Origin: Nitrospirota bacterium
GTDB taxonomy: Bacteria; Nitrospirota; Thermodesulfovibrionia; Thermodesulfovibrionales; Dissulfurispiraceae
Reading direction: 5' to 3'
DNA length: 57,842 nucleotides
NCBI GenBank assembly: GCA_040758355.1
Contig: JBFLWF010000016.1
Coordinates: 1 to 57,842, forward strand
Shown here: positions 1 through 57,842 of the stretch, piece by piece
Numbering within the stretch: the stretch's first letter is position 1
How the letters are laid out: each line of letters begins with the position of its first letter
Made by a program: the position numbers and the translations under genes
Notes under the pieces: generated by a model
Told to the model about the DNA's origin: nothing
Databases searched by the model: none
Seen by the model: only the letters and a program-made list of their open reading frames with translations

Positions 1-1
1 A

Positions 2-82
2 TGTCGATGGCACCTCAGAAGGCGAATAAGAACCCTCAGAAGAGAACTTACCGCTCTCGATATCATGGAAATTTTGCATTAA
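2..82 (+). CDS. 3' end of an unidentified upstream gene (partial)
   Basis: Open frame from the window edge (..CRWHLRRRIRTLRRELTALDIMEILH*) ending TAA at 80-82; product not recognised. Confidence 0.35.
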   Translation, partial: CRWHLRRRIRTLRRELTALDIMEILH

Positions 83-133
83 TGGATCATGTTTCATTAT
101 TTTTATGAATTTTTCAGCACCCTGTTAGGAGTT

Positions 134-634
134 ATGAGCGCATTGAGGGAGGGGCATGGCCAAGGCTATGGATTGCTGCAGCTCGTAACCTTTACCCTCG
201 GCAATGAGGAGTATGCGGTGGATATTCGCAAGGTGCACGAGATAAACAGGATGAAGGAGATTACAAAGGTCCCGAATTCGCCATCTTATGTGGAAGGCGT
301 GATAAACCTCAGAGGGAAGGTCATCCCTGTGGTAAATCTCAGGGAAAGGTTCGGTCTTGGGGGGAAGGGAAACGACGAACACCTGCGGATAATGATAATG
401 GATGTAAGGGGGATCACCATGGGGCTTATTGTTGATTCAGTCTCTGAGGTATTGCGGATACCTTCTGACATAGTAGAGCCTCCGCCTCCAATGTCAACAG
501 GCATTGGTACGGAGTTTATAAATGGCATAGCAAAGCTTGAGGACAGGCTGATAATCTTACTCGATATGGACATGCTGTTCGGCAGGACAGAGACGATTGC
601 CATGATACAAACACAGAGAGAGGCTATAGAGTAG
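134..634 (+). CDS. cheW: Chemotaxis coupling protein CheW
   Basis: [38 protein letters not shown] motifs; ATG 134 follows AGGAG (ORF track starts at 89). Confidence 0.93.
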
Positions 635-671
635 AAAAGCAAAAATAGATATAAAACAAGGAGGACAAAAC

Positions 672-2309
672 ATGAAATGGTTTAACAACTTAAAGACGAG
701 GACAAAACTACTGGCGAGCTTTACTGTAATGGCATTCATTGTAATTTTGATTGGTGTGGTAAGTATCAGCGGGATGATGAAGATGAAACAGGCGGTAGAG
801 ACGCTTTACGCTGACAGACTTGTCCCTGCCATTGACCTTGGGAAGATGTCAAACCATCTGTCCAACATAAGAATAGGAGCCCTACGGATTATGAACGAGC
901 CGGATGCATCTAAAAGACAGGAGATATTTAACAATGCTGCAAAGGATGAGAAGGAGATAGAAAGGCTTATTGAAAAGTATGGTGCAACATACCTTGTGCC
1001 TGAGGAAAAGAAGGTATTTGAGGAATTCAAACCGGCATGGAAGGCATATAATGAATCGAGGCTGAATACATATAACTGGGCGCTTAAGGGTGATACTGAA
1101 AAGGCAAAACACAATGCAGCGACTGATGCAGCAGCGAAATTCAAGGTTGTTGATGAAAAGCTATACAGGTTGATCGAGATACAGGACGAGGTGGGCAAAG
1201 AACTTCACAGAGAGGCAGGAAACGAGTACAGGTTTGAGAGGAATGTGGCAATCGGGGCGACGATTATCGCAATACTGACTGCCTTTAGTCTGGGGATAAT
1301 CCTCTCGAAAATGATCGCAAGCCCGTTGCAAAAAGGTGTGAACTTGGCAGAGGCAATTGCAGGCGGTGATCTTACGAACAGGGTAGATAGAGCAGAAATT
1401 GAAAGGAATGACGAGGTCGGGAAGTTACTTGCTGCCATGGGGAATATGGCGGAAAAACTGAAAGGGATTATGGCCGAGCTGAAATCCACTGCTGACAATG
1501 TAGCATCGGCGAGCAATCAATTGAGCGCCAGCTCAGAACAGATGTCCAGAGGAGTTTCAGAACAATCAGGCAGGGCATCCCAGATTGCTACTTCATCAAA
1601 TGAGATGTCGCAAACCGTTGTGGATATAGCAAAGAACGCCTCAAACATAGCATCTGCTGCTACAGACGCAACAAAAACAGCAGAGGATGGAGGGGATATA
1701 GTAAACAAGTCGGTAGAGGAGGTTAAGGCAATTGCAGATACAGTAAGCGAAACAGCAAAAATGGTATCTTCCCTGGGAGAACGCTCAAAGCAGATAGGAG
1801 AGATAGTCAGCGTCATTAACGACATAGCGGATCAGACCAATCTCCTTGCATTGAACGCCGCTATAGAGGCAGCAAGGGCAGGAGAGCAGGGAAGGGGGTT
1901 TGCCGTAGTTGCGGATGAGGTTAGAAAGCTTGCAGAGAGGACAGCAAAAGCAACATCGGAGATAGGCGATATGATAAAGGCCATTCAGGATGAGGTTGAG
2001 AAGGCTGTTACATCCATGAATGAGGGGACAGAAAGGGTAAATGTGGGTGTGGAATTATCGACTCAGGCTGGCAATGCCCTGCATGGTATAATAAAAAGCG
2101 TTAATAATCTGCAGACCATGGTTCAGCAGATAGCCTCAGCCACAGAGGAGATGTCGACCGTGTCGGAGACGATAAGCGGAGATATAGAGACAATTGCAAG
2201 CGTTTCGAAGGAGACATCAGCAGGCTCTGAACAAATTGCCCATGCATCTTCTGATTTGGCAAGGCTTGCATCTAATTTACAGGGGATTGTGGGGCAGTTT
2301 AAGGTTTAA
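672..2309 (+). CDS. Methyl-accepting chemotaxis protein (four-helix sensor, HAMP, MCP signal domain)
   Basis: Two TM segments, HAMP (DEVGKLL), [40 protein letters not shown] signature; GGAGG RBS. Confidence 0.96.
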
Positions 2310-2318
2310 AATATGAAC

Positions 2319-2368
2319 GGGGACAGTCCCGAATCTACGGCTATGCCCGTAATTCTGGGACAGTCCCC
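2319..2368. repeat. REP/MITE-like palindrome with GGGACAGTCCC ends
   Basis: GGGGACAGTCCC-GAAT-C-TACGG...CCGTA-ATTC-T-GGGACAGTCCCC; folds as a ~50-nt hairpin. Confidence 0.7.
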
Positions 2369-2370
2369 TA

Positions 2371-2427
2371 CAGCAATCAGCCGTCAGTTTTCAGAAAAGG
2401 GAATCAAATACTGATTACTGGCGGCTT
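2371..2427. repeat. Heptamer-repeat hairpin (CAGNNNT units)
   Basis: CAGCAAT CAGCCGT CAGTTTT CAG ... CTGATTA CTGGCGG CT; arms are imperfect reverse complements. Confidence 0.6.
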
Positions 2428-2450
2428 AATTTTTGCTACAATAGTTATTA

Positions 2451-2906
2451 ATGAAAACTTTCTTACGATTTTTATCAAAAATCATCGCCACTGTCTTTTT
2501 CATCGGCTACATACCTTTTGCACCAGGCACATTCGGGAGTCTTGCAGGTCTGGCATTTATATGGATTTTCAAGCCTGATTTTTTACAGCAAATCATCATA
2601 TTGACAGTGGGTTTTATTTTCGGTATTGCGAGTTCTCAAATCGTTGAGAAAGAATCCGGGACAAAGGACAGCAAACATATCGTCATAGATGAGTTTGTGG
2701 GCTATATGGCATCGATTATATTTCTTCCATTAACCATCGGCTATACTATAGCAGCCTTTTTTTTGTTCAGGTTTTTCGATATACTAAAGCCGCCGCCCAT
2801 AAGGAATATCGAGAGGATGTTCAGCGGCGGCATAGGCGTGATGATCGATGATCTGGCGGCAGGAATAATTACAAATTTGATTTTACAGCTATGGAGACTT
2901 GTATGA
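2451..2906 (+). CDS. pgpA: Phosphatidylglycerophosphatase A
   Basis: APGTFGSL, D..HIVIDE, FRFFDILKP, GVMIDD motifs. Confidence 0.93.
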   Translation: MKTFLRFLSKIIATVFFIGYIPFAPGTFGSLAGLAFIWIFKPDFLQQIIILTVGFIFGIASSQIVEKESGTKDSKHIVIDEFVGYMASIIFLPLTIGYTIAAFFLFRFFDILKPPPIRNIERMFSGGIGVMIDDLAAGIITNLILQLWRLV

Positions 2907-3475
2907 GGTGCTTTATAGCCATAGACATGTCCGAGAATATAAAAAATGCCATTGCAGGCGTCATCGAGAAATGCGGACTGAATTCAAAAGGCGTCAGATG
3001 GGTTTCGGTTGAAAATATCCATCTCACACTCAAATTCCTCGGTGATGTAAAAGAAGATTTAATTCCTGAAATAGAAAAGGGACTCGCATTAATATGCATG
3101 AGGCGCGATGTGTTTAATATTAATATCCGTGGTGCAGGTGCATTCCCGAACTTCAAATATCCCAATGTACTATGGATGGGGATAGATGAGTCAGAAGAGT
3201 TAAAGAGGCTTTATGAGGATATAGAAGAATCCATGTTTGAATTGGGATTTGAAAAAGAGGACAGGAAATTCTCTCCACATCTTACCATAGGCAGGGTGAA
3301 GGACAGGAAGGGTATCGAGCCGGTCATCAAGGGGCTCTATACATTTAAGGATACATTTTTTGGTAGTATAGAAGTAAATGAAGTTCTGCTCATGCGGAGT
3401 GTTTTAAAACCAACAGGCGCAGAATATTCGAAGATAGCAGGATTTAAATTAAAAAATAAACAGGAGGAAACTTAA
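2903..3475 (+). CDS. thpR: RNA 2',3'-cyclic phosphodiesterase (2H phosphoesterase)
   Basis: MRCFIAI start with ATGA overlap; two HxT motifs ([15 protein letters not shown]); upstream of recA. Confidence 0.92.
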
Positions 3476-4482
3476 TGAACAAGGATAAGATGAAGGCCCT
3501 GGAAATGGCCATCTCCCAGATCGAAAAGAGCTTTGGAAAGGGCTCCATAATGCGCCTCGGTGCAGGCGAGGTCACCGAAGGAGTTCAGGCAATACCGACG
3601 GGTTCGTTATCACTCGACATCGCCACAGGAATAGGCGGATTCCCGAGGGGAAGGGTTATCGAGATATTCGGACCGGAATCTTCGGGAAAGACAACCCTTG
3701 CATTGAATGCCATAGCACAGGCGCAGAAGATTGGAGGAACTGCTGCATTTATAGATGCAGAGCATGCCCTCGATGTGAACTATGCATCAAGGATTGGCGT
3801 GAATATTGAAGACCTCCTGATAGCACAGCCCGATACAGGCGAGCAGGCGCTCGAGGTGGCAGAAACCCTTGTAAGAAGCGGTGCGATCGACATCATCGTG
3901 GTAGACTCCGTTGCTGCCCTTGTACCCAAGGCAGAGATAGAGGGAGATATGGGAGACGCCCACATGGGGCTTCAGGCGCGGCTTATGAGCCAGGCATTGA
4001 GGAAACTGACGGCAGCCATATCGAAATCGATGACCACAGTGATCTTCATTAACCAGATAAGGATGAAGATAGGCGTTATGTTCGGCAACCCTGAGACCAC
4101 AACCGGTGGAACAGCCCTCAAGTTCTACTCTTCCATGAGGCTCGATATCAGAAAGATAGACAGCCTTAAAGAAGGGCAGGAGATTATCGGCGGAAGGGTG
4201 AGGGTCAAGATAGTCAAGAATAAGGTTGCACCGCCTTTCAGGCAGGCAGAGTTCGACATATATTTTAATGAAGGGATCTCAAGGCTCGGAGAGGTTATAG
4301 ACATCGGAGTTGATAAGGGGATTATCGAAAAGGCAGGTGCATGGTACAGCTACAATGGAAGTAAGATCGGACAGGGCAGGGAGAATGTGAAGGAATATCT
4401 GAAGAACAATCCTGAAATTGCAGCAGAAGTGGAACAGAAGATACTGGAGACATCCGGTTTAAAGACAAATCCTAAATCCTAA
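3475..4482 (+). CDS. recA: Recombinase RecA
   Basis: [37 protein letters not shown] motifs. Confidence 0.99.
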
Positions 4483-4550
4483 ATACGAAATCCCAAACAA
4501 TTTTTGAAATTTGTATTTGTTTGGGATTTAGATATTAAGATTTGGAATTT
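4467..4550. repeat. Heptamer-repeat hairpin (AAATCCN units) overlapping the recA stop
   Basis: AAATCCT AAATCCT AAATACG AAATCCC AAAC ... GTTT GGGATTT AGATATT AAGATTT GGAATTT. Confidence 0.8.
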
Positions 4551-4557
4551 AAGGTGT

Positions 4558-5715
4558 ATGGATATAAACGAACTTCTCAAAAATGCATCTCAACTCAAGG
4601 CATCGGACATTCATATAAAGGTGGGGTCGCAGCCTGTTTTCAGGATTGACGGTAAACTTCTGCCGCAGGCCACCCACAGCATCATAACGCCGCAGGACGC
4701 CGTGGATATTGCCATGAAGGTCATGGGCGACCGGCAGAAGGAATTGTTTGAGAAGACCCATGACACTGATTTCTCATACAGCATACCGGGTGTGGGAAGA
4801 TTCCGGTGCAATGCCTTTTTACAGCGCGGCTCGGTCGGACTTGTTTTCAGGGTTATTCCCTATGGTATTCCAAAAATAGAAGACCTTTTATTGCCAGAGG
4901 TTATAAAGAAGATCGCAGATGAAGGGCGTGGATTAATACTGGTAACAGGTACGACCGGAAGCGGCAAATCCACAACCCTCGCATCTATCGTTGATTATAT
5001 AAATTCAAGCAGGTCTGTGAATATCGTGACCATAGAGGATCCGATAGAATATATACATAAGGATAAAAAAGGGATAATCAGCCAGCGCCAGATCGGCGAA
5101 GATACGGATTCTTTCAGCAAGGCGCTCAGGGCTGCATTAAGACAGGACCCCGACGTGATACTCGTGGGAGAGATGCGTGACCTCGAGACAATAGAGATCG
5201 CCCTCACCGCTGCAGAGACAGGCCATCTTGTTTTGAGCACGCTTCATACGCTGGATGCTGCGGAGACCGTGAACAGGATAATATCTGTATTCCCTACACA
5301 TCAACAGAATCAGATAAGGATACAACTTGCATCCGTCCTGAAAGGCGTTGTATCCCAGAGATTGATTCCGAGGGCTGACAGAAAAGGCAGGGTGCCGGCA
5401 GTGGAGGTATTGATAGCAACCGCTACAGTACGGAGCTGCATTCTCGAACCTGAAAAGACAATTGCATTGAGGGATGTTATTGCGCAGGGCAAGAATCTAT
5501 ACGGGATGCAGACCTTTGATCAGTCTATCTTTGACCTCTTGCAGGCAGGTCTGATAACCTATGACGAAGCAATGAGGCAGGCTACCAACCCTTCTGATTT
5601 TGCATTGAAGGTTAAGGGCATACAGTCTGCAGGCGATGTTGTAACAGAATCGTATAAGGATGTTAAAGCTGAAAAAGACAAGGGCAGCGGCGAATTCCAG
5701 ATCGAGAGATTTTGA
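4558..5715 (+). CDS. pilT: Type IV pilus retraction ATPase (PilT/PilU family)
   Basis: ASDIHI, GTTGSGKST, TIEDPIE, ALRQDPDVILVGEMRD, STLHT; ATG 4558 after AAGGTG. The TTG at 4504 lies in the repeat. Confidence 0.93.
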   Translation: MDINELLKNASQLKASDIHIKVGSQPVFRIDGKLLPQATHSIITPQDAVDIAMKVMGDRQKELFEKTHDTDFSYSIPGVGRFRCNAFLQRGSVGLVFRVIPYGIPKIEDLLLPEVIKKIADEGRGLILVTGTTGSGKSTTLASIVDYINSSRSVNIVTIEDPIEYIHKDKKGIISQRQIGEDTDSFSKALRAALRQDPDVILVGEMRDLETIEIALTAAETGHLVLSTLHTLDAAETVNRIISVFPTHQQNQIRIQLASVLKGVVSQRLIPRADRKGRVPAVEVLIATATVRSCILEPEKTIALRDVIAQGKNLYGMQTFDQSIFDLLQAGLITYDEAMRQATNPSDFALKVKGIQSAGDVVTESYKDVKAEKDKGSGEFQIERF

Positions 5716-6166
5716 AGACAGTCGTGGCAATGCGCTTAAATATGCATTCAGGCTGCTTGGTTACAGGGACAGAAGCGAGAAGGAGATGTACGAAAAACTG
5801 ATTCGTAAGGGCTTCTCTGAAAAAGTCGCCTTAGAGGCAGTTGGTTATCTAAACGATAAAGGATTTATCGATGACAGGAGATTTGCAGAAATTTTAAGGA
5901 AGGATGCGGTTGAGAGAAAGCATCTCGGTAAAAGGGGCACGAGAAGCTATTTGATGAATAAAGGAATTGCTGTTGATATTACAGAAGATATTTTAGGCGA
6001 CGATGGCGATTACCTCGATGCAGCAAAGAGTTTTGTTGAAAAGAAACTGAGGAATATGAAGAATATTGATGAAGATGCCTTAAAGAGAAAGCTCTGGGGC
6101 ATGCTTTCAAGGAGAGGCTTTTCATACGATACAATAGACAGAGTGTTGAAATCATATATAGCATGA
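5660..6166 (+). CDS. recX: Regulatory protein RecX
   Basis: LLGYRDRSEKE, GFIDDRRFA, LSRRGFS motifs; recA-alaS context. Start uncertain. Confidence 0.9.
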   Translation: MLKLKKTRAAANSRSRDFEDSRGNALKYAFRLLGYRDRSEKEMYEKLIRKGFSEKVALEAVGYLNDKGFIDDRRFAEILRKDAVERKHLGKRGTRSYLMNKGIAVDITEDILGDDGDYLDAAKSFVEKKLRNMKNIDEDALKRKLWGMLSRRGFSYDTIDRVLKSYIA

Positions 6167-6168
6167 AC

Positions 6169-6370
6169 TACACAAGATTATGACAGCAGGTGTGCATCAA
6201 AGCCTTTACAAAGTCGTTGTTCTTTATGCATACCATAAGACTATTAACGCATTTACCTAAACAGATAGCTATGTAGTAGGTGACGGATTCAAGATGATGT
6301 TTTATAATATTCCGAAGTGTAAAGTTCTTTTTTACACACCTGCTGCCATATGCGAGGCAATAATTGTGTA
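6169..6370. other. ~200-nt long-range inverted repeat (candidate structured RNA or MITE)
   Basis: TATGACAGCAGGTGTG (6179-6194) pairs with CACACCTGCTGCCATA (6335-6350); also TACACAA/TTGTGTA outside and CTTTACA/TGTAAAG inside. Confidence 0.55.
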
Positions 6371-6425
6371 ATTTGGATTTAAAAAGTGTAAGAATCGATC
6401 AATCTCGACAATAGGAGGAAGAGAA

Positions 6426-6773
6426 ATGAAAGGCAAAAGTTTTTATGTGATTTTATTAGTAGTCGTATGGCTTTTAGCAGGGTGCGCATCGTCCTCTGTC
6501 CGTTTCACCCACGATGAGATCAAGGATTATCCCCTCGATGTGCAGGAGAAGATCATAAAAGGCGAGGTAGCCCCCGGCATGACCCCGCAGCAGGTGAGGT
6601 ATGCATGGGGCAATCCCGACTCCGTAAAAAAACTTGAGCCAGAGAAGGACGGAAAGCAGAAAGAGGAGTGGACATACTCTTCTGTATTAGGCGCCTTTAA
6701 AACAAGGCTTATTTTTATTGACGGCAAACTCACATATATTATAAGCACAGAACCCGGCAGGGTAGCGAAATAG
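6426..6773 (+). CDS. Small lipoprotein, SmpA/BamE-like fold
   Basis: Lipobox LLAGC; GMTPQQVRYAWGNP...EEWTY pattern; AGGAGG RBS. Confidence 0.75.
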   Translation: MKGKSFYVILLVVVWLLAGCASSSVRFTHDEIKDYPLDVQEKIIKGEVAPGMTPQQVRYAWGNPDSVKKLEPEKDGKQKEEWTYSSVLGAFKTRLIFIDGKLTYIISTEPGRVAK

Positions 6774-6777
6774 GGCA

Positions 6778-6808
6778 CCAAAAAATTTTTCGTTAGAAAA
6801 TTTTTTGG
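6778..6808. terminator. AT-rich hairpin (terminator or short palindromic repeat)
   Basis: CCAAAAAATTTT...AAAATTTTTTGG directly after the lipoprotein stop. Confidence 0.5.
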
Positions 6809-6826
6809 GTTTACTGAGGAGAAAAT

Positions 6827-9478
6827 ATGAAGAGTGCGGAGATCAGGGATTTATTCCTGGAGTTTTTCAGATCAAAGGGGCACGAGATAGTTAAGAGCTC
6901 TTCCCTTATACCGAGGCATGACCCTACGCTGCTGTTTACAAATGCAGGGATGGTGCAGTTCAAATCGGTCTTTTTGGGCGAAGAAAAGAGGCCTTATACA
7001 AGGGCTGTGTCATGCCAGAAATGCATGAGGGCAGGGGGCAAGCACAGCGACCTCGAAAACGTGGGGCACACTGCACGGCATCATACATTCTTCGAGATGC
7101 TGGGGAATTTTTCATTTGGTGATTATTTTAAGAAGGATGCAATCCTATTTGCATGGGAGCTTCTCACCGAATGGTATAAACTGCCCAAGGATAAACTCTG
7201 GGTATCTGTTTATGAAGATGATGATGAGGCAGAGAAATTATGGATGGAGATTACTGATATTCCTTCTGACAGGATAGTGAGACTTGGAGCAAAGGACAAC
7301 TTCTGGCAGATGGGAGACACAGGCCCATGCGGGCCATGCTCTGAGATAATCATCGACCAGGGCGAGGATGTGGGATGCGGCAGGCCTGATTGCAAGGTGG
7401 GATGCGACTGCGACAGGTATCTGGAATTATGGAATCTTGTCTTTATGCAGTTTAACCGCGATGAATCAGGCAATCTTACTCCACTTCCAAAGCCGAGCAT
7501 AGATACAGGGATGGGACTCGAAAGAATAGCAGCGGTACTTCAGGGAAAGAGGAACAATTTCGATACAGACCTCTTTGCGCCGATTATATCGGCAGTCGAA
7601 TCCATATCAGGGCTCTCTTATGGCAAAAATAAGGAAATTGATACATCCATGAGGGTCATTGCAGACCACATGAGGGCAATGGCATTTTTACTTTCTGACG
7701 GCCTTATCCCTTCCAATGAGGGAAGGGGCTATGTTTTAAGGCGTATCATAAGAAGGGCATCGAGACATGCAAAGCTGCTTGGTCTTGAAGGATCTGTATT
7801 GTATAAATTGATCGATTCTGTTGCAGATGCAATGGGTAATGTCTATTCCGAACTTATTCAGGAAAAGGATCGGTCGTCGAAGGTCTTGATGATAGAAGAA
7901 GATCGTTTTACAAAGACCCTTGAGCAGGGCATGAGAATCCTTGACAGCGTGATCGATGGATTAAAGAAAGAAGGAAAAAATACCATTCCCGGAGATGAGC
8001 TGTTTAAGCTTTATGATACATATGGGTTTCCCCTCGACCTTGCGAGGGATATTGCAATGGATAACCATCTCCTGATCGATGAGGATGGCTTTAACCGCGA
8101 TATGGAGATACAGAAGGAGAGGGCACGGGCATCATGGGTTGGAGAAGAAGAGGCCATTGCATCCATATATAAAGAGCTTCAGTCAGAGATAGGTGAAACG
8201 CTGTTTATCGGATATGATACGCTTGAGTCGGAATCAGTGATTAAGGCAATACTGAAGGACGGGAAGGTCGTAACAGAGGCATCGGAAGGCGATGAGGCGG
8301 AGCTGTTCCTCGACAAGACGCCATTCTATGGAGAATCAGGCGGTCAGGTCGGGGATGTGGGGATTATTTGTAAAATTTCAAATTTCAAATTTCAAATTTC
8401 AAATTGTGAAGCAGAGGCTAAAGTTATTAATACAAAGAAAGAGGTTGGGCTGCACGCCCATGTGATAAAGATTAAAGGCGGGACTTTCAAGGTGTGGGAT
8501 AAGGTTAAGTGCCTTGTTGATAAAGACAAGAGGATGTCCACAGCAAGGAATCATACGGCAACCCATCTGCTGCACACTGCATTGAGGTCAGTCCTCGGCG
8601 AGCATGTAAAACAGGCAGGGTCTCTTGTATCCCCTGAAAGGATGCGTTTTGACTTCACCCATTTCTACGGCCTTGACAAGAGGGAGATAGAAAACATCGA
8701 GGATATAGTGAATGAAAAGATCCTTGAAAATATAAAAGTAGAGACAGAGATTTCAGATATACAGGATGCACTTAAATCAGGTGTCATTGCCCTCTTTGGC
8801 GAGAAGTATGGAGAAAAGGTGAGAGTTGTAAGGGTTCCGGCCTTCAGCGCCGAGCTTTGCGGTGGAACGCATTGCAGGGAAACCGGCGATATCGGGCTCT
8901 TTGTTATAGTCTCTGAAGGAAGTGTTGCCTCAGGGATAAGGAGAATAGAGGCACTCACAGGCAGGGCTGCCTTTGATTACTTAAGACAGAGGAATAATGA
9001 GCTTCAGAGAATATCGGAAATGCTCAAGACCGAAAGTCCCTATGAGCGTGTTGAAAAGCTGCTCAATGAACTGAAGGATATGGACAAAGAGATAGAATCA
9101 CTAAAGGCTAAGGCTGCTGCCCAGAGTTCTTCTTCCATAATTGAAAAGGCAAAGGAAATTGATGGCACAAAGGTTTTGGCATGCCGTGTGGATAATCTTG
9201 AACAAAAGGACCTTCGTGTGCTTGCAGACAATGTTAGGGACAGGCTCGGCTCAGGCATTATAGTCCTTGCCTCTGCAAAGGATGGACAGGCATCAATAGT
9301 TGCGATGGTTACGGATGACCTTGTGAAGAAGTACAATGCAGGAGCTATACTGAAGAAGGTTGCAGATATAGCAGGGGGCAGAGGTGGAGGCAAGGCTGAC
9401 ATGGCACAAGGGGGAACAAAGGAGATAGAAAAACTGGACAAAGCCCTTGAAGCAGTGTATGATTTGATAAAGAAATAA
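6827..9478 (+). CDS. alaS: Alanine--tRNA ligase
   Basis: DPTLLFTNAGMVQFK, HHTFFEMLGNFSFGDYFK, NHTATHLLH, ELCGGTH, GGRGGG. Confidence 0.99.
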   Translation: MKSAEIRDLFLEFFRSKGHEIVKSSSLIPRHDPTLLFTNAGMVQFKSVFLGEEKRPYTRAVSCQKCMRAGGKHSDLENVGHTARHHTFFEMLGNFSFGDYFKKDAILFAWELLTEWYKLPKDKLWVSVYEDDDEAEKLWMEITDIPSDRIVRLGAKDNFWQMGDTGPCGPCSEIIIDQGEDVGCGRPDCKVGCDCDRYLELWNLVFMQFNRDESGNLTPLPKPSIDTGMGLERIAAVLQGKRNNFDTDLFAPIISAVESISGLSYGKNKEIDTSMRVIADHMRAMAFLLSDGLIPSNEGRGYVLRRIIRRASRHAKLLGLEGSVLYKLIDSVADAMGNVYSELIQEKDRSSKVLMIEEDRFTKTLEQGMRILDSVIDGLKKEGKNTIPGDELFKLYDTYGFPLDLARDIAMDNHLLIDEDGFNRDMEIQKERARASWVGEEEAIASIYKELQSEIGETLFIGYDTLESESVIKAILKDGKVVTEASEGDEAELFLDKTPFYGESGGQVGDVGIICKISNFKFQISNCEAEAKVINTKKEVGLHAHVIKIKGGTFKVWDKVKCLVDKDKRMSTARNHTATHLLHTALRSVLGEHVKQAGSLVSPERMRFDFTHFYGLDKREIENIEDIVNEKILENIKVETEISDIQDALKSGVIALFGEKYGEKVRVVRVPAFSAELCGGTHCRETGDIGLFVIVSEGSVASGIRRIEALTGRAAFDYLRQRNNELQRISEMLKTESPYERVEKLLNELKDMDKEIESLKAKAAAQSSSSIIEKAKEIDGTKVLACRVDNLEQKDLRVLADNVRDRLGSGIIVLASAKDGQASIVAMVTDDLVKKYNAGAILKKVADIAGGRGGGKADMAQGGTKEIEKLDKALEAVYDLIKK
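8373..8407 (+). repeat. In-frame heptamer tandem (AAATTTC)x4 inside alaS
   Basis: Four perfect AAATTTC plus AAATTGT, translated as KISNFKFQISN just after GGQVGDVG. Confidence 0.85.
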
Positions 9479-9492
9479 TTCGGAGGTGTCTT

Positions 9493-9819
9493 ATGACGGT
9501 ATTTGATGTTGTCAGGAATGCTATTATGGCAGGTTTTGGTGTTCAGGAGAAGGTAAAGGAATTTATTGACGAACTTGTCAAAAAGGGCGAACTGAGCGAA
9601 TCTCAGGGGGCAAAGCTTGTCAAGGAATGGACAGAGAAGGCCGACAAGAGCACATCCGAACTTAGCAAGAGCATGTCAGAGCTTGTATCTAAGACCCTTG
9701 AAAAGATGAATATTCCTACAAAAGATGATATGGAGAAGCTGAATAAGAAGATACAGAGCCTTTCTTCGCGGGTAAAGAAGCTGGAAGGAACACCAGAGGA
9801 AATCGAATCGGAGGAATAA
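9493..9819 (+). CDS. Phasin-family / coiled-coil protein
   Basis: IDELVKKGELSESQGAKLVKE and NIPTKDD pattern; typical partner of ubiB. Confidence 0.75.
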   Translation: MTVFDVVRNAIMAGFGVQEKVKEFIDELVKKGELSESQGAKLVKEWTEKADKSTSELSKSMSELVSKTLEKMNIPTKDDMEKLNKKIQSLSSRVKKLEGTPEEIESEE

Positions 9820-9822
9820 ATT

Positions 9823-9838
9823 ACTCCAACACTCCAAC
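9823..9838 (+). repeat. Octamer tandem remnant (ACTCCAAC)x2
   Basis: Fills the phasin-ubiB spacer; same unit as the addA insert at 33424. Confidence 0.55.
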
Positions 9839-11536
9839 ATGGACATCACTCGCCTTACGCGAACATATAGGTCTGCCAGGAGACTCCAGCAGATCATCAA
9901 TGTATTCCTGAGATACGGCTTTGGACAGATAATTGACCAGATACATCTCGGCAGGTATATCCCTTTTAAAAAGAGGTTAAAGGCATTTGGAGTCTGGCCT
10001 GCCCTCAAAGGCCCCTCTGTTCCGGAAAGGCTCAGGATGGCCTTTGCAGATCTGGGCCCCACATTTATAAAATTAGCTCAGGTTCTTTCATCGAGACCCG
10101 ATTTAATTACGACCCAGTTCGCCGATGAATTCAAGAAACTTCAGGATGAAGTCCCTCCCTTTCCGGTTTTAGAAGCCAAAAAAACAATAGAAGAAGATAT
10201 AAAGCTGCCTCTCGATAGAATTTTTAAATATTTTGATGATCTTCCGATTGCCGCTGCATCCATCGCACAGGTGCACAGGGCAGAGCTCCTTGACGGCTCC
10301 GATGTCGTTGTTAAAGTTCAGAGACCTGATATCAGGGAGCAGATAGAATCGGATATAAATATCCTAACCACTATTGCACGACTCCTCGATAAATATGTAC
10401 CGGAAAGCAGGTTCTTCAATCCCACCGGCATAGTGGAGGAGTTCTCAAAGACAGTGAGAAAAGAGATGGATTTCGTAGAAGAGGCAAGGAATTGCTGCAG
10501 GTTCAGAAAGAATTTTGAACATAACCTTGATGTATATATCCCAAAGATATATGCGGAGTTTGTCACAGAAAGAGTGCTTGTAATGGAGATGGTGGAGGGC
10601 GTAAGGATCGATAATATAACTGCCATAGACGAAATGGGACTTGACCGGAAAGGGCTCGCGAAAACAGGCGTGGATGCGTACTTCAAACAGACACTGGAAG
10701 ATGGCTTTTTCCATGCAGACCCTCATCCAGGGAATATTTTTGTTATGCCTACAGGCATGATTGCATTTTTAGACTTTGGCATTGTTGGAAGGGTCTCTGA
10801 CGAGCTCAAAGAGACTATGGCAGATACATTCCTCGCGCTTATCCACAGGGATTTTGACAGGCTTATAGATAACTATGTGGAGCTTGGCATTGTCCCCGAG
10901 CATATAGATATCGATGCCTTCAGGAAAGATTTTAAGGCAGACCTCAGGGATTTGCTGGAGCCACTCTATGGACTTACGCTGCAGGAAATAAACTTTGCGC
11001 AGTACCTCGATACCATCACCCACCTGGCGATTAAACATAATCTGAAAATACCTTCTGACCTTTTGTTGATCAATAAAGCAATGCTCATCCTCGAGAACAT
11101 CGGGCTGCAGCTTGACCCCAACTTCGATTTTATTGCCGCGGCAGAACCATACGCTTCACGGATTATCAGAAAGAGGATAAGCCCCTCGCGGCTTTACGAT
11201 AAGGCACGGAAGAATGTCATGGAGATCGGCGATTTTGCATTCCTCTTTCCGAGGCAGGTGAAGCAGATAATAAAAAAGGCACTGAAGGACGATATTCAGA
11301 TAAAGATGTTTCATGTCAATCTCCCGGAATTCATAAAAGACATGGACAGGTCGAGCAACAGGATCGCCTTTGCCCTTATCGTTAGCGCCATGCTTATAAG
11401 TTCTGCAATAATGCATGCGACAAAGGTTCCTCCAATCATATTCGGCATTTCCCTTTTTGGCATTTCCGCCTTTGGCTTTGCATTTCTTCTGGGTATCTGG
11501 CTCATCATCTCCATAATCCGTTCAGGAAGGCTGTAA
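9839..11536 (+). CDS. ubiB: AarF/ABC1/UbiB family atypical kinase
   Basis: LGPTFIKLAQ, AAASIAQVH, VVVKVQRP, HADPHPGN, LDFG; C-terminal TM helices. Confidence 0.92.
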   Translation: MDITRLTRTYRSARRLQQIINVFLRYGFGQIIDQIHLGRYIPFKKRLKAFGVWPALKGPSVPERLRMAFADLGPTFIKLAQVLSSRPDLITTQFADEFKKLQDEVPPFPVLEAKKTIEEDIKLPLDRIFKYFDDLPIAAASIAQVHRAELLDGSDVVVKVQRPDIREQIESDINILTTIARLLDKYVPESRFFNPTGIVEEFSKTVRKEMDFVEEARNCCRFRKNFEHNLDVYIPKIYAEFVTERVLVMEMVEGVRIDNITAIDEMGLDRKGLAKTGVDAYFKQTLEDGFFHADPHPGNIFVMPTGMIAFLDFGIVGRVSDELKETMADTFLALIHRDFDRLIDNYVELGIVPEHIDIDAFRKDFKADLRDLLEPLYGLTLQEINFAQYLDTITHLAIKHNLKIPSDLLLINKAMLILENIGLQLDPNFDFIAAAEPYASRIIRKRISPSRLYDKARKNVMEIGDFAFLFPRQVKQIIKKALKDDIQIKMFHVNLPEFIKDMDRSSNRIAFALIVSAMLISSAIMHATKVPPIIFGISLFGISAFGFAFLLGIWLIISIIRSGRL

Positions 11537-11559
11537 AGAAAAATTAACCTGAAAAAAAC

Positions 11560-11600
11560 TTGACAAATTTTTTTAAAATAGGATAGCATTACTCCAGATT
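11560..11600 (+). promoter_or_regulatory. Sigma70-type promoter with candidate Rrf2 operator
   Basis: TTGACA at 11560, TAGCAT at 11584; imperfect dyad AATAGGA-N9-TCCAGATT overlapping the -10. Confidence 0.5.
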
Positions 11601-12008
11601 ATGGAAATCACACGTGAAACAGACTATGCAATAAGATGCGTACTCCATCTGTCGGAGGCACCCAATGACGTCATAATGGTGGATGAGATCGCAAAGGCGA
11701 AGTCCATCCCGAAGAGTTTCCTTTCAAAAATACTGCAAAAGCTCGCAAAGGCAAATATTGTGAAATCATACAGGGGCGTCAAGGGCGGCTTCCAGATAGC
11801 AAAGGCCCCAAGGGAGATAAACCTGCTCGATGTCATAGATGCTATAGAAGGCCCGGTTGCCATGAACAGATGTGCAGTCAACAAAAAGTTTTGCAGTTTG
11901 AGCAGTAACTGCACGGTACATCCCGTGTGGGTTGAACTGCGGAAGGATGTCGAAAAAAAGCTGAAAAAAATCGATTTCGCAAGGCTCATAGTGTCTAAGA
12001 AGCAATAA
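11601..12008 (+). CDS. Rrf2 family transcriptional regulator (Fe-S type)
   Basis: TRETDYAIR, FLSKILQKL, SYRGVKGGF; three Cys (C..C..C) followed by His. Confidence 0.93.
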   Translation: MEITRETDYAIRCVLHLSEAPNDVIMVDEIAKAKSIPKSFLSKILQKLAKANIVKSYRGVKGGFQIAKAPREINLLDVIDAIEGPVAMNRCAVNKKFCSLSSNCTVHPVWVELRKDVEKKLKKIDFARLIVSKKQ

Positions 12009-12017
12009 TAAAACTAT

Positions 12018-12046
12018 GGGTTTCATAAGGGATTCCATCCCCTATG
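12018..12046 (+). repeat. GGGG-led hairpin family, copy 1
   Basis: GGGTTT-CATAAGGGA-TTCCA-TCCCCTATG. Confidence 0.6.
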
Positions 12047-12062
12047 TTTTAGGAGGCTGCCT

Positions 12063-13373
12063 ATGTATCCTGTATGGGAAGTCCCCAATTTAAGCGCTGG
12101 CATTATTCTTGGGATAATGTCAACATTCCATATTTTACCATCCCATCTGTCAGTAAGCTCTATGTGGTTTAATGTCTATGTGGAAACAAAGGCATATAGG
12201 GAGAACAGACCCGAGCTTATGGAGTTTGTAAAAAAATACACGCTTCTCCTTCTTATATTCGCATATGTCTTTGGTTCCCTGAGCGGAGTGGGTATCTGGT
12301 ATGCTGCCACGGTTACAAATCCGAGAGGCATATCAGGACTGATACATAACTATGTGTGGGGATGGGCAACAGAGTGGGTGTTTTTTATAATTGAAGTAAC
12401 AGGCATATTTATCTATTACTACACACTCAATAAAGTAGACAGAAAGACCCACCTGAAAATAGGCTGGATATTCGTAATTGCCTCATGGATAACTATGGTT
12501 ATTATCACTGGAATCCTTGCCTTTATGCTGTCGCCAGGCAAATGGGTTGAGACAGGCAATTTCTTTGACGGATTCTTTAATCAAACATACTGGCCGCAGC
12601 TCCTTATGAGGACTATGCTGATGTTTTGCATCGGTGCAGTTTATGCTATTATTGCTGCTTCAAGGCTTAAAGACGCGGAGACTAAAAAACTCGTTGTTAA
12701 AACGGCATCTAAATGGGGAGCAGCCGGTCTTGTTATCGGCGGCATTATATCCTTCTGGTATCTGAAGACACTGCCTGACAACGGCCGCACAATGCTCGAA
12801 ATAATCGTTCCGAAGGGACTTAAGAGCGGTATGATTATTTCGCTCGGCGGCATGATGATTTATTTTATATATGCGCATATAAGGCCGCTGACAATAAAGA
12901 TTGTGCCTGCAGTCCTTGCGGTAGCTGTTCTTTTTATAGGGATATGGTCTGCTGAAAGAACGAGGGAAATGCTCAGAAAGCCTTATGTTATATCGTCATA
13001 CATGTATTCCAATCAGATAATAGGCAGGGGAATTGAATCAAAAGGCGTGAAATCAGAGGCTGAAGTAATTAATGAAAAAGGAATTCTCAAGTTTGTTCCA
13101 TTTGTCCCGGGACATCTCAGGGATATAAACGATGGAAATAGATTGCAGGCAGGGAAGATGATAGCCCTTATTGAATGCGCTCAATGCCATGTGCTTGAGA
13201 GTAAAGGACTCAGACCGCTTCCGCAAATGGCAAAAAAGGTCGGATTTAAAGATATAGAAACCGCTGAAGGCTTTCTTGATGCCCTTGCAGGATTTCCTTA
13301 TATGCCGCCATTTCATGGGACAGCGGCTGAAAAGAAGGCGCTTGCAGCCTATCTTGTTTCGCTGAATAAATAA
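12063..13373 (+). CDS. Cytochrome bd-like (CydA-like) membrane subunit with C-terminal c-type heme domain
   Basis: FHILPSH, GSLSGVGIW, WATEWVFF, RKPYVI, and CxxCH (CAQCH) with distal YMPPF. Confidence 0.8.
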   Translation: MYPVWEVPNLSAGIILGIMSTFHILPSHLSVSSMWFNVYVETKAYRENRPELMEFVKKYTLLLLIFAYVFGSLSGVGIWYAATVTNPRGISGLIHNYVWGWATEWVFFIIEVTGIFIYYYTLNKVDRKTHLKIGWIFVIASWITMVIITGILAFMLSPGKWVETGNFFDGFFNQTYWPQLLMRTMLMFCIGAVYAIIAASRLKDAETKKLVVKTASKWGAAGLVIGGIISFWYLKTLPDNGRTMLEIIVPKGLKSGMIISLGGMMIYFIYAHIRPLTIKIVPAVLAVAVLFIGIWSAERTREMLRKPYVISSYMYSNQIIGRGIESKGVKSEAEVINEKGILKFVPFVPGHLRDINDGNRLQAGKMIALIECAQCHVLESKGLRPLPQMAKKVGFKDIETAEGFLDALAGFPYMPPFHGTAAEKKALAAYLVSLNK

Positions 13374-13425
13374 TTCAATAGGTAAGAAGCATGGCTGACT
13401 TGAGCGGATTGGAGGAGGTTTAAGC

Positions 13426-14637
13426 ATGGATGCAGGGACAATGATAAATACTTTGCAGGACCCGATGGGCATTCCCTTTTATCCCATTTTATTTCAGGTG
13501 CTCATGGTAATTACTTTTGCCCTGCACATCATGTTTGTAAATTTTGCTATTGGTACGATTTCCCTCTCTGTGTACGCATATCTAAAAGGCGGGGAGTATT
13601 GGAGACAACTGTCCAAATCCATGGTCAGGGCAGCCACATCGAGTATTTCAATGGCAATTCTTTTAGGTGTGGCGCCTCTACTATTTGTTCAGGTGATATA
13701 TGACCCTTTCTGGTATGTATCCAATACCCTCTCTGCTGCATGGGTGATCGGATTTATCCTGATATTGATGACTGCATACAGCCTTACATATGTCTTTTAT
13801 CTCAAGCGGGATTCTAAGAGTAATAGCTTTGCTATATTCGGAATCATTGCCTTTGCCTTTTTCATATTTGCCGGGGTTATTATGCATGCCCTCGGTTATC
13901 AGCTCCTGCAGCCGGAGAAATGGCTTGATTGGTATGTGAGAGGGAATACAGCGGATACATCTGGCGTGTCCTTGCACGCCTTCCAGCTTTCGAGATTTCT
14001 CCATTTCATAGTCCCGTCTTTTGCCATGACAGGCATGCTCCTCATGTTATATGCATGGTATTTTAAAGACAGGAATGATAAGGACAAGGAATATCTGCAG
14101 TGGGCCGGAAAGATGGGCGCAAATATGGCCTTTGTCTTTACTGCAATACAGGCTGCTGTAGGCTTCTGGTGGCTTCTCAGTTTGCCGTCTGAGTTCAGGT
14201 TTTTCTTAGATCCATTCTTTCTGATTGGCGCAGGGCTTGGGATTGTATTATTGGTTTACCTGTATTCTGCAAGAAAAGACCCTGTGAGATATGCAGTGCC
14301 GGGTATTCTTCTTGCATTTCTGACTATATTGGGGATGTCATATACAAGGGAATCTTTGAGGATGAAGTATCTCGGCCGCTTCGATTATTCCATCTTCAAT
14401 TATAAGCTGAACTTGGACTATGGAAGCACACTCCTCTTCTTATCCACATTTGTGGTCGGTTTGGTAATAGCAGGCTACCTCCTTGCTGTTGCATATAAAT
14501 CAGGCAAAGCTGCAGGTGAATATGTTTCAACGCCATCAATGAACAGGTGGGGAAATATAAGCATAGCACTGCTTTTGATATGGATAGCTATTGTTGCCGG
14601 ACTCGGCATTGCAATTTCGGTAAAAAATTATTTATAA
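13426..14637 (+). CDS. Second CydA-like polytopic membrane subunit
   Basis: TFALHIMFVN, GVAPLLFVQVIY, RFLHF; multi-TM; co-oriented with previous gene. Confidence 0.7.
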   Translation: MDAGTMINTLQDPMGIPFYPILFQVLMVITFALHIMFVNFAIGTISLSVYAYLKGGEYWRQLSKSMVRAATSSISMAILLGVAPLLFVQVIYDPFWYVSNTLSAAWVIGFILILMTAYSLTYVFYLKRDSKSNSFAIFGIIAFAFFIFAGVIMHALGYQLLQPEKWLDWYVRGNTADTSGVSLHAFQLSRFLHFIVPSFAMTGMLLMLYAWYFKDRNDKDKEYLQWAGKMGANMAFVFTAIQAAVGFWWLLSLPSEFRFFLDPFFLIGAGLGIVLLVYLYSARKDPVRYAVPGILLAFLTILGMSYTRESLRMKYLGRFDYSIFNYKLNLDYGSTLLFLSTFVVGLVIAGYLLAVAYKSGKAAGEYVSTPSMNRWGNISIALLLIWIAIVAGLGIAISVKNYL

Positions 14638-14646
14638 ATACAGTTA

Positions 14647-15348
14647 ATGCATGTGAAAGAAAAAATCTTTGGAAGGCTCCTGCCTGCTGTCCTTGCAGCC
14701 TTTTTTATACTGCTGTCCACTCCCATCCATGGTAAATATGCAGCCTTGTCGCCCCATGGACTTCCTGATGCTTCATCAGGCCGTTATAAGTTTGATCTTG
14801 AGCTTAAAAAGGGTAAGTTTTTGGTAGCCAGTACAAACATAAAAGACCCCCGTTTTGCCGAAACAGTTATCTTCTTGGTTGATCATGGCCCGCAAGGCAC
14901 AATGGGTTTGATTGTCAACAGGCCTACAGATATAAGGCTTTCTAAGATGTTCCCTGATATTAACGGACTGGAAAAGGTTCCCGACTTTATTTATATTGGA
15001 GGGCCGGTGGAAAGAAACCGGTTGTTCATGCTCATCCAGACATCCGGCAAGCCTGAAGATGCCCATCCGGTATTCGATAATATCTACATAAGCACAAGCA
15101 GCGCCTTGCTCGAACGTGCTGTCAATGACCCTGATGCAGGAGAGAGATTCAGGATATACTCGGGCTATGCGGGCTGGGCACCCGGCCAGCTTGAGCATGA
15201 AATAACAAGAGGCGATTGGCATATCATGAATGGCGATGCGGAGATTATTTTTAATAATGCACCATTGGAGCTATGGCAGAAGATTATGAATACGAGAATG
15301 CATTTGCAGGTCTATATGCCCTGCCTACCGGCAGGGCATATAGTATAA
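14647..15348 (+). CDS. YqgE/AlgH family protein with N-terminal signal-like extension
   Basis: DPRFAETVI, GLIVNRP, GGPV, GYAGWAPGQLEHEI..GDW. Confidence 0.9.
   Translation: MHVKEKIFGRLLPAVLAAFFILLSTPIHGKYAALSPHGLPDASSGRYKFDLELKKGKFLVASTNIKDPRFAETVIFLVDHGPQGTMGLIVNRPTDIRLSKMFPDINGLEKVPDFIYIGGPVERNRLFMLIQTSGKPEDAHPVFDNIYISTSSALLERAVNDPDAGERFRIYSGYAGWAPGQLEHEITRGDWHIMNGDAEIIFNNAPLELWQKIMNTRMHLQVYMPCLPAGHIV
15312..15343. terminator. Perfect 14-bp hairpin between convergent genes
   Basis: CTATATGCCCTGCC-TACC-GGCAGGGCATATAG in the last codons of the yqgE-like gene. Confidence 0.65.
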
Positions 15349-15352
15349 TTTA

Positions 15353-16510
15353 TTACTTCTTTCTTGCTGCTTCTTTGATTATTTCCTGTCCGATGACGTT
15401 TCTCTGTATCTGGTTCGTGCCCTCGTAAATCTGGAGGATCTTTGCATCCCTCATCATCTTCTCAACAGGATATTCCTTCATGTATCCCGAACCGCCCATG
15501 ACCTGAACGGCGTTTGTGGTCACCTTCATGCCCACATCTGTGCCGAATGTCTTTGCCATTGCAGAGGGCTTTGATATGTCCTTTGCGCCGCTGTCCACGT
15601 ACCTTGCGACAGAATAGATGAGAGACCGCGCAGCCTCTATCTCGATAGCCATATCTGCAAGCATGTGCTGTACTGCCTGAAAGCTTATAATCGGATGGCC
15701 GAACTGGTGCCTCTGCCGTGCAAATTTTACAGCCTCTTCAAATGCGCCCTGAGCAACTCCAAGTCCTTGTGCACCAACGCCTGTCCTTGAAGAGTCGAGG
15801 GTCTTCATTGCAACGATAAATCCCATGCCGTCCCTTCCTAAGATGTTTTCCTTCGGGATTCTGCAGTTATCGAATATCAATTCCCTTGTGGATGATGCCC
15901 TTATGCCCATCTTGTTCTCTTTCTTCCCGAAGGTGAAGCCCGGTGTCCCTTTCTCAACAACGAATGCAGATGCGCCCCTCGGCCCCTTTGATTTATCTGT
16001 TATGGCGATGATGGTGTATATCTCAGCCTCTCCGCCATTTGTAATCCATTGCTTTGTGCCGTTTAAGACATACTCGTTCCCCTCGAGTTTTGCGGTCGTC
16101 TGTATCCCTCCAGCATCGCTTCCGGCGTTTGCCTCTGTAAGGCCGAAGGCAACCAGCCTTTTGCCTGCTGCGATGTCAGGCAGATATTTCTTCTTCTGCT
16201 CATCGGTGCCGAAAAGCAGTATTGGATAGGTGCCGAGGGCATTTGCAGCATATGTTGTGGATACGCCTACACATGCCCTTGAAAGCTCTTCAACGGCTAA
16301 ACAGAGTTCAAGGCATCCCTTGCCGAGTCCTCCGTACTCCTCGGGTATAAAAAGCCCTATCATGTCTGACTGGGCAAGTGTCTTTATTATTTCCCACGGA
16401 TATTCATTTTTTTCATCGAGCTCGGCCCTGACAGGCACGACCTTTTCCTCTGCGATCTGACGTGCAAGGTCTCGTATCATCTGCTGCTCTTCAGTTAAGA
16501 AATAATCCAT
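15353..16510 (-). CDS. Acyl-CoA dehydrogenase
   Basis: FGLTEANAGSD, NGTKQWITNG, RHQFG, RDAKILQIYEGTNQIQR. Confidence 0.96.
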   Translation of the reverse strand: MDYFLTEEQQMIRDLARQIAEEKVVPVRAELDEKNEYPWEIIKTLAQSDMIGLFIPEEYGGLGKGCLELCLAVEELSRACVGVSTTYAANALGTYPILLFGTDEQKKKYLPDIAAGKRLVAFGLTEANAGSDAGGIQTTAKLEGNEYVLNGTKQWITNGGEAEIYTIIAITDKSKGPRGASAFVVEKGTPGFTFGKKENKMGIRASSTRELIFDNCRIPKENILGRDGMGFIVAMKTLDSSRTGVGAQGLGVAQGAFEEAVKFARQRHQFGHPIISFQAVQHMLADMAIEIEAARSLIYSVARYVDSGAKDISKPSAMAKTFGTDVGMKVTTNAVQVMGGSGYMKEYPVEKMMRDAKILQIYEGTNQIQRNVIGQEIIKEAARKK

Positions 16511-16528
16511 AAAAACCCTCCCATTTAT

Positions 16529-17872
16529 TTATCCGCTAATGTCGATTTCTTCTATCAAGAGGCTTGAAGCGCCTATATTACCATAAAATCGCAGATCATC
16601 GCCAACCATGACCACCTTTTTAAACAGGTCGAGGATATTGCCTGAAATCACCGCCTCTTTTACAGGATGCTTTATCTCTCCATCTTCTATCCATAATCCT
16701 GATGCACCCACAGAGAATTCCCCTGAAATGGGGTTTGCAGTGTGCATGCCCATTGTTTCGATAACATAGAGGCCTCTGTTAATATTTTTTACGAGATTTT
16801 CGAATCTTTTTGTATATTCCGCTGATGTTGGTTCTATATAGAGATTTGTGGGGCCTACCGTAGGAAGGCCTGTGAAGCCGCCTCGAACAGCATTTCCTGT
16901 GGATGCAATGCCATCTTTCTTTGCTGTGTAAGTGTTATATAAATATCCGTTTAAAATCCCTTTTCCGATTAATATCTTGTGAGATGTGGGGACGCCTTCG
17001 TCATCAACAGGTTTGCTGCCGAGTTTTCCATCGAGCAATCCGCTGTCCATGATATTGAGCCTGTCGCTTATTACCACATCGCCTTTTTTGCCTGCAAGCA
17101 TTGACTTCTTTTTCTGTACCGATTCGGATGAAAGGGCAGACGAAAGTATGCCTAAGAACTCTGTGGATACCGAATTGTCCAGAAGGACAAAGCCCTTAAT
17201 AGAGTTTATCTTCCGTGCCCCGAGGATCTGTGCTGCCCTGCGTGCCGCAGTCCTGCCAACTTCCTCGAAGGATACATCCTTTAAAAACCTGCTTCCCTGA
17301 TAATCCCATCCAAGCTGGCTTTCACTGCCTTCCTCTGCAATTGCCATTAATTGAGCCGAACATCCTGTGGATTGATAATGCGCATTTATGCCGTGAGAAT
17401 TTACGATATAGGTATTGTTTGTGCTGAAGCTCCCTGACGCCTTCCTGATTTTCTTTATACGATTGTCTTCATTAAATGCAGAACTCTCGATAAGAAGTGT
17501 GCGATTTATAGCCGCATCTTCTGATAATGAGGCTATATCATTGTCAAAGATCAAAGGCTGGCTAATTGCTGAAGGCTGAAGGGCTGAAGGCAATTCAAGA
17601 TAATCGTCAGGCTCGGAATACTTTGATGCCTCTATCGCATTTTCTGCAACAATATCCATTTCATCCGGGTTTGTGGAATACGAAAACCCGAGGCGGTTAT
17701 CCTTTATGACCCTGATGCAATATCCCATGGTCATCGATGACTCAAGGGTATCTATCTTCTGCTCCTTGACCTCAATGCCGAGGCTCTTTGATGTCTTTAC
17801 ATAGACCTCTGCCTTATCAGCGCCTTTTTTCATGGCAATTTCCATAAGTTTTAAAGCGAACTCTGTATTCAT
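16529..17872 (-). CDS. pmbA: TldD/PmbA family protein (PmbA/TldE-like)
   Basis: GADKAEVY, DDEGVP, STGNA, SGEFS, GEIKHPV; start reassigned to ATG 17872 overlapping the queD stop. Confidence 0.9.
   Translation of the reverse strand: MNTEFALKLMEIAMKKGADKAEVYVKTSKSLGIEVKEQKIDTLESSMTMGYCIRVIKDNRLGFSYSTNPDEMDIVAENAIEASKYSEPDDYLELPSALQPSAISQPLIFDNDIASLSEDAAINRTLLIESSAFNEDNRIKKIRKASGSFSTNNTYIVNSHGINAHYQSTGCSAQLMAIAEEGSESQLGWDYQGSRFLKDVSFEEVGRTAARRAAQILGARKINSIKGFVLLDNSVSTEFLGILSSALSSESVQKKKSMLAGKKGDVVISDRLNIMDSGLLDGKLGSKPVDDEGVPTSHKILIGKGILNGYLYNTYTAKKDGIASTGNAVRGGFTGLPTVGPTNLYIEPTSAEYTKRFENLVKNINRGLYVIETMGMHTANPISGEFSVGASGLWIEDGEIKHPVKEAVISGNILDLFKKVVMVGDDLRFYGNIGASSLLIEEIDISG
17555..17592 (-). repeat. 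In-frame CTTCAGC-unit tandem inside pmbA
   Basis: Minus strand GCCTTCAGCCCTTCAGCCTTCAGCAATTAGCCAGCC, translated LPSALQPSAISQP. Confidence 0.7.
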
Positions 17873-18249
17873 CCCCATTCCTCGTAATACGTTGCCGATG
17901 CGGTTTCCGACTCCCATACCGTTACAGCAGAGACTTTTATGTTTTCGTATGATGCCAATCCCTTTTTGAGGGAATCGAATATCCATTTTGCTATATTTTC
18001 TGAAGATGGGTTCTTCTCTGTAAAAGGGAATATATCATTAAGGAATTTGTGATCGAGCTGGGCAACGATTTCATTGGTTATTTTCTTAAGGTCGTGGAAA
18101 TCGATGGCAATATCTATTTCATTTAATTTTTCCGTTGTCACATATGCCTGTACCTTCCAGTTATGGCCGTGCAGGTTTTCGCATTTGCCCTTATAGCCCC
18201 TTAATTGATGGGCTGAGGCAAAAGATGTCTCTATCATCAGTTTGTACAT
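17869..18249 (-). CDS. queD: 6-carboxytetrahydropterin synthase
   Basis: FASAH, CENLHGHNW, NPSSENIA, VWES. Confidence 0.95.
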   Translation of the reverse strand: MYKLMIETSFASAHQLRGYKGKCENLHGHNWKVQAYVTTEKLNEIDIAIDFHDLKKITNEIVAQLDHKFLNDIFPFTEKNPSSENIAKWIFDSLKKGLASYENIKVSAVTVWESETASATYYEEWG

Positions 18250-18264
18250 AAAACCTCCAATGGA

Positions 18265-18339
18265 AGGTGATAGGTAATAGGTTATAGGTCATGGGAAAAT
18301 ATTTCTTTCCTATAGCCTATCGCCCATAACCCATAGCCT
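18265..18339. repeat. Heptamer-repeat hairpin (AGGTNAT units), 4+4 units
   Basis: AGGTGAT AGGTAAT AGGTTAT AGGTCAT GGGAAA ... TTTCCT ATAGCCT ATCGCCC ATAACCC ATAGCCT. Confidence 0.85.
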
Positions 18340-18342
18340 GTT

Positions 18343-18864
18343 TTACGTTTCTTTTTTAAATATCGCTATGTAAGGAAGATTCCTGTATTTATTGTCATAG
18401 TCGAGGCCGTAGCCCACTACGAACTGGTTGGGAATCTCAAAGCCTATATAATCGACAGGAACATCTACCGAGCGGCGCTCTTTTTTGTCCAGCAGTATAC
18501 ATATCTTAAGGCTTGCAGGGCCTTTTGAGAGTATCCTCTCTCTTATATAATTGAGTGATACGCCTGTATCGATAATGTCGTCTATCAGAAGAACATGCTT
18601 TCCTGCAATGTCTTCCTTTATGTCGTAATGTATCTTCACTTCTCCTGTGGATGTGCTTTTTAAATAGCTCGATGCTACGATGAAATCCAGCGTAACCGGA
18701 ATCTTGAGTGCCCGTATGATGTCTGCAAAAAACATGAATGAGCCTTTTAAGATGCCCACTGCAAGGATCTCTTTACCGATATAGTCACGGGATATCCTGT
18801 CTGCCAGTTCGGTAACCTTTTCGTGGATCTGCTCGGTCGTCAAAAACGGCTTTCCTATGATCAT
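18343..18864 (-). CDS. hpt: Hypoxanthine phosphoribosyltransferase
   Basis: GILKGS, VLLIDDIIDTG, FVVGYGLDY..YRNLP. Confidence 0.95.
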   Translation of the reverse strand: MIIGKPFLTTEQIHEKVTELADRISRDYIGKEILAVGILKGSFMFFADIIRALKIPVTLDFIVASSYLKSTSTGEVKIHYDIKEDIAGKHVLLIDDIIDTGVSLNYIRERILSKGPASLKICILLDKKERRSVDVPVDYIGFEIPNQFVVGYGLDYDNKYRNLPYIAIFKKET

Positions 18865-18992
18865 GGCTCCCTCCGAATATTTAGTGTCAGTGATTAGCTG
18901 AAGTATTCTGCTGGCACTAATTATAACTTATGGCAATAGCGGTTTGCATTATCTATTATAGAGATAATAAAATATTCTGAGGTTACACGCCT

Positions 18993-21791
18993 ATGGTAAA
19001 AATCTTCTATACACCGCCTGGATACAGAAATACCGCCGAATTCCTGTTTAAAGAGGCATTAAAAGATATCCACGGTCCTGATTATTCAAAAATACTCTAT
19101 CTATCGCCTGCCTCGGTAAAAGTCCATGAGGCTCAAAGAATATTCCAAAGAGCTATAAAAGAAGATTTAGGGGGCTCGTGGGGGAACGAAGTTCCCCCAC
19201 GTTCTTGCTACATCCCTCCGGAAATGGCCACCATAATGCAGTACTGCAAAAAACTCTATTCCGCCTATGGCAACAGGAGAATACTGCATGGGTCATTAAT
19301 TCCGGTTATCCTCTCAAGGCTCTGCGGCAGAGGGCTCGGATTTTCATCAATGATTGCCGACTTTATAAGCGACATCAAACATCTCTATCCCGATTGCGAT
19401 ATGGATGCCATAAAGCATAGCTTCACGGATGTATTTCATGATCTAAACATACCTGAAGCCGTTGCAGAGACCATAAATGAAGGACTCGAGACATATAAGA
19501 ATTATCAATCTTTTATAACGGGAAGCGGGCTTATAGATGAAGACGATGTCATAAAAGATAGCGGTCAGTGGTTAGTGGTCAGTGGTCAGGAAGACTCATC
19601 ACTCGTCACTCATCACTCGTTACTGATTTTAGACGGATTTTATGACCCAACTCTCTCGGAAAAGAATGTACTGAAGGAGCTTATTCAATCCTCGGAACAG
19701 ACCCTTGTTGCGATACCGTACAGTAATCAGTTCAAAGGGCTGGTGGAAGGGTATGCAAATTTTTTAAAAGATAATTTCAAAATTGAAGAAACATTTGTTA
19801 CCGATTCACCCATTCACCCATCCACCCATTCCTTTGCTTACTATGCCTATCCGTGTATGGAAGAAGAGGTGGAAGGCATAGCAAGGAATATAAAATCATT
19901 ATATGTGTCGGGCAAGCTCAGGGATTTAAGAGAGATAATCGTTACATTCCCTGACCTGAGCAAATATGCCTCCATGGTAGAAAGGGTCTTCCATCGCTAT
20001 GGCATTCCCTATGATATCTCTAAGAACAAAACACTTGGACGGATAAGGCCATTCCTTGACCTCCTGTCCCTTTTAAGGTCAGCGGCAGATGGCTATCCGA
20101 GGCTGAAGTTTTCCCAATTCCTGTCATCCGCATATTTCACCAAGATTCCCGAAGGGATCAAGAAATGGGTAGCGACCCTTTCCCTCGAGTCAGGGATTGT
20201 TTCCGGAAAGGAATCGTGGCTCAACTTTATAGAGGGAGGCTCTGAAAATGTTGATATGAGCCTTATGAAAGAAAAGGACACGATAGAAAAGGATATGGCA
20301 TGGATTTTCGACAAGCTCCAGCCCCTTGAAGATGTCAGGAAAGGAGCGGGCATTGAGGCCTATGTTTATTTGATTCGGGATATTCTGAATGAATTTGGTT
20401 TTCTGGCATCCACCCTCGATTCGGAAATGAGGGATCTGCGAAGGACAACCATAGAATTGCTGAAACAGATGTCTTTTTTGAGCGCATTACATCCTCATCC
20501 GATTACCCTGAATGAATTCATAGATGTGTTCAACCATCTCCTTAATTCAACGCATATGGAAACAGAAGGCACAGGCGTGAGGGTAATGGATTTTTCTGAA
20601 ATGCCTGGCATGTCGCCGGAGTATATCTTTTTTGGAGGATTGACCGATGGAGATATGCCACGGAGGATGGGTCTGGACTATCTGCTGCCTGACAGTGTTA
20701 AAAGAAGGCTCGGATTTTTGCATCTCGACAAGTACATAGAGACACAGCGTTTTTCTTTTCACAATGTCATAAAATCGTGCCGGAACCTGCATCTTTCCTA
20801 TCCGTTGATGGAAGGCGACGACCTGTTCCTTCCTTCGTCATTTTTGTATTTTGGCGAGGAGGTAAAAGAGAGGGTCCCCGGCATCTTTTCCAGAGAGGAA
20901 TATCTTATAAGGCAAGGCTACAAGCCGTTTTCTAACTATATTTCTGAAATAGAGATTTCACGGCTATCAGCCATCAGCCATCAGCCATCGGCATTTTTGA
21001 GGGTCACGGATATAGATGCATACAGGATGTGTCCGAGAAGATTTTTCATAGAGAGGATATTGAACCTTGAGCCCATGAGTGTCAAGGAATACGAGCTTGA
21101 GGCAGCCACAATTGGTAGCATAATACACAAGATAATGGAGAAGATTATAAAAGAGCCCTTCGACAATCTTGAAGATCTCAAGAAAAGGGCAGGGGCAGCA
21201 ATAGAGGTATCCGTGAAGGACAGGAGGATCGATGCGTACTGGAAGAGGATAATAAAGGATACATTCATGGAGATACTTCCTGATATCTACGAAAAAGAGC
21301 TTGAGATAAGAAAGGACGGTTATATATCCACAGAGGTTGAAAAGACGCTTACGGGTGAACCGATAAAGGGGATAAGATTGAAGGGTAAGCTGGACAGGTT
21401 CGACAGGATTGGTGACGCAGTGCAGATAATAGATTATAAAACAGGAACGCCGGGCCTTAACTGCAAACAGGTATTGGAGGGGAACGAGAATCTCCAGTTG
21501 TTCCTCTATGCCGCCATGATGAAGAATCAGGGATATACGGTGAGCAGGGTGGGGATATATTCCCTGAAGGATATCGATATTAAATGGTGTCCTCCGAAGA
21601 AAGGTAGAGGTAGAGGTAAAGGCAAAGAAAATGAGGAACAGGGTATTGATGATTACATAATTGCATCTCTGAAGTTTCTTGAGGAAGCGGTAAAGGACAT
21701 GAGGAAAGGAGATTTCAAGGCAAAGCCTCTGAATGACTATAGTTGCTGGAATTGTCATGAGTATGCATTCTGCCCGTATATACAACAGTAA
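18993..21791 (+). CDS. addB: AddB/RexB-like helicase-nuclease subunit B (degenerate helicase, PD-(D/E)XK nuclease)
   Basis: [47 protein letters not shown] (four-Cys Fe-S staple pattern). Confidence 0.85.
19170..19201 (+). repeat. GGGG-led hairpin family, copy 2, in frame in addB
   Basis: GGGGGCT-CGTGGGGGAAC-GAA-GTTCCCCCACG (perfect 11-bp stem), translated [11 protein letters not shown]. Confidence 0.8.
19560..19624 (+). repeat. In-frame two-armed heptamer element in addB
   Basis: AGCGGTC AGTGGTT AGTGGTC AGTGGTC ... ACTCATC ACTCGTC ACTCATC ACTCGTT, translated [21 protein letters not shown]. Confidence 0.85.
19800..19831 (+). repeat. In-frame octamer tandem in addB
   Basis: ACCGATTC ACCCATTC ACCCATCC ACCCATTC, translated [11 protein letters not shown]. 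Confidence 0.8.
20963..20992 (+). repeat. In-frame heptamer tandem in addB
   Basis: GCTATCA GCCATCA GCCATCA GCCATCG, translated [10 protein letters not shown]. Confidence 0.8.
21602..21627 (+). repeat. In-frame hexamer tandem in addB
   Basis: AGGTAG AGGTAG AGGTAA AGGCAA, translated GRGRGKGK. Confidence 0.6.
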
Positions 21792-21868
21792 GGAAGCAGC
21801 ACCGAGGCATTGCCGAAAATAAACGCAGTTATCGCAAAACTAAAATAGGAAGGAAGGCTGGAGTAGCC

Positions 21869-22285
21869 ATGAAATCTTATCGTAAAGAACTCTGGTTTAA
21901 TATCCCGACGAGAAGGGCATTTATAAATATCACCCCGCAGGTGAATGAGTGTCTGAAAGAAAGCGGCGTTAAAGAAGGGCTTGTGCTTGTAAATGCCATG
22001 CATATTACTGCTTCTGTTTTTATAAATGACGATGAATCGGGACTGCATCATGATTTCGATATGTGGCTCGAAAAGCTTGCTCCCCATGAACCGGTAAAGC
22101 AATACCGTCATAATGTTGGAGAGGACAATGCAGATGCGCATCTGAAGCGGCAGATAATGGGCAGGGAAGTCGTTGTTGCCATTACCGATGGAAAGCTCGA
22201 TCTGGGCCCGTGGGAGCAGGTTTTCTATGGAGAGTTTGACGGCAGGAGAAAGAAAAGGGTGCTGGTGAAGATAATAGGAGAGTAA
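21869..22285 (+). CDS. yjbQ: YjbQ/UPF0047 (secondary thiamine-phosphate synthase) family protein
   Basis: [40 protein letters not shown]. Confidence 0.92.
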
Positions 22286-22326
22286 AACATCTTTTTATTG
22301 TTTATAATCAAACAGGGGAATGATTG

Positions 22327-23925
22327 ATGGCGAGAGTTGCTAAAGAAAAGAAGAATCAAAATGATGAGCCTTTAGAAAAGAAACTCTGGAAGGCGGCGGA
22401 CAAACTCAGGAAGAACATGGACGCCGCAGAATACAAGCATGTTGTTCTTGGCTTAATCTTCCTGAAATATATCTCGGATGCCTTTGAAGAACTTTATCAA
22501 AAGCTGAAAGAAGGTAAAGGCGCTTATGAGGGCGCAGATCCCGAAGATAAGAATGAATACACTGCTGAAAAGGTCTTTTATGTACCGCCGTCTGCACGAT
22601 GGAATTGGCTTCAAGGCAGGGCAAAACTGCCGACCATAGGCAAGGATGTTGATGATGCGATGGATGCGATTGAGAAGGATAACCCTTCTCTTCGTGGAGT
22701 ATTGCCAAAGGTTTATGCTCAGGAAAAGCTGGATAAGCAAAGCCTTGGCGGTTTGATTGACCTTATAGGCAGCGCGACCCTCGGCACTCAAGAAGCGCAG
22801 AGCAAAGATGTTTTAGGCAAGGTTTATGAATACTTTCTTGGCGAGTTTGCCTTAGCAGAAGGCAAAAAGGGCGGGCAGTTCTACACGCCCGGAAGCGTTG
22901 TAAAACTTCTTGTTGAAATGCTTGAGCCTTATGAGGGAAGGGTATTTGACCCTTGCTGTGGCTCAGGCGGAATGTTTGTGCAGAGTGAAAAATTTGTTGA
23001 AGCGCACAGAGATTATTACAAGAAAAAAGGCAACGGCTTATCTTTAAATCCTGCAGACCGCATCTCGATTTACGGACAGGAGAGCAACCAGACCACATGG
23101 CGTCTTGCAAAGATGAACCTTGCGATCCGCCATATAGACAGCAGTAATGTTAAATGGAACAACGAAGGTTCGTTTCTCAATGACGCGCATAAAGACCTGA
23201 AGGCAGATTATATCATTGCAAATCCGCCCTTTAACGACAGCGACTGGAGCGGCGACCTGCTCCAAAATGATGCCCGCTGGAGTGTTTTGGGACAAAAACT
23301 ACCGCCTCCACCGAATAATGCAAATTACGCATGGATTCAGCACTTCCTCTATCACCTTGCGCCGACAGGCATGGCAGGGTTTGTATTGGCAAAAGGTTCT
23401 TTGACAACAAAGACCACTAACGAGGGCGAAATACGCAAGGCAATGGTTGAGAATGACCTGATAGACTGCATCGTGAACCTGCCGACAAAACTTTTTCTTA
23501 ATACACAGATACCTGCTTGTCTTTGGTTCATTCATCGCAATAAGCAAAAGAGGAAAGGCGAAATCCTGTTCATAGACGCACGGAACATGGGCTATTTAAT
23601 AAACCGCAGGAACAGGGTTTTGTCAGATGAAGACATTGCCCTAATTTCTCAAACATATCACAACTGGCGCACAGGCGAAGGCGAATACAAGGATGTGCAG
23701 GGCTTCTGCAAGTCAGCGACTTTAGATGAAGTAAGGGCATTGAATTATGTATTAACCCCTGGCAGATATATCGGTCTACCAGATGACGAGGATGATTTCA
23801 ATTTTGCCGAAAGGTTTAATGCGTTAAAGGCGGAATTGGAAAAACAGATAGCGGAAGAAGCGGCACTTAACAAGGCGATAATGAAAAACCTTGCGAAGAT
23901 CGAGGTGAAAGAAAATGGTAAATAG
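22327..23925 (+). CDS. hsdM: Type I R-M methyltransferase subunit
   Basis: [36 protein letters not shown]. Confidence 0.97.
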
Positions 23926-24372
23926 CAAACATCCAAAAAAATCAGTAGATAGGGCGCTTGCAGCACTCAACCTGAAATACGAAGCGAGTTTTATCGGAAC
24001 ATTGCCGAAATACTTCAGACAGCAAGGCAGAATGCTTATCGTGCTGTCAATTTTGTCATGGTAGAGGCGTATTGGAACATCGGGAGGCTTATCGTAGAGG
24101 AGGAGCAAAAAGGCAAGCAACGGGCTGATTATGGAACATACCTTATCAAAAATCTTTCAGTCCGATTGACAGAGGAGTTTGGCAAAGGATTTGACGAGAG
24201 GGAAGTCAGGAGGATGCGTCAATTTTATCAGACATTCCTAATTCGGGACGCACTGCGCCCCGAATTGACTTGGACTCATTATCGGTTATTGCTCCGAGTC
24301 GAAAATGATAAAGCCCGCGATTACTATCTTAAAGAGGCAGCAGAACAAAATTGGAGCACCCGTGCCCTTGAG

Positions 24373-24808
24373 CGTCACCCTTCGACAGGCTCAGGGTGAC
24401 AAGTTGTTATTGTCTTGTCGTCATGGTGAGCTTGTCGAACCATGACACACTTTAAAATTTGAAATGAGAAGTTATTATATTTACATATTGCAATGCTCAG
24501 ACGGCAGCTATTACACAGGTGTAACCAACAATGTTGAAAGACGTTTCTATGAACATCAGGAAGGTCTTATTGATGGATGCTATACACATAATAAAAGGCC
24601 AGTAAAGTTGAAATATGTAGAAGAGTTTTCCGATGTTCGTGAGGCTATAGGACGGGAGAAGCAAATAAAAGGCTGGAACAGGAAGAAAAAAGAGGCATTA
24701 ATAAGAGGAGATTTTGAAAAACTGATTGAATTGGCAAAGGGTCATCCTTCGACAAGCTCAGGATGACAATATGGTGAGCTTGTCATGGTGAGCTTGTCGA
24801 ACCATGGC
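24373..24808 (+). mobile_element. Putative mobile cassette: GIY-YIG gene flanked on each side by a doublet of GTCA..TGAC palindromes
   Basis: Palindromes at 24374-24400, 24420-24446, 24741-24767, 24782-24808 share loop TTCGACA(G/A)GCTCA. Confidence 0.75.
24464..24766 (+). CDS. Stand-alone GIY-YIG nuclease (UPF0213/YhbQ-like)
   Basis: YYIYIL, YYTGVT, RRFYEH, AIGREKQIKGWNRKKKEALI. Confidence 0.92.
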   Translation: MRSYYIYILQCSDGSYYTGVTNNVERRFYEHQEGLIDGCYTHNKRPVKLKYVEEFSDVREAIGREKQIKGWNRKKKEALIRGDFEKLIELAKGHPSTSSG

Positions 24809-24892
24809 GCGGGAAGTAGAGCGGGAAAAGGCTTTGCTTGAACTGGAGATGAAGACGAGAGAGAGGAAAAGGCGAAAAAAGGACAGCAAGTA

Positions 24893-26068
24893 ATGGGTGA
24901 GTGGAAGAAATATAAACTGAGAGAAGTAGCTGAAATAATTAAGGACACCTATATCCCTGTTGGTAATAGTGATTATGCCTATATCGGATTAGAACATATT
25001 GAACAGGAATCTCTGCGATTAAATTCAGTTGGTGTTTCATCTGATGTAAGGAGTAACAAATTCAAGTTCAAAGCAAATGATGTTTTGTTTGGAAAACTTC
25101 GTCCCTATTTTAGAAAAGTTGTAAAGCCGCAATTTGATGGTATTTGTTCAACAGATATATGGGTGTTCAGAGCAAAAAAAGGATTTGATCAAGACTTTCT
25201 TTTTTATTTTTTGGCTAATTGGGATTTTGTAAATACAGCAAACAATGCTGAGAGCGGCACACGGATGCCACGTGCTGATTGGAGCTTTCTAAAAGAAACG
25301 GAGTGGAATTTGCCACCTCTCCCCGAACAAAAGTCCATCGCCTCTGTCCTCAGCAGTCTTGACGACAAGATAGACCTCTTGCACCGCCAGAACAAAACCC
25401 TTGAGGCATTGGCAGAGACGCTCTTCAGACAGTGGTTTGTGGAAGAGGCGGAGGATGGGTGGGAGACGGGGAAGTTGGGGGATTATGGTAAAATTATCTG
25501 CGGCAAAACACCTTCAAAAAAAGTTCATTCATATTTTGGGGGCAATATTCCATTTATAAAAATACCTGACATGCATGGCAAAACATTTATTTTTGATACT
25601 GAGGACACACTGACAGAGGAAGGTGCTAACTCACAGCAAAATAAATTCCTCCCACCAAAATCAATTTGCGTTAGCTGTATAGCAACTGTTGGCTTGGTAT
25701 CAATGAATGCTTTCACTTGCCAGACAAACCAACAGATTAATTCTATTGTTCCTAACAAAGAGATTTATAGATACTTTCTTTATTTGAAATTTACAACTAT
25801 GAAGGAAGAATTGCTGGCGATGGCAAGTGGCGGAACCGCAACAGATAATTTAAACACAGGCGATTTTTCAAATATAGACATCATAAAGCCAGATGATAAA
25901 GTGCTTAAGGTCTTTCACAATCAGGTTCAAGTATATTTTGAAAAAATATTTGCTAACCAGATTCAAATCCGCACCCTTACCCGCCTGCGCGATACGCTTC
26001 TGCCGAAGCTGATGAGCAGAAAGGTTAGGGTGAAGGATGCAGAGAGGTTTGTGAAGGAAAAATTATAA
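24893..26068 (+). CDS. hsdS: Type I R-M specificity subunit
   Basis: Two TRDs separated by LPPLPEQKSIASVLSSLDDKI; C-terminal LRDTLLPKLM. Confidence 0.95.
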   Translation: MGEWKKYKLREVAEIIKDTYIPVGNSDYAYIGLEHIEQESLRLNSVGVSSDVRSNKFKFKANDVLFGKLRPYFRKVVKPQFDGICSTDIWVFRAKKGFDQDFLFYFLANWDFVNTANNAESGTRMPRADWSFLKETEWNLPPLPEQKSIASVLSSLDDKIDLLHRQNKTLEALAETLFRQWFVEEAEDGWETGKLGDYGKIICGKTPSKKVHSYFGGNIPFIKIPDMHGKTFIFDTEDTLTEEGANSQQNKFLPPKSICVSCIATVGLVSMNAFTCQTNQQINSIVPNKEIYRYFLYLKFTTMKEELLAMASGGTATDNLNTGDFSNIDIIKPDDKVLKVFHNQVQVYFEKIFANQIQIRTLTRLRDTLLPKLMSRKVRVKDAERFVKEKL

Positions 26069-27492
26069 TGATGTTGGATAACATATTAAAAAATAACCAA
26101 AAAACTTTTAGAAAACTTACGCATTTCTGGCCCACATTAACCAACCCGAAGAATTATGTTATCCCCGAAACAATAGAAGAATTTAAACAACTCGGCGGTA
26201 TCTTTGCTCCTAAGATTAAGATAAATTCAAGGGATTATTATTTTAATGAAAAAACAAAAGCAGTATTAGATGACTTTGTAAATACTATAGGTAAAATCAG
26301 GGAAATAGAAGATACTATCTCATACAGGACTGCTTATAAAACAACGATAGATTTTATTGAATCAGCTATATATGATCAGTTAAAACATTCCAATAAGCTA
26401 AACTCTGAAAAGGATATTAAGAAAATATTGCAGACCATTATTCATCATAGACAGACAAGATATCAATTTTTTCGAATCGTTGAAGGCATCGAGTTAAAAG
26501 AGTTGGATAGCGTTGCTTTTGGTGATGTGAAACTTTTTGTCTTTTCGGAAAACCACATGAACGAAATTAATAAATACCGCAAAAGCAACAATCTCAATGG
26601 ATTTTATGACAGATCCATTGAGCCATTTATAAAAAAACACTTTGTCAATAAAACCTGTATTAGCACTATTGCAAACGGTGATGAAATAAAAGCTGAAGAA
26701 ATTGGAAAGAAAAAAATAAATCAGGTTATAAACTTGCTCAGATTTATTATCTGTATATTTGCTTATGAAAGAATTTATGAAAATAGAGTGAAAGTGAATT
26801 TGCTTGCTGAATCATATAATATTTCTGAAAATACTCTTAGCATCAATGTTGACAAAAAAATTATTTCTCTTCACTATGGCTCGAGCAGAAAACCTGTTCA
26901 GAAACTACCACTTGACCCCCAAATGATTAACGAACTTAAAGAATGTTGTTTTTTTGATGATTGGATACACATTTTTTCTAAGCCAGATAAAACTGAATTG
27001 GAAAAAGCTATTTTAACCGCAATTTATTGGATTGGAGAGGCACAAAATGATTATATTTTTGAGAGCGCATATATTAAGTTTTGGACGGCATTAGAGACTC
27101 TATTCTCAATCCCGGATACGGATAATATGAAATCAATAAAGTGCCCACGATGTAAAACACCAATTGAAACAATTACCGATAAAAAAGGCATAACAAAAGC
27201 ATTATCAAAGGGTGTAGCTATTTTATTGGCTTTTGGAGGCTACAGGCTTATCGAAATAAACGATGTTAAAAAGATACTTAAGGCTGTAGAAAAACTTTAT
27301 GATAAGAGAAGCGATGTTATACACAGGGGAATCTATGGAGATATGAAACCGTCGGAACTTGCAGAAATTTGTAAATATGCTGTTTGGTGTGTTCTGACCT
27401 GCCTCGGTTTGAGAACTCAAGGATACGGAACTTTAAAGCAAATAAAAGATGAGACAAATCGACTTTACAATTTAAGCGCTAAAATTGAGTGA
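26068..27492 (+). CDS. HEPN-domain protein (ApeA-like)
   Basis: FWTALETLF and LYDKRSDVIHRG (RxxxxH); visibly AT-rich; coupled to hsdS via TAATG. Confidence 0.75.
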   Translation: MMLDNILKNNQKTFRKLTHFWPTLTNPKNYVIPETIEEFKQLGGIFAPKIKINSRDYYFNEKTKAVLDDFVNTIGKIREIEDTISYRTAYKTTIDFIESAIYDQLKHSNKLNSEKDIKKILQTIIHHRQTRYQFFRIVEGIELKELDSVAFGDVKLFVFSENHMNEINKYRKSNNLNGFYDRSIEPFIKKHFVNKTCISTIANGDEIKAEEIGKKKINQVINLLRFIICIFAYERIYENRVKVNLLAESYNISENTLSINVDKKIISLHYGSSRKPVQKLPLDPQMINELKECCFFDDWIHIFSKPDKTELEKAILTAIYWIGEAQNDYIFESAYIKFWTALETLFSIPDTDNMKSIKCPRCKTPIETITDKKGITKALSKGVAILLAFGGYRLIEINDVKKILKAVEKLYDKRSDVIHRGIYGDMKPSELAEICKYAVWCVLTCLGLRTQGYGTLKQIKDETNRLYNLSAKIE

Positions 27493-27496
27493 TAAA

Positions 27497-27712
27497 ATGA
27501 ATGATAAAAAACAGAATCTAAAGCCTGCTTTGATCCCCCCTCACGGCGGATACCAGAATCTGAAGTCTTATCAGACAGCGGAAATTGTCTATGACGCTAC
27601 AGTGGCATTCTGCGACCGCTTTATTGACAAGCGCTCCCGCACTCATGACCAGATGGTGCAGGCAGCGCGAAGCGGGGTGCAGGCGCGGACACAGGCGCGG
27701 AAAACAAAATGA
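27497..27712 (+). pseudogene. Truncated four-helix-bundle (23S rRNA IVS-protein-like) gene
   Basis: LIPPHGGYQNLKSYQ...RSRTHDQMVQAARSG, then similarity appears to stop at a CAGGCGCGGA direct repeat. Confidence 0.7.
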
Positions 27713-28374
27713 GCAAAACCGTGAAGAATAAATCCCGCTACGATACATCCTCGCTTCCTGAAGCCCAGTTTGAACCGGGCTCACGGGGACGCGTTCTCAG
27801 AAACAAGCTCGGCGTCAAAAGCAAGAGGGAAATGGATGAGGCTGAATCTATAGCTCTCAAGGCTGCCATAGATAACCTCATCGGCATATACGATAAAGAC
27901 CATCGTTTCACTGCGGCAGACATCCGGGCAATGCACAAAATCTGGCTTGGTAATATTTACGAATGGGCGGGTGAATACAGACAGGTAAATGTGAGCAAAG
28001 GGGATTTTCATTTTGCCGCAGCAAAGCAGGTTCCCTTGCTAATGTCTGAACTTCAAAAAAGCGTTCTGCACAAACACACACCCTGTAATTTTAAATCAAT
28101 GGAGCGGGGTATTCAGGCATTGGCTGAAGTCCATGTAGAGCTTGTTCTTATTCATCCATTCCGTGAGGGCAACGGAAGAGTAGCGCGTATGCTGGCTATC
28201 TTTATGGGATTGCAGGCCGGACTGCCGCCCCTTGATTTCAGCGGAATTATCGGCAAAAAGAAGAAAGACTATATATCAGCAGTGCAGGCAGGGCTGGAAC
28301 GAGATTACAAGCCGATGGAAAAGATATTTAAAATCGTTATTCGTAAGACGCTAAAGACTCATGGACAGCCATGA
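27709..28374 (+). CDS. Fic family protein
   Basis: Canonical HPFREGNGRVAR; VLRNKLG and IYEWAGEYRQVNVSKG. Confidence 0.95.
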   Translation: MSKTVKNKSRYDTSSLPEAQFEPGSRGRVLRNKLGVKSKREMDEAESIALKAAIDNLIGIYDKDHRFTAADIRAMHKIWLGNIYEWAGEYRQVNVSKGDFHFAAAKQVPLLMSELQKSVLHKHTPCNFKSMERGIQALAEVHVELVLIHPFREGNGRVARMLAIFMGLQAGLPPLDFSGIIGKKKKDYISAVQAGLERDYKPMEKIFKIVIRKTLKTHGQP

Positions 28375-28534
28375 CAGCTTTTAATTTCTTTGCAATGGGC
28401 TTTGAAAGCTTGGGATATTTAGTGCGGACTCCTTCAACTGCGGTAGATGATGAAACCGACAGATTGATTAATGCCTCGCGAAGTTCAGGATCTTTTAAAT
28501 ACGGGTTAGTCTCTTTTAACGACTTCTTTTTCAT
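28337..28534 (-). CDS. Small protein, candidate Fic antitoxin
   Basis: 65 aa with STAVEG matching the (S/T)xxxE(G/N) inhibitory motif; TATAAT 5 nt upstream of ATG; convergent overlap with fic. Confidence 0.6.
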   Translation of the reverse strand: MKKKSLKETNPYLKDPELREALINLSVSSSTAVEGVRTKYPKLSKPIAKKLKAVMAVHESLASYE

Positions 28535-28566
28535 GCTTTATTATACTATATTGTTTGAATAAATAT

Positions 28567-31500
28567 ATGACCAAACTCACTGAAAATAGCATAGAAACCT
28601 TTGCAATTGAATTTCTCCAGTCTCTGGGCTGGGATTATATTCACGGTTTATCTATTGCTCCGGGCGCGGAGCATGCGGAGAGGGAAAGTTTTGAGCAGAT
28701 AATTTTAAAACATCGCTTACGGAAGGCTGTTTCAAGGCTTAATCCTGATATTCCAGCAGATGCTCAAGAGCAGGCTGTGCAAAAAGTCCTGCGGATTTAT
28801 TCTCCGGATCTGCTCCATAACAACGAAACCTTTCACCATTTCTTAGTTGAGAAGGTAAAAATCCCTTATCAGCAGGACGGATACGAGAGAAGCTATGAGG
28901 TAAGTTTGATTGATTTTGAAAATCCGCTCAATAATGAATTCTTAGCCATCAATCAATATACTATCATTGAAAACAATCAAAACAAGCGGCCTGATGTCTT
29001 GCTCTTTGTCAACGGCATTCCGTTAGTTGTGATTGAATTGAAGAATGCGGCTGATGAAAGCGCTACTGTCAGAAGGGCTTATGACCAGATACAGACTTAT
29101 AAAGCAACAATACCGAGCCTGTTCACTTATAACTCCGTCTGCGTTATTTCAGACGGGATGGAATGCAGGGCTGGAAGCGTTTCTGCAGGCTTCAGCCGTT
29201 ATACGGCATGGAAATCCGCAGATGGGAAGACCGACGCCTCGCGCTTTTCACCGCAATTGGAAACCCTTATAAAAGGGATGCTGAACCCCATCACGCTTTT
29301 AGACCTTGTCCGCAATTTCATTGTATTTGAAAAGACAAAGAAGGAAGACCCAAAGACAGGCATTATAAGGGTTGAGACCGAAAAGAAGCTTGCGGCATAT
29401 CATCAATACTATGCGGTAAACAAGGCTATTGAAAGCACCATTAAGGCATCTGTAAAAGAGGGCAGCAAGAAAGGCGGCGTTGTCTGGCATACGCAGGGAT
29501 CGGGCAAAAGCATCAGCATGGTATTTTATGCAGGCAAGCTGATTACCTCTGTTGAAATGCAAAATCCTACTATCGTGGTTATAACAGACCGGAACGATCT
29601 GGACGACCAGTTGTTTGAAACCTTTGCAGCGTCAAAACAACTGCTCAGGCAAGAACCAATGCAGGCAAAAGACCGCGAGCATTTAAAAGAGATTTTAAAG
29701 GTTGCATCCGGCGGCATTGTGTTTACTACTATCCAGAAGTTTTTGCCTGAGGCAGGCAGGACTGAATATGACAGGCTTTCCGACAGAACCAATATAGTCG
29801 TTATAGCTGATGAAGCCCACCGGACCCAATACGGCTTTGAGGCTAAATTGATTGATGAAAAAGATAGAGAGACAAAAGAAGTTGTCGGCAAGCGGATAGC
29901 ATACGGCTTTGCCAAGTATATGAGAGACGCGCTTCCTAACGCGACTTATATCGGTTTTACAGGCACTCCAATTGAAAACACTGATATAAATACTCCGGCG
30001 GTGTTCGGGCAGTATGTTGATATTTATGATATTTCGCAATCGGTGGCGGACGGCGCAACCGTTAAGATTTATTACGAGAGCCGTCTGGCAAAGGTCAATC
30101 TTGATGAAGAAGGCAGACGGTTGATTGAGGAGTTCGACAGAGAACTTGAAGAAGACGCGGAGATAACGGACAAGCAAAGAGCCAAAGCCAAGTGGACAAA
30201 ACTTGAGGCGATTGTTGGAAATCAGGAGAGGGTAAAAAATTTAGCTAAGGATATTGTTACGCACTTTGAACATAGGCAGGCTGTGTTTGACGGCAAGGGA
30301 ATGATTGTCGCTATGAGCAGAAGGATTGCGGTTGACCTCTATAACGAAATTATCAGGCTCAGACCCGAATGGCATAGCGACGACCTGACCAAAGGAGCGA
30401 TCAAGGTCGTAATGACAGCATCCAGCGCTGACGGGCCTGTTATGCAGAAGCTGCATACGACAAAAGCTGAGCGCAAAGTTTTATCCGACAGGATGAAAGA
30501 CCCGGCAGACCCTATGAAACTGGTCATTGTCAGGGATATGTGGCTTACGGGGTTTGATGCGCCGTGCCTGCATACAATGTATATCGATAAGCCTATGAGA
30601 GGCCATACCCTGATGCAGGCAATAGCAAGGGTAAACAGGGTATTCAAAGATAAGCCGGGCGGATTGGTCGTGGATTATCTGGGCATAGCGTCGGACCTCA
30701 AAAAGGCATTGTCTTTCTATTCCGATTCAGGTGGGAAAGGAGACCCGGCAGAAGGGCAGGAAAAAGCGGTCGCGGCGATGCTGGAAAAGTTGGAAGTAGT
30801 GCGTCAGCTTTTCTTTGAAGAGAGCAAGACAAAAGATGCGATTATGATCGCGGAGCCCGCCGCTTACTATGCCGATTATCCGGGAACAGGCTTTAACTAC
30901 AAGCGTTTCTTCTCTGCATCTCCCAACGAGAAGCTGTCCATTATATTGCAAGCGGAGGAGCATATCTTAGGGTTGGAAGACGGCAAGAACCGTTTTATCC
31001 GAGAGGTAACATTGCTAAGTCAGGCTTTTGCACTTTCCATTCCGCATGAAAAGGCACTGGCAATAAAAGATGAAATAGCATTTTTTCAGGCAGTAAAGGC
31101 GAGGCTTGTAAAGTTTGTAGGAGGCGGTACAGGCAGGCCGGATATAGACATTGAAACAGCCATTAAGCAGATAGTTGATGAGGCATTGAGTTCCGAGCAA
31201 GTAATTGATATTTTTGATGCGGCCGGGATTAAGAAACCTGAAATATCCATCCTCTCAGAAGAATTTTTGCTCGAAATAAAAGGTATGAAGCATCAGAACC
31301 TTGCCCTTGAACTTTTGAAAAAGGTGTTGAATGATGAAATTAAAATCCGTTCAAAAACCAATCTGGTAAAAGGCAGGGCATTGCTTGAGATGCTTGAAAC
31401 GGCAATCAAGAAATACAATAATGGACTGCTCACAACAGCGGAGATAATACAGTTCCTTGTTGATGAAGTCGCCAAAAAAATAAGAGAGCATGACGAAAGA

Positions 31501-31815
31501 GAAAAAGAGCTGAATCTATCAACGGAAGAACTGGCTTTCTATGATGCCCTTGCTGAAAATAAATCGGCGGTAGAAGTCCTCGGTAATGAAAAGCTCAGAA
31601 TTATTGCGATTGAAGTGGCAGAAAAGGTAAAGGCTAATGCAACGATAGACTGGACAATTCGGGAAAGCGCAAGGGCAAAGCTGATGGTGCTTGTTAAGAG
31701 GACATTGAACAAATACGGCTATCCTCCTGACATGCAGCAGAAGGCAGTTGATACGGTCTTGAAGCAAGCGGAGTTGTTGGCTGATTATTTTGCGCAGACG
31801 GCGATAGACAAATGA
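28567..31815 (+). CDS. hsdR: Type I R-M restriction subunit
   Basis: RPD..VIELK nuclease, HTQGSGKS, DEAH, FTGTP, MWLTGFDAP, QAIARVNR. Confidence 0.97.
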   Translation: MTKLTENSIETFAIEFLQSLGWDYIHGLSIAPGAEHAERESFEQIILKHRLRKAVSRLNPDIPADAQEQAVQKVLRIYSPDLLHNNETFHHFLVEKVKIPYQQDGYERSYEVSLIDFENPLNNEFLAINQYTIIENNQNKRPDVLLFVNGIPLVVIELKNAADESATVRRAYDQIQTYKATIPSLFTYNSVCVISDGMECRAGSVSAGFSRYTAWKSADGKTDASRFSPQLETLIKGMLNPITLLDLVRNFIVFEKTKKEDPKTGIIRVETEKKLAAYHQYYAVNKAIESTIKASVKEGSKKGGVVWHTQGSGKSISMVFYAGKLITSVEMQNPTIVVITDRNDLDDQLFETFAASKQLLRQEPMQAKDREHLKEILKVASGGIVFTTIQKFLPEAGRTEYDRLSDRTNIVVIADEAHRTQYGFEAKLIDEKDRETKEVVGKRIAYGFAKYMRDALPNATYIGFTGTPIENTDINTPAVFGQYVDIYDISQSVADGATVKIYYESRLAKVNLDEEGRRLIEEFDRELEEDAEITDKQRAKAKWTKLEAIVGNQERVKNLAKDIVTHFEHRQAVFDGKGMIVAMSRRIAVDLYNEIIRLRPEWHSDDLTKGAIKVVMTASSADGPVMQKLHTTKAERKVLSDRMKDPADPMKLVIVRDMWLTGFDAPCLHTMYIDKPMRGHTLMQAIARVNRVFKDKPGGLVVDYLGIASDLKKALSFYSDSGGKGDPAEGQEKAVAAMLEKLEVVRQLFFEESKTKDAIMIAEPAAYYADYPGTGFNYKRFFSASPNEKLSIILQAEEHILGLEDGKNRFIREVTLLSQAFALSIPHEKALAIKDEIAFFQAVKARLVKFVGGGTGRPDIDIETAIKQIVDEALSSEQVIDIFDAAGIKKPEISILSEEFLLEIKGMKHQNLALELLKKVLNDEIKIRSKTNLVKGRALLEMLETAIKKYNNGLLTTAEIIQFLVDEVAKKIREHDEREKELNLSTEELAFYDALAENKSAVEVLGNEKLRIIAIEVAEKVKANATIDWTIRESARAKLMVLVKRTLNKYGYPPDMQQKAVDTVLKQAELLADYFAQTAIDK

Positions 31816-34808
31816 CTGAAAGCTATCTCGACATAACAAAGAGCGTGATGATCTCTGCGCCTGCCGGTTCAGGAAAGACGGAGAAGCTTGCGAGGAGATA
31901 CATAGAGCTTCTTAAAAGCGGCTCTGATGTGGAGCGTATACTCGCAATAACATTCACAGAAAAGGCTGCTGCCGAGATGAAGGAGAGGATTCTGAACATC
32001 CTGAAAAAAGAAGACCCGGAACTCTTTGAAAGAGTCAGGGAGAAGATGCCGAGGATGCGCATATCAACCATTCATTCCTTTTGTTTAAAGCTTTTAAAAA
32101 GGTTTTCCCTTGACCTCGATGTAGACCCTTCCCTTGAGGTCATGGACGGTTTTAATGCGGATATCCTCTGGAGTGAGGCGGTATATGAATGTCTTCTTGA
32201 GGATAATGCCTCTGGAGAGGGACTGTTTTATGAAGTAATAAAAGACAGCGGCATTAAGGGATGGAATAAGCTCTACAGCATACTTGGCGAGCTCCACGGT
32301 AAAAGGCCGACTATAGAGTTCGGGATTAAGGGTTCGGCCAATGGCCACTTTGTGGAGTTAGGAGTCCAAGGTTCTGAACAAGACCACTTTGGAAGGATTC
32401 TGTCCATATATTCGAAATGCCTGAAAAGATACAAGAGGAAAAAGATGGAGCGGCATTGTCTCGACTATAACGACCTTGATCTCATGGCATATGAGGCCAT
32501 ATCAAAAAATCCCGAGTGGCAGAATGTCCTTTATTCCTTTGATGAGCATACAGACCATATACTCGTTGACGAGTTTCAGGACACAAGCATGCTCCAGTGG
32601 AAGATAATCGACAAACTCACAGAAGAATGGCGTTCCGGATTGGGTGCAAAAAGAGAGACCGGAGTTAATCCGACCATATTCCTTGTGGGTGATGACAAGC
32701 AGTCCATCTACTCCTTCAGGGGAGCCAATGTCAGCATATTTAAAAATGCTAAGAAAAAACTCACGGAATGGCTTGGAGAAGAATACCATTTCATAGAGAT
32801 AAAGGAGAACTACCGCAGCCTGCCGGCCATTGTAAATTTTGTTAATACACTCTTTGAACGGCTGATGCCAAAGGGACTTTATGACGACTATAAGGTCGAA
32901 TACACACCCTTTGATGCAACAAGGGCAGGGGAAGGGAATGTGGAACTTGTACTCCTTGACAGCATCGGCAATACAAAGGAGAACAGAAAGGCAGAGGCTG
33001 CTGTCATCGCCAGAAAGATTAAGGAATTAGCAGGCACATATGTGATATACGATAACAAGGAAAGGGGGATTTCACAAGGGGGACAAAGTCCCTCTTGTGT
33101 GCAGAAAAAATGCGGTTATGGAGACATGGCGATTCTCTTGAGGAGCAGGACGCACCTTTCAATATTTGAGGATGCGCTGAGGAGGGAAAATATCCCCTTT
33201 ATTGTCGTTAAAGGCATAGGTTTTTACAACTCCCCTGAGGTAGGTATTCTGAGAGATCTTCTGTTCTTTCTCATCGATCCACATGATGACTACAGTCTTT
33301 TTAATATCCTCCGCTCACCCTTATTCTCCATAGGATATGACACCCTGCTGAAAATTGCTAAAGATGCGGTTATCGATGACATGCCTGCCGGTTATTTATT
33401 CGAATCGCTGAAAAAATATGCAGCACAACACCCCAACACTCCATCACTCCAACACTCCATCACGTTACTTGCTAAATGGCTCGAAAGGGCGAAGGATACG
33501 CCATATGCAGTGCTGCTTGAAGATATACTTGCAGAGGCAGATGCATGGCACTATTTCCATGAAAAGCAGCGCTATGTGAATGTGAAGAAATTTATAAGGC
33601 TCGTTGAGGAATTCGAATATAACGGGCTTACAGGCTTGGAGATAAGGGAGAAGCTGATCAAGGCATCCAAAAAATCCGAAGAGGCAAAGGCCAATGTCAA
33701 CACAGAGGGCATGGATGCTGTAAGGATAATGACCATACATGCATCGAAGGGTCTCCAGTTCCCCATGGTGTTTCTCCCGTGCCTCGATGAGGACAGCAAG
33801 GCAAGAGGTTCCAGCAATGTGGTGATGGATGAAGACGAAAACGGCATTGTTATAGCCTACGAGGAAGATTTCAATATCAGGAAAAAGACGCCCCTTTTCC
33901 AGAGACATAAGGAAAGGCTTCAGGACGAAGAAAAGAGACTGTTTTATGTGGCAGTGACGAGGGCAATGGATTATCTCTGCATGTCCGGCGTATGGCCAGA
34001 TCCAGGAACAAAATCATCATCAGAGAAACTGGCAGGGAAACTGGCGTATATTGCAGATTCCTTTAATCTCATTGATATAGATTCCACATCAGGACTGCCG
34101 TTTAAGATTAATAGAGTAGGAGCAGATGGGTCAGGAGTGAAGAGTCTGGAGTTAAGAGTTAAGAGTCAAGAGTCACATATCTCTAAACTCATAACTGAAA
34201 ACTCTGAATTATTTGACGAGCCTGTATTTATCGAGCCGCTCGATTATAAGCCTTCACCTGAGTGGCTTGATGTCACTGAAGAGATAAATGAGGTAAGGAA
34301 AAAACATGGCGATGACTGGGTTGTCCTGGGCAGGGCATTTCACAGGATATTCGAGGGTATTTCAAAGAGACATATTACAATGGATAATCTAAAAAATAAG
34401 ACAACGGACATGCTTAAAAATGAAGTAATGTCTGATGCGGATGCGGATAACATGAAGAATGTTATTCTGCTCGATTTTAAAAAACTTGATGAGTCCGGCC
34501 ATTTGAAGGACATTATACTTCCTCAGGAAGATTCCTATGCCGAGCTTCCATTTGTTCTGGACATGGGGAGCAGGATCTATAAGGGAAGGATCGACAGGCT
34601 GATTATAAAAGAGGGGCAAGGGGACAAGATTGCATATATTTACGATTATAAGACATACCCGATTTCAGAAGAAGAAATACCTGAGTTGATGGAGAGATAT
34701 TTTTTCCAGATGGACATCTACAAAAAGGCTGTGGAAAGGCTCTTTTCTGTGAAGGCAAGGAGCTATATCTTCTTCACTCATGAGCCGAGGCTCGTCGAAA
34801 TGGTATAA
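31812..34808 (+). CDS. addA: AddA/RexA-like UvrD-family helicase-nuclease subunit A
   Basis: [54 protein letters not shown]-terminal GRIDRL..YDYK. Confidence 0.9.
33064..33099 (+). repeat. GGGG-led hairpin family, copy 3, in frame in addA
   Basis: GGGGGATTT-CACAAGGGGGAC-AAA-GTCCCTCTTGTG, translated [12 protein letters not shown]. Confidence 0.8.
33424..33463 (+). repeat. In-frame octamer tandem in addA
   Basis: ACCCCAAC ACTCCATC ACTCCAAC ACTCCATC, translated [13 protein letters not shown]. Confidence 0.8.
34134..34210 (+). repeat. In-frame two-armed heptamer hairpin in addA
   Basis: GAGTGAA GAGTCTG GAGTTAA GAGTTAA GAGTCAA GAGT ... CTCTAAA CTCATAA CTGAAAA CTCTGAA, translated [26 protein letters not shown]. 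Confidence 0.85.
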
Positions 34809-34837
34809 TTAGTAAAACGATCGAAAGGGAGGATATT

Positions 34838-35605
34838 ATGTTTGGACCGCAGTTTATGTCATTTCTGTTTATAGTATTCCTTGTAATCTATTTTCTCTCC
34901 AGTGCAATTAAGATTTTAAAGGAATACGAGAGGGGCGTTGTGTTCAGGCTTGGAAGGATTATCCCGGTAAAAGGTCCCGGACTTGTAATCATATGGCCTA
35001 TCATCGATAAACTGGTCAAGGTAAGTCTGAGGACGGTTACGATGGATGTCCCGCCGCAGGATATTATCACCAAAGACAATATTACGGTCAAGGTGAACGC
35101 AGTTATTTACTTCAGGCCGTTAGACCCTGTAAAGGCAATTACAGAGGTTGAGGATTTTTATTACGCCACTTCGCAGATAGCACAGACCACGCTCAGGAGC
35201 ATTTTAGGACAGAGCCAGCTCGACGACCTTCTTACAAAGAGGGATGAGCTTAATGCAGAGCTTCAGAAAGTGATCGACACGCAGACAGAGCCGTGGGGCG
35301 TTAAGGTTACAGCGGTTGAGGTTAAAAATGTTGACCTGCCGTCAGAGATGCTCAGGGCAATAGCAAAACAGGCAGAGGCAGAGAGGGAGAGAAGGGCCAA
35401 GATAATACATGCCGAGGGTGAATTTCAGGCATCACAGAAATTGGCAGACGCAGCGAAGATTATCTCATCAGAGCCTGCAACCCTTCAGCTCAGATACCTG
35501 CAGACCTTGACAGAGATTGCAACCGAGAAGAACTCAACAATAATCTTCCCTATTCCTATAGACTTGATAAAGACATTTCTTGAGAAGACTGGAGCAGGAA
35601 AATAA
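34838..35605 (+). CDS. SPFH/stomatin (slipin) family protein
   Basis: [42 protein letters not shown]. Confidence 0.95.
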
Positions 35606-35630
35606 GTAGAGGTAAGAGGATATTAGAGTA

Positions 35631-36353
35631 ATAAACAAAAATAACATATGGATTAAACCCCTGATACTCATACTTATTGTCGGCGGGCTGACAATAATTT
35701 TTTATAAGACGGGGTTAATTCATTTTTTCCTTAACAGGGAGAGACTGCTTAGCTTTCTGGATTCCCTTGGGCCTGCTGCATTCATTGGATTCATATTTCT
35801 TCAGGTTGCACAGGTCGTTGCGGCGCCCATCCCCGGCGAAGTTACGGGACTTCTCGGAGGCTTCCTTTACGGCCCAATCCTCGGGGTAATGCTATCCACC
35901 ACAGGATTGACCATAGGCTCCTACATAGCCTTTGCCCTTGCGCGAACGTTCGGAAGACCATTTGTGGACAGGTTTGTTGACAAAGCCATAATGAACCGAT
36001 TCGACTATCTCCTCCACCATAAAGGGGCATTCCTCGTTTTTCTCCTTTTCCTCATTCCGGGTTTTCCAAAGGATTATTTATGTTATATACTTGGATTGGG
36101 GCATCTTTCCACAATGGAATTCCTTGTGATAGGAGGCACTGGAAGACTTTTCGGCACTATATTGCTCACACTGGGAGGAGATTATATAAGACATCATCAG
36201 TACGGCAGGTTTTCCATCCTTGTGGGAATTGCGCTGATAGTTGTTTTTATTGCCATGGCATACAGGGATAAGCTTGAAAGATTGTTCAGGATATGGCATA
36301 TTATGGACTATAAAAGAAGAAAGGTGAAAAGATCAGACAAAAAGAACTCATAA
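35631..36353 (+). CDS. TVP38/TMEM64 (DedA superfamily) membrane protein; start codon non-canonical or uncertain
   Basis: Frame open from 35616; QVVAAPIPGE lies upstream of the first ATG (35889); FLIPGFPKD. Confidence 0.8.
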   Translation: MNKNNIWIKPLILILIVGGLTIIFYKTGLIHFFLNRERLLSFLDSLGPAAFIGFIFLQVAQVVAAPIPGEVTGLLGGFLYGPILGVMLSTTGLTIGSYIAFALARTFGRPFVDRFVDKAIMNRFDYLLHHKGAFLVFLLFLIPGFPKDYLCYILGLGHLSTMEFLVIGGTGRLFGTILLTLGGDYIRHHQYGRFSILVGIALIVVFIAMAYRDKLERLFRIWHIMDYKRRKVKRSDKKNS

Positions 36354-37885
36354 AGTTTCTCAGTGCGTTCATTTTCTTTTCTGCAATCCCCTCAAGTGCC
36401 TGGGCATTCGTCCCTCACGCTTATCCCGGAATCTACATACACCAGATGGGACATGTGTATTTCTTCGTCTCCTGCATATTCATTATATGGATTATAGTGC
36501 ATCATAATTTACACAAGTCGAAGGGCTGGAGATACATACTTCTTGCCGAACTGTTTTTCGCTTTATGGAATTTGGATACATTTATAGGACACATCACCGA
36601 ATTCTGGATCGAAAAGACACAAATAATAGGAAGCAGAGAAGGCTGGGATTATTTTTTTAGAGATGTAACAATTGAAGGCAGGGAATATATCTATTACATA
36701 ACACGATACGAGTTCTTTTTGCTATTACCTGCAATACTGTTCCTTTATATGGGATTGAGAGAACATCTGAAAGAGGAAAAGCCCGCGGTTTCAGTTTCTG
36801 CACTTTTGCCGTTATTCCCTATTTTATTCTCCGAAGTAGTGGGTGCATTTGTGATGGTTCTGCTCTCTGTAATGAGCCTGATTACTGCTTTAAGTCTTTA
36901 CAGAAGGGATAAAGGCAATGTGCTGTGGAGTTATTTGCTGTGGCTTTCTACATCATATGTCATTTTTTCCATATCGAGGTCACTGGGCCACATTCTTCAA
37001 CCTGCTTTAGTAGCTACAGGGTATGAACATATATGGAAGGCTATAGACCCGTACAGCGGAAGCTTCATTACCTTTACCTTTGCCGTTATAGGCACTGTCA
37101 GCCTCTTCTTTTTCAGGGCATACGCCTCTTATCTTAAAATGCTGGATGACAAAAAAAGGATTGAGGCTATTAATGCAGACTTGACCGAGTTGAATCAGGA
37201 ATTGGAGACCATGGTGGCTGAAAGGACAATGAGTTTGATGGCACTGACCGTTGCCGACAGGGTGAGGAATCCTGCTGCTGTGATTGGCTGGACATGCAAG
37301 CGGATACTCGAGAAGGAAAAGGTTCCTGAAAAACTGGGTGAAAATCTTAAAGACGTCATTGATGAGTCTGAAAAGCTGGAGTCTATTGTTAAAGATTTCG
37401 AGGCGTTGCTGAAGAGCAAGCAATCGAGGTTCATGTATGAAGATATCAATGAGATTGTAAAAGGCGTTGTATCAATCGTTGAAAAAGAGGCGGACAAAAA
37501 AAGCGTAAGGCTTTCTGTAAATCTTGCAGATCATCCTCTTAAGATAAATACACAGAAAAACTTATTGAGGGCGGCGATCTTTCACATTATAAGGAACGCC
37601 ATCGAAGCAACGCCTGATAGAGGCATGATAACGGTTACGACTGCCGGGGACAACGAAAAGGTTACGCTTGCTATTTCCGATACCGGTGCCGGCATTCCAG
37701 AGGAAGATATCGGGAGGATATTCGACCCGTTCTTCAGCACAAAGCTGTTCAGATTCGGGATGGGTCTGCCTCTGGTAAAGCAGATAATTTCAGAACATCT
37801 CGGAGAGATAAAGGTTGAAAGCGAGCCCGGAAAGGGCACAACATTTAAATTGATTTTTCCAGTGAGATGGATAGAAAAGAAGTAA
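36350..37885 (+). CDS. Membrane sensor histidine-kinase-like protein (HATPase_c)
   Basis: Multi-TM N-terminus; NAIEA, DTGAGI, FDPFFSTK, GMGL boxes; H-box reads ADRVRNP (no His); start uncertain (ATA 36350 or ATG 36446). Confidence 0.85.
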   Translation: MKFLSAFIFFSAIPSSAWAFVPHAYPGIYIHQMGHVYFFVSCIFIIWIIVHHNLHKSKGWRYILLAELFFALWNLDTFIGHITEFWIEKTQIIGSREGWDYFFRDVTIEGREYIYYITRYEFFLLLPAILFLYMGLREHLKEEKPAVSVSALLPLFPILFSEVVGAFVMVLLSVMSLITALSLYRRDKGNVLWSYLLWLSTSYVIFSISRSLGHILQPALVATGYEHIWKAIDPYSGSFITFTFAVIGTVSLFFFRAYASYLKMLDDKKRIEAINADLTELNQELETMVAERTMSLMALTVADRVRNPAAVIGWTCKRILEKEKVPEKLGENLKDVIDESEKLESIVKDFEALLKSKQSRFMYEDINEIVKGVVSIVEKEADKKSVRLSVNLADHPLKINTQKNLLRAAIFHIIRNAIEATPDRGMITVTTAGDNEKVTLAISDTGAGIPEEDIGRIFDPFFSTKLFRFGMGLPLVKQIISEHLGEIKVESEPGKGTTFKLIFPVRWIEKK

Positions 37886-37891
37886 GAATTT

Positions 37892-38872
37892 TCACCACTT
37901 GATAAGGGCCGATGCCCATGTAAGTCCGCCGCCGAATGCCTCAAGCAATACATAATCCCCTTCTCTGATCCTTCCTATGCGCACTGCTTCATCGAGGGCA
38001 ATGGGAATTGACGCTGCAGATGTATTGCCGTATCTGTCAAGATTGACAACGACCTTATCCATTGACAGTCCGAGTCTGTTTGCCGTTGCCTGAATTATCC
38101 TGAGATTTGCCTGATGGGGTATGAGTGTTGAAAGCTGCGAAGGTTTCAGATTGTTCTTCTTTAATGTATCAACTACGAGACTTTCAAGGGTTCTGACTGC
38201 CACTTTAAATGTTTCGTTTCCTTTCATCTTTAAAAAATGCAGCCTTTTATTAATAGTTTCCTTTGAGGGAGGATTTTTTGAGCCGCCGCCTGGGAGGTTT
38301 AAGAGTTCCCATAAGCTGCCGTCGGAATGCATTTCCGTGGAAACGATGCCGCTCTCTCCGTTTGCAGCCTCAAGGATGACCGCTCCGGCGCCGTCTCCGA
38401 AGAGAACGCAGGTTGTCCTGTCTTCCCAATCCGTGAACTTTGACAGGGTTTCTGCACCTACAAGCAGAATTCTTTTGTACATGCCTGATCTGATAAAACT
38501 GTCGGCAACCGATAAGCCATAGATAAAACCGGAACATGCGGCGCTAATGTCAAAGGCAGCAGCCTTTTTTGCATCGAGAAGATTCTGAAGCAGGCATGCG
38601 GTGGACGGAACAGGCATATCCCCTGTTACTGTTGCAACTACGATAAGGTCTATATCCTTTGCCTTAAGGCCGGCCTGTTTGAGTGCTGCTTTTGAGGCCT
38701 CATAGGCTAAGTCGGATGTTGACTGTTTTTCGCCGGCTATCCTTCTTTCCTTAATGCCCGTTCTTTCTGTAATCCATTCATCGGAGGTATCCATCATTTT
38801 TTCGAGGTCGAAGTTCGTAAGTTTCCTTTCAGGCGCATAAGAGCCTGTGGCAATAATCTTAGCCCTTAACAT
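37892..38872 (-). CDS. fabH: 3-oxoacyl-ACP synthase III
   Basis: AACSGF, LFGDGAGA, PHQAN, YGNTSAAS, FGGGLTW. Confidence 0.97.
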   Translation of the reverse strand: MLRAKIIATGSYAPERKLTNFDLEKMMDTSDEWITERTGIKERRIAGEKQSTSDLAYEASKAALKQAGLKAKDIDLIVVATVTGDMPVPSTACLLQNLLDAKKAAAFDISAACSGFIYGLSVADSFIRSGMYKRILLVGAETLSKFTDWEDRTTCVLFGDGAGAVILEAANGESGIVSTEMHSDGSLWELLNLPGGGSKNPPSKETINKRLHFLKMKGNETFKVAVRTLESLVVDTLKKNNLKPSQLSTLIPHQANLRIIQATANRLGLSMDKVVVNLDRYGNTSAASIPIALDEAVRIGRIREGDYVLLEAFGGGLTWASALIKW

Positions 38873-39911
38873 ACGATATATCCTCTTTAGCCAAATTTTT
38901 CAGAGAGAAATTTTCACTGGGGCCCTTATGCAAGGCATTTGCAATGATTTCGTGCACCTTTTTCTTTGCCATCTCACCTGCGACACGTATGGCATTTTTT
39001 ATGGCCCTTGCAGAAGAACGGCCGTGGCTTATGATGCATGTCCCATTTATGCCGAGGAGAGGTGCTCCACCATATTCGGAGTAGTCTGTCCTTTTTTTGA
39101 AGTTCTTTATGGCCGGCTTTATCATCATGTAGCCGAGTTTGCCGGTAGTTACATTGGCAATTTCGTGTTTCAGCATCTTCATGATAGTTTCGGCAAGTCC
39201 CTCGCTTACCTTTAAAACGATATTCCCTATAAAGCCGTCGCAGACTATTACATCCGCATTTCCTGAAAAGATGTCTTTTCCTTCTATGTTGCCTGTAAAA
39301 TTCAGGTCGGCATTCTTTAAAAGCTTAAAGGCCTCTTTTGTCAACTCGTTTCCTTTAGTGTCTTCCTCTCCGATGCTTAACAGGGCGATCCTCGGAGACG
39401 ATATATCAAAGATGGCCTTATAATAGGCATTTCCCATATGGGCGAATTCGAGGAGGTTTTCGGGTTTGCAGTCGACATTTGCCCCTGCATCGATAAGGAG
39501 AAAATATCCGGTCAAGGAGGGCATTATAGTTGCTATTGCAGGCCTGTCCACATTTGACAGTTTGCCGAGTACAAACAGGGCTGTTGCCATTGCAACACCC
39601 GAATGTCCGGCGCTCACTGCAGCGTCTGCTTCTCCGCTTTTTACCAGATCCACTGCCTTTCGAATGGATGAGTCCTTTTTCCTTCTGAGAGCAGTAGTAG
39701 GCGATTCATGCATCTCAACAACCTCTGATGCATGATAGATGGATATTCTTTCTGAGGGGTAGCGCCAGTTCCGGAGAGATTCGGTTATTTTCTGCCTGTC
39801 TCCTATAAGTATGACATGGATGTCGTCATACTCTCTTACTGCCTCCAATGCCCCTGCTATTGTTACATCAGGGGCAAAGTCCCCTCCCATTGCATCGAGG
39901 GCAATCCTCAT
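38859..39911 (-). CDS. plsX: Phosphate acyltransferase PlsX
   Basis: ALDAMGGD, DAGAN, IGEE..KG, CDGFIGN, HGRS. Confidence 0.97.
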   Translation of the reverse strand: MRIALDAMGGDFAPDVTIAGALEAVREYDDIHVILIGDRQKITESLRNWRYPSERISIYHASEVVEMHESPTTALRRKKDSSIRKAVDLVKSGEADAAVSAGHSGVAMATALFVLGKLSNVDRPAIATIMPSLTGYFLLIDAGANVDCKPENLLEFAHMGNAYYKAIFDISSPRIALLSIGEEDTKGNELTKEAFKLLKNADLNFTGNIEGKDIFSGNADVIVCDGFIGNIVLKVSEGLAETIMKMLKHEIANVTTGKLGYMMIKPAIKNFKKRTDYSEYGGAPLLGINGTCIISHGRSSARAIKNAIRVAGEMAKKKVHEIIANALHKGPSENFSLKNLAKEDISYVKG

Positions 39912-40096
39912 AATTCTTTAGACACTACCTCGAGGATCTTTTTGCCATTGTAAGAGCCGCAATGAGCGCATGCCCTGTGCGGAGGCTTTAATTCCTTGCA
40001 GTCAGGGCACTCCACGAGGTTGGGAAGCTGTCCCTTCCAGTTGGCCCTCCTTTTGTCCCTTCTTGACCTTGAATGGCGATGCGTTGGATTAGCCAT
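39908..40096 (-). CDS. rpmF: 50S ribosomal protein L32
   Basis: MANP..RHSRSRRDKRR, CPDC...HRAC..CGSY. Confidence 0.95.
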   Translation of the reverse strand: MANPTHRHSRSRRDKRRANWKGQLPNLVECPDCKELKPPHRACAHCGSYNGKKILEVVSKEL

Positions 40097-40114
40097 TGTT
40101 TACTCCTTTCAGGG

Positions 40115-40149
40115 CATAAGGGGAACTCCGTTCCCCTTATGATATCCCC
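40115..40149 (-). repeat. GGGG-led hairpin family, copy 4
   Basis: Minus strand GGGGATAT-CATAAGGGGAAC-GGA-GTTCCCCTTATG (perfect 12-bp stem) between yceD and rpmF. Confidence 0.75.
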
Positions 40150-40153
40150 TTTT

Positions 40154-40672
40154 TTAAGTTTTATTTTTTTTCCCTAACAGTTGCTTTAATACTGCCAGTC
40201 TCGAATCTATCTCTGAAGCAGCGCAGCTACACTGCGTCATATTCAAATCAACGCCGCATTTGGGACATAATCCCTTGCAACCCTCGGAACAGAGCGGCTT
40301 CATGGGCACACTCAGCACCAACTGCTCTTTTAACAGGTCCTCTGTATCGAGGATGTCGTTTTTGTAAAATCCGGTATCGAGTTCGTCACCCTTCAGCTCG
40401 TAGTGCTCTTCTTTATTAATCTCGGAGGCAGGGTGATAGACAACATTTATCATGGAGTCTATGTCCATGCCGAATATCTTCAGGCATCTGCTGCATTGAA
40501 GCTCAACAGTGCCTTTTGCTGTTCCTGTTATGATAACCTCTGACCCCTTTTTGTCAATCCTGAGAGAGGCCTTTACAGGCGATACTATTGCAATAGATTC
40601 GTCAGAGGAAATCTTCTCTGTTAATTCAAGCTCTAATCCCTCTTCAGGGATTTCTGAAATTATTACCTTCAT
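40154..40672 (-). CDS. yceD: DUF177/YceD family protein
   Basis: CSRCL, PMKPLC...CKGLCPKCG, DSRLAVL; upstream of rpmF. Confidence 0.93.
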   Translation of the reverse strand: MKVIISEIPEEGLELELTEKISSDESIAIVSPVKASLRIDKKGSEVIITGTAKGTVELQCSRCLKIFGMDIDSMINVVYHPASEINKEEHYELKGDELDTGFYKNDILDTEDLLKEQLVLSVPMKPLCSEGCKGLCPKCGVDLNMTQCSCAASEIDSRLAVLKQLLGKKNKT

Positions 40673-40761
40673 AGACCAAAAAGGGAAAAGTCCGCAAAAT
40701 ATAGTGTTAAGTTAATTACTATAACGATTAAGTCAAAATTTTGTCAACCTAATCTGGGCGA

Positions 40762-40816
40762 TTTTGTAAGGTAGGCACTGCTCCAAGACTCTTTCCGCAG
40801 CACCTACCTTACAAAA
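40762..40816. repeat. REP-like inverted repeat in a divergent intergenic region
   Basis: TTTTGTAAGGTAGG-CACTGC ... GCAGCA-CCTACCTTACAAAA (14-bp perfect outer stem). Confidence 0.7.
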
Positions 40817-40889
40817 CACAATAAAGAATTGCTCAATTTAGGGTCAATGAATTGGCCTGTGATAAAGTGTTAAAATGTAACAGAAAGGG

Positions 40890-42467
40890 GTGATAATGCT
40901 TGATTATCTTATAAAAAATGGAATGGTCTTTGACGGCAGCGGTTCGGAGCCTGTTGAGACAAATATCGGCATAAGCGGAGACAGGATAACCTACTTAGGC
41001 AATGAGGAAATCCCTGCAAGAGAAGCGATTGATGCGAAAGGACTTATTGTTTCTCCTGGATTCATCGATACGCATGCCCATTCCGAATTTAACCTCCTCG
41101 CAGATGGAAGGGCAGAGGGAAAGATTTCTCAGGGAGTCACTACAGAGATAAACGGCAATTGCGGGCTTTCGGCTGCACCCCTTTATGGAGAAGCCTTTGA
41201 ACACAGGGAAGCCGATCTGAAAGAACTCGGAATAAAAGAGAGATGGTCGACTTTTAAAGAATATTTCAATATCCTGAGAAATAAAGGCATTGCAATAAAT
41301 TTTGCGACATTATGCGGACATGGAAATATACGGGCATCGGTAATGGGTTATAAAGATATAATGCCCGATGAAAATGCCATGAATGAAATGAAGCGGCTTT
41401 TATTGGAGGCCGTAGAGCAGGGAGCAAAAGGCATCTCAACAGGATTAATTTATCCTCCCGGCGTTTATTCAACTACTGATGAATTGATTGAATTATGTAA
41501 AACCTTGAATTATTCCGAACTCCGAAAACTCATTTATGCCTCTCACATGAGAAGCGAGGGCGATGCCCTTATTGAGGCCATTGAGGAGGTTATCACGATA
41601 GGAAGAGAAGCTCATGTGAATGTTCATATATCCCATATAAAGACAGCAGGTGAAAGGAACTGGTGGAAGATTGACAATGCCATCGAATTGATTGAAAGGG
41701 CGAGAAATGAAGATGTGAATTTAACCTGCGATAGATACCCTTACACCGCAGCCAGTACGGATCTCGATACAATTCTGCCTTCATGGGTATATGATGGAGG
41801 CGTGGATGAAGAATTAAGGAGGCTTAGGGACCCCGATATCTCAAAAAGAATTAAGGCTGAAATTGGCCAGAAAGATGAAAATTACTGGAAAGGGGTTTGT
41901 ATCTCATCCGTTGCAAAATCTGAAAACAAATGGATGGAAGGGGAGAGTGTTTTTGATATTGCATTGAAATTGGAAAAACGGCCTGAAGATGTCCTTTTCG
42001 AAATCCTTATAGATGAGAAGGTAAGGGCAGGTGCAATATTTTTTTCCATGAGCGAGGATAATTTAAAGAAATTTCTGTCTCTTCCCTATGCAATGATAGG
42101 CTCGGACAGCTCTGTTAGAAGCTTTTCAGGCCCGACATTTACAGGAAAGCCGCATCCAAGGGCATTCGGGAGCTTTCCGAGATTCATATCGAAATATGTG
42201 AAGAATGAAGGATTGATGCCTCTTTCAGAAGCTATAAAAAAGATGACATATCTTCCCGCCTTAGCCTTTGGTCTGAAAGAGCGCGGCCTTATAAAAGAGG
42301 GCTTTTATGCCGATATTGCAGTATTCGACCACGATAAGATTATTGACAGGGCGACATTCAAAGAGCCTTATAAGAAGTCCGAAGGCATTGCATATGTTTT
42401 TGTTAATGGTAAGTTGGCGGTTAAAGAAGGGGAATTCACAGGGGGCATTTCTGGAAGGATTATATAG
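40890..42467 (+). CDS. N-acyl-D-amino-acid deacylase (amidohydrolase)
   Basis: PGFIDTHAH, GNCG, HMRSE, HISHIK, IGSDS, HPRAFGSFPR. Confidence 0.92.
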   Translation: MIMLDYLIKNGMVFDGSGSEPVETNIGISGDRITYLGNEEIPAREAIDAKGLIVSPGFIDTHAHSEFNLLADGRAEGKISQGVTTEINGNCGLSAAPLYGEAFEHREADLKELGIKERWSTFKEYFNILRNKGIAINFATLCGHGNIRASVMGYKDIMPDENAMNEMKRLLLEAVEQGAKGISTGLIYPPGVYSTTDELIELCKTLNYSELRKLIYASHMRSEGDALIEAIEEVITIGREAHVNVHISHIKTAGERNWWKIDNAIELIERARNEDVNLTCDRYPYTAASTDLDTILPSWVYDGGVDEELRRLRDPDISKRIKAEIGQKDENYWKGVCISSVAKSENKWMEGESVFDIALKLEKRPEDVLFEILIDEKVRAGAIFFSMSEDNLKKFLSLPYAMIGSDSSVRSFSGPTFTGKPHPRAFGSFPRFISKYVKNEGLMPLSEAIKKMTYLPALAFGLKERGLIKEGFYADIAVFDHDKIIDRATFKEPYKKSEGIAYVFVNGKLAVKEGEFTGGISGRII

Positions 42468-43175
42468 ATGAAGCCGATTATTGGCATAACTGCTGACATG
42501 GATGAGAATATTTATAAGCTTAAGCAGGATTATATCTCATCTGTTGCTAAGTCAAGCGGCCTGCCTCTGATTTTGGCACCCATAATTGATAATGCAAGCC
42601 GGATTGCAGATATTATCGACGGCCTATTATTGCCAGGAGGCGACGACCTTCTGCCTGAATATTACGGCGAGGATATTTCTGTGCCTTTAGAAAAATTGAA
42701 ATTTGTAAAAAAAGAGAGAAGCGATTTCGAGATTGCTATTTTAAAAGAGATAGCGAAGCGACAGAAGCCTGTTTTAGCCATATGCTACGGAATGCAGCTT
42801 GTGAATGTCGCCTTTGGAGGAAGCCTTTATCAGGATATGGAAATGCAGGTAAAAGGCGCTGTTAATCATAAGACTGGCCAGCATGCTATAAAAATTGACG
42901 AATCATTCTGTTCCATATTCAATATCCCGCAATCAGCAATCAGTCTACAAGACCCTGTGGGCAGTCAGCAATTGGTTAACTCCTCCCACCATCAGGCAGT
43001 CAAAGTACTTGCAGACGGTTTTGAGGTTTTTGCAGTGTCGGAGGACGGGATAGTAGAGGGATTCTATAAAAAGGATTATCCTTTTTTTATTTGTGTTCAG
43101 TGGCATCCGGAACGCATATTTTATGATAAACTTTCATTAGGGATATTTGAGGAATTTATAAAAAAGAGTCATTAA
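42468..43175 (+). CDS. Class I glutamine amidotransferase (PuuD/peptidase C26 family)
   Basis: LPGGDD, AICYGMQ, VNSSHHQAV, VQWHPE. Confidence 0.92.
   Translation: MKPIIGITADMDENIYKLKQDYISSVAKSSGLPLILAPIIDNASRIADIIDGLLLPGGDDLLPEYYGEDISVPLEKLKFVKKERSDFEIAILKEIAKRQKPVLAICYGMQLVNVAFGGSLYQDMEMQVKGAVNHKTGQHAIKIDESFCSIFNIPQSAISLQDPVGSQQLVNSSHHQAVKVLADGFEVFAVSEDGIVEGFYKKDYPFFICVQWHPERIFYDKLSLGIFEEFIKKSH
42913..42972 (+). repeat. Degenerate in-frame heptamer insert in the GATase gene
   Basis: ..CGCAATC AGCAATC AGT...GGCAGTC AGCAATT.., translated NIPQSAISLQDPVGSQQL just before VNSSHHQ. Confidence 0.5.
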
Positions 43176-43222
43176 GTCATTAAGTTTTAATTGCTCGATA
43201 ACTTAATAACTTATTGACTTAA
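43167..43222. repeat. Octamer-repeat hairpin overlapping the GATase stop
   Basis: AGTCATTA AGTCATTA AGTT ... TAACTTAA TAACTTAT TGACTTAA. Confidence 0.75.
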
Positions 43223-43233
43223 AATGGAGTGCT

Positions 43234-44283
43234 ATGGCAGTTAATAGGTTTTATTTTATAACATTGACATTTCTTGTATTGGTACTGGGCTATTTGAGCT
43301 ACCAGATACTTAAGCCATTTTTGTCTCCAATAGCATGGGCTATTGTCCTTTCACTGGTGTTCTACCCTATTTATGCCTTTTTACTCAGATATATAAAATT
43401 GCGAACTGTGGCATCTTTTATTACCCTCGGCATAATACTGATTATTATTCTGGGGCCATTTTCTTATCTGTCCTTTTTGCTTGTAAAGGAACTGAAACAC
43501 ATATCGGATTATGTGGAAGGAGGAAGGTTTGAAACACTTCAAAGTGCACTGGAGCATCCGGGCGCCAAGGCCATGATGGATAGAATTACATCTCTGTTCA
43601 ATATAACAGAAGCTGAATTGGATAAGGCCGTTATAGATGGCATCTCAAAATTTGGGAAGGATTTGATTGGCAGGATTACAAAGGGGATGGGCGATGTTGT
43701 GACCGTGGCGCTAAACTTTGTTTTTATGGCCTTTGCCATATTCTTCCTTCTTAAAGACGGCTCTGAATTTCTGAAGAGGATTCTGGATTATATGCCCTTT
43801 TCTGAGGAACAGAAGGACAGGCTGACCACGCAAATCAGGGACATCATAATATCAACTGTTTACGGAGGTGTTGTGGTTGCCATTATACAGGGAATTATAG
43901 GCGGGTTTGCCTTCTATATACTTGGAATTCCTTCTCCTGTTGTATGGGGATTGGCAACTTCCATAGCCTCATTCATACCCCTGATCGGCGCATTTGCCGT
44001 ATGGGGGCCTGCCACTGTATATCTGTTTCTTCAAGGCGCAGTATTGAAGGGTGTTGCCCTTGCAATTGTTGGCGTTTTTGGAATAAGCTTAATCGATAAT
44101 GTCTTAAAACCCATCATAATCGGCGGCAGGACAAAGATGCCGATCCTTGCCATATTTTTCAGTGTGCTGGGAGGAATCAAGCTGTTCGGATTAATCGGGC
44201 TTGTAATGGGGCCGTTGGTGCTGGCGATTTTTGTATCGGTGGTAGAAATATTTAGAAATGTAGAAGGAGGATACCATGCTTGA
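43234..44283 (+). CDS. AI-2E family transporter
   Basis: PFLSPIAWA, FFLLKDG, FIPLIG, IDNVLKP, FGLIGLVMGP. Confidence 0.93.
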   Translation: MAVNRFYFITLTFLVLVLGYLSYQILKPFLSPIAWAIVLSLVFYPIYAFLLRYIKLRTVASFITLGIILIIILGPFSYLSFLLVKELKHISDYVEGGRFETLQSALEHPGAKAMMDRITSLFNITEAELDKAVIDGISKFGKDLIGRITKGMGDVVTVALNFVFMAFAIFFLLKDGSEFLKRILDYMPFSEEQKDRLTTQIRDIIISTVYGGVVVAIIQGIIGGFAFYILGIPSPVVWGLATSIASFIPLIGAFAVWGPATVYLFLQGAVLKGVALAIVGVFGISLIDNVLKPIIIGGRTKMPILAIFFSVLGGIKLFGLIGLVMGPLVLAIFVSVVEIFRNVEGGYHA

Positions 44284-45391
44284 CAGGACAGAATTAAGGG
44301 AAATCGCATCAATGGAGGGCGGTTATTTTGTGAGTCTTTATCTCAATGTAGACCCTATGTTCAATACAAAGGGCGACTATATGGTGCATTTCAAAAACAT
44401 GATGAAGAATACCGTGGATTCACTGGACAAGGCTGCGTATAAAGCAGTGAAGGATGATCTTGAAAAGGTGGAAAACTATGTCATTTCGAATAAGAGGATG
44501 TTCAGGAAGGGGTTGGCGATTATCAGTTCTACGGCCAAATCGTTCTGGAAGGAATATAACATCAACGTCCCTGTAAAGAACGAACTCATCGTTGATAAAA
44601 CACCATATGCAAAGCCATTGATGGATATTCTCGATAACTATCAGAGGTATGCAGTTTTGCTCGTTGATAAGGAATCTGCGAGGATATTCACTGTCCATCT
44701 CGGAGAAATCGTTGAATACGGCGAAGTCCATACGCCTGCTATCCCTGGAAAACATAAAAAGGGAGGATGGTTTGCCCTTTCCCAGAACCATTATGAAAGG
44801 CATATAGATTTCCATATCGGCATGCACCTCAAGGATGTTGTGGAAAAGGTGGATTCATTCCTCAGCGGTGAATACATCGGAAGACTGATAATCGGCGGTT
44901 CTGACGAGGCTGTTTCCATGGTAAAGGTAATGCTCCATAAAACAATCCTTGATAGGGTTATAGGCACAGCCAGGGTTGAGATGTTTGCAAAGAGCGAAGA
45001 AGTGCTGAGAAGGGTCGATCCCATTGTTTCTGCATATGAGAGAAAGAAAGAGGAAGAGACCGTGGAAAGCCTTATTGCAAAAGCCCTGAAGAAGGAAAAT
45101 GCCGTGCTCGGATTGGACAATGTGATTAGTGCACTTCAGGAGCAGAGGGTAATGAAGCTCGTTTTTGTAAAGGATTATAAGGCAAATGGATACAACTGCA
45201 GTTCCTGCAATTATTTGAGTGTGCAGAAGATCGATTCCTGCCCATACTGCAAAGGGAAGATGGACGCTGTTGATTACATGGTGGATTTAGCAGGGCAAAA
45301 GGCAATTCAGCAGAGTGCACTCATCGAGGTCGTCTCAGAAAGCAAGAAGCTGCTCGATGCAGGAGGAATAGGGGCATTTCTGAGATTCTAA
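44276..45391 (+). CDS. Bacterial archaeo-eukaryotic release factor 1-like protein (baeRF/Vms1-like)
   Basis: VSLYLNVD, LLVDKESARIF, HKKGGWFALSQNHYERH, C-terminal CxxC..CxxC and GGIGAFLRF. Confidence 0.85.
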   Translation: MLDRTELREIASMEGGYFVSLYLNVDPMFNTKGDYMVHFKNMMKNTVDSLDKAAYKAVKDDLEKVENYVISNKRMFRKGLAIISSTAKSFWKEYNINVPVKNELIVDKTPYAKPLMDILDNYQRYAVLLVDKESARIFTVHLGEIVEYGEVHTPAIPGKHKKGGWFALSQNHYERHIDFHIGMHLKDVVEKVDSFLSGEYIGRLIIGGSDEAVSMVKVMLHKTILDRVIGTARVEMFAKSEEVLRRVDPIVSAYERKKEEETVESLIAKALKKENAVLGLDNVISALQEQRVMKLVFVKDYKANGYNCSSCNYLSVQKIDSCPYCKGKMDAVDYMVDLAGQKAIQQSALIEVVSESKKLLDAGGIGAFLRF

Positions 45392-45393
45392 AA

Positions 45394-45594
45394 ATGGGGA
45401 AGAGGGGTTTAAAGAAAAGGGCAGAGAGCCTGAGATTGCAAATATTAAAGCATGAGAATAAAATAAAGCATGAAATGGCAAAACAGCTTCCCGATGAAGG
45501 AAAGATTCATCATTGGGAAGCTGAAATAAAGGCATTTAAGAATAATCTTTTGAGGGTATTAAAGAGGTTAAAAAATGAAGACATTGACGTATAA
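45394..45594 (+). CDS. Small basic hypothetical protein
   Basis: 66-aa ORF (HENKI..PDEGKIHHWEAEIKAF) tightly packed after baeRF. Confidence 0.6.
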   Translation: MGKRGLKKRAESLRLQILKHENKIKHEMAKQLPDEGKIHHWEAEIKAFKNNLLRVLKRLKNEDIDV

Positions 45595-45802
45595 AAAGGC
45601 AAAAATTAACAAGACACTTTTGGCTCTCTTGAATGAGTATGAAGAGGAATGCCTCAATGCAGTGAAACTTATCGAGGGACTGAAACTCGAAGCGCTGACA
45701 GAAGAACAGCTTGAAGATATGCTCGGAGAGCTTTCAGCATCTATCACGCATCTCAAAATCCATTCCGAGCAGATGGAAAGATTGATAGAGGAAACTCTTT
45801 AA
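45575..45802 (+). CDS. Small acidic hypothetical protein
   Basis: 75 aa, overlaps previous ORF by 20 nt; AGAGG upstream. Confidence 0.6.
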   Translation: MKTLTYKKAKINKTLLALLNEYEEECLNAVKLIEGLKLEALTEEQLEDMLGELSASITHLKIHSEQMERLIEETL

Positions 45803-45803
45803 G

Positions 45804-45866
45804 ATTTAAGCTCAATTCAGCCATAGGCGTATAGACGCAATAGTTGCGGATGTGAATGAGTTAGGC
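45804..45866 (+). other. Degenerate attC-like site
   Basis: ATTTAAG-CTCAATTCA...CGCAA-TAG-TTGCG...TGAATGA-GTTAGGC; ends in GTTRRRY. Confidence 0.4.
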
Positions 45867-45892
45867 GAAATCAGCCACTATCAAAAAAAATT

Positions 45893-46351
45893 ATGAATGA
45901 AGATTTTAAAAAGATAGTTGATAAACTTCCTGACCTATTGAGTCGTCTTATCAATTCCCCGATGAAGCCTTGGAGCGATCTTGGGAGTGTTCCCAGAAGG
46001 GGTATATATGTTTTTTACGAAAATAGTAAAGCTATCTATGTTGGACGTACAAATCGCATGAAAGACCGAATTAAAGAGCATGGTAGACCCAGTTCTACGC
46101 ACAATAGTGCACCTTTTGCCTTCAATTTGGCCAAGCGATCTGGAGAAGAAAAAGGGATTGATGTTAGCAAGCCTCGTGTTGAACTTGAGAAAGATCAATT
46201 GTTTGTACCGTTTTTTAGAGAGGCAAAGGAAAGAGTATCTAAAATGTCTGTTCGTGTGATTGAAATCAACGACCCTGTTCTTCAAACTATTTTTGAAGTG
46301 TATGCCTCTATCGATCTAAAAACGGAGTTTAACGACTTTGACACTCATTGA
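45893..46351 (+). CDS. GIY-YIG nuclease family protein in a cassette-like unit
   Basis: RGIYVF...IYVGRT..RIKEH; flanked by 20-bp inverted repeats (45860-45879, 46357-46376). Confidence 0.8.
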   Translation: MNEDFKKIVDKLPDLLSRLINSPMKPWSDLGSVPRRGIYVFYENSKAIYVGRTNRMKDRIKEHGRPSSTHNSAPFAFNLAKRSGEEKGIDVSKPRVELEKDQLFVPFFREAKERVSKMSVRVIEINDPVLQTIFEVYASIDLKTEFNDFDTH

Positions 46352-46369
46352 TAAGGAGTGGCTGCCTTC

Positions 46370-46436
46370 GCCTAACAGCGACACAAACGGTAAACTCACA
46401 AACCTGACGGTTTCACCCGTGCCGTAACCGTTAAAC
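46370..46436 (+). other. attC-like recombination site
   Basis: GCCTAAC (RYYYAAC) ... AAACC-TGAC-GGTTT ... GTTAAAC (GTTRRRY), 67 bp, right after the ORF stop. Confidence 0.55.
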
Positions 46437-46467
46437 GTTCATTGCAGTAGGAGGCTAAAACGCCAAC

Positions 46468-46665
46468 ATGAGAAAGCAATACAAAACTAAGAAAAGAAGT
46501 TGTGGATTATGCAAACCCTATAAGAAAGGCTGGGACAATAGGTGGAAGGCCAAGGACAGGGGAGCAATGTGTCGGGCAGAACAGGAAATTAAAGTTGCAA
46601 GCGAATCCTCTCTCAAAAAGGATTGGATGAAGCCAGAGGAAGACGAAGCATGGCGAAATTTGTAA
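46468..46665 (+). CDS. Small hypothetical protein, probably chimeric (CxxC N-terminus plus antitoxin-like tail)
   Basis: AGGAGG RBS; SCGLCKPYK then ASESSLKKDWMKPEEDEAWRNL. Confidence 0.55.
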   Translation: MRKQYKTKKRSCGLCKPYKKGWDNRWKAKDRGAMCRAEQEIKVASESSLKKDWMKPEEDEAWRNL

Positions 46666-46683
46666 AGGCCTGAAACTGAAAAA

Positions 46684-48249
46684 GTGAATATTCGGAATAT
46701 CATCTTATTTTTCTGTAGTGCTTTAATAATTTCTCTCCTTTCCTGCACATCTTCAAACCGCCTTGAGGGGTATGTCTATTACAGGTTGAATGCAAATCCC
46801 ACCACCCTTGACCCTGCACTGATTACAGATGTCTCAAGTGCATCAATTGCAGCAAAGCTTTTTAACGGGCTTGTCAAATTAAATGAGAATCTCGGGATAG
46901 CGCCAGACATTGCAGAGAGATGGGAAATATCAAAGGACGGCTTGAGATATAGGTTTTTTCTCAAAAAAGGAGTAAGATTTTCAAATGGCCGTGAGGTTAA
47001 GGCTCAGGATTTCAAATATTCCTTTGAGAGGATTTTAGACCCAAAGACAAAGTCTCCAAATACATGGGTCTTTGATAAGGTCGAGGGCGTAAAGGAATTT
47101 CAGAAAGGCCATGCTAAAGAAGTTAAAGGCTTTAAGGTTATTAATGACTATACATTTGAGATTAAACTCAGGAAGCCATTTTCACCGTTTTTAAGCATGC
47201 TCACCATGACGCCTGCCTATGTAATTCCAGAGGAAGAAGCTGAAAAATGGAAAAATGATTTTGCGAGCCATCCTTCAGGCACAGGGCCATTTATTTTAAA
47301 GAACTGGCTTCATAACAGGGAATTGGTTCTTGAGAAAAATGAGGATTATTTTGATAAAAAGGCAAAGGTCAAGGGAATTGTGTATAAAATTATTCCCGAA
47401 GACCTGACCGCCGTTACCGAGTTCGAGCTTGGAAATATCGATGTGATTTCCCTTCCTGCATCCGCTTATTCGAAATTCAAAAACGATAAAAACTGGAATA
47501 AATACATAATGTCCCTCGAAGGGCTTAATACCTATTATTTAGGCATGAATTCATCAATGTCTCCCTTTAATAATCCGGATCTCAGAAAGGCAGTTTCCTA
47601 TGCGATAGACAGAAAAAAAATTCTCAAAACATTCTATGAAGGCAGGGGAAGGCTTGCAGCAGGCCCTGTCCCAGATTTATTAAGAAAATGGGATGTAAAA
47701 GCAGGTAATAATTATGACCCGCAGAGGGCTAAGGAAATAATTAGAAGAAAAGGCATGTCAGGGATAAAAGTGAATATGTATGTTACTGCTGATCAGGATG
47801 TTGTAGACCTTGCAGAGATAATGCAATCGTATCTTTCAGAGGTTGGAATAAATATGAATATAAAGCAACTGGAATGGAGCGCATACAAAGATGCGGTGAA
47901 CAAGGGGGAGCCTGACATGTTCTGGCTTAGCTGGTGGGCTGATTATCCAGACCCTGAGAATTTTCTTTTTCCGCTGTTTCATTCATCCAATATAGGCCCT
48001 GCAGGTAACAGGACGAGATATGTCAACAAAGAGGTGGATACCCTGATAGAGAAAGGACAGAATTCGCTTAATGAGAAGGAGAGAAATAATTTCTATAAGA
48101 AGGCGGAAGAGATCATCATTCAAGACATGCCATGGGTATCTTTCTGGCACAGGACAGACTTTCTCATAAAACAGCCGTGGATAAAAGGCTATAAGGTTTA
48201 TCCGATTTACACGATGGACAAGGGCACAGAGGTAGCGATAGAAAGGTAG
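46684..48249 (+). CDS. Peptide/nickel ABC transporter substrate-binding lipoprotein (family 5)
   Basis: Lipobox LLSC, PTTLDPA, GTGPF, WWADYPDP. Confidence 0.93.
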   Translation: MNIRNIILFFCSALIISLLSCTSSNRLEGYVYYRLNANPTTLDPALITDVSSASIAAKLFNGLVKLNENLGIAPDIAERWEISKDGLRYRFFLKKGVRFSNGREVKAQDFKYSFERILDPKTKSPNTWVFDKVEGVKEFQKGHAKEVKGFKVINDYTFEIKLRKPFSPFLSMLTMTPAYVIPEEEAEKWKNDFASHPSGTGPFILKNWLHNRELVLEKNEDYFDKKAKVKGIVYKIIPEDLTAVTEFELGNIDVISLPASAYSKFKNDKNWNKYIMSLEGLNTYYLGMNSSMSPFNNPDLRKAVSYAIDRKKILKTFYEGRGRLAAGPVPDLLRKWDVKAGNNYDPQRAKEIIRRKGMSGIKVNMYVTADQDVVDLAEIMQSYLSEVGINMNIKQLEWSAYKDAVNKGEPDMFWLSWWADYPDPENFLFPLFHSSNIGPAGNRTRYVNKEVDTLIEKGQNSLNEKERNNFYKKAEEIIIQDMPWVSFWHRTDFLIKQPWIKGYKVYPIYTMDKGTEVAIER

Positions 48250-48274
48250 TCTGAAAATAGTGTACAATTTTGCG

Positions 48275-49207
48275 ATGACTGCTTATGCCCTGAAAAGGCT
48301 TCTTCTCTTAATTCCCCTTTTGTTCGGGATAACACTCCTTGCATTTTTTCTTCTCAATGCCCTCCCCGGAGATCCCGTATTGAGTCTTGTTGGAGAGCGT
48401 GCAAGCACTGAGGTAATCGAAAACATAAGAAAAGAAATAGGTGTGGATAAAGGTTTTATAGGGCAGTATATAGGTTATCTTAAGCTCTTATCACATGGGG
48501 ATTTCGGAAGGTCTTATTACACAAACAGGGATGTGCTAAAGGATATTGTCATGAAATTTCCGAATACAATGAGGCTCGCATTTGCTGCCATGCTCATTGC
48601 AGTCCCATTGGGTATTGCTGCAGGCTTTATATCTGCTTATAAACGAGGCAGATTTATAGACAGGCTTATCAATGTGGTCTCAATTACCGGCCTGAGCATC
48701 CCCATATTCTGGAGTGCGATAATCATAATGCTCTTTTTGAGCCTCAAGTTAAAGTTATTTCCTCCGTCAGGCACAGGAGATATAAGGTTTTTGGTCTTGC
48801 CTGCCTTTGTATTATCAATTCCTGCTATGGCAACGCTATCGAGGGTTACGAGGACGACAATCTTGGATATCCTGAAAATGCCCTATATAAATACGGCAAA
48901 GGCAAAGGGATTACCATCTATTAAGATAAGCATTGTCCATGTCTTAAAGAATGCCATTATTCCCATTGTCACTATAATAGGCCTTGACTTCGGCAGTTAT
49001 CTGAACGGTGCTGTTGTTACAGAGACCATATTCGGATGGGACGGAATAGGAAGGTTCACCATGGATGGAATAATAAAGAGGGATTATCCTGTGATAATGG
49101 GATGCATAATTTTCGGGACTGCGGTCTTTGTGCTTGTCAACCTGATCACAGATATACTTTATCACTATCTCGATCCAAGGATAAGACTCCATGCAAAAGA
49201 AAAGTAA
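48275..49207 (+). CDS. Peptide ABC transporter permease (DppB/OppB-like)
   Basis: LPGDP, GDFGRSY, TAKAKGL, RDYPVIMG, LDPRIR. Confidence 0.93.
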   Translation: MTAYALKRLLLLIPLLFGITLLAFFLLNALPGDPVLSLVGERASTEVIENIRKEIGVDKGFIGQYIGYLKLLSHGDFGRSYYTNRDVLKDIVMKFPNTMRLAFAAMLIAVPLGIAAGFISAYKRGRFIDRLINVVSITGLSIPIFWSAIIIMLFLSLKLKLFPPSGTGDIRFLVLPAFVLSIPAMATLSRVTRTTILDILKMPYINTAKAKGLPSIKISIVHVLKNAIIPIVTIIGLDFGSYLNGAVVTETIFGWDGIGRFTMDGIIKRDYPVIMGCIIFGTAVFVLVNLITDILYHYLDPRIRLHAKEK

Positions 49208-50009
49208 GGTATCGTTGAAATTATTGTTGCCGGTCATTGTGATTGCTATAGTATTTGCTGTCTCTGTATTATCTCCCCTTCTCCGTATCTACGGTCCCAA
49301 TAAAATAGACCTCGATTCCATAAAAAGACCGCCGGGCATGGATCATCCATTCGGCACCGATAGCAAAGGCAGGGATATATTTGTAAGGGTTATCTATGGA
49401 GGCAAGGTATCCATAGGCGTTGCAGTTGTTGCCGCATTTGTGTCTGCCTTTATCGGTTTCGGTGTAGGTATTGTTTCCGGATATTTTGGAGGCAGGCTCG
49501 ATACCGTGCTCATGTCTATGGTCGATTTTATACTTTCTTTTCCGTCACTCCTCCTTGCCATCGCCATATCCGTGATCTTGCCGCCAGGCATATACACAGT
49601 AATGATCGCCATATCGGCAGTGGGCTGGACATCGTTTGCAAGGCTTATAAGGGGACAAGTGTTGACCATTAAGGACATGCCTTTTGTCGACGCTGCCAGG
49701 GCTATGGGATGCAGCAATTTGAGAATACTCGTTTTGCATATTACTCCTTTGTGTATTCCTCTAAGTCTTGTGATGATGGGGATCAAATTGGGAGGGTTTA
49801 TTCTCACAGAAGCAACATTGAGCTTTCTGGGGCTTGGGGCACAGCCTCCAACTCCAACATGGGGTTCCATGATAAGCGCCAACAGGGCTTATATTCTTAC
49901 CGCGCCATGGATGGTAATATTCCCGGGACTTGCAATATCGATAACTGCGTTTTGTTTTAATATGCTGGGAGAGTCGTTAAAGGAAAGGTATGAATTTAAG
50001 GATAATTAG
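49191..50009 (+). CDS. Peptide ABC transporter permease (DppC/OppC-like)
   Basis: HPFGTDSKGRD, DAARAMG, EATLSFLGLG, PTWG. Confidence 0.93.
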   Translation: MQKKSKVSLKLLLPVIVIAIVFAVSVLSPLLRIYGPNKIDLDSIKRPPGMDHPFGTDSKGRDIFVRVIYGGKVSIGVAVVAAFVSAFIGFGVGIVSGYFGGRLDTVLMSMVDFILSFPSLLLAIAISVILPPGIYTVMIAISAVGWTSFARLIRGQVLTIKDMPFVDAARAMGCSNLRILVLHITPLCIPLSLVMMGIKLGGFILTEATLSFLGLGAQPPTPTWGSMISANRAYILTAPWMVIFPGLAISITAFCFNMLGESLKERYEFKDN

Positions 50010-50049
50010 CCGATAATTTTTAGTTTTTACTATGCGCTGTGAACTATTT

Positions 50050-50451
50050 TTATCTTTCCCGCAGTTTTTCTTCTTCTTCCTGCTCTGTCTTGCATTCTAT
50101 GCACATGGTGGTTACGGGCCTTGCTTCGAGTCTCTTGATGTTTATCTCCTCGCCGCATACCTCGCAGATGCCGTATGAGCCGCTGTCGATTTTCTCTATG
50201 GCCTCATCTATTTTCTTGAGGAGCTGTCTTTCCCTTCCCTTAAGTCTCAGCATGAAATTCCTGTCGATCTCTGCCGATGCCTGATCACCCAGTTCCGGGA
50301 ATAAAGTCTCATCGGGCAGTGCATTTAAGGCATCCCCTGCCTCTGAAAGAAGGGCCTCTTTCTGCCTGATCAAGTTTTTCTTGATCTCCTGAATCTTTTC
50401 TTCCCTCAAAGAGAGGTTTTTATCTGCCTTTGTTTTATTTTTACCTTTCAT
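50050..50451 (-). CDS. dksA: RNA polymerase-binding protein DksA/TraR family
   Basis: GDQAS..E, GSYGICEVCGEEI...RLEARP...CIECK; start at ATG 50451 after GAGG, not 51483. Confidence 0.92.
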   Translation of the reverse strand: MKGKNKTKADKNLSLREEKIQEIKKNLIRQKEALLSEAGDALNALPDETLFPELGDQASAEIDRNFMLRLKGRERQLLKKIDEAIEKIDSGSYGICEVCGEEINIKRLEARPVTTMCIECKTEQEEEEKLRER

Positions 50452-50546
50452 GTCTCTGTGCCTCTTAATTAAGATTTCTGATAGATTGTTCGGATACGAT
50501 AACAGAAAATACAGGGCATAGTCAAACCACATCGAGCGAAAAACAC

Positions 50547-50577
50547 TTGACAATTGGGCAAGACAGTAATATAAAAT
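50547..50577 (+). promoter_or_regulatory. Sigma70-type promoter upstream of ihfA
   Basis: TTGACA-N17-TATAAA. Confidence 0.55.
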
Positions 50578-50620
50578 TAGCGATAAAAATAATTTATCCT
50601 TTTTTAACAAGGGGTAGTAT

Positions 50621-50899
50621 ATGACAAAGGCCGACATTGTAAATCTTGTATTTGAGAAGGTAGGGCTTCCTAAAAATGAGGCGCAGGAGATGGTAGAGAC
50701 TGTTTTTGATACCATAAAGCAAACACTGATAGCAGGCGAATCCATAAAGATTTCCGGCTTCGGGACTTTTAACGTGCGAAAAAAGAATTCACGGATAGGG
50801 AGAAATCCAAAGACAAAGGAAGAGGTGGAGATCACACCGCGCAGGGTTGTGACATTCAAGGCAAGCGACCAGCTCAAGGAACTCATAGAAAAGATGTAG
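50621..50899 (+). CDS. ihfA: Integration host factor subunit alpha
   Basis: MTKADI, KISGFGTF, GRNPKT, RRVVTFK. Confidence 0.92.
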   Translation: MTKADIVNLVFEKVGLPKNEAQEMVETVFDTIKQTLIAGESIKISGFGTFNVRKKNSRIGRNPKTKEEVEITPRRVVTFKASDQLKELIEKM

Positions 50900-50910
50900 A
50901 TAGATAAAAA

Positions 50911-51336
50911 ATGCACGACGCATTTAAATCGCCGGAGCCGCTGAGACTCTTCCCCGAAAAGCTTTTTTATAAAATAGGAGAAGTCAGCAGAATTATTGGT
51001 GTAGAGTCTTATGTCCTGAGGTACTGGGAAACGGAATTCCCGTTCCTCGCTCCGAGAAAGAGCAAATCGGGTCAGCGTATCTACACAAAGAAGGACATCG
51101 ACCAGATACTGCAGATTAAAAGACTTCTTTACGACGAGAAATATACAATTGACGGTGTGAGGCGTAAACTCGGCGGCAATATAGAGCAGGCCGCTGAAGC
51201 CTTTGCAGAAACCGAAGAAGTAAAAAGAGAAGGGGTAGCTGAAAAAATGACCGGGCCGAACATCGATACCGAAGGAATCGTCACCATGGTAAAGACGAGG
51301 CTCAGGGAAATACTCCGTAACAATTTCGGGGCGTAG
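50911..51336 (+). CDS. MerR family HTH regulator
   Basis: YKIGEVS, VLRYWETEFP, YTIDGVR; usual ihfA-merR-tRNA-Pro context. Confidence 0.92.
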   Translation: MHDAFKSPEPLRLFPEKLFYKIGEVSRIIGVESYVLRYWETEFPFLAPRKSKSGQRIYTKKDIDQILQIKRLLYDEKYTIDGVRRKLGGNIEQAAEAFAETEEVKREGVAEKMTGPNIDTEGIVTMVKTRLREILRNNFGA

Positions 51337-51404
51337 CGCAGTCTGGTTAGCGCACTCGCTTGGGGTGCGAGAGGTCGGCCGTTCGAATCGGCTCGCCCCG
51401 ACCA
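51327..51404 (+). tRNA. tRNA-Pro(GGG)
   Basis: CGGGGCG acceptor pairs with CGCCCCG-ACCA; anticodon arm CTCGC-TTGGGGT-GCGAG; TTCGAAT T-loop. Confidence 0.96.
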
Positions 51405-51410
51405 TTTCTA

Positions 51411-51445
51411 AAGGTGGGAAGTGAAAAGTGAAAGGTGAAAAATTA
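51411..51445 (+). repeat. Heptamer tandem containing the Crp/Fnr start codon
   Basis: AAGGTGG GAAGTGA AAAGTGA AAGGTGA AAAATTA. Confidence 0.65.
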
Positions 51446-52117
51446 GAGGATTTAAAAAAGATCCCCATATTCTCGGCCCTCAACGACGAAGAACTGAAAG
51501 AAATCCAGTCTTATTTAAGCAAGGAAAACTTTAAGAAGAAACAGGAGATATTTTCAGAAGGAGACCCTTCGGATTGGTTTTATATACTTATCAACGGAAA
51601 GGTAAAGATAACCAAGATGTCCGTCGACGGCAGGGAGATAATAATAGAATTAATATCGCCGCCGGACTTCTTCGGAGGGTTTGCTGTGCTAAAGGGATTT
51701 CCATACCCCGCCAATGCGGTTGCCATGGAAGATTCGAATGTCATCAAGATTTCACGGCATAACCTGCTTAAAGTTATCGACAGATTCCCCAATGTCATGT
51801 ATGACATGACAGCCAACCTTGGAGACAGGATAAGAGAGTTCCACGATACACTTAAAAACATTGCCCTTGAGAGGGTGGAGTCGAGAATTGCAGCACTGCT
51901 CCTGAAGCTTGCCGATAAAACCGGTGAAAAAAAGGATAAGACAATACTTATAAACATGAGGCTTACAAAGCAGGACATCGCCGAGATGGTCGGCACAACT
52001 GTAGAGACGACTATCAGGGTTATGAGCAAGTTCAAAAAATCGGGATTCATCGACGATAAGGATGGAAAGGTTCTCATAAAGGATTTAGACGCATTAGAGT
52101 CAATAGTATATCCTTAG
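51428..52117 (+). CDS. Crp/Fnr family transcriptional regulator
   Basis: IPIFSAL, IFSEGD, GKVKI, RIAALL, LTKQDIAEMVGTTVETTIR HTH. Confidence 0.94.
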   Translation: MKGEKLEDLKKIPIFSALNDEELKEIQSYLSKENFKKKQEIFSEGDPSDWFYILINGKVKITKMSVDGREIIIELISPPDFFGGFAVLKGFPYPANAVAMEDSNVIKISRHNLLKVIDRFPNVMYDMTANLGDRIREFHDTLKNIALERVESRIAALLLKLADKTGEKKDKTILINMRLTKQDIAEMVGTTVETTIRVMSKFKKSGFIDDKDGKVLIKDLDALESIVYP

Positions 52118-52279
52118 CATTCCAAAATACCAATTCGCTCAAGTCAATCCTGCTTATCGCTGTGCCGAATAAAAAAATTCTATTAATTTTATTAATCGAT
52201 AGTTAAACTTATTGAATAATTAATAAAAATTCGTTAAATTAATAGACTTAAGATTGAGAATACATATAGGAGGAAAGAG

Positions 52280-52855
52280 ATGGCTGAAACTTTGGAGATC
52301 AGATGGCACGGCAGAGGAGGCCAGGGCACTGTTACTGCGGCAAAGGTATTTGCCGACGCATGTCTGAGCGGCGGTAGGCATGTGCAGGCATTCCCGGAGT
52401 ACGGCCCTGAAAGGTCAGGGGCTCCTCTGAGGGCATACAATAGAGTAAGTTCAAAGGAACTCAGGATGCACTGTCCTGTTTTAAGACCCAATATCGTTGC
52501 AGTTGTTGATGCAACGCTGCTTGATGGAATAGACGTTACAGATGGCGCTCCTGATGATGCTGTCTTTATCATTAATTCCTCCAGAGATCCCAAAGAACTG
52601 AGGGAAAAGCTTAAGGCAAAGCCGACACAGAAGGTATTCACGGTAGATGCCACAAAGATCGCCATAGAGTGTTTCGGAAGGCCGATGCCGAATTCACCAA
52701 TGGTCGGCGTTCTTGCAAAGGTTTCAGGAATTGTAAGCCTTGATGTAATACTTGAAGATGTGAAAAAGAGCTTCGGGAAGAAGTTTTCACAGAAGGTAAT
52801 AGATGGTAATTTAGAGGCTGTAAAAAGGGGTTATGAGGAGGTAAGGGAAGGATGA
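52280..52855 (+). CDS. porC: Pyruvate/2-oxoacid:ferredoxin oxidoreductase gamma subunit
   Basis: EIRWHGRGGQG, FPEYGPERSGAP. Confidence 0.93.
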   Translation: MAETLEIRWHGRGGQGTVTAAKVFADACLSGGRHVQAFPEYGPERSGAPLRAYNRVSSKELRMHCPVLRPNIVAVVDATLLDGIDVTDGAPDDAVFIINSSRDPKELREKLKAKPTQKVFTVDATKIAIECFGRPMPNSPMVGVLAKVSGIVSLDVILEDVKKSFGKKFSQKVIDGNLEAVKRGYEEVREG

Positions 52856-53145
52856 AACTGAAAGGATGGAAAGAGGTTACACCAGGCGCTGTTGTTACAG
52901 AAGCAGGCAGCGCATTGAAGTTTAAGACGGGCTCGTGGAGGGCGTTTAAGCCGAAATGGATACCGGAAAACTGCATCCAGTGCATGTTCTGCTGGATTTA
53001 TTGCCCTGATATGGCTGTAAAGGTAAAGGACGGCAAGAGGGCGGAGTTTGATTACGACTACTGCAAGGGCTGCGGCATATGCGCCCTCGAGTGCCCCGGA
53101 AAGAAGGGCAACAAGGCAATTGTTATGGAAGAGGAGGGCAAATAA
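52852..53145 (+). CDS. porD: Pyruvate/2-oxoacid:ferredoxin oxidoreductase delta subunit
   Basis: KTGSWR, CIQCMFCWIYCP, CKGCGICALECP. Confidence 0.93.
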   Translation: MKLKGWKEVTPGAVVTEAGSALKFKTGSWRAFKPKWIPENCIQCMFCWIYCPDMAVKVKDGKRAEFDYDYCKGCGICALECPGKKGNKAIVMEEEGK

Positions 53146-54327
53146 ATGCCAAAGATAGTTGCGGTCACAGGAAATGAGGCAGTAGCAGAGGCTTTGAGAC
53201 AGATAAATCCTGATGTCAGTGCTGCATATCCCATAACCCCTGCTACAGATATTATGCAGAGGTTTACAAGCTTCGTATCCAACGGCAAGGTCAAGACAGA
53301 GATGATCCTCGTGGAGAGCGAGCACAGCGCAATGAGCGCGTGCGTGGGCGCTGCAGCAGCAGGCGGCAGGGTTGCAACAGCCACTTCTTCTCAGGGACTT
53401 GCCCTTATGTGGGAGGAGTTGTTCATTGCTTCGGGAACAAGACTGCCCATTGTCATGGCTCTTGTGAACAGGGCTCTTTCAGCTCCGTTGAACATTCACG
53501 GAGACCACTCAGACGGAATGGGCGCAAGGGACTGCGGATGGATACAGCTGTGGTCGGAGAATGCACAGGAGGCATATGACAACATGATACAGTCATTCCG
53601 TATAGCAGAGCACATGGATTTAAGACTCCCTGCCATGGTTTGTCTGGACGGTTTTATAATAAGCCATTCCATAGAGCGGATAGAGTATCTCGATGACGAC
53701 ACGGTAAAGAACTTTGTAGGAGAGTATAAGCAGCTTAATCCCCTTCTTGATATAGAGCATCCTGTCAGCTATGGGCCGTTAATCCTTCCAGATTATTACA
53801 TGGAGTTCAGAAGGGCGCAGGCAGAGGTCATGACAAAGGTTGCCAATGTGGTTCTGAACGTGGCAAAGGATTTCGAGAAGATATCCGGAAGGAAATATGG
53901 ACTCTTCGAAACATACAGGCTCGATGATGCAGAGGTAGGTCTTGTTATCCTTAACTCTGCCGCAGGAACGTCAAAGGATGTTATTGATGAGTTCAGAAAT
54001 AAGGGCATAAAGGCAGGTCTTTTAAAGCCGAGGCTCTATAGGCCGTTCCCTTACGAAGAGATAGGCGAGGCATTGAAGCATTTGAAGGCAGTATGCGTAA
54101 TGGACAGGGCTGATGCCTTTGGTGCTTCTTACGGGCCATTGTTTATGGATATTGCATCCAGCATTTATCCATGCAAGGACAGGCCGATACTCATAAACAA
54201 GATATACGGACTTGGCGGAAGGGACTATCTGCCTGAACATGCAGAGATTGTACTCAATGAGCTTGCAGAGATCGCAAAGACAGGAAAAGTAAAAACCTTT
54301 AAAGAATACATTGGAGTGAGGGAGTAA
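53146..54327 (+). CDS. porA: Pyruvate/2-oxoacid:ferredoxin oxidoreductase alpha subunit
   Basis: AYPITP, ESEHSA, TSSQGL, YGLGGRD. Confidence 0.95.
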   Translation: MPKIVAVTGNEAVAEALRQINPDVSAAYPITPATDIMQRFTSFVSNGKVKTEMILVESEHSAMSACVGAAAAGGRVATATSSQGLALMWEELFIASGTRLPIVMALVNRALSAPLNIHGDHSDGMGARDCGWIQLWSENAQEAYDNMIQSFRIAEHMDLRLPAMVCLDGFIISHSIERIEYLDDDTVKNFVGEYKQLNPLLDIEHPVSYGPLILPDYYMEFRRAQAEVMTKVANVVLNVAKDFEKISGRKYGLFETYRLDDAEVGLVILNSAAGTSKDVIDEFRNKGIKAGLLKPRLYRPFPYEEIGEALKHLKAVCVMDRADAFGASYGPLFMDIASSIYPCKDRPILINKIYGLGGRDYLPEHAEIVLNELAEIAKTGKVKTFKEYIGVRE

Positions 54328-54328
54328 T

Positions 54329-55285
54329 ATGGCGACACCACTTAGCTTAAAAGAGCTTTCAAAGAAAGAAGTGCTTTTAACAGCAGGCCACAGGATGTGT
54401 TCGGGCTGCGGCGCACCACCGGTTGTAAAGATGGTTCTTTTAGCATCGGACTACCCTGTTGTAGCATCAAATGCTACAGGGTGCCTTGAGGTTTCCACAT
54501 GCATATCGGAATACACTGCGTGGAAGATTCCCTGGATCCACAATGCATTTGAAAATGCTGCCGCCACTTTATCAGGTGTCGAGACGATGTACAGGTCTCT
54601 AAAGAAGCAGGGAAAGATAGACAAGGAGATAAAGTTCATTGCATTCGGCGGTGACGGAGGTACATACGACATCGGCTTCCAGAGCCTTTCAGGCGCCATG
54701 GAAAGGGGACACGACATGCTCTACATTTGTTATGACAATGGCGCATACATGAACACAGGCATTCAGCGTTCAAGCGCAACACCCCTCGGTGCCGATACAA
54801 CCACATGCCCTGCAGGCAGTGTTGTTCCAGGAAAGCTTCAGGAGAGGAAAGACCTTACAAAAATCATGGCTGCTCATGGCATACCATATGTTGCACAGGC
54901 ATCACCGAGCCACTGGTCCGATTTGATGAAAAAGGTAAGGAAGGCATTGGAGATAAAAGGGCCGAAGTTCATGAACATAATCGCACCATGCAACAGAGGC
55001 TGGAGATCCGCTACGAATGACGCTATACTTTTAAGCAGGCTTGCAGTCGAGACATGCTACTGGCCGCTCTATGAAATCGAAAACGGCGTGACAAGGGTTA
55101 GTGTAAAGCCAAAGGAAAAGAAGTCGCTTGTGGATTTCCTCAAGCCGCAGGGAAGATTCAAACACCTATTTGCACCTGAGAACGAATGGCTCCTCAAACA
55201 GGCGCAGGAGGATGTGGATAAAAACTGGGAGAGGCTTTTAAAGGAAGAGGAGTTCACAAAGCCGCAGGAAGAAGCTAAAGAGTAA
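54329..55285 (+). CDS. porB: Pyruvate/2-oxoacid:ferredoxin oxidoreductase beta subunit
   Basis: CSGC, TGCLEV, GGDGGTYDIG, YMNTGIQRS. Confidence 0.95.
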   Translation: MATPLSLKELSKKEVLLTAGHRMCSGCGAPPVVKMVLLASDYPVVASNATGCLEVSTCISEYTAWKIPWIHNAFENAAATLSGVETMYRSLKKQGKIDKEIKFIAFGGDGGTYDIGFQSLSGAMERGHDMLYICYDNGAYMNTGIQRSSATPLGADTTTCPAGSVVPGKLQERKDLTKIMAAHGIPYVAQASPSHWSDLMKKVRKALEIKGPKFMNIIAPCNRGWRSATNDAILLSRLAVETCYWPLYEIENGVTRVSVKPKEKKSLVDFLKPQGRFKHLFAPENEWLLKQAQEDVDKNWERLLKEEEFTKPQEEAKE

Positions 55286-55310
55286 AAGTTACCAAAATAC
55301 TGAATAGCAT

Positions 55311-55342
55311 AATGCTCCTGCAAAAATATTTGCAGGAGCATT
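55311..55342 (+). terminator. Hairpin after the por operon
   Basis: AATGCTCCTGCAAA-AATA-TTTGCAGGAGCATT. Confidence 0.7.
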
Positions 55343-55360
55343 TAATCTAAGGAGAGGAAT

Positions 55361-55675
55361 ATGAAACGATTTTTGATAGCGCTGGTTATGGTTTTATCCT
55401 TTATGTCCGTATTGGCAGTAAATGGCGTATACGCAGGTTCTCAAGAAACGTCTGCAATAACAGGAAAGGTCGTAGAAACCATGAACAGCGGTGGATATAC
55501 CTATGTCTGCCTCGAGAAAAGCGGCAAAAAAACATGGGTTGCTATACCGCAGACGAAGGTGAAGAAAGGTCAGACAATGTCTCTACATCCCGGTGTTGAG
55601 ATGACGAACTTCGAAAGCAAAACCCTTAAACGCAAGTTCGATAAGATAATCTTTTCTGCAGGACCGGTTAAATAG
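55361..55675 (+). CDS. Small exported beta-barrel protein (NrfJ-like/OB-fold-like)
   Basis: Signal peptide; GKVVETMNSGGYTYV..WVA..NFESKTLKRKFDKIIF. Confidence 0.7.
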   Translation: MKRFLIALVMVLSFMSVLAVNGVYAGSQETSAITGKVVETMNSGGYTYVCLEKSGKKTWVAIPQTKVKKGQTMSLHPGVEMTNFESKTLKRKFDKIIFSAGPVK

Positions 55676-56112
55676 CGAAGTAATTAAAAAAATTGTAAAA
55701 GTCAGAACTTGACCTGTCAGTCATTGCAGAGAAGGTAGGGCTCAAATATTCTGCGAATTACAAGCAGAAAATCAGAGGAAAGAACCATGTTCACATGCTC
55801 AGTCTGCCTTTCTTGTTACGACATCTCTACTAATCTAAGCGAAAAGTAGCCTGTCCCATTTTTTGCCACGCATGCTATCTGCCTGTTGTTTCCGGCAAAG
55901 CATTGAGGATTTTCGCCGCAAAAACGCTTGCAGCGGTCATCGGTAATCTTCCCCTGAGAAGTAAAACAATCATCTTTACTGTGTCTATCACCTTGCAAGG
56001 AAGGTGTTATTTTTACGCTACTATCCATCAAAAAAACTCCTTTTCACTGTGTTAATAGATATTACTGTGAATTTACCGTATTATCCGCTCTGGACCAGTG
56101 AGGGTGGGATAG

Positions 56113-56144
56113 TTGCTTTTTGTAGGTAATTACTTTATAATTAC
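56113..56144 (+). promoter_or_regulatory. mazEF promoter with palindromic operator
   Basis: TTGCTT-N17-TATAAT overlapped by GTAATTA-CTTTA-TAATTAC. Confidence 0.65.
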
Positions 56145-56173
56145 AATTAAGATTTAAAGAGAGAGGTGTTGAT

Positions 56174-56425
56174 ATGAGGACGAATCTTGTATCCATAGGT
56201 AATTCCAAGGGCATAAGAATACCTGCAGCCATACTTAAACAGTGTAATATTGCAGACCATGTAGAGCTTGAAGTTGAGAAGGACAAAATAATTTTAAAGC
56301 CTGTTCAAATTAAACCCCGGGAAAAATGGGATGAGGCTTTTAAGCTTATGCATGAAAGGAAAGAGGATGTTTTATTGCTTAATGAGAAGATAGACAAAGA
56401 AATGGAAGACTGGGAATGGAAATAA
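56174..56425 (+). CDS. mazE: AbrB/MazE family antitoxin
   Basis: IGNSKGIRIP; acidic C-terminus; overlaps toxin. Confidence 0.9.
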   Translation: MRTNLVSIGNSKGIRIPAAILKQCNIADHVELEVEKDKIILKPVQIKPREKWDEAFKLMHERKEDVLLLNEKIDKEMEDWEWK

Positions 56426-56739
56426 ATCAATACGAAGTTTATTTGATAAACCTTGACCCTACTGTAGGGCATGAGATTCAGAAAACCAGACCATGTGTAG
56501 TAATTTCGCCCGACGAAATGAACAGAAATATTCAAACTATTATTATAGCGCCTATGACCACAAAGTCTCATGATTATCCTACCAGGGTAAAACTAACATT
56601 TCATAGTAAAACAGGGTGGATAGTATTAGATCAGATAAGAACAATTGATAAAAGAAGACTTGTTAAAAGGCTTGGCAGAATAAGCGATGCTGCCATAAAA
56701 ACGGTCAAGGCTGTAATCAAAGAGATGTTAGTAGATTAG
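56416..56739 (+). CDS. mazF: PemK/MazF family toxin
   Basis: LDPTVGHEIQKTRPCVVIS, APMTT, DQIRTIDKRRL. Confidence 0.94.
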   Translation: MEINQYEVYLINLDPTVGHEIQKTRPCVVISPDEMNRNIQTIIIAPMTTKSHDYPTRVKLTFHSKTGWIVLDQIRTIDKRRLVKRLGRISDAAIKTVKAVIKEMLVD

Positions 56740-56825
56740 CAAGTCCTCCATAAGCAGTACTGCCCTTGACTTTTTACTGCTTTAAACCTATATATCTATT
56801 AAGAATAAAATCATGGAGGTTTTGT

Positions 56826-57461
56826 ATGATGAGGTTTTTGAAGGTTTTGGGGTTGGTGGTTGTAGTGGTAATAGTCAGCGGATGCGGTGCCCATTATGTG
56901 CTGGATGGCTACATTGACCAGAGCCAGATTGTTAGCTCAAACGATTCTGACGCCATTAAGGTGTATGTAGGGGAGTACAGGTTTAATGATGAACCAGGGC
57001 ACAAATTCAGGATCGGGCACAGGTCGGCAGAAGGCGAGATTTCCCCATGGATTAAACAGGCCATAAAGAAGGAATTCGGCAAGGTAAACTTTGTAGATGA
57101 TAAAGCCCACAGCGATGTAGCTATCGAGACCAAAAGGGTAGAATTCAATGCAGGCTGGAATGGGATTCATACAAGAATAACCTCTAATGTTAACAATAAA
57201 ATGTTTATTGTTGACCTGTATGCAAGACGACCGATTAAGTTTACTTTCAACCTGTCAGATTCCAGAGAAATCTACATTCTCAGAATGGAGAGGACTACAG
57301 AATTCATGGCAAAACTGTTAAAACAGCACATAGTCAAGCGCAATGGGGCATGGATAGTCGATGAACTGCCTTATGAGGTCAGGGCAACTATTCTTGTAGA
57401 TCACGACCTCAATGTCTTAGAAGAACCATACGATATAGAAGTGAAAAAGGCTGAGGACTAA
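56826..57461 (+). CDS. Hypothetical lipoprotein
   Basis: GGAGG RBS, ATG 56826, lipobox IVSGC. Confidence 0.7.
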   Translation: MMRFLKVLGLVVVVVIVSGCGAHYVLDGYIDQSQIVSSNDSDAIKVYVGEYRFNDEPGHKFRIGHRSAEGEISPWIKQAIKKEFGKVNFVDDKAHSDVAIETKRVEFNAGWNGIHTRITSNVNNKMFIVDLYARRPIKFTFNLSDSREIYILRMERTTEFMAKLLKQHIVKRNGAWIVDELPYEVRATILVDHDLNVLEEPYDIEVKKAED

Positions 57462-57473
57462 CCCTCAGCCTTT
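57446..57473. terminator. Bidirectional terminator-like hairpin
   Basis: AAAGGCTGAGG-ACTAAC-CCTCAGCCTTT between convergent ORFs. Confidence 0.7.
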
Positions 57474-57485
57474 GTTCTTTTGAAC

Positions 57486-57716
57486 CTACTGCACCGGCAC
57501 AGGCACACTCACACCGCCAGTATTCTGCTCATAAGGATATTTATATTTTTGCAGCATTTTCTGTGGTTTATAGAACATCTCATCAAAGATTGTCTTAAAC
57601 CTCGGATCATCTCCTTTAACAACCTCTACTGCAGAACTGGTGTCGTCTGAAACAGTATCAGTAGCCGTAACACTGCCTGCCCTCAATATCTTTCTCATAT
57701 CGAGTTTCATGATGAA
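57486..57716 (-). pseudogene. Probable 3' fragment of a gene interrupted by the IS3 element
   Basis: Open frame runs up to the IS end at 57717; no RBS for ATG 57710; converges on the terminator. Confidence 0.45.
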
Positions 57717-57842
57717 TGAGGTAGGATAAGAAAAGTGGACACCAAAAGTTGAGGTAAAATAAGTTAACGGAGGTGTTCAGATGGAAAGGTTACCGTATGG
57801 AAGGTACACGAAGGAATTTCGGCAGGAGGCAGTAAAACTTGT
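57717..57842 (+). mobile_element. IS3-family insertion sequence, left end and start of OrfA (partial)
   Basis: TG-starting end TGAGGTAGGATAAGAAAAGTGGACACC; GGAGG RBS; ATG 57781 encodes MERLPYGRYTKEFRQEAVKL (OrfA HTH). Confidence 0.85.

Follow-up and report, generated by a model that had tools for sequence, protein, structure and literature searches.

In the accessible text of the cited sources, the closest relatives of the arrays described here are the paired tandem hepta- and octamer sites (classes 1-3) and four-heptamer GGGACCG elements of Geobacter metallireducens, which were interpreted as regulator binding sites or RNAs, with binding of IHF/HU proposed (Aklujkar 2009, PMC2700814). Convergent GGGAATC repeat pairs are known from Xanthomonas and GGGGAYT arrays from Nostoc (Rehm 2015, PMC4692102), and repeat motifs of two classes, 1 and 2, form part of the P6b stem in the tRNA-Leu intron of Nostoc (Costa 2002, cited in PMC3488679). 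An excess of heptamers also marks long simple sequence repeats of 5-11 nt (Mrazek 2007, summarised in PMC4679880 and PMC4692102), and TAACTGA repeats occur in Beggiatoa (PMC4679880). Two systems of a different kind are the ORF-bearing intervening sequences (IVS) of 23S rRNA (S23p/PF05635; Coxiella), whose stems are cut by RNase III (PMC4990558), and SPDIR microindels, in which 3-100 nt are replaced by an ectopic strand (bioRxiv 10.1101/2023.11.22.568220).

We analysed a window, the whole 57,842-nucleotide stretch of DNA, in which a sequence-only reading had placed about 17 loci of short tandem repeats; each does lie where it was placed. They are given below with the state of each site in related genomes (G numbers) or sequencing runs (X numbers) and, for the six loci read as two-armed, a fold z against mononucleotide shuffles.

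2371..2428, no strand: two-armed AGCAATC/AGCCGTC-family element upstream of pgpA (z -3.7, array score 5), adjoining a palindrome of another class at about 2315-2370; a near-identical copy in G001, the site unmappable in G002-G004.
4467..4550, no strand: two-armed AAATCCT hairpin spanning the recA stop, before pilT (z -6.3), its loop common to C2:150331 of this genome; site empty in G001, G002 and G004, with a different element holding a nested palindrome in G003.
8373..8405, + strand: AAATTTC array with a single arm, lying within alaS and in frame; G001 and G002 30 nt shorter and array-free, G003 same, G004 one unit.
9823..9850, + strand: weak ACTCCAAC 8-mer remnant before the ubiB start (score 9); retained in G001, G002 and G004, not in G003.
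17555..17591, - strand: GGCTGAA-family array, in frame in a PmbA/TldD gene; same in G002-G004, another palindrome class in G001.
18265..18337, no strand: two-armed AGGTNAT hairpin between the hpt stop and the queD start (z -1.5); different unit in G001 and G002, empty in G003 and G004.
19560..19626, + strand: chimera of an AGTGGTC left arm and an older ACTCRTY right arm, in addB (z -0.1); left arm differs in G001 and in G002/G004, matching full hairpin in G009 and G078.
19800..19831, + strand: one-armed ACCCATTC array in addB; full AGGCAAT hairpin in G001 and G022, AGTAACG hairpin in G009.
20963..20989, + strand: one-armed GCCATCA array in addB; absent in G002 and G004, one-mismatch unit in G001.
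21602..21625, + strand: 6-mer AGGTAG array in addB; different units in G002 and G003, empty in G001, a gain or loss of one unit in runs X1 and X3.
32354..32375, + strand: weak GGAGTTA remnant in addA (score 5); AGCAGTC-type repeats in G001-G004.
33424..33463, + strand: one-armed ACTCCAWC array in addA (score 18); degenerate or absent in G001-G004.
34134..34205, no strand: two-armed GAGTYAA hairpin, in frame in addA (z -2.4); same in G001, CCAGTAG array in G002 and G004, other in G003.
41513..41535, + strand: weak remnant in an amidohydrolase gene (score 6); in G002-G004 the site has different repeats or a palindrome of another class.
42913..42945, + strand: weak GCAATCA remnant in a glutamine-amidotransferase-like gene (score 8); related repeat in G002-G004, different in G001.
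43167..43222, no strand: hairpin with two arms of the AGTCATTA 8-mer, spanning a stop codon ahead of an AI-2E gene (z -4.8); empty in G002, G003 and G004, and in runs X2 and X6 60 nt are swapped for 14 unrelated nt, a replacement and not an insertion.
51411..51441, + strand: AAGTGAA array with one arm, lying between tRNA-Pro and the start of a Crp/Fnr gene; retained in G001, G002 and G004, variant in G003.

Eleven of the 17 loci are intragenic (alaS, the PmbA/TldD gene, addB four times, addA three times, and the amidohydrolase and glutamine-amidotransferase-like genes). Set against codon-preserving shuffles, 10 window arrays score at least 12 compared with none in 5/5 shuffles, and 24 score at least 8 compared with 2-11. 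As tandem arrays, 14 loci are recovered by TRF, which misses 2371, 32354 and 41513; the six weak loci (these three with 42913, 9823 and 17555; scores 5-9) do not rise above chance as lone arrays; 32354, 41513 and 42913 are supported as remnants because relatives carry arrays there. Four of the six proposed hairpins (2371, 4467, 34134 and 43167) fold better than their shuffles, 18265 is weak, and 19560 does not pair, its arms belonging to two different families. At the 18265 site at least six unit types occur among 30 family genomes, and one run holds both filled and empty contigs.

The 7- and 8-base arrays are real and genome-wide. This genome contains 283 arrays of period 7 and 110 of period 8, compared with 1 and 1 in order-5 Markov sequence, and periods 4, 5, 10, 11 and 13 give 1-3 arrays each; as in long simple sequence repeats, arrays lie far above chance and heptamers are commonest. 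Within the window the unit does differ at nearly every locus, as had been claimed, but genome-wide it does not: for 16 of the 17 units the genome holds 3-74 arrays that differ by at most one mismatch, and the remaining unit had been called with the wrong period. The units belong to families that recur, with lineage-specific bursts. The most abundant, AGCAGTC, has 45 exact-unit arrays here, and its pattern matches 99 times here, 2-23 times in four congeners and nowhere in 50 of 68 family genomes.

Hairpins are the exception, since an inverted partner within 80 nt accompanies just 81 of the 393 arrays (control 1/393) and the majority are one-armed. The 74 hairpins of this genome have loops of 5-103 nt and, in 67 cases, a fixed polarity; like the Geobacter sites they pair tandem 7/8-mers on opposite strands over a variable spacer, in several classes. 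Of 40 multi-array elements, 29 are chimeras with mismatched arms, and no RNA-level pairing bias is seen on the sense strand (G-U vs A-C mismatches, 54 vs 56). The proposals of the sequence-only reading that hairpin layout is a conserved rule and that a structure-recognising process is at work are hence not borne out, and its formula of shared architecture without shared sequence finds no support given the recurring families, the letter-for-letter copies and the resemblance of replacing to replaced units described below. An AAAGAC-like end motif, suspected by eye at several sites, was rejected, showing no outer enrichment (outer vs inner, 17 vs 21 among 370 arrays here and 9 vs 7 among 153 in the sister genome G002). 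Inspection by eye of filled sites aligned with empty ones revealed no target-site duplication; one sequence takes the place of another. Hairpin loops scored as stumps of cassette genes in 8/74 cases vs 1.7 when shuffled, a score confounded because the arms carry their own ATG, the matches being mostly to the arms' ATGGG.

Against half of the sister genome G002, 171 elements could be mapped. The same unit was found there at 54 sites and a different unit at the same place at 42 (29 strictly), of which 13 differ by just two changes and could be drift in place; the remaining 75 are array-free, confirming the expectation of empty alleles in relatives. Random sites had an array in 3/183 cases. Of the 76 non-identical sites within genes, 34 carry another array in G002 (reciprocally 28/47; random 3/183), and between genes 8/41 do (random 25/486). 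At such sites a new unit has supplanted the old one, and it is nearer to the replaced unit than random (2.74 vs 3.34 mismatches, 0/2000 draws), with orientation kept in 21/29 and period changed in 12/42 swaps. Furthermore, whole hairpins are copied between unrelated loci. Two addB sites 270 nt apart in G009 are identical at 76/78 nt, loop included, hairpins of this genome recur in unrelated flanks at 60/60 and 68/69 nt, and 18 of the 74 have a second copy at 85% or more. Copy number slips by whole units, at 21602 and in relatives.

Changes within genes retain the reading frame. Arrays lie inside ORFs in 240/393 cases, many of them in essential genes. In-gene length changes kept frame in 59/60, compared with 25/56 outside genes. 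Array turnover is a large source of protein change, as 96 of 242 in-gene indels of at least 6 nt between this genome and G002 (0.99 Mb aligned) carry an array in at least one genome, hitting genes that include alaS, addA and addB. The four addB sites are loops that vary in length also in lineages without arrays, so tolerance contributes there.

All six PF05635 (four-helix-bundle) genes and the one PF13366 (GxxExxY) gene of this genome are bracketed by inverted tandem arms, bearing out the suggestion that such genes are so flanked; bracketing was judged by eye, and each cassette has its own unit. As in rRNA IVS, the PF05635 ORFs are enclosed by terminal inverted repeats, and the window's gene-less loci enclose no such ORF. 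Flank pairing of at least 14 was found for 17 of 2500 ORFs, four of them cassette genes, and for no shuffled pairs. Among cassette relatives from many phyla, 55/75 have paired flanks vs 12% of mismatched controls, the period is 7 in 45/52, and 26/52 units overlap families of this genome vs 47% of random 7-mers, an uninformative overlap. The closest relatives of the protein of cassette C19 mostly have similar G-rich arms, across phyla. The closest solved relative structure of the PF05635 protein is 2GSC; there is also a weak match to bAvd.

Across genomes, orthologous places switch between a cassette, a gene-less hairpin, a lone arm and no element. The C19 cassette, whose arms share a unit family with those at 18265, fills the place of an AGTTCAC hairpin common to G002 and the more distant G003, with a fit exact to the nucleotide in the comparison with G002. 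At the C7 site G002 retains the right arm only and G022 has the cassette; at the C2 junction 12 of 15 relatives show no insert, two have two other hairpins and one is not spanned; and at a CRISPR end this genome and G002 have two different cassettes. The flanks compared are protein genes or this CRISPR end. A change from cassette to gene-less hairpin of the same unit was seen at none of four comparable cassette sites of this genome, in which the AGCAGTC family has no cassette. No cargo gene was found at the window's own sites in G001-G004, at the recA or hpt junctions as listed for 30 genomes each, or at the four addB sites in 22 genomes. Resident cassettes are not needed, because G002 has an equal density of arrays per Mb with just two such cassette genes; among the 68 family genomes 49 have the gene and 18 the top unit. 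The GxxExxY gene was found in 0/4 congeners, and reverse transcriptase RVT_1 had no match in this genome or G002 but had matches in the three other congeners.

We give about an even chance to a model in which the arrays represent arms, intact or eroded, of small and probably cassette-derived elements, gained, lost and swapped at fixed sites and spread by patch replacement. The likely source would be cassettes of a G-rich arm, a four-helix-bundle or GxxExxY gene and a C-rich arm, which may come by horizontal transfer and supply new unit families; deletions running from arm to arm, or reaching into an arm, would remove the gene. Short DNA patches would pair with an array or gene junction already present and take its place through short-homology single-strand replacement (gene-conversion- or SPDIR-like), without target duplication or an element-encoded recombinase, and selection would remove out-of-frame cases. 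We take the elements to be probably neutral or selfish and not regulatory. Such copying fits better than structure recognition because the search for an end motif, target duplication, a resident reverse transcriptase or RNA-pairing bias found none of them. SPDIR-type replacement would draw on an ectopic donor with micro-homology at both ends, independently of RecA; donor-like copies and unit similarity are what was observed that may bear on it. The model is weakened by the lack of a same-unit transition from cassette to hairpin, by the cassette-free AGCAGTC family, by the array density of G002 with its few cassette genes, and by the smaller number of family genomes with the top unit than with the gene. 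The 13 swaps that could be drift, the tolerance of the addB loops and the reported rarity of SPDIR in wild-type Acinetobacter (bioRxiv 10.1101/2023.11.22.568220), this genome having recA, weigh against it too, and short-homology copying leaves period 7-8 and fixed polarity unaccounted for.

Fixed period and polarity need a cause, and dedicated transposase-free mobility would offer one, a reading we judge possible if rather unlikely. The cargo protein, a four-helix-bundle pentamer (distantly DGR Avd-like) or GxxExxY PD-(D/E)XK nuclease, would recognise periodic arms, cut or chaperone a single-stranded intermediate and mobilise cassettes and gene-less copies alike, preferably into arms already in place. 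The arming of all seven genes, the exact replacement at C19, the two cassettes at the CRISPR end, the G-rich arms around C19 relatives across phyla and the weak bAvd match point this way; the missing RVT_1 match, the GxxExxY gene's absence from the congeners, the lack of a common end motif and of target duplication, the mismatched arms, and a cargo protein without known catalytic activity in the accessible literature point the other. The wider proposition that these proteins move arm-bounded cassettes onto arm-bearing sites, overwrite them, seed heptamer arrays across many bacterial phyla and rewrite loops of essential proteins within a genus we regard as similarly doubtful.

A local origin, in which polymerase slippage makes the arrays, template switching adds a second arm at tolerant places and allele exchange between strains shuffles them, is improbable. 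Unit-sized slips, tolerant loops, the frame filter, the resemblance of same-site units, and filled and empty alleles side by side in a run where a minor strain is also present all accord with it. Local slippage alone does not account for copied elements, bursts and period changes, and the sequence-only reading is supported in having set random slippage aside; letter-for-letter copies at unrelated loci, non-repeated loops included, largely refute a local origin as sole cause, and fixed polarity and the same arms around mobile genes in many phyla add to this. Selected regulatory sites (RNase III-cut RNA stems, terminators, or sites for nucleoid or RNA-binding proteins), as suggested for Geobacter and Beggiatoa, would suit the 49/74 hairpins between co-directional genes, often just past stop codons, and the cutting of rRNA IVS stems, but are likewise improbable given the equal G-U and A-C mismatches, the many arrays in ORFs, the array-free sister sites and the free swapping of units. 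A MITE or IS derivative was rejected, the outer motif not being enriched over the inner side and no target-site duplication being seen by eye. In REP/RAYT systems an HUH transposase is flanked by palindromes of a single conserved family; this identity was rejected too, as the ORF at C10:9216, which we take from its sequence type to be RAYT-like, is flanked by another, non-periodic palindrome.

The cassette-derived model rests on named sites in four states, and two long unexplained matters, why bacteria have an excess of heptamer repeats and what the PF05635 protein does, meet in it in testable form. The system had been put forward as undescribed, which goes too far for the gene-less hairpin layout, already in print (Geobacter 2009, Xanthomonas 2015, Nostoc P6b). 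Arm-gene-arm cassettes outside rRNA and genome-wide same-site unit swapping were not found described in the literature, mainly open-access; the quantification of same-site overwriting is new here.

The Geobacter sites share 3-5 tandem 7/8-mers on opposite strands at variable distance, several classes and copies in genes, and their class 3 unit MTYCTGA matches our family CTTCTGA/AGAAGTC with like polarity; unlike here, the accessible description mentions neither a cargo gene nor empty alleles nor swaps at one site (PMC2700814). Xanthomonas and Nostoc share heptamer arrays with four units preferred, 70-75 inverted pairs per genome and long repeats at different genes in two species, but with one G4-type, mostly intergenic unit and, in the accessible text, no cassette or swap analysis (PMC4692102). 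In the P6b stem degenerate heptamer arms form a hairpin, a single site alternates between two classes of unit, and unrelated elements insert into the stem (PMC3488679), yet this is one locus in a structured RNA, whereas here there are hundreds, most in mRNA and many in frame. Long simple sequence repeats and those of Beggiatoa show heptamer excess, patchy distribution and strain-specific positions (PMC4679880), with slippage or a regulator invoked where we find copying, polarity and cassettes. SPDIR likewise replaces sequence at micro-homologies with no element-encoded enzyme; it is very rare in wild type, has no known preference for repeats, and serves as a mechanistic analogue only. An rRNA IVS identity was rejected for the window loci, which lie in or between protein genes and gave no match in an Rfam search. 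The 23S IVS nevertheless resemble our cassettes in a PF05635 gene within a terminal-stem loop, sporadic and horizontally acquired (PMC4990558), and differ in that the present elements occupy mRNA gene junctions, have tandem-periodic arms, may carry GxxExxY cargo and are dominated by gene-less forms.

The repeat elements are real. All 17 loci of short tandem repeats reported in a sequence-only reading of the window lie where they had been placed, and TRF recovered 14 of them. Arrays with a score of at least 12 exceed those in codon-preserving shuffles of the window (10 versus 0 in five shuffles); at a score of at least 8 the shuffles give 2-11 arrays against 24 and six weak loci are therefore insignificant singly. 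Across the 2.77 Mb genome G000, of which the window is contig C16, we found 283 period-7 and 110 period-8 arrays as against one each in an order-5 Markov control, and almost none with periods of 4, 5, 10, 11 or 13. The units recur, with 45 exact-unit arrays in the top family and 25 and 20 in the next two. An inverted partner lies no more than 80 nt away for 81 of the 393 arrays (control, 1/393), and 240 of the 393 fall inside ORFs by longest-ORF calls.

Hairpins, in which two inverted arms enclose no gene, show a fixed polarity, the G-rich arm being 5' in 67 of 74 in G000. Sense-strand G-U and A-C mismatches are equal in these hairpins (54 and 56). Six two-armed hairpins had been named in the window; four fold better than shuffles, the one at 18265 does so weakly, and the one at 19560 does not.

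Empty alleles, which the sequence-only reading had looked to relatives to provide, do occur. In four congeners (G001-G004) and further genomes, the loci 4467, 8373, 9823, 18265, 20963, 21602 and 43167 each have at least one allele that is empty or free of arrays, and 4467, 17555, 18265, 19560, 19800, 21602, 32354, 34134, 41513 and 42913 each hold another element in at least one relative. Within 30 family genomes the hpt-queD junction (18265) shows six or more unit types, and in others it is short and empty. Two contigs branch at this junction in sequencing run X1, one filled (depth 139.5) and one empty (58.3), which is likely a strain difference, since the run has a minor strain of about 58.3 depth elsewhere. 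At 43167, 14 unrelated bases stand for the 60 in two runs, and at 21602 single units are gained and lost. The right arm at 19560 is part of a hairpin that is whole in the relatives G009 and G078, while its left arm is distinct in G000, in G001 and in G002/G004; hence single arms can be replaced. Other palindrome classes are nested in, or replace, periodic elements at recA-pilT (L002) and at L172 in G003 and at 17555 and 32354 in G001, which indicates that several element kinds share sites. No cargo gene was seen at the window's own 17 sites in the relatives compared. The window also holds the following.

24420-24805: GIY-YIG gene (24464-24766) enclosed by a non-periodic inverted repeat of its own; further copies lie downstream
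45850-46375: second, weak GIY-YIG-like gene (45893-46351) enclosed by a unique 20-nt inverted repeat
2315-2370: palindrome, about 12 genome copies, resembling the repeat that flanks a RAYT-like ORF at G000 C10:9216
6160-6395: multi-copy small element, 16-19 other genome matches, as for the next two
33060-33100: multi-copy small element within addA
40747-40859: multi-copy small element, 13 nt in its place in runs X4 and X6
22324-31815: type I restriction-modification island that separates addB from addA and includes DUF1016, Fic and unknown genes; in G002-G004 it differs or is much shorter
27500-27700: four-helix-bundle-suffix gene with an internal deletion, within that island; G004 has a longer relative in the syntenic position
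57710-57842: insertion-sequence end, about 15 copies at contig ends

G000 elements were compared with G002 (1.27 Mb of about 2.6 Mb used; 92% identity on recA and hpt). Of 351 G000 elements, 171 could be mapped: 54 have the same unit, 42 a different one (two or more changes) and 75 are array-free, and 3/183 random control sites have an array in G002. The 42 comprise 13 sites with just two changed positions, 17 with three or four and 12 where the period changes. Within genes, 34/76 non-identical sites hold another array (28/47 in the reciprocal direction); between genes the figure is 8/41, versus 25/486 array-free junctions. By our own arithmetic, in which thresholds differ between directions, independent filling of the two genomes would correspond to just 105-130 or so target sites in genes. 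G000 and G002 alone already show 242 in-gene sites with indels, so sites remember earlier arrays. Site tolerance helps recurrence at the same site but does not suffice alone; in addB, lineages without arrays also have variable loops at these sites. Replacing units are nearer the old unit than are random units matched for polarity (2.74 versus 3.34 mismatches; 27 pairs, 0/2000 draws) and keep its orientation in 21/29. In genes 59/60 length changes are divisible by three, compared with 25/56 outside genes.

Some elements enclose a gene. By eye, all six PF05635 (four-helix-bundle) matches and the one PF13366 (GxxExxY) match in G000 lie between inverted periodic arms, each with its own unit. The left arm reaches to the start codon or close to it, and the right arm to the stop codon or close to it. 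When 2500 G000 ORFs were scanned without bias, 17 had a flank pairing of at least 14 (0 in shuffled pairs); four are PF05635/PF13366 genes, and the rest represent other palindrome classes or neighbouring hairpins. For 80 relatives of the C19 cassette protein, from many phyla, full flanks are present in 75, of which 55 pair, versus 12% of mismatched controls, and period 7 predominates (45/52). At C19 a gene-less AGTTCAC hairpin is common to G002 and G003. In G000 the flanks shared with G002 enclose a cassette whose arms have the unit AGGTAAT, and this likely replaced the hairpin because G003, which shares it, is the more distant relative. The C7 GxxExxY cassette is common to G000 and G022, with the right arm only in G002. 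At the C2 stop/start junction no insert is present in 12 of 15 relatives, another two carry two other hairpins and one is not spanned; at the C39 site relatives have unrelated sequence or the right arm only (G060). Cassettes also occur in G003 and G022 at places empty in G000. Conversion of a cassette into a gene-less hairpin with an unchanged unit was seen at no site.

One site holds a four-helix-bundle cassette in both G000 (L167, C24:186-620) and G002 (L052, C21), and the two cassettes and their arms differ; the site lies apparently between the last two CRISPR repeats as read by eye. Another such cassette directly precedes addA in G002. L058 (G022 C78) is a weak TIGR02436 match without arms, followed by template-repeat-like sequence, and by eye is probably a DGR avd gene.

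Whole elements are copied. One hairpin, including its loop, is present at two sites in G009 addB (76/78 nt identical), two G000 hairpin pairs in unrelated flanks match at 60/60 and 68/69 nt, and for 18/74 G000 hairpins there is a second copy, at least 85% identical across three quarters of the hairpin. Furthermore, overlapping pattern matches of one unit number 99 in G000 and 19, 13, 23 and 2 in the congeners, and 50/68 family genomes have none. Slippage can make neither copied hairpins nor such one-unit bursts; a purely local origin of the arrays fits worse and is improbable.

No shared end motif of the elements was found, filled/empty alignments show no target duplication by eye, RVT_1 (reverse transcriptase) has no match in G000 or G002, the commonest family (AGCAGTC) is without a cassette in G000, and 29/40 multi-array elements are mismatched. 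For these reasons we favour, with evenly balanced confidence, short-homology patch replacement acting on cassette-brought arms. Cassettes would bring in arms, short-homology patches would replace them in an SPDIR-like manner or by ectopic gene conversion, slippage would adjust array length and selection would retain the reading frame. Patch replacement does not account for the 7-8 period and fixed polarity, and this remainder keeps alive a mobility system driven by the cargo proteins, which we consider rather unlikely. That the elements are selected regulatory sites fits worse and has little probability.

The gene-less layout has precedents: paired regulator sites in G. metallireducens, with one unit family common to G000 (Aklujkar 2009, PMC2700814), Xanthomonas (Rehm 2015, PMC4692102) and the Nostoc P6b stem, with two unit classes at one site (PMC3488679). 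PF05635 genes are likewise described inside a 23S rRNA stem (PMC4990558), and are on record in cas loci. The proposed patch replacement may be likened to SPDIR (bioRxiv 10.1101/2023.11.22.568220). We found no paper in the literature searched linking the gene-less layout with PF05635 stem cassettes; what is added here is measured site memory, the exchange of a hairpin for a cassette and the copying of whole elements.
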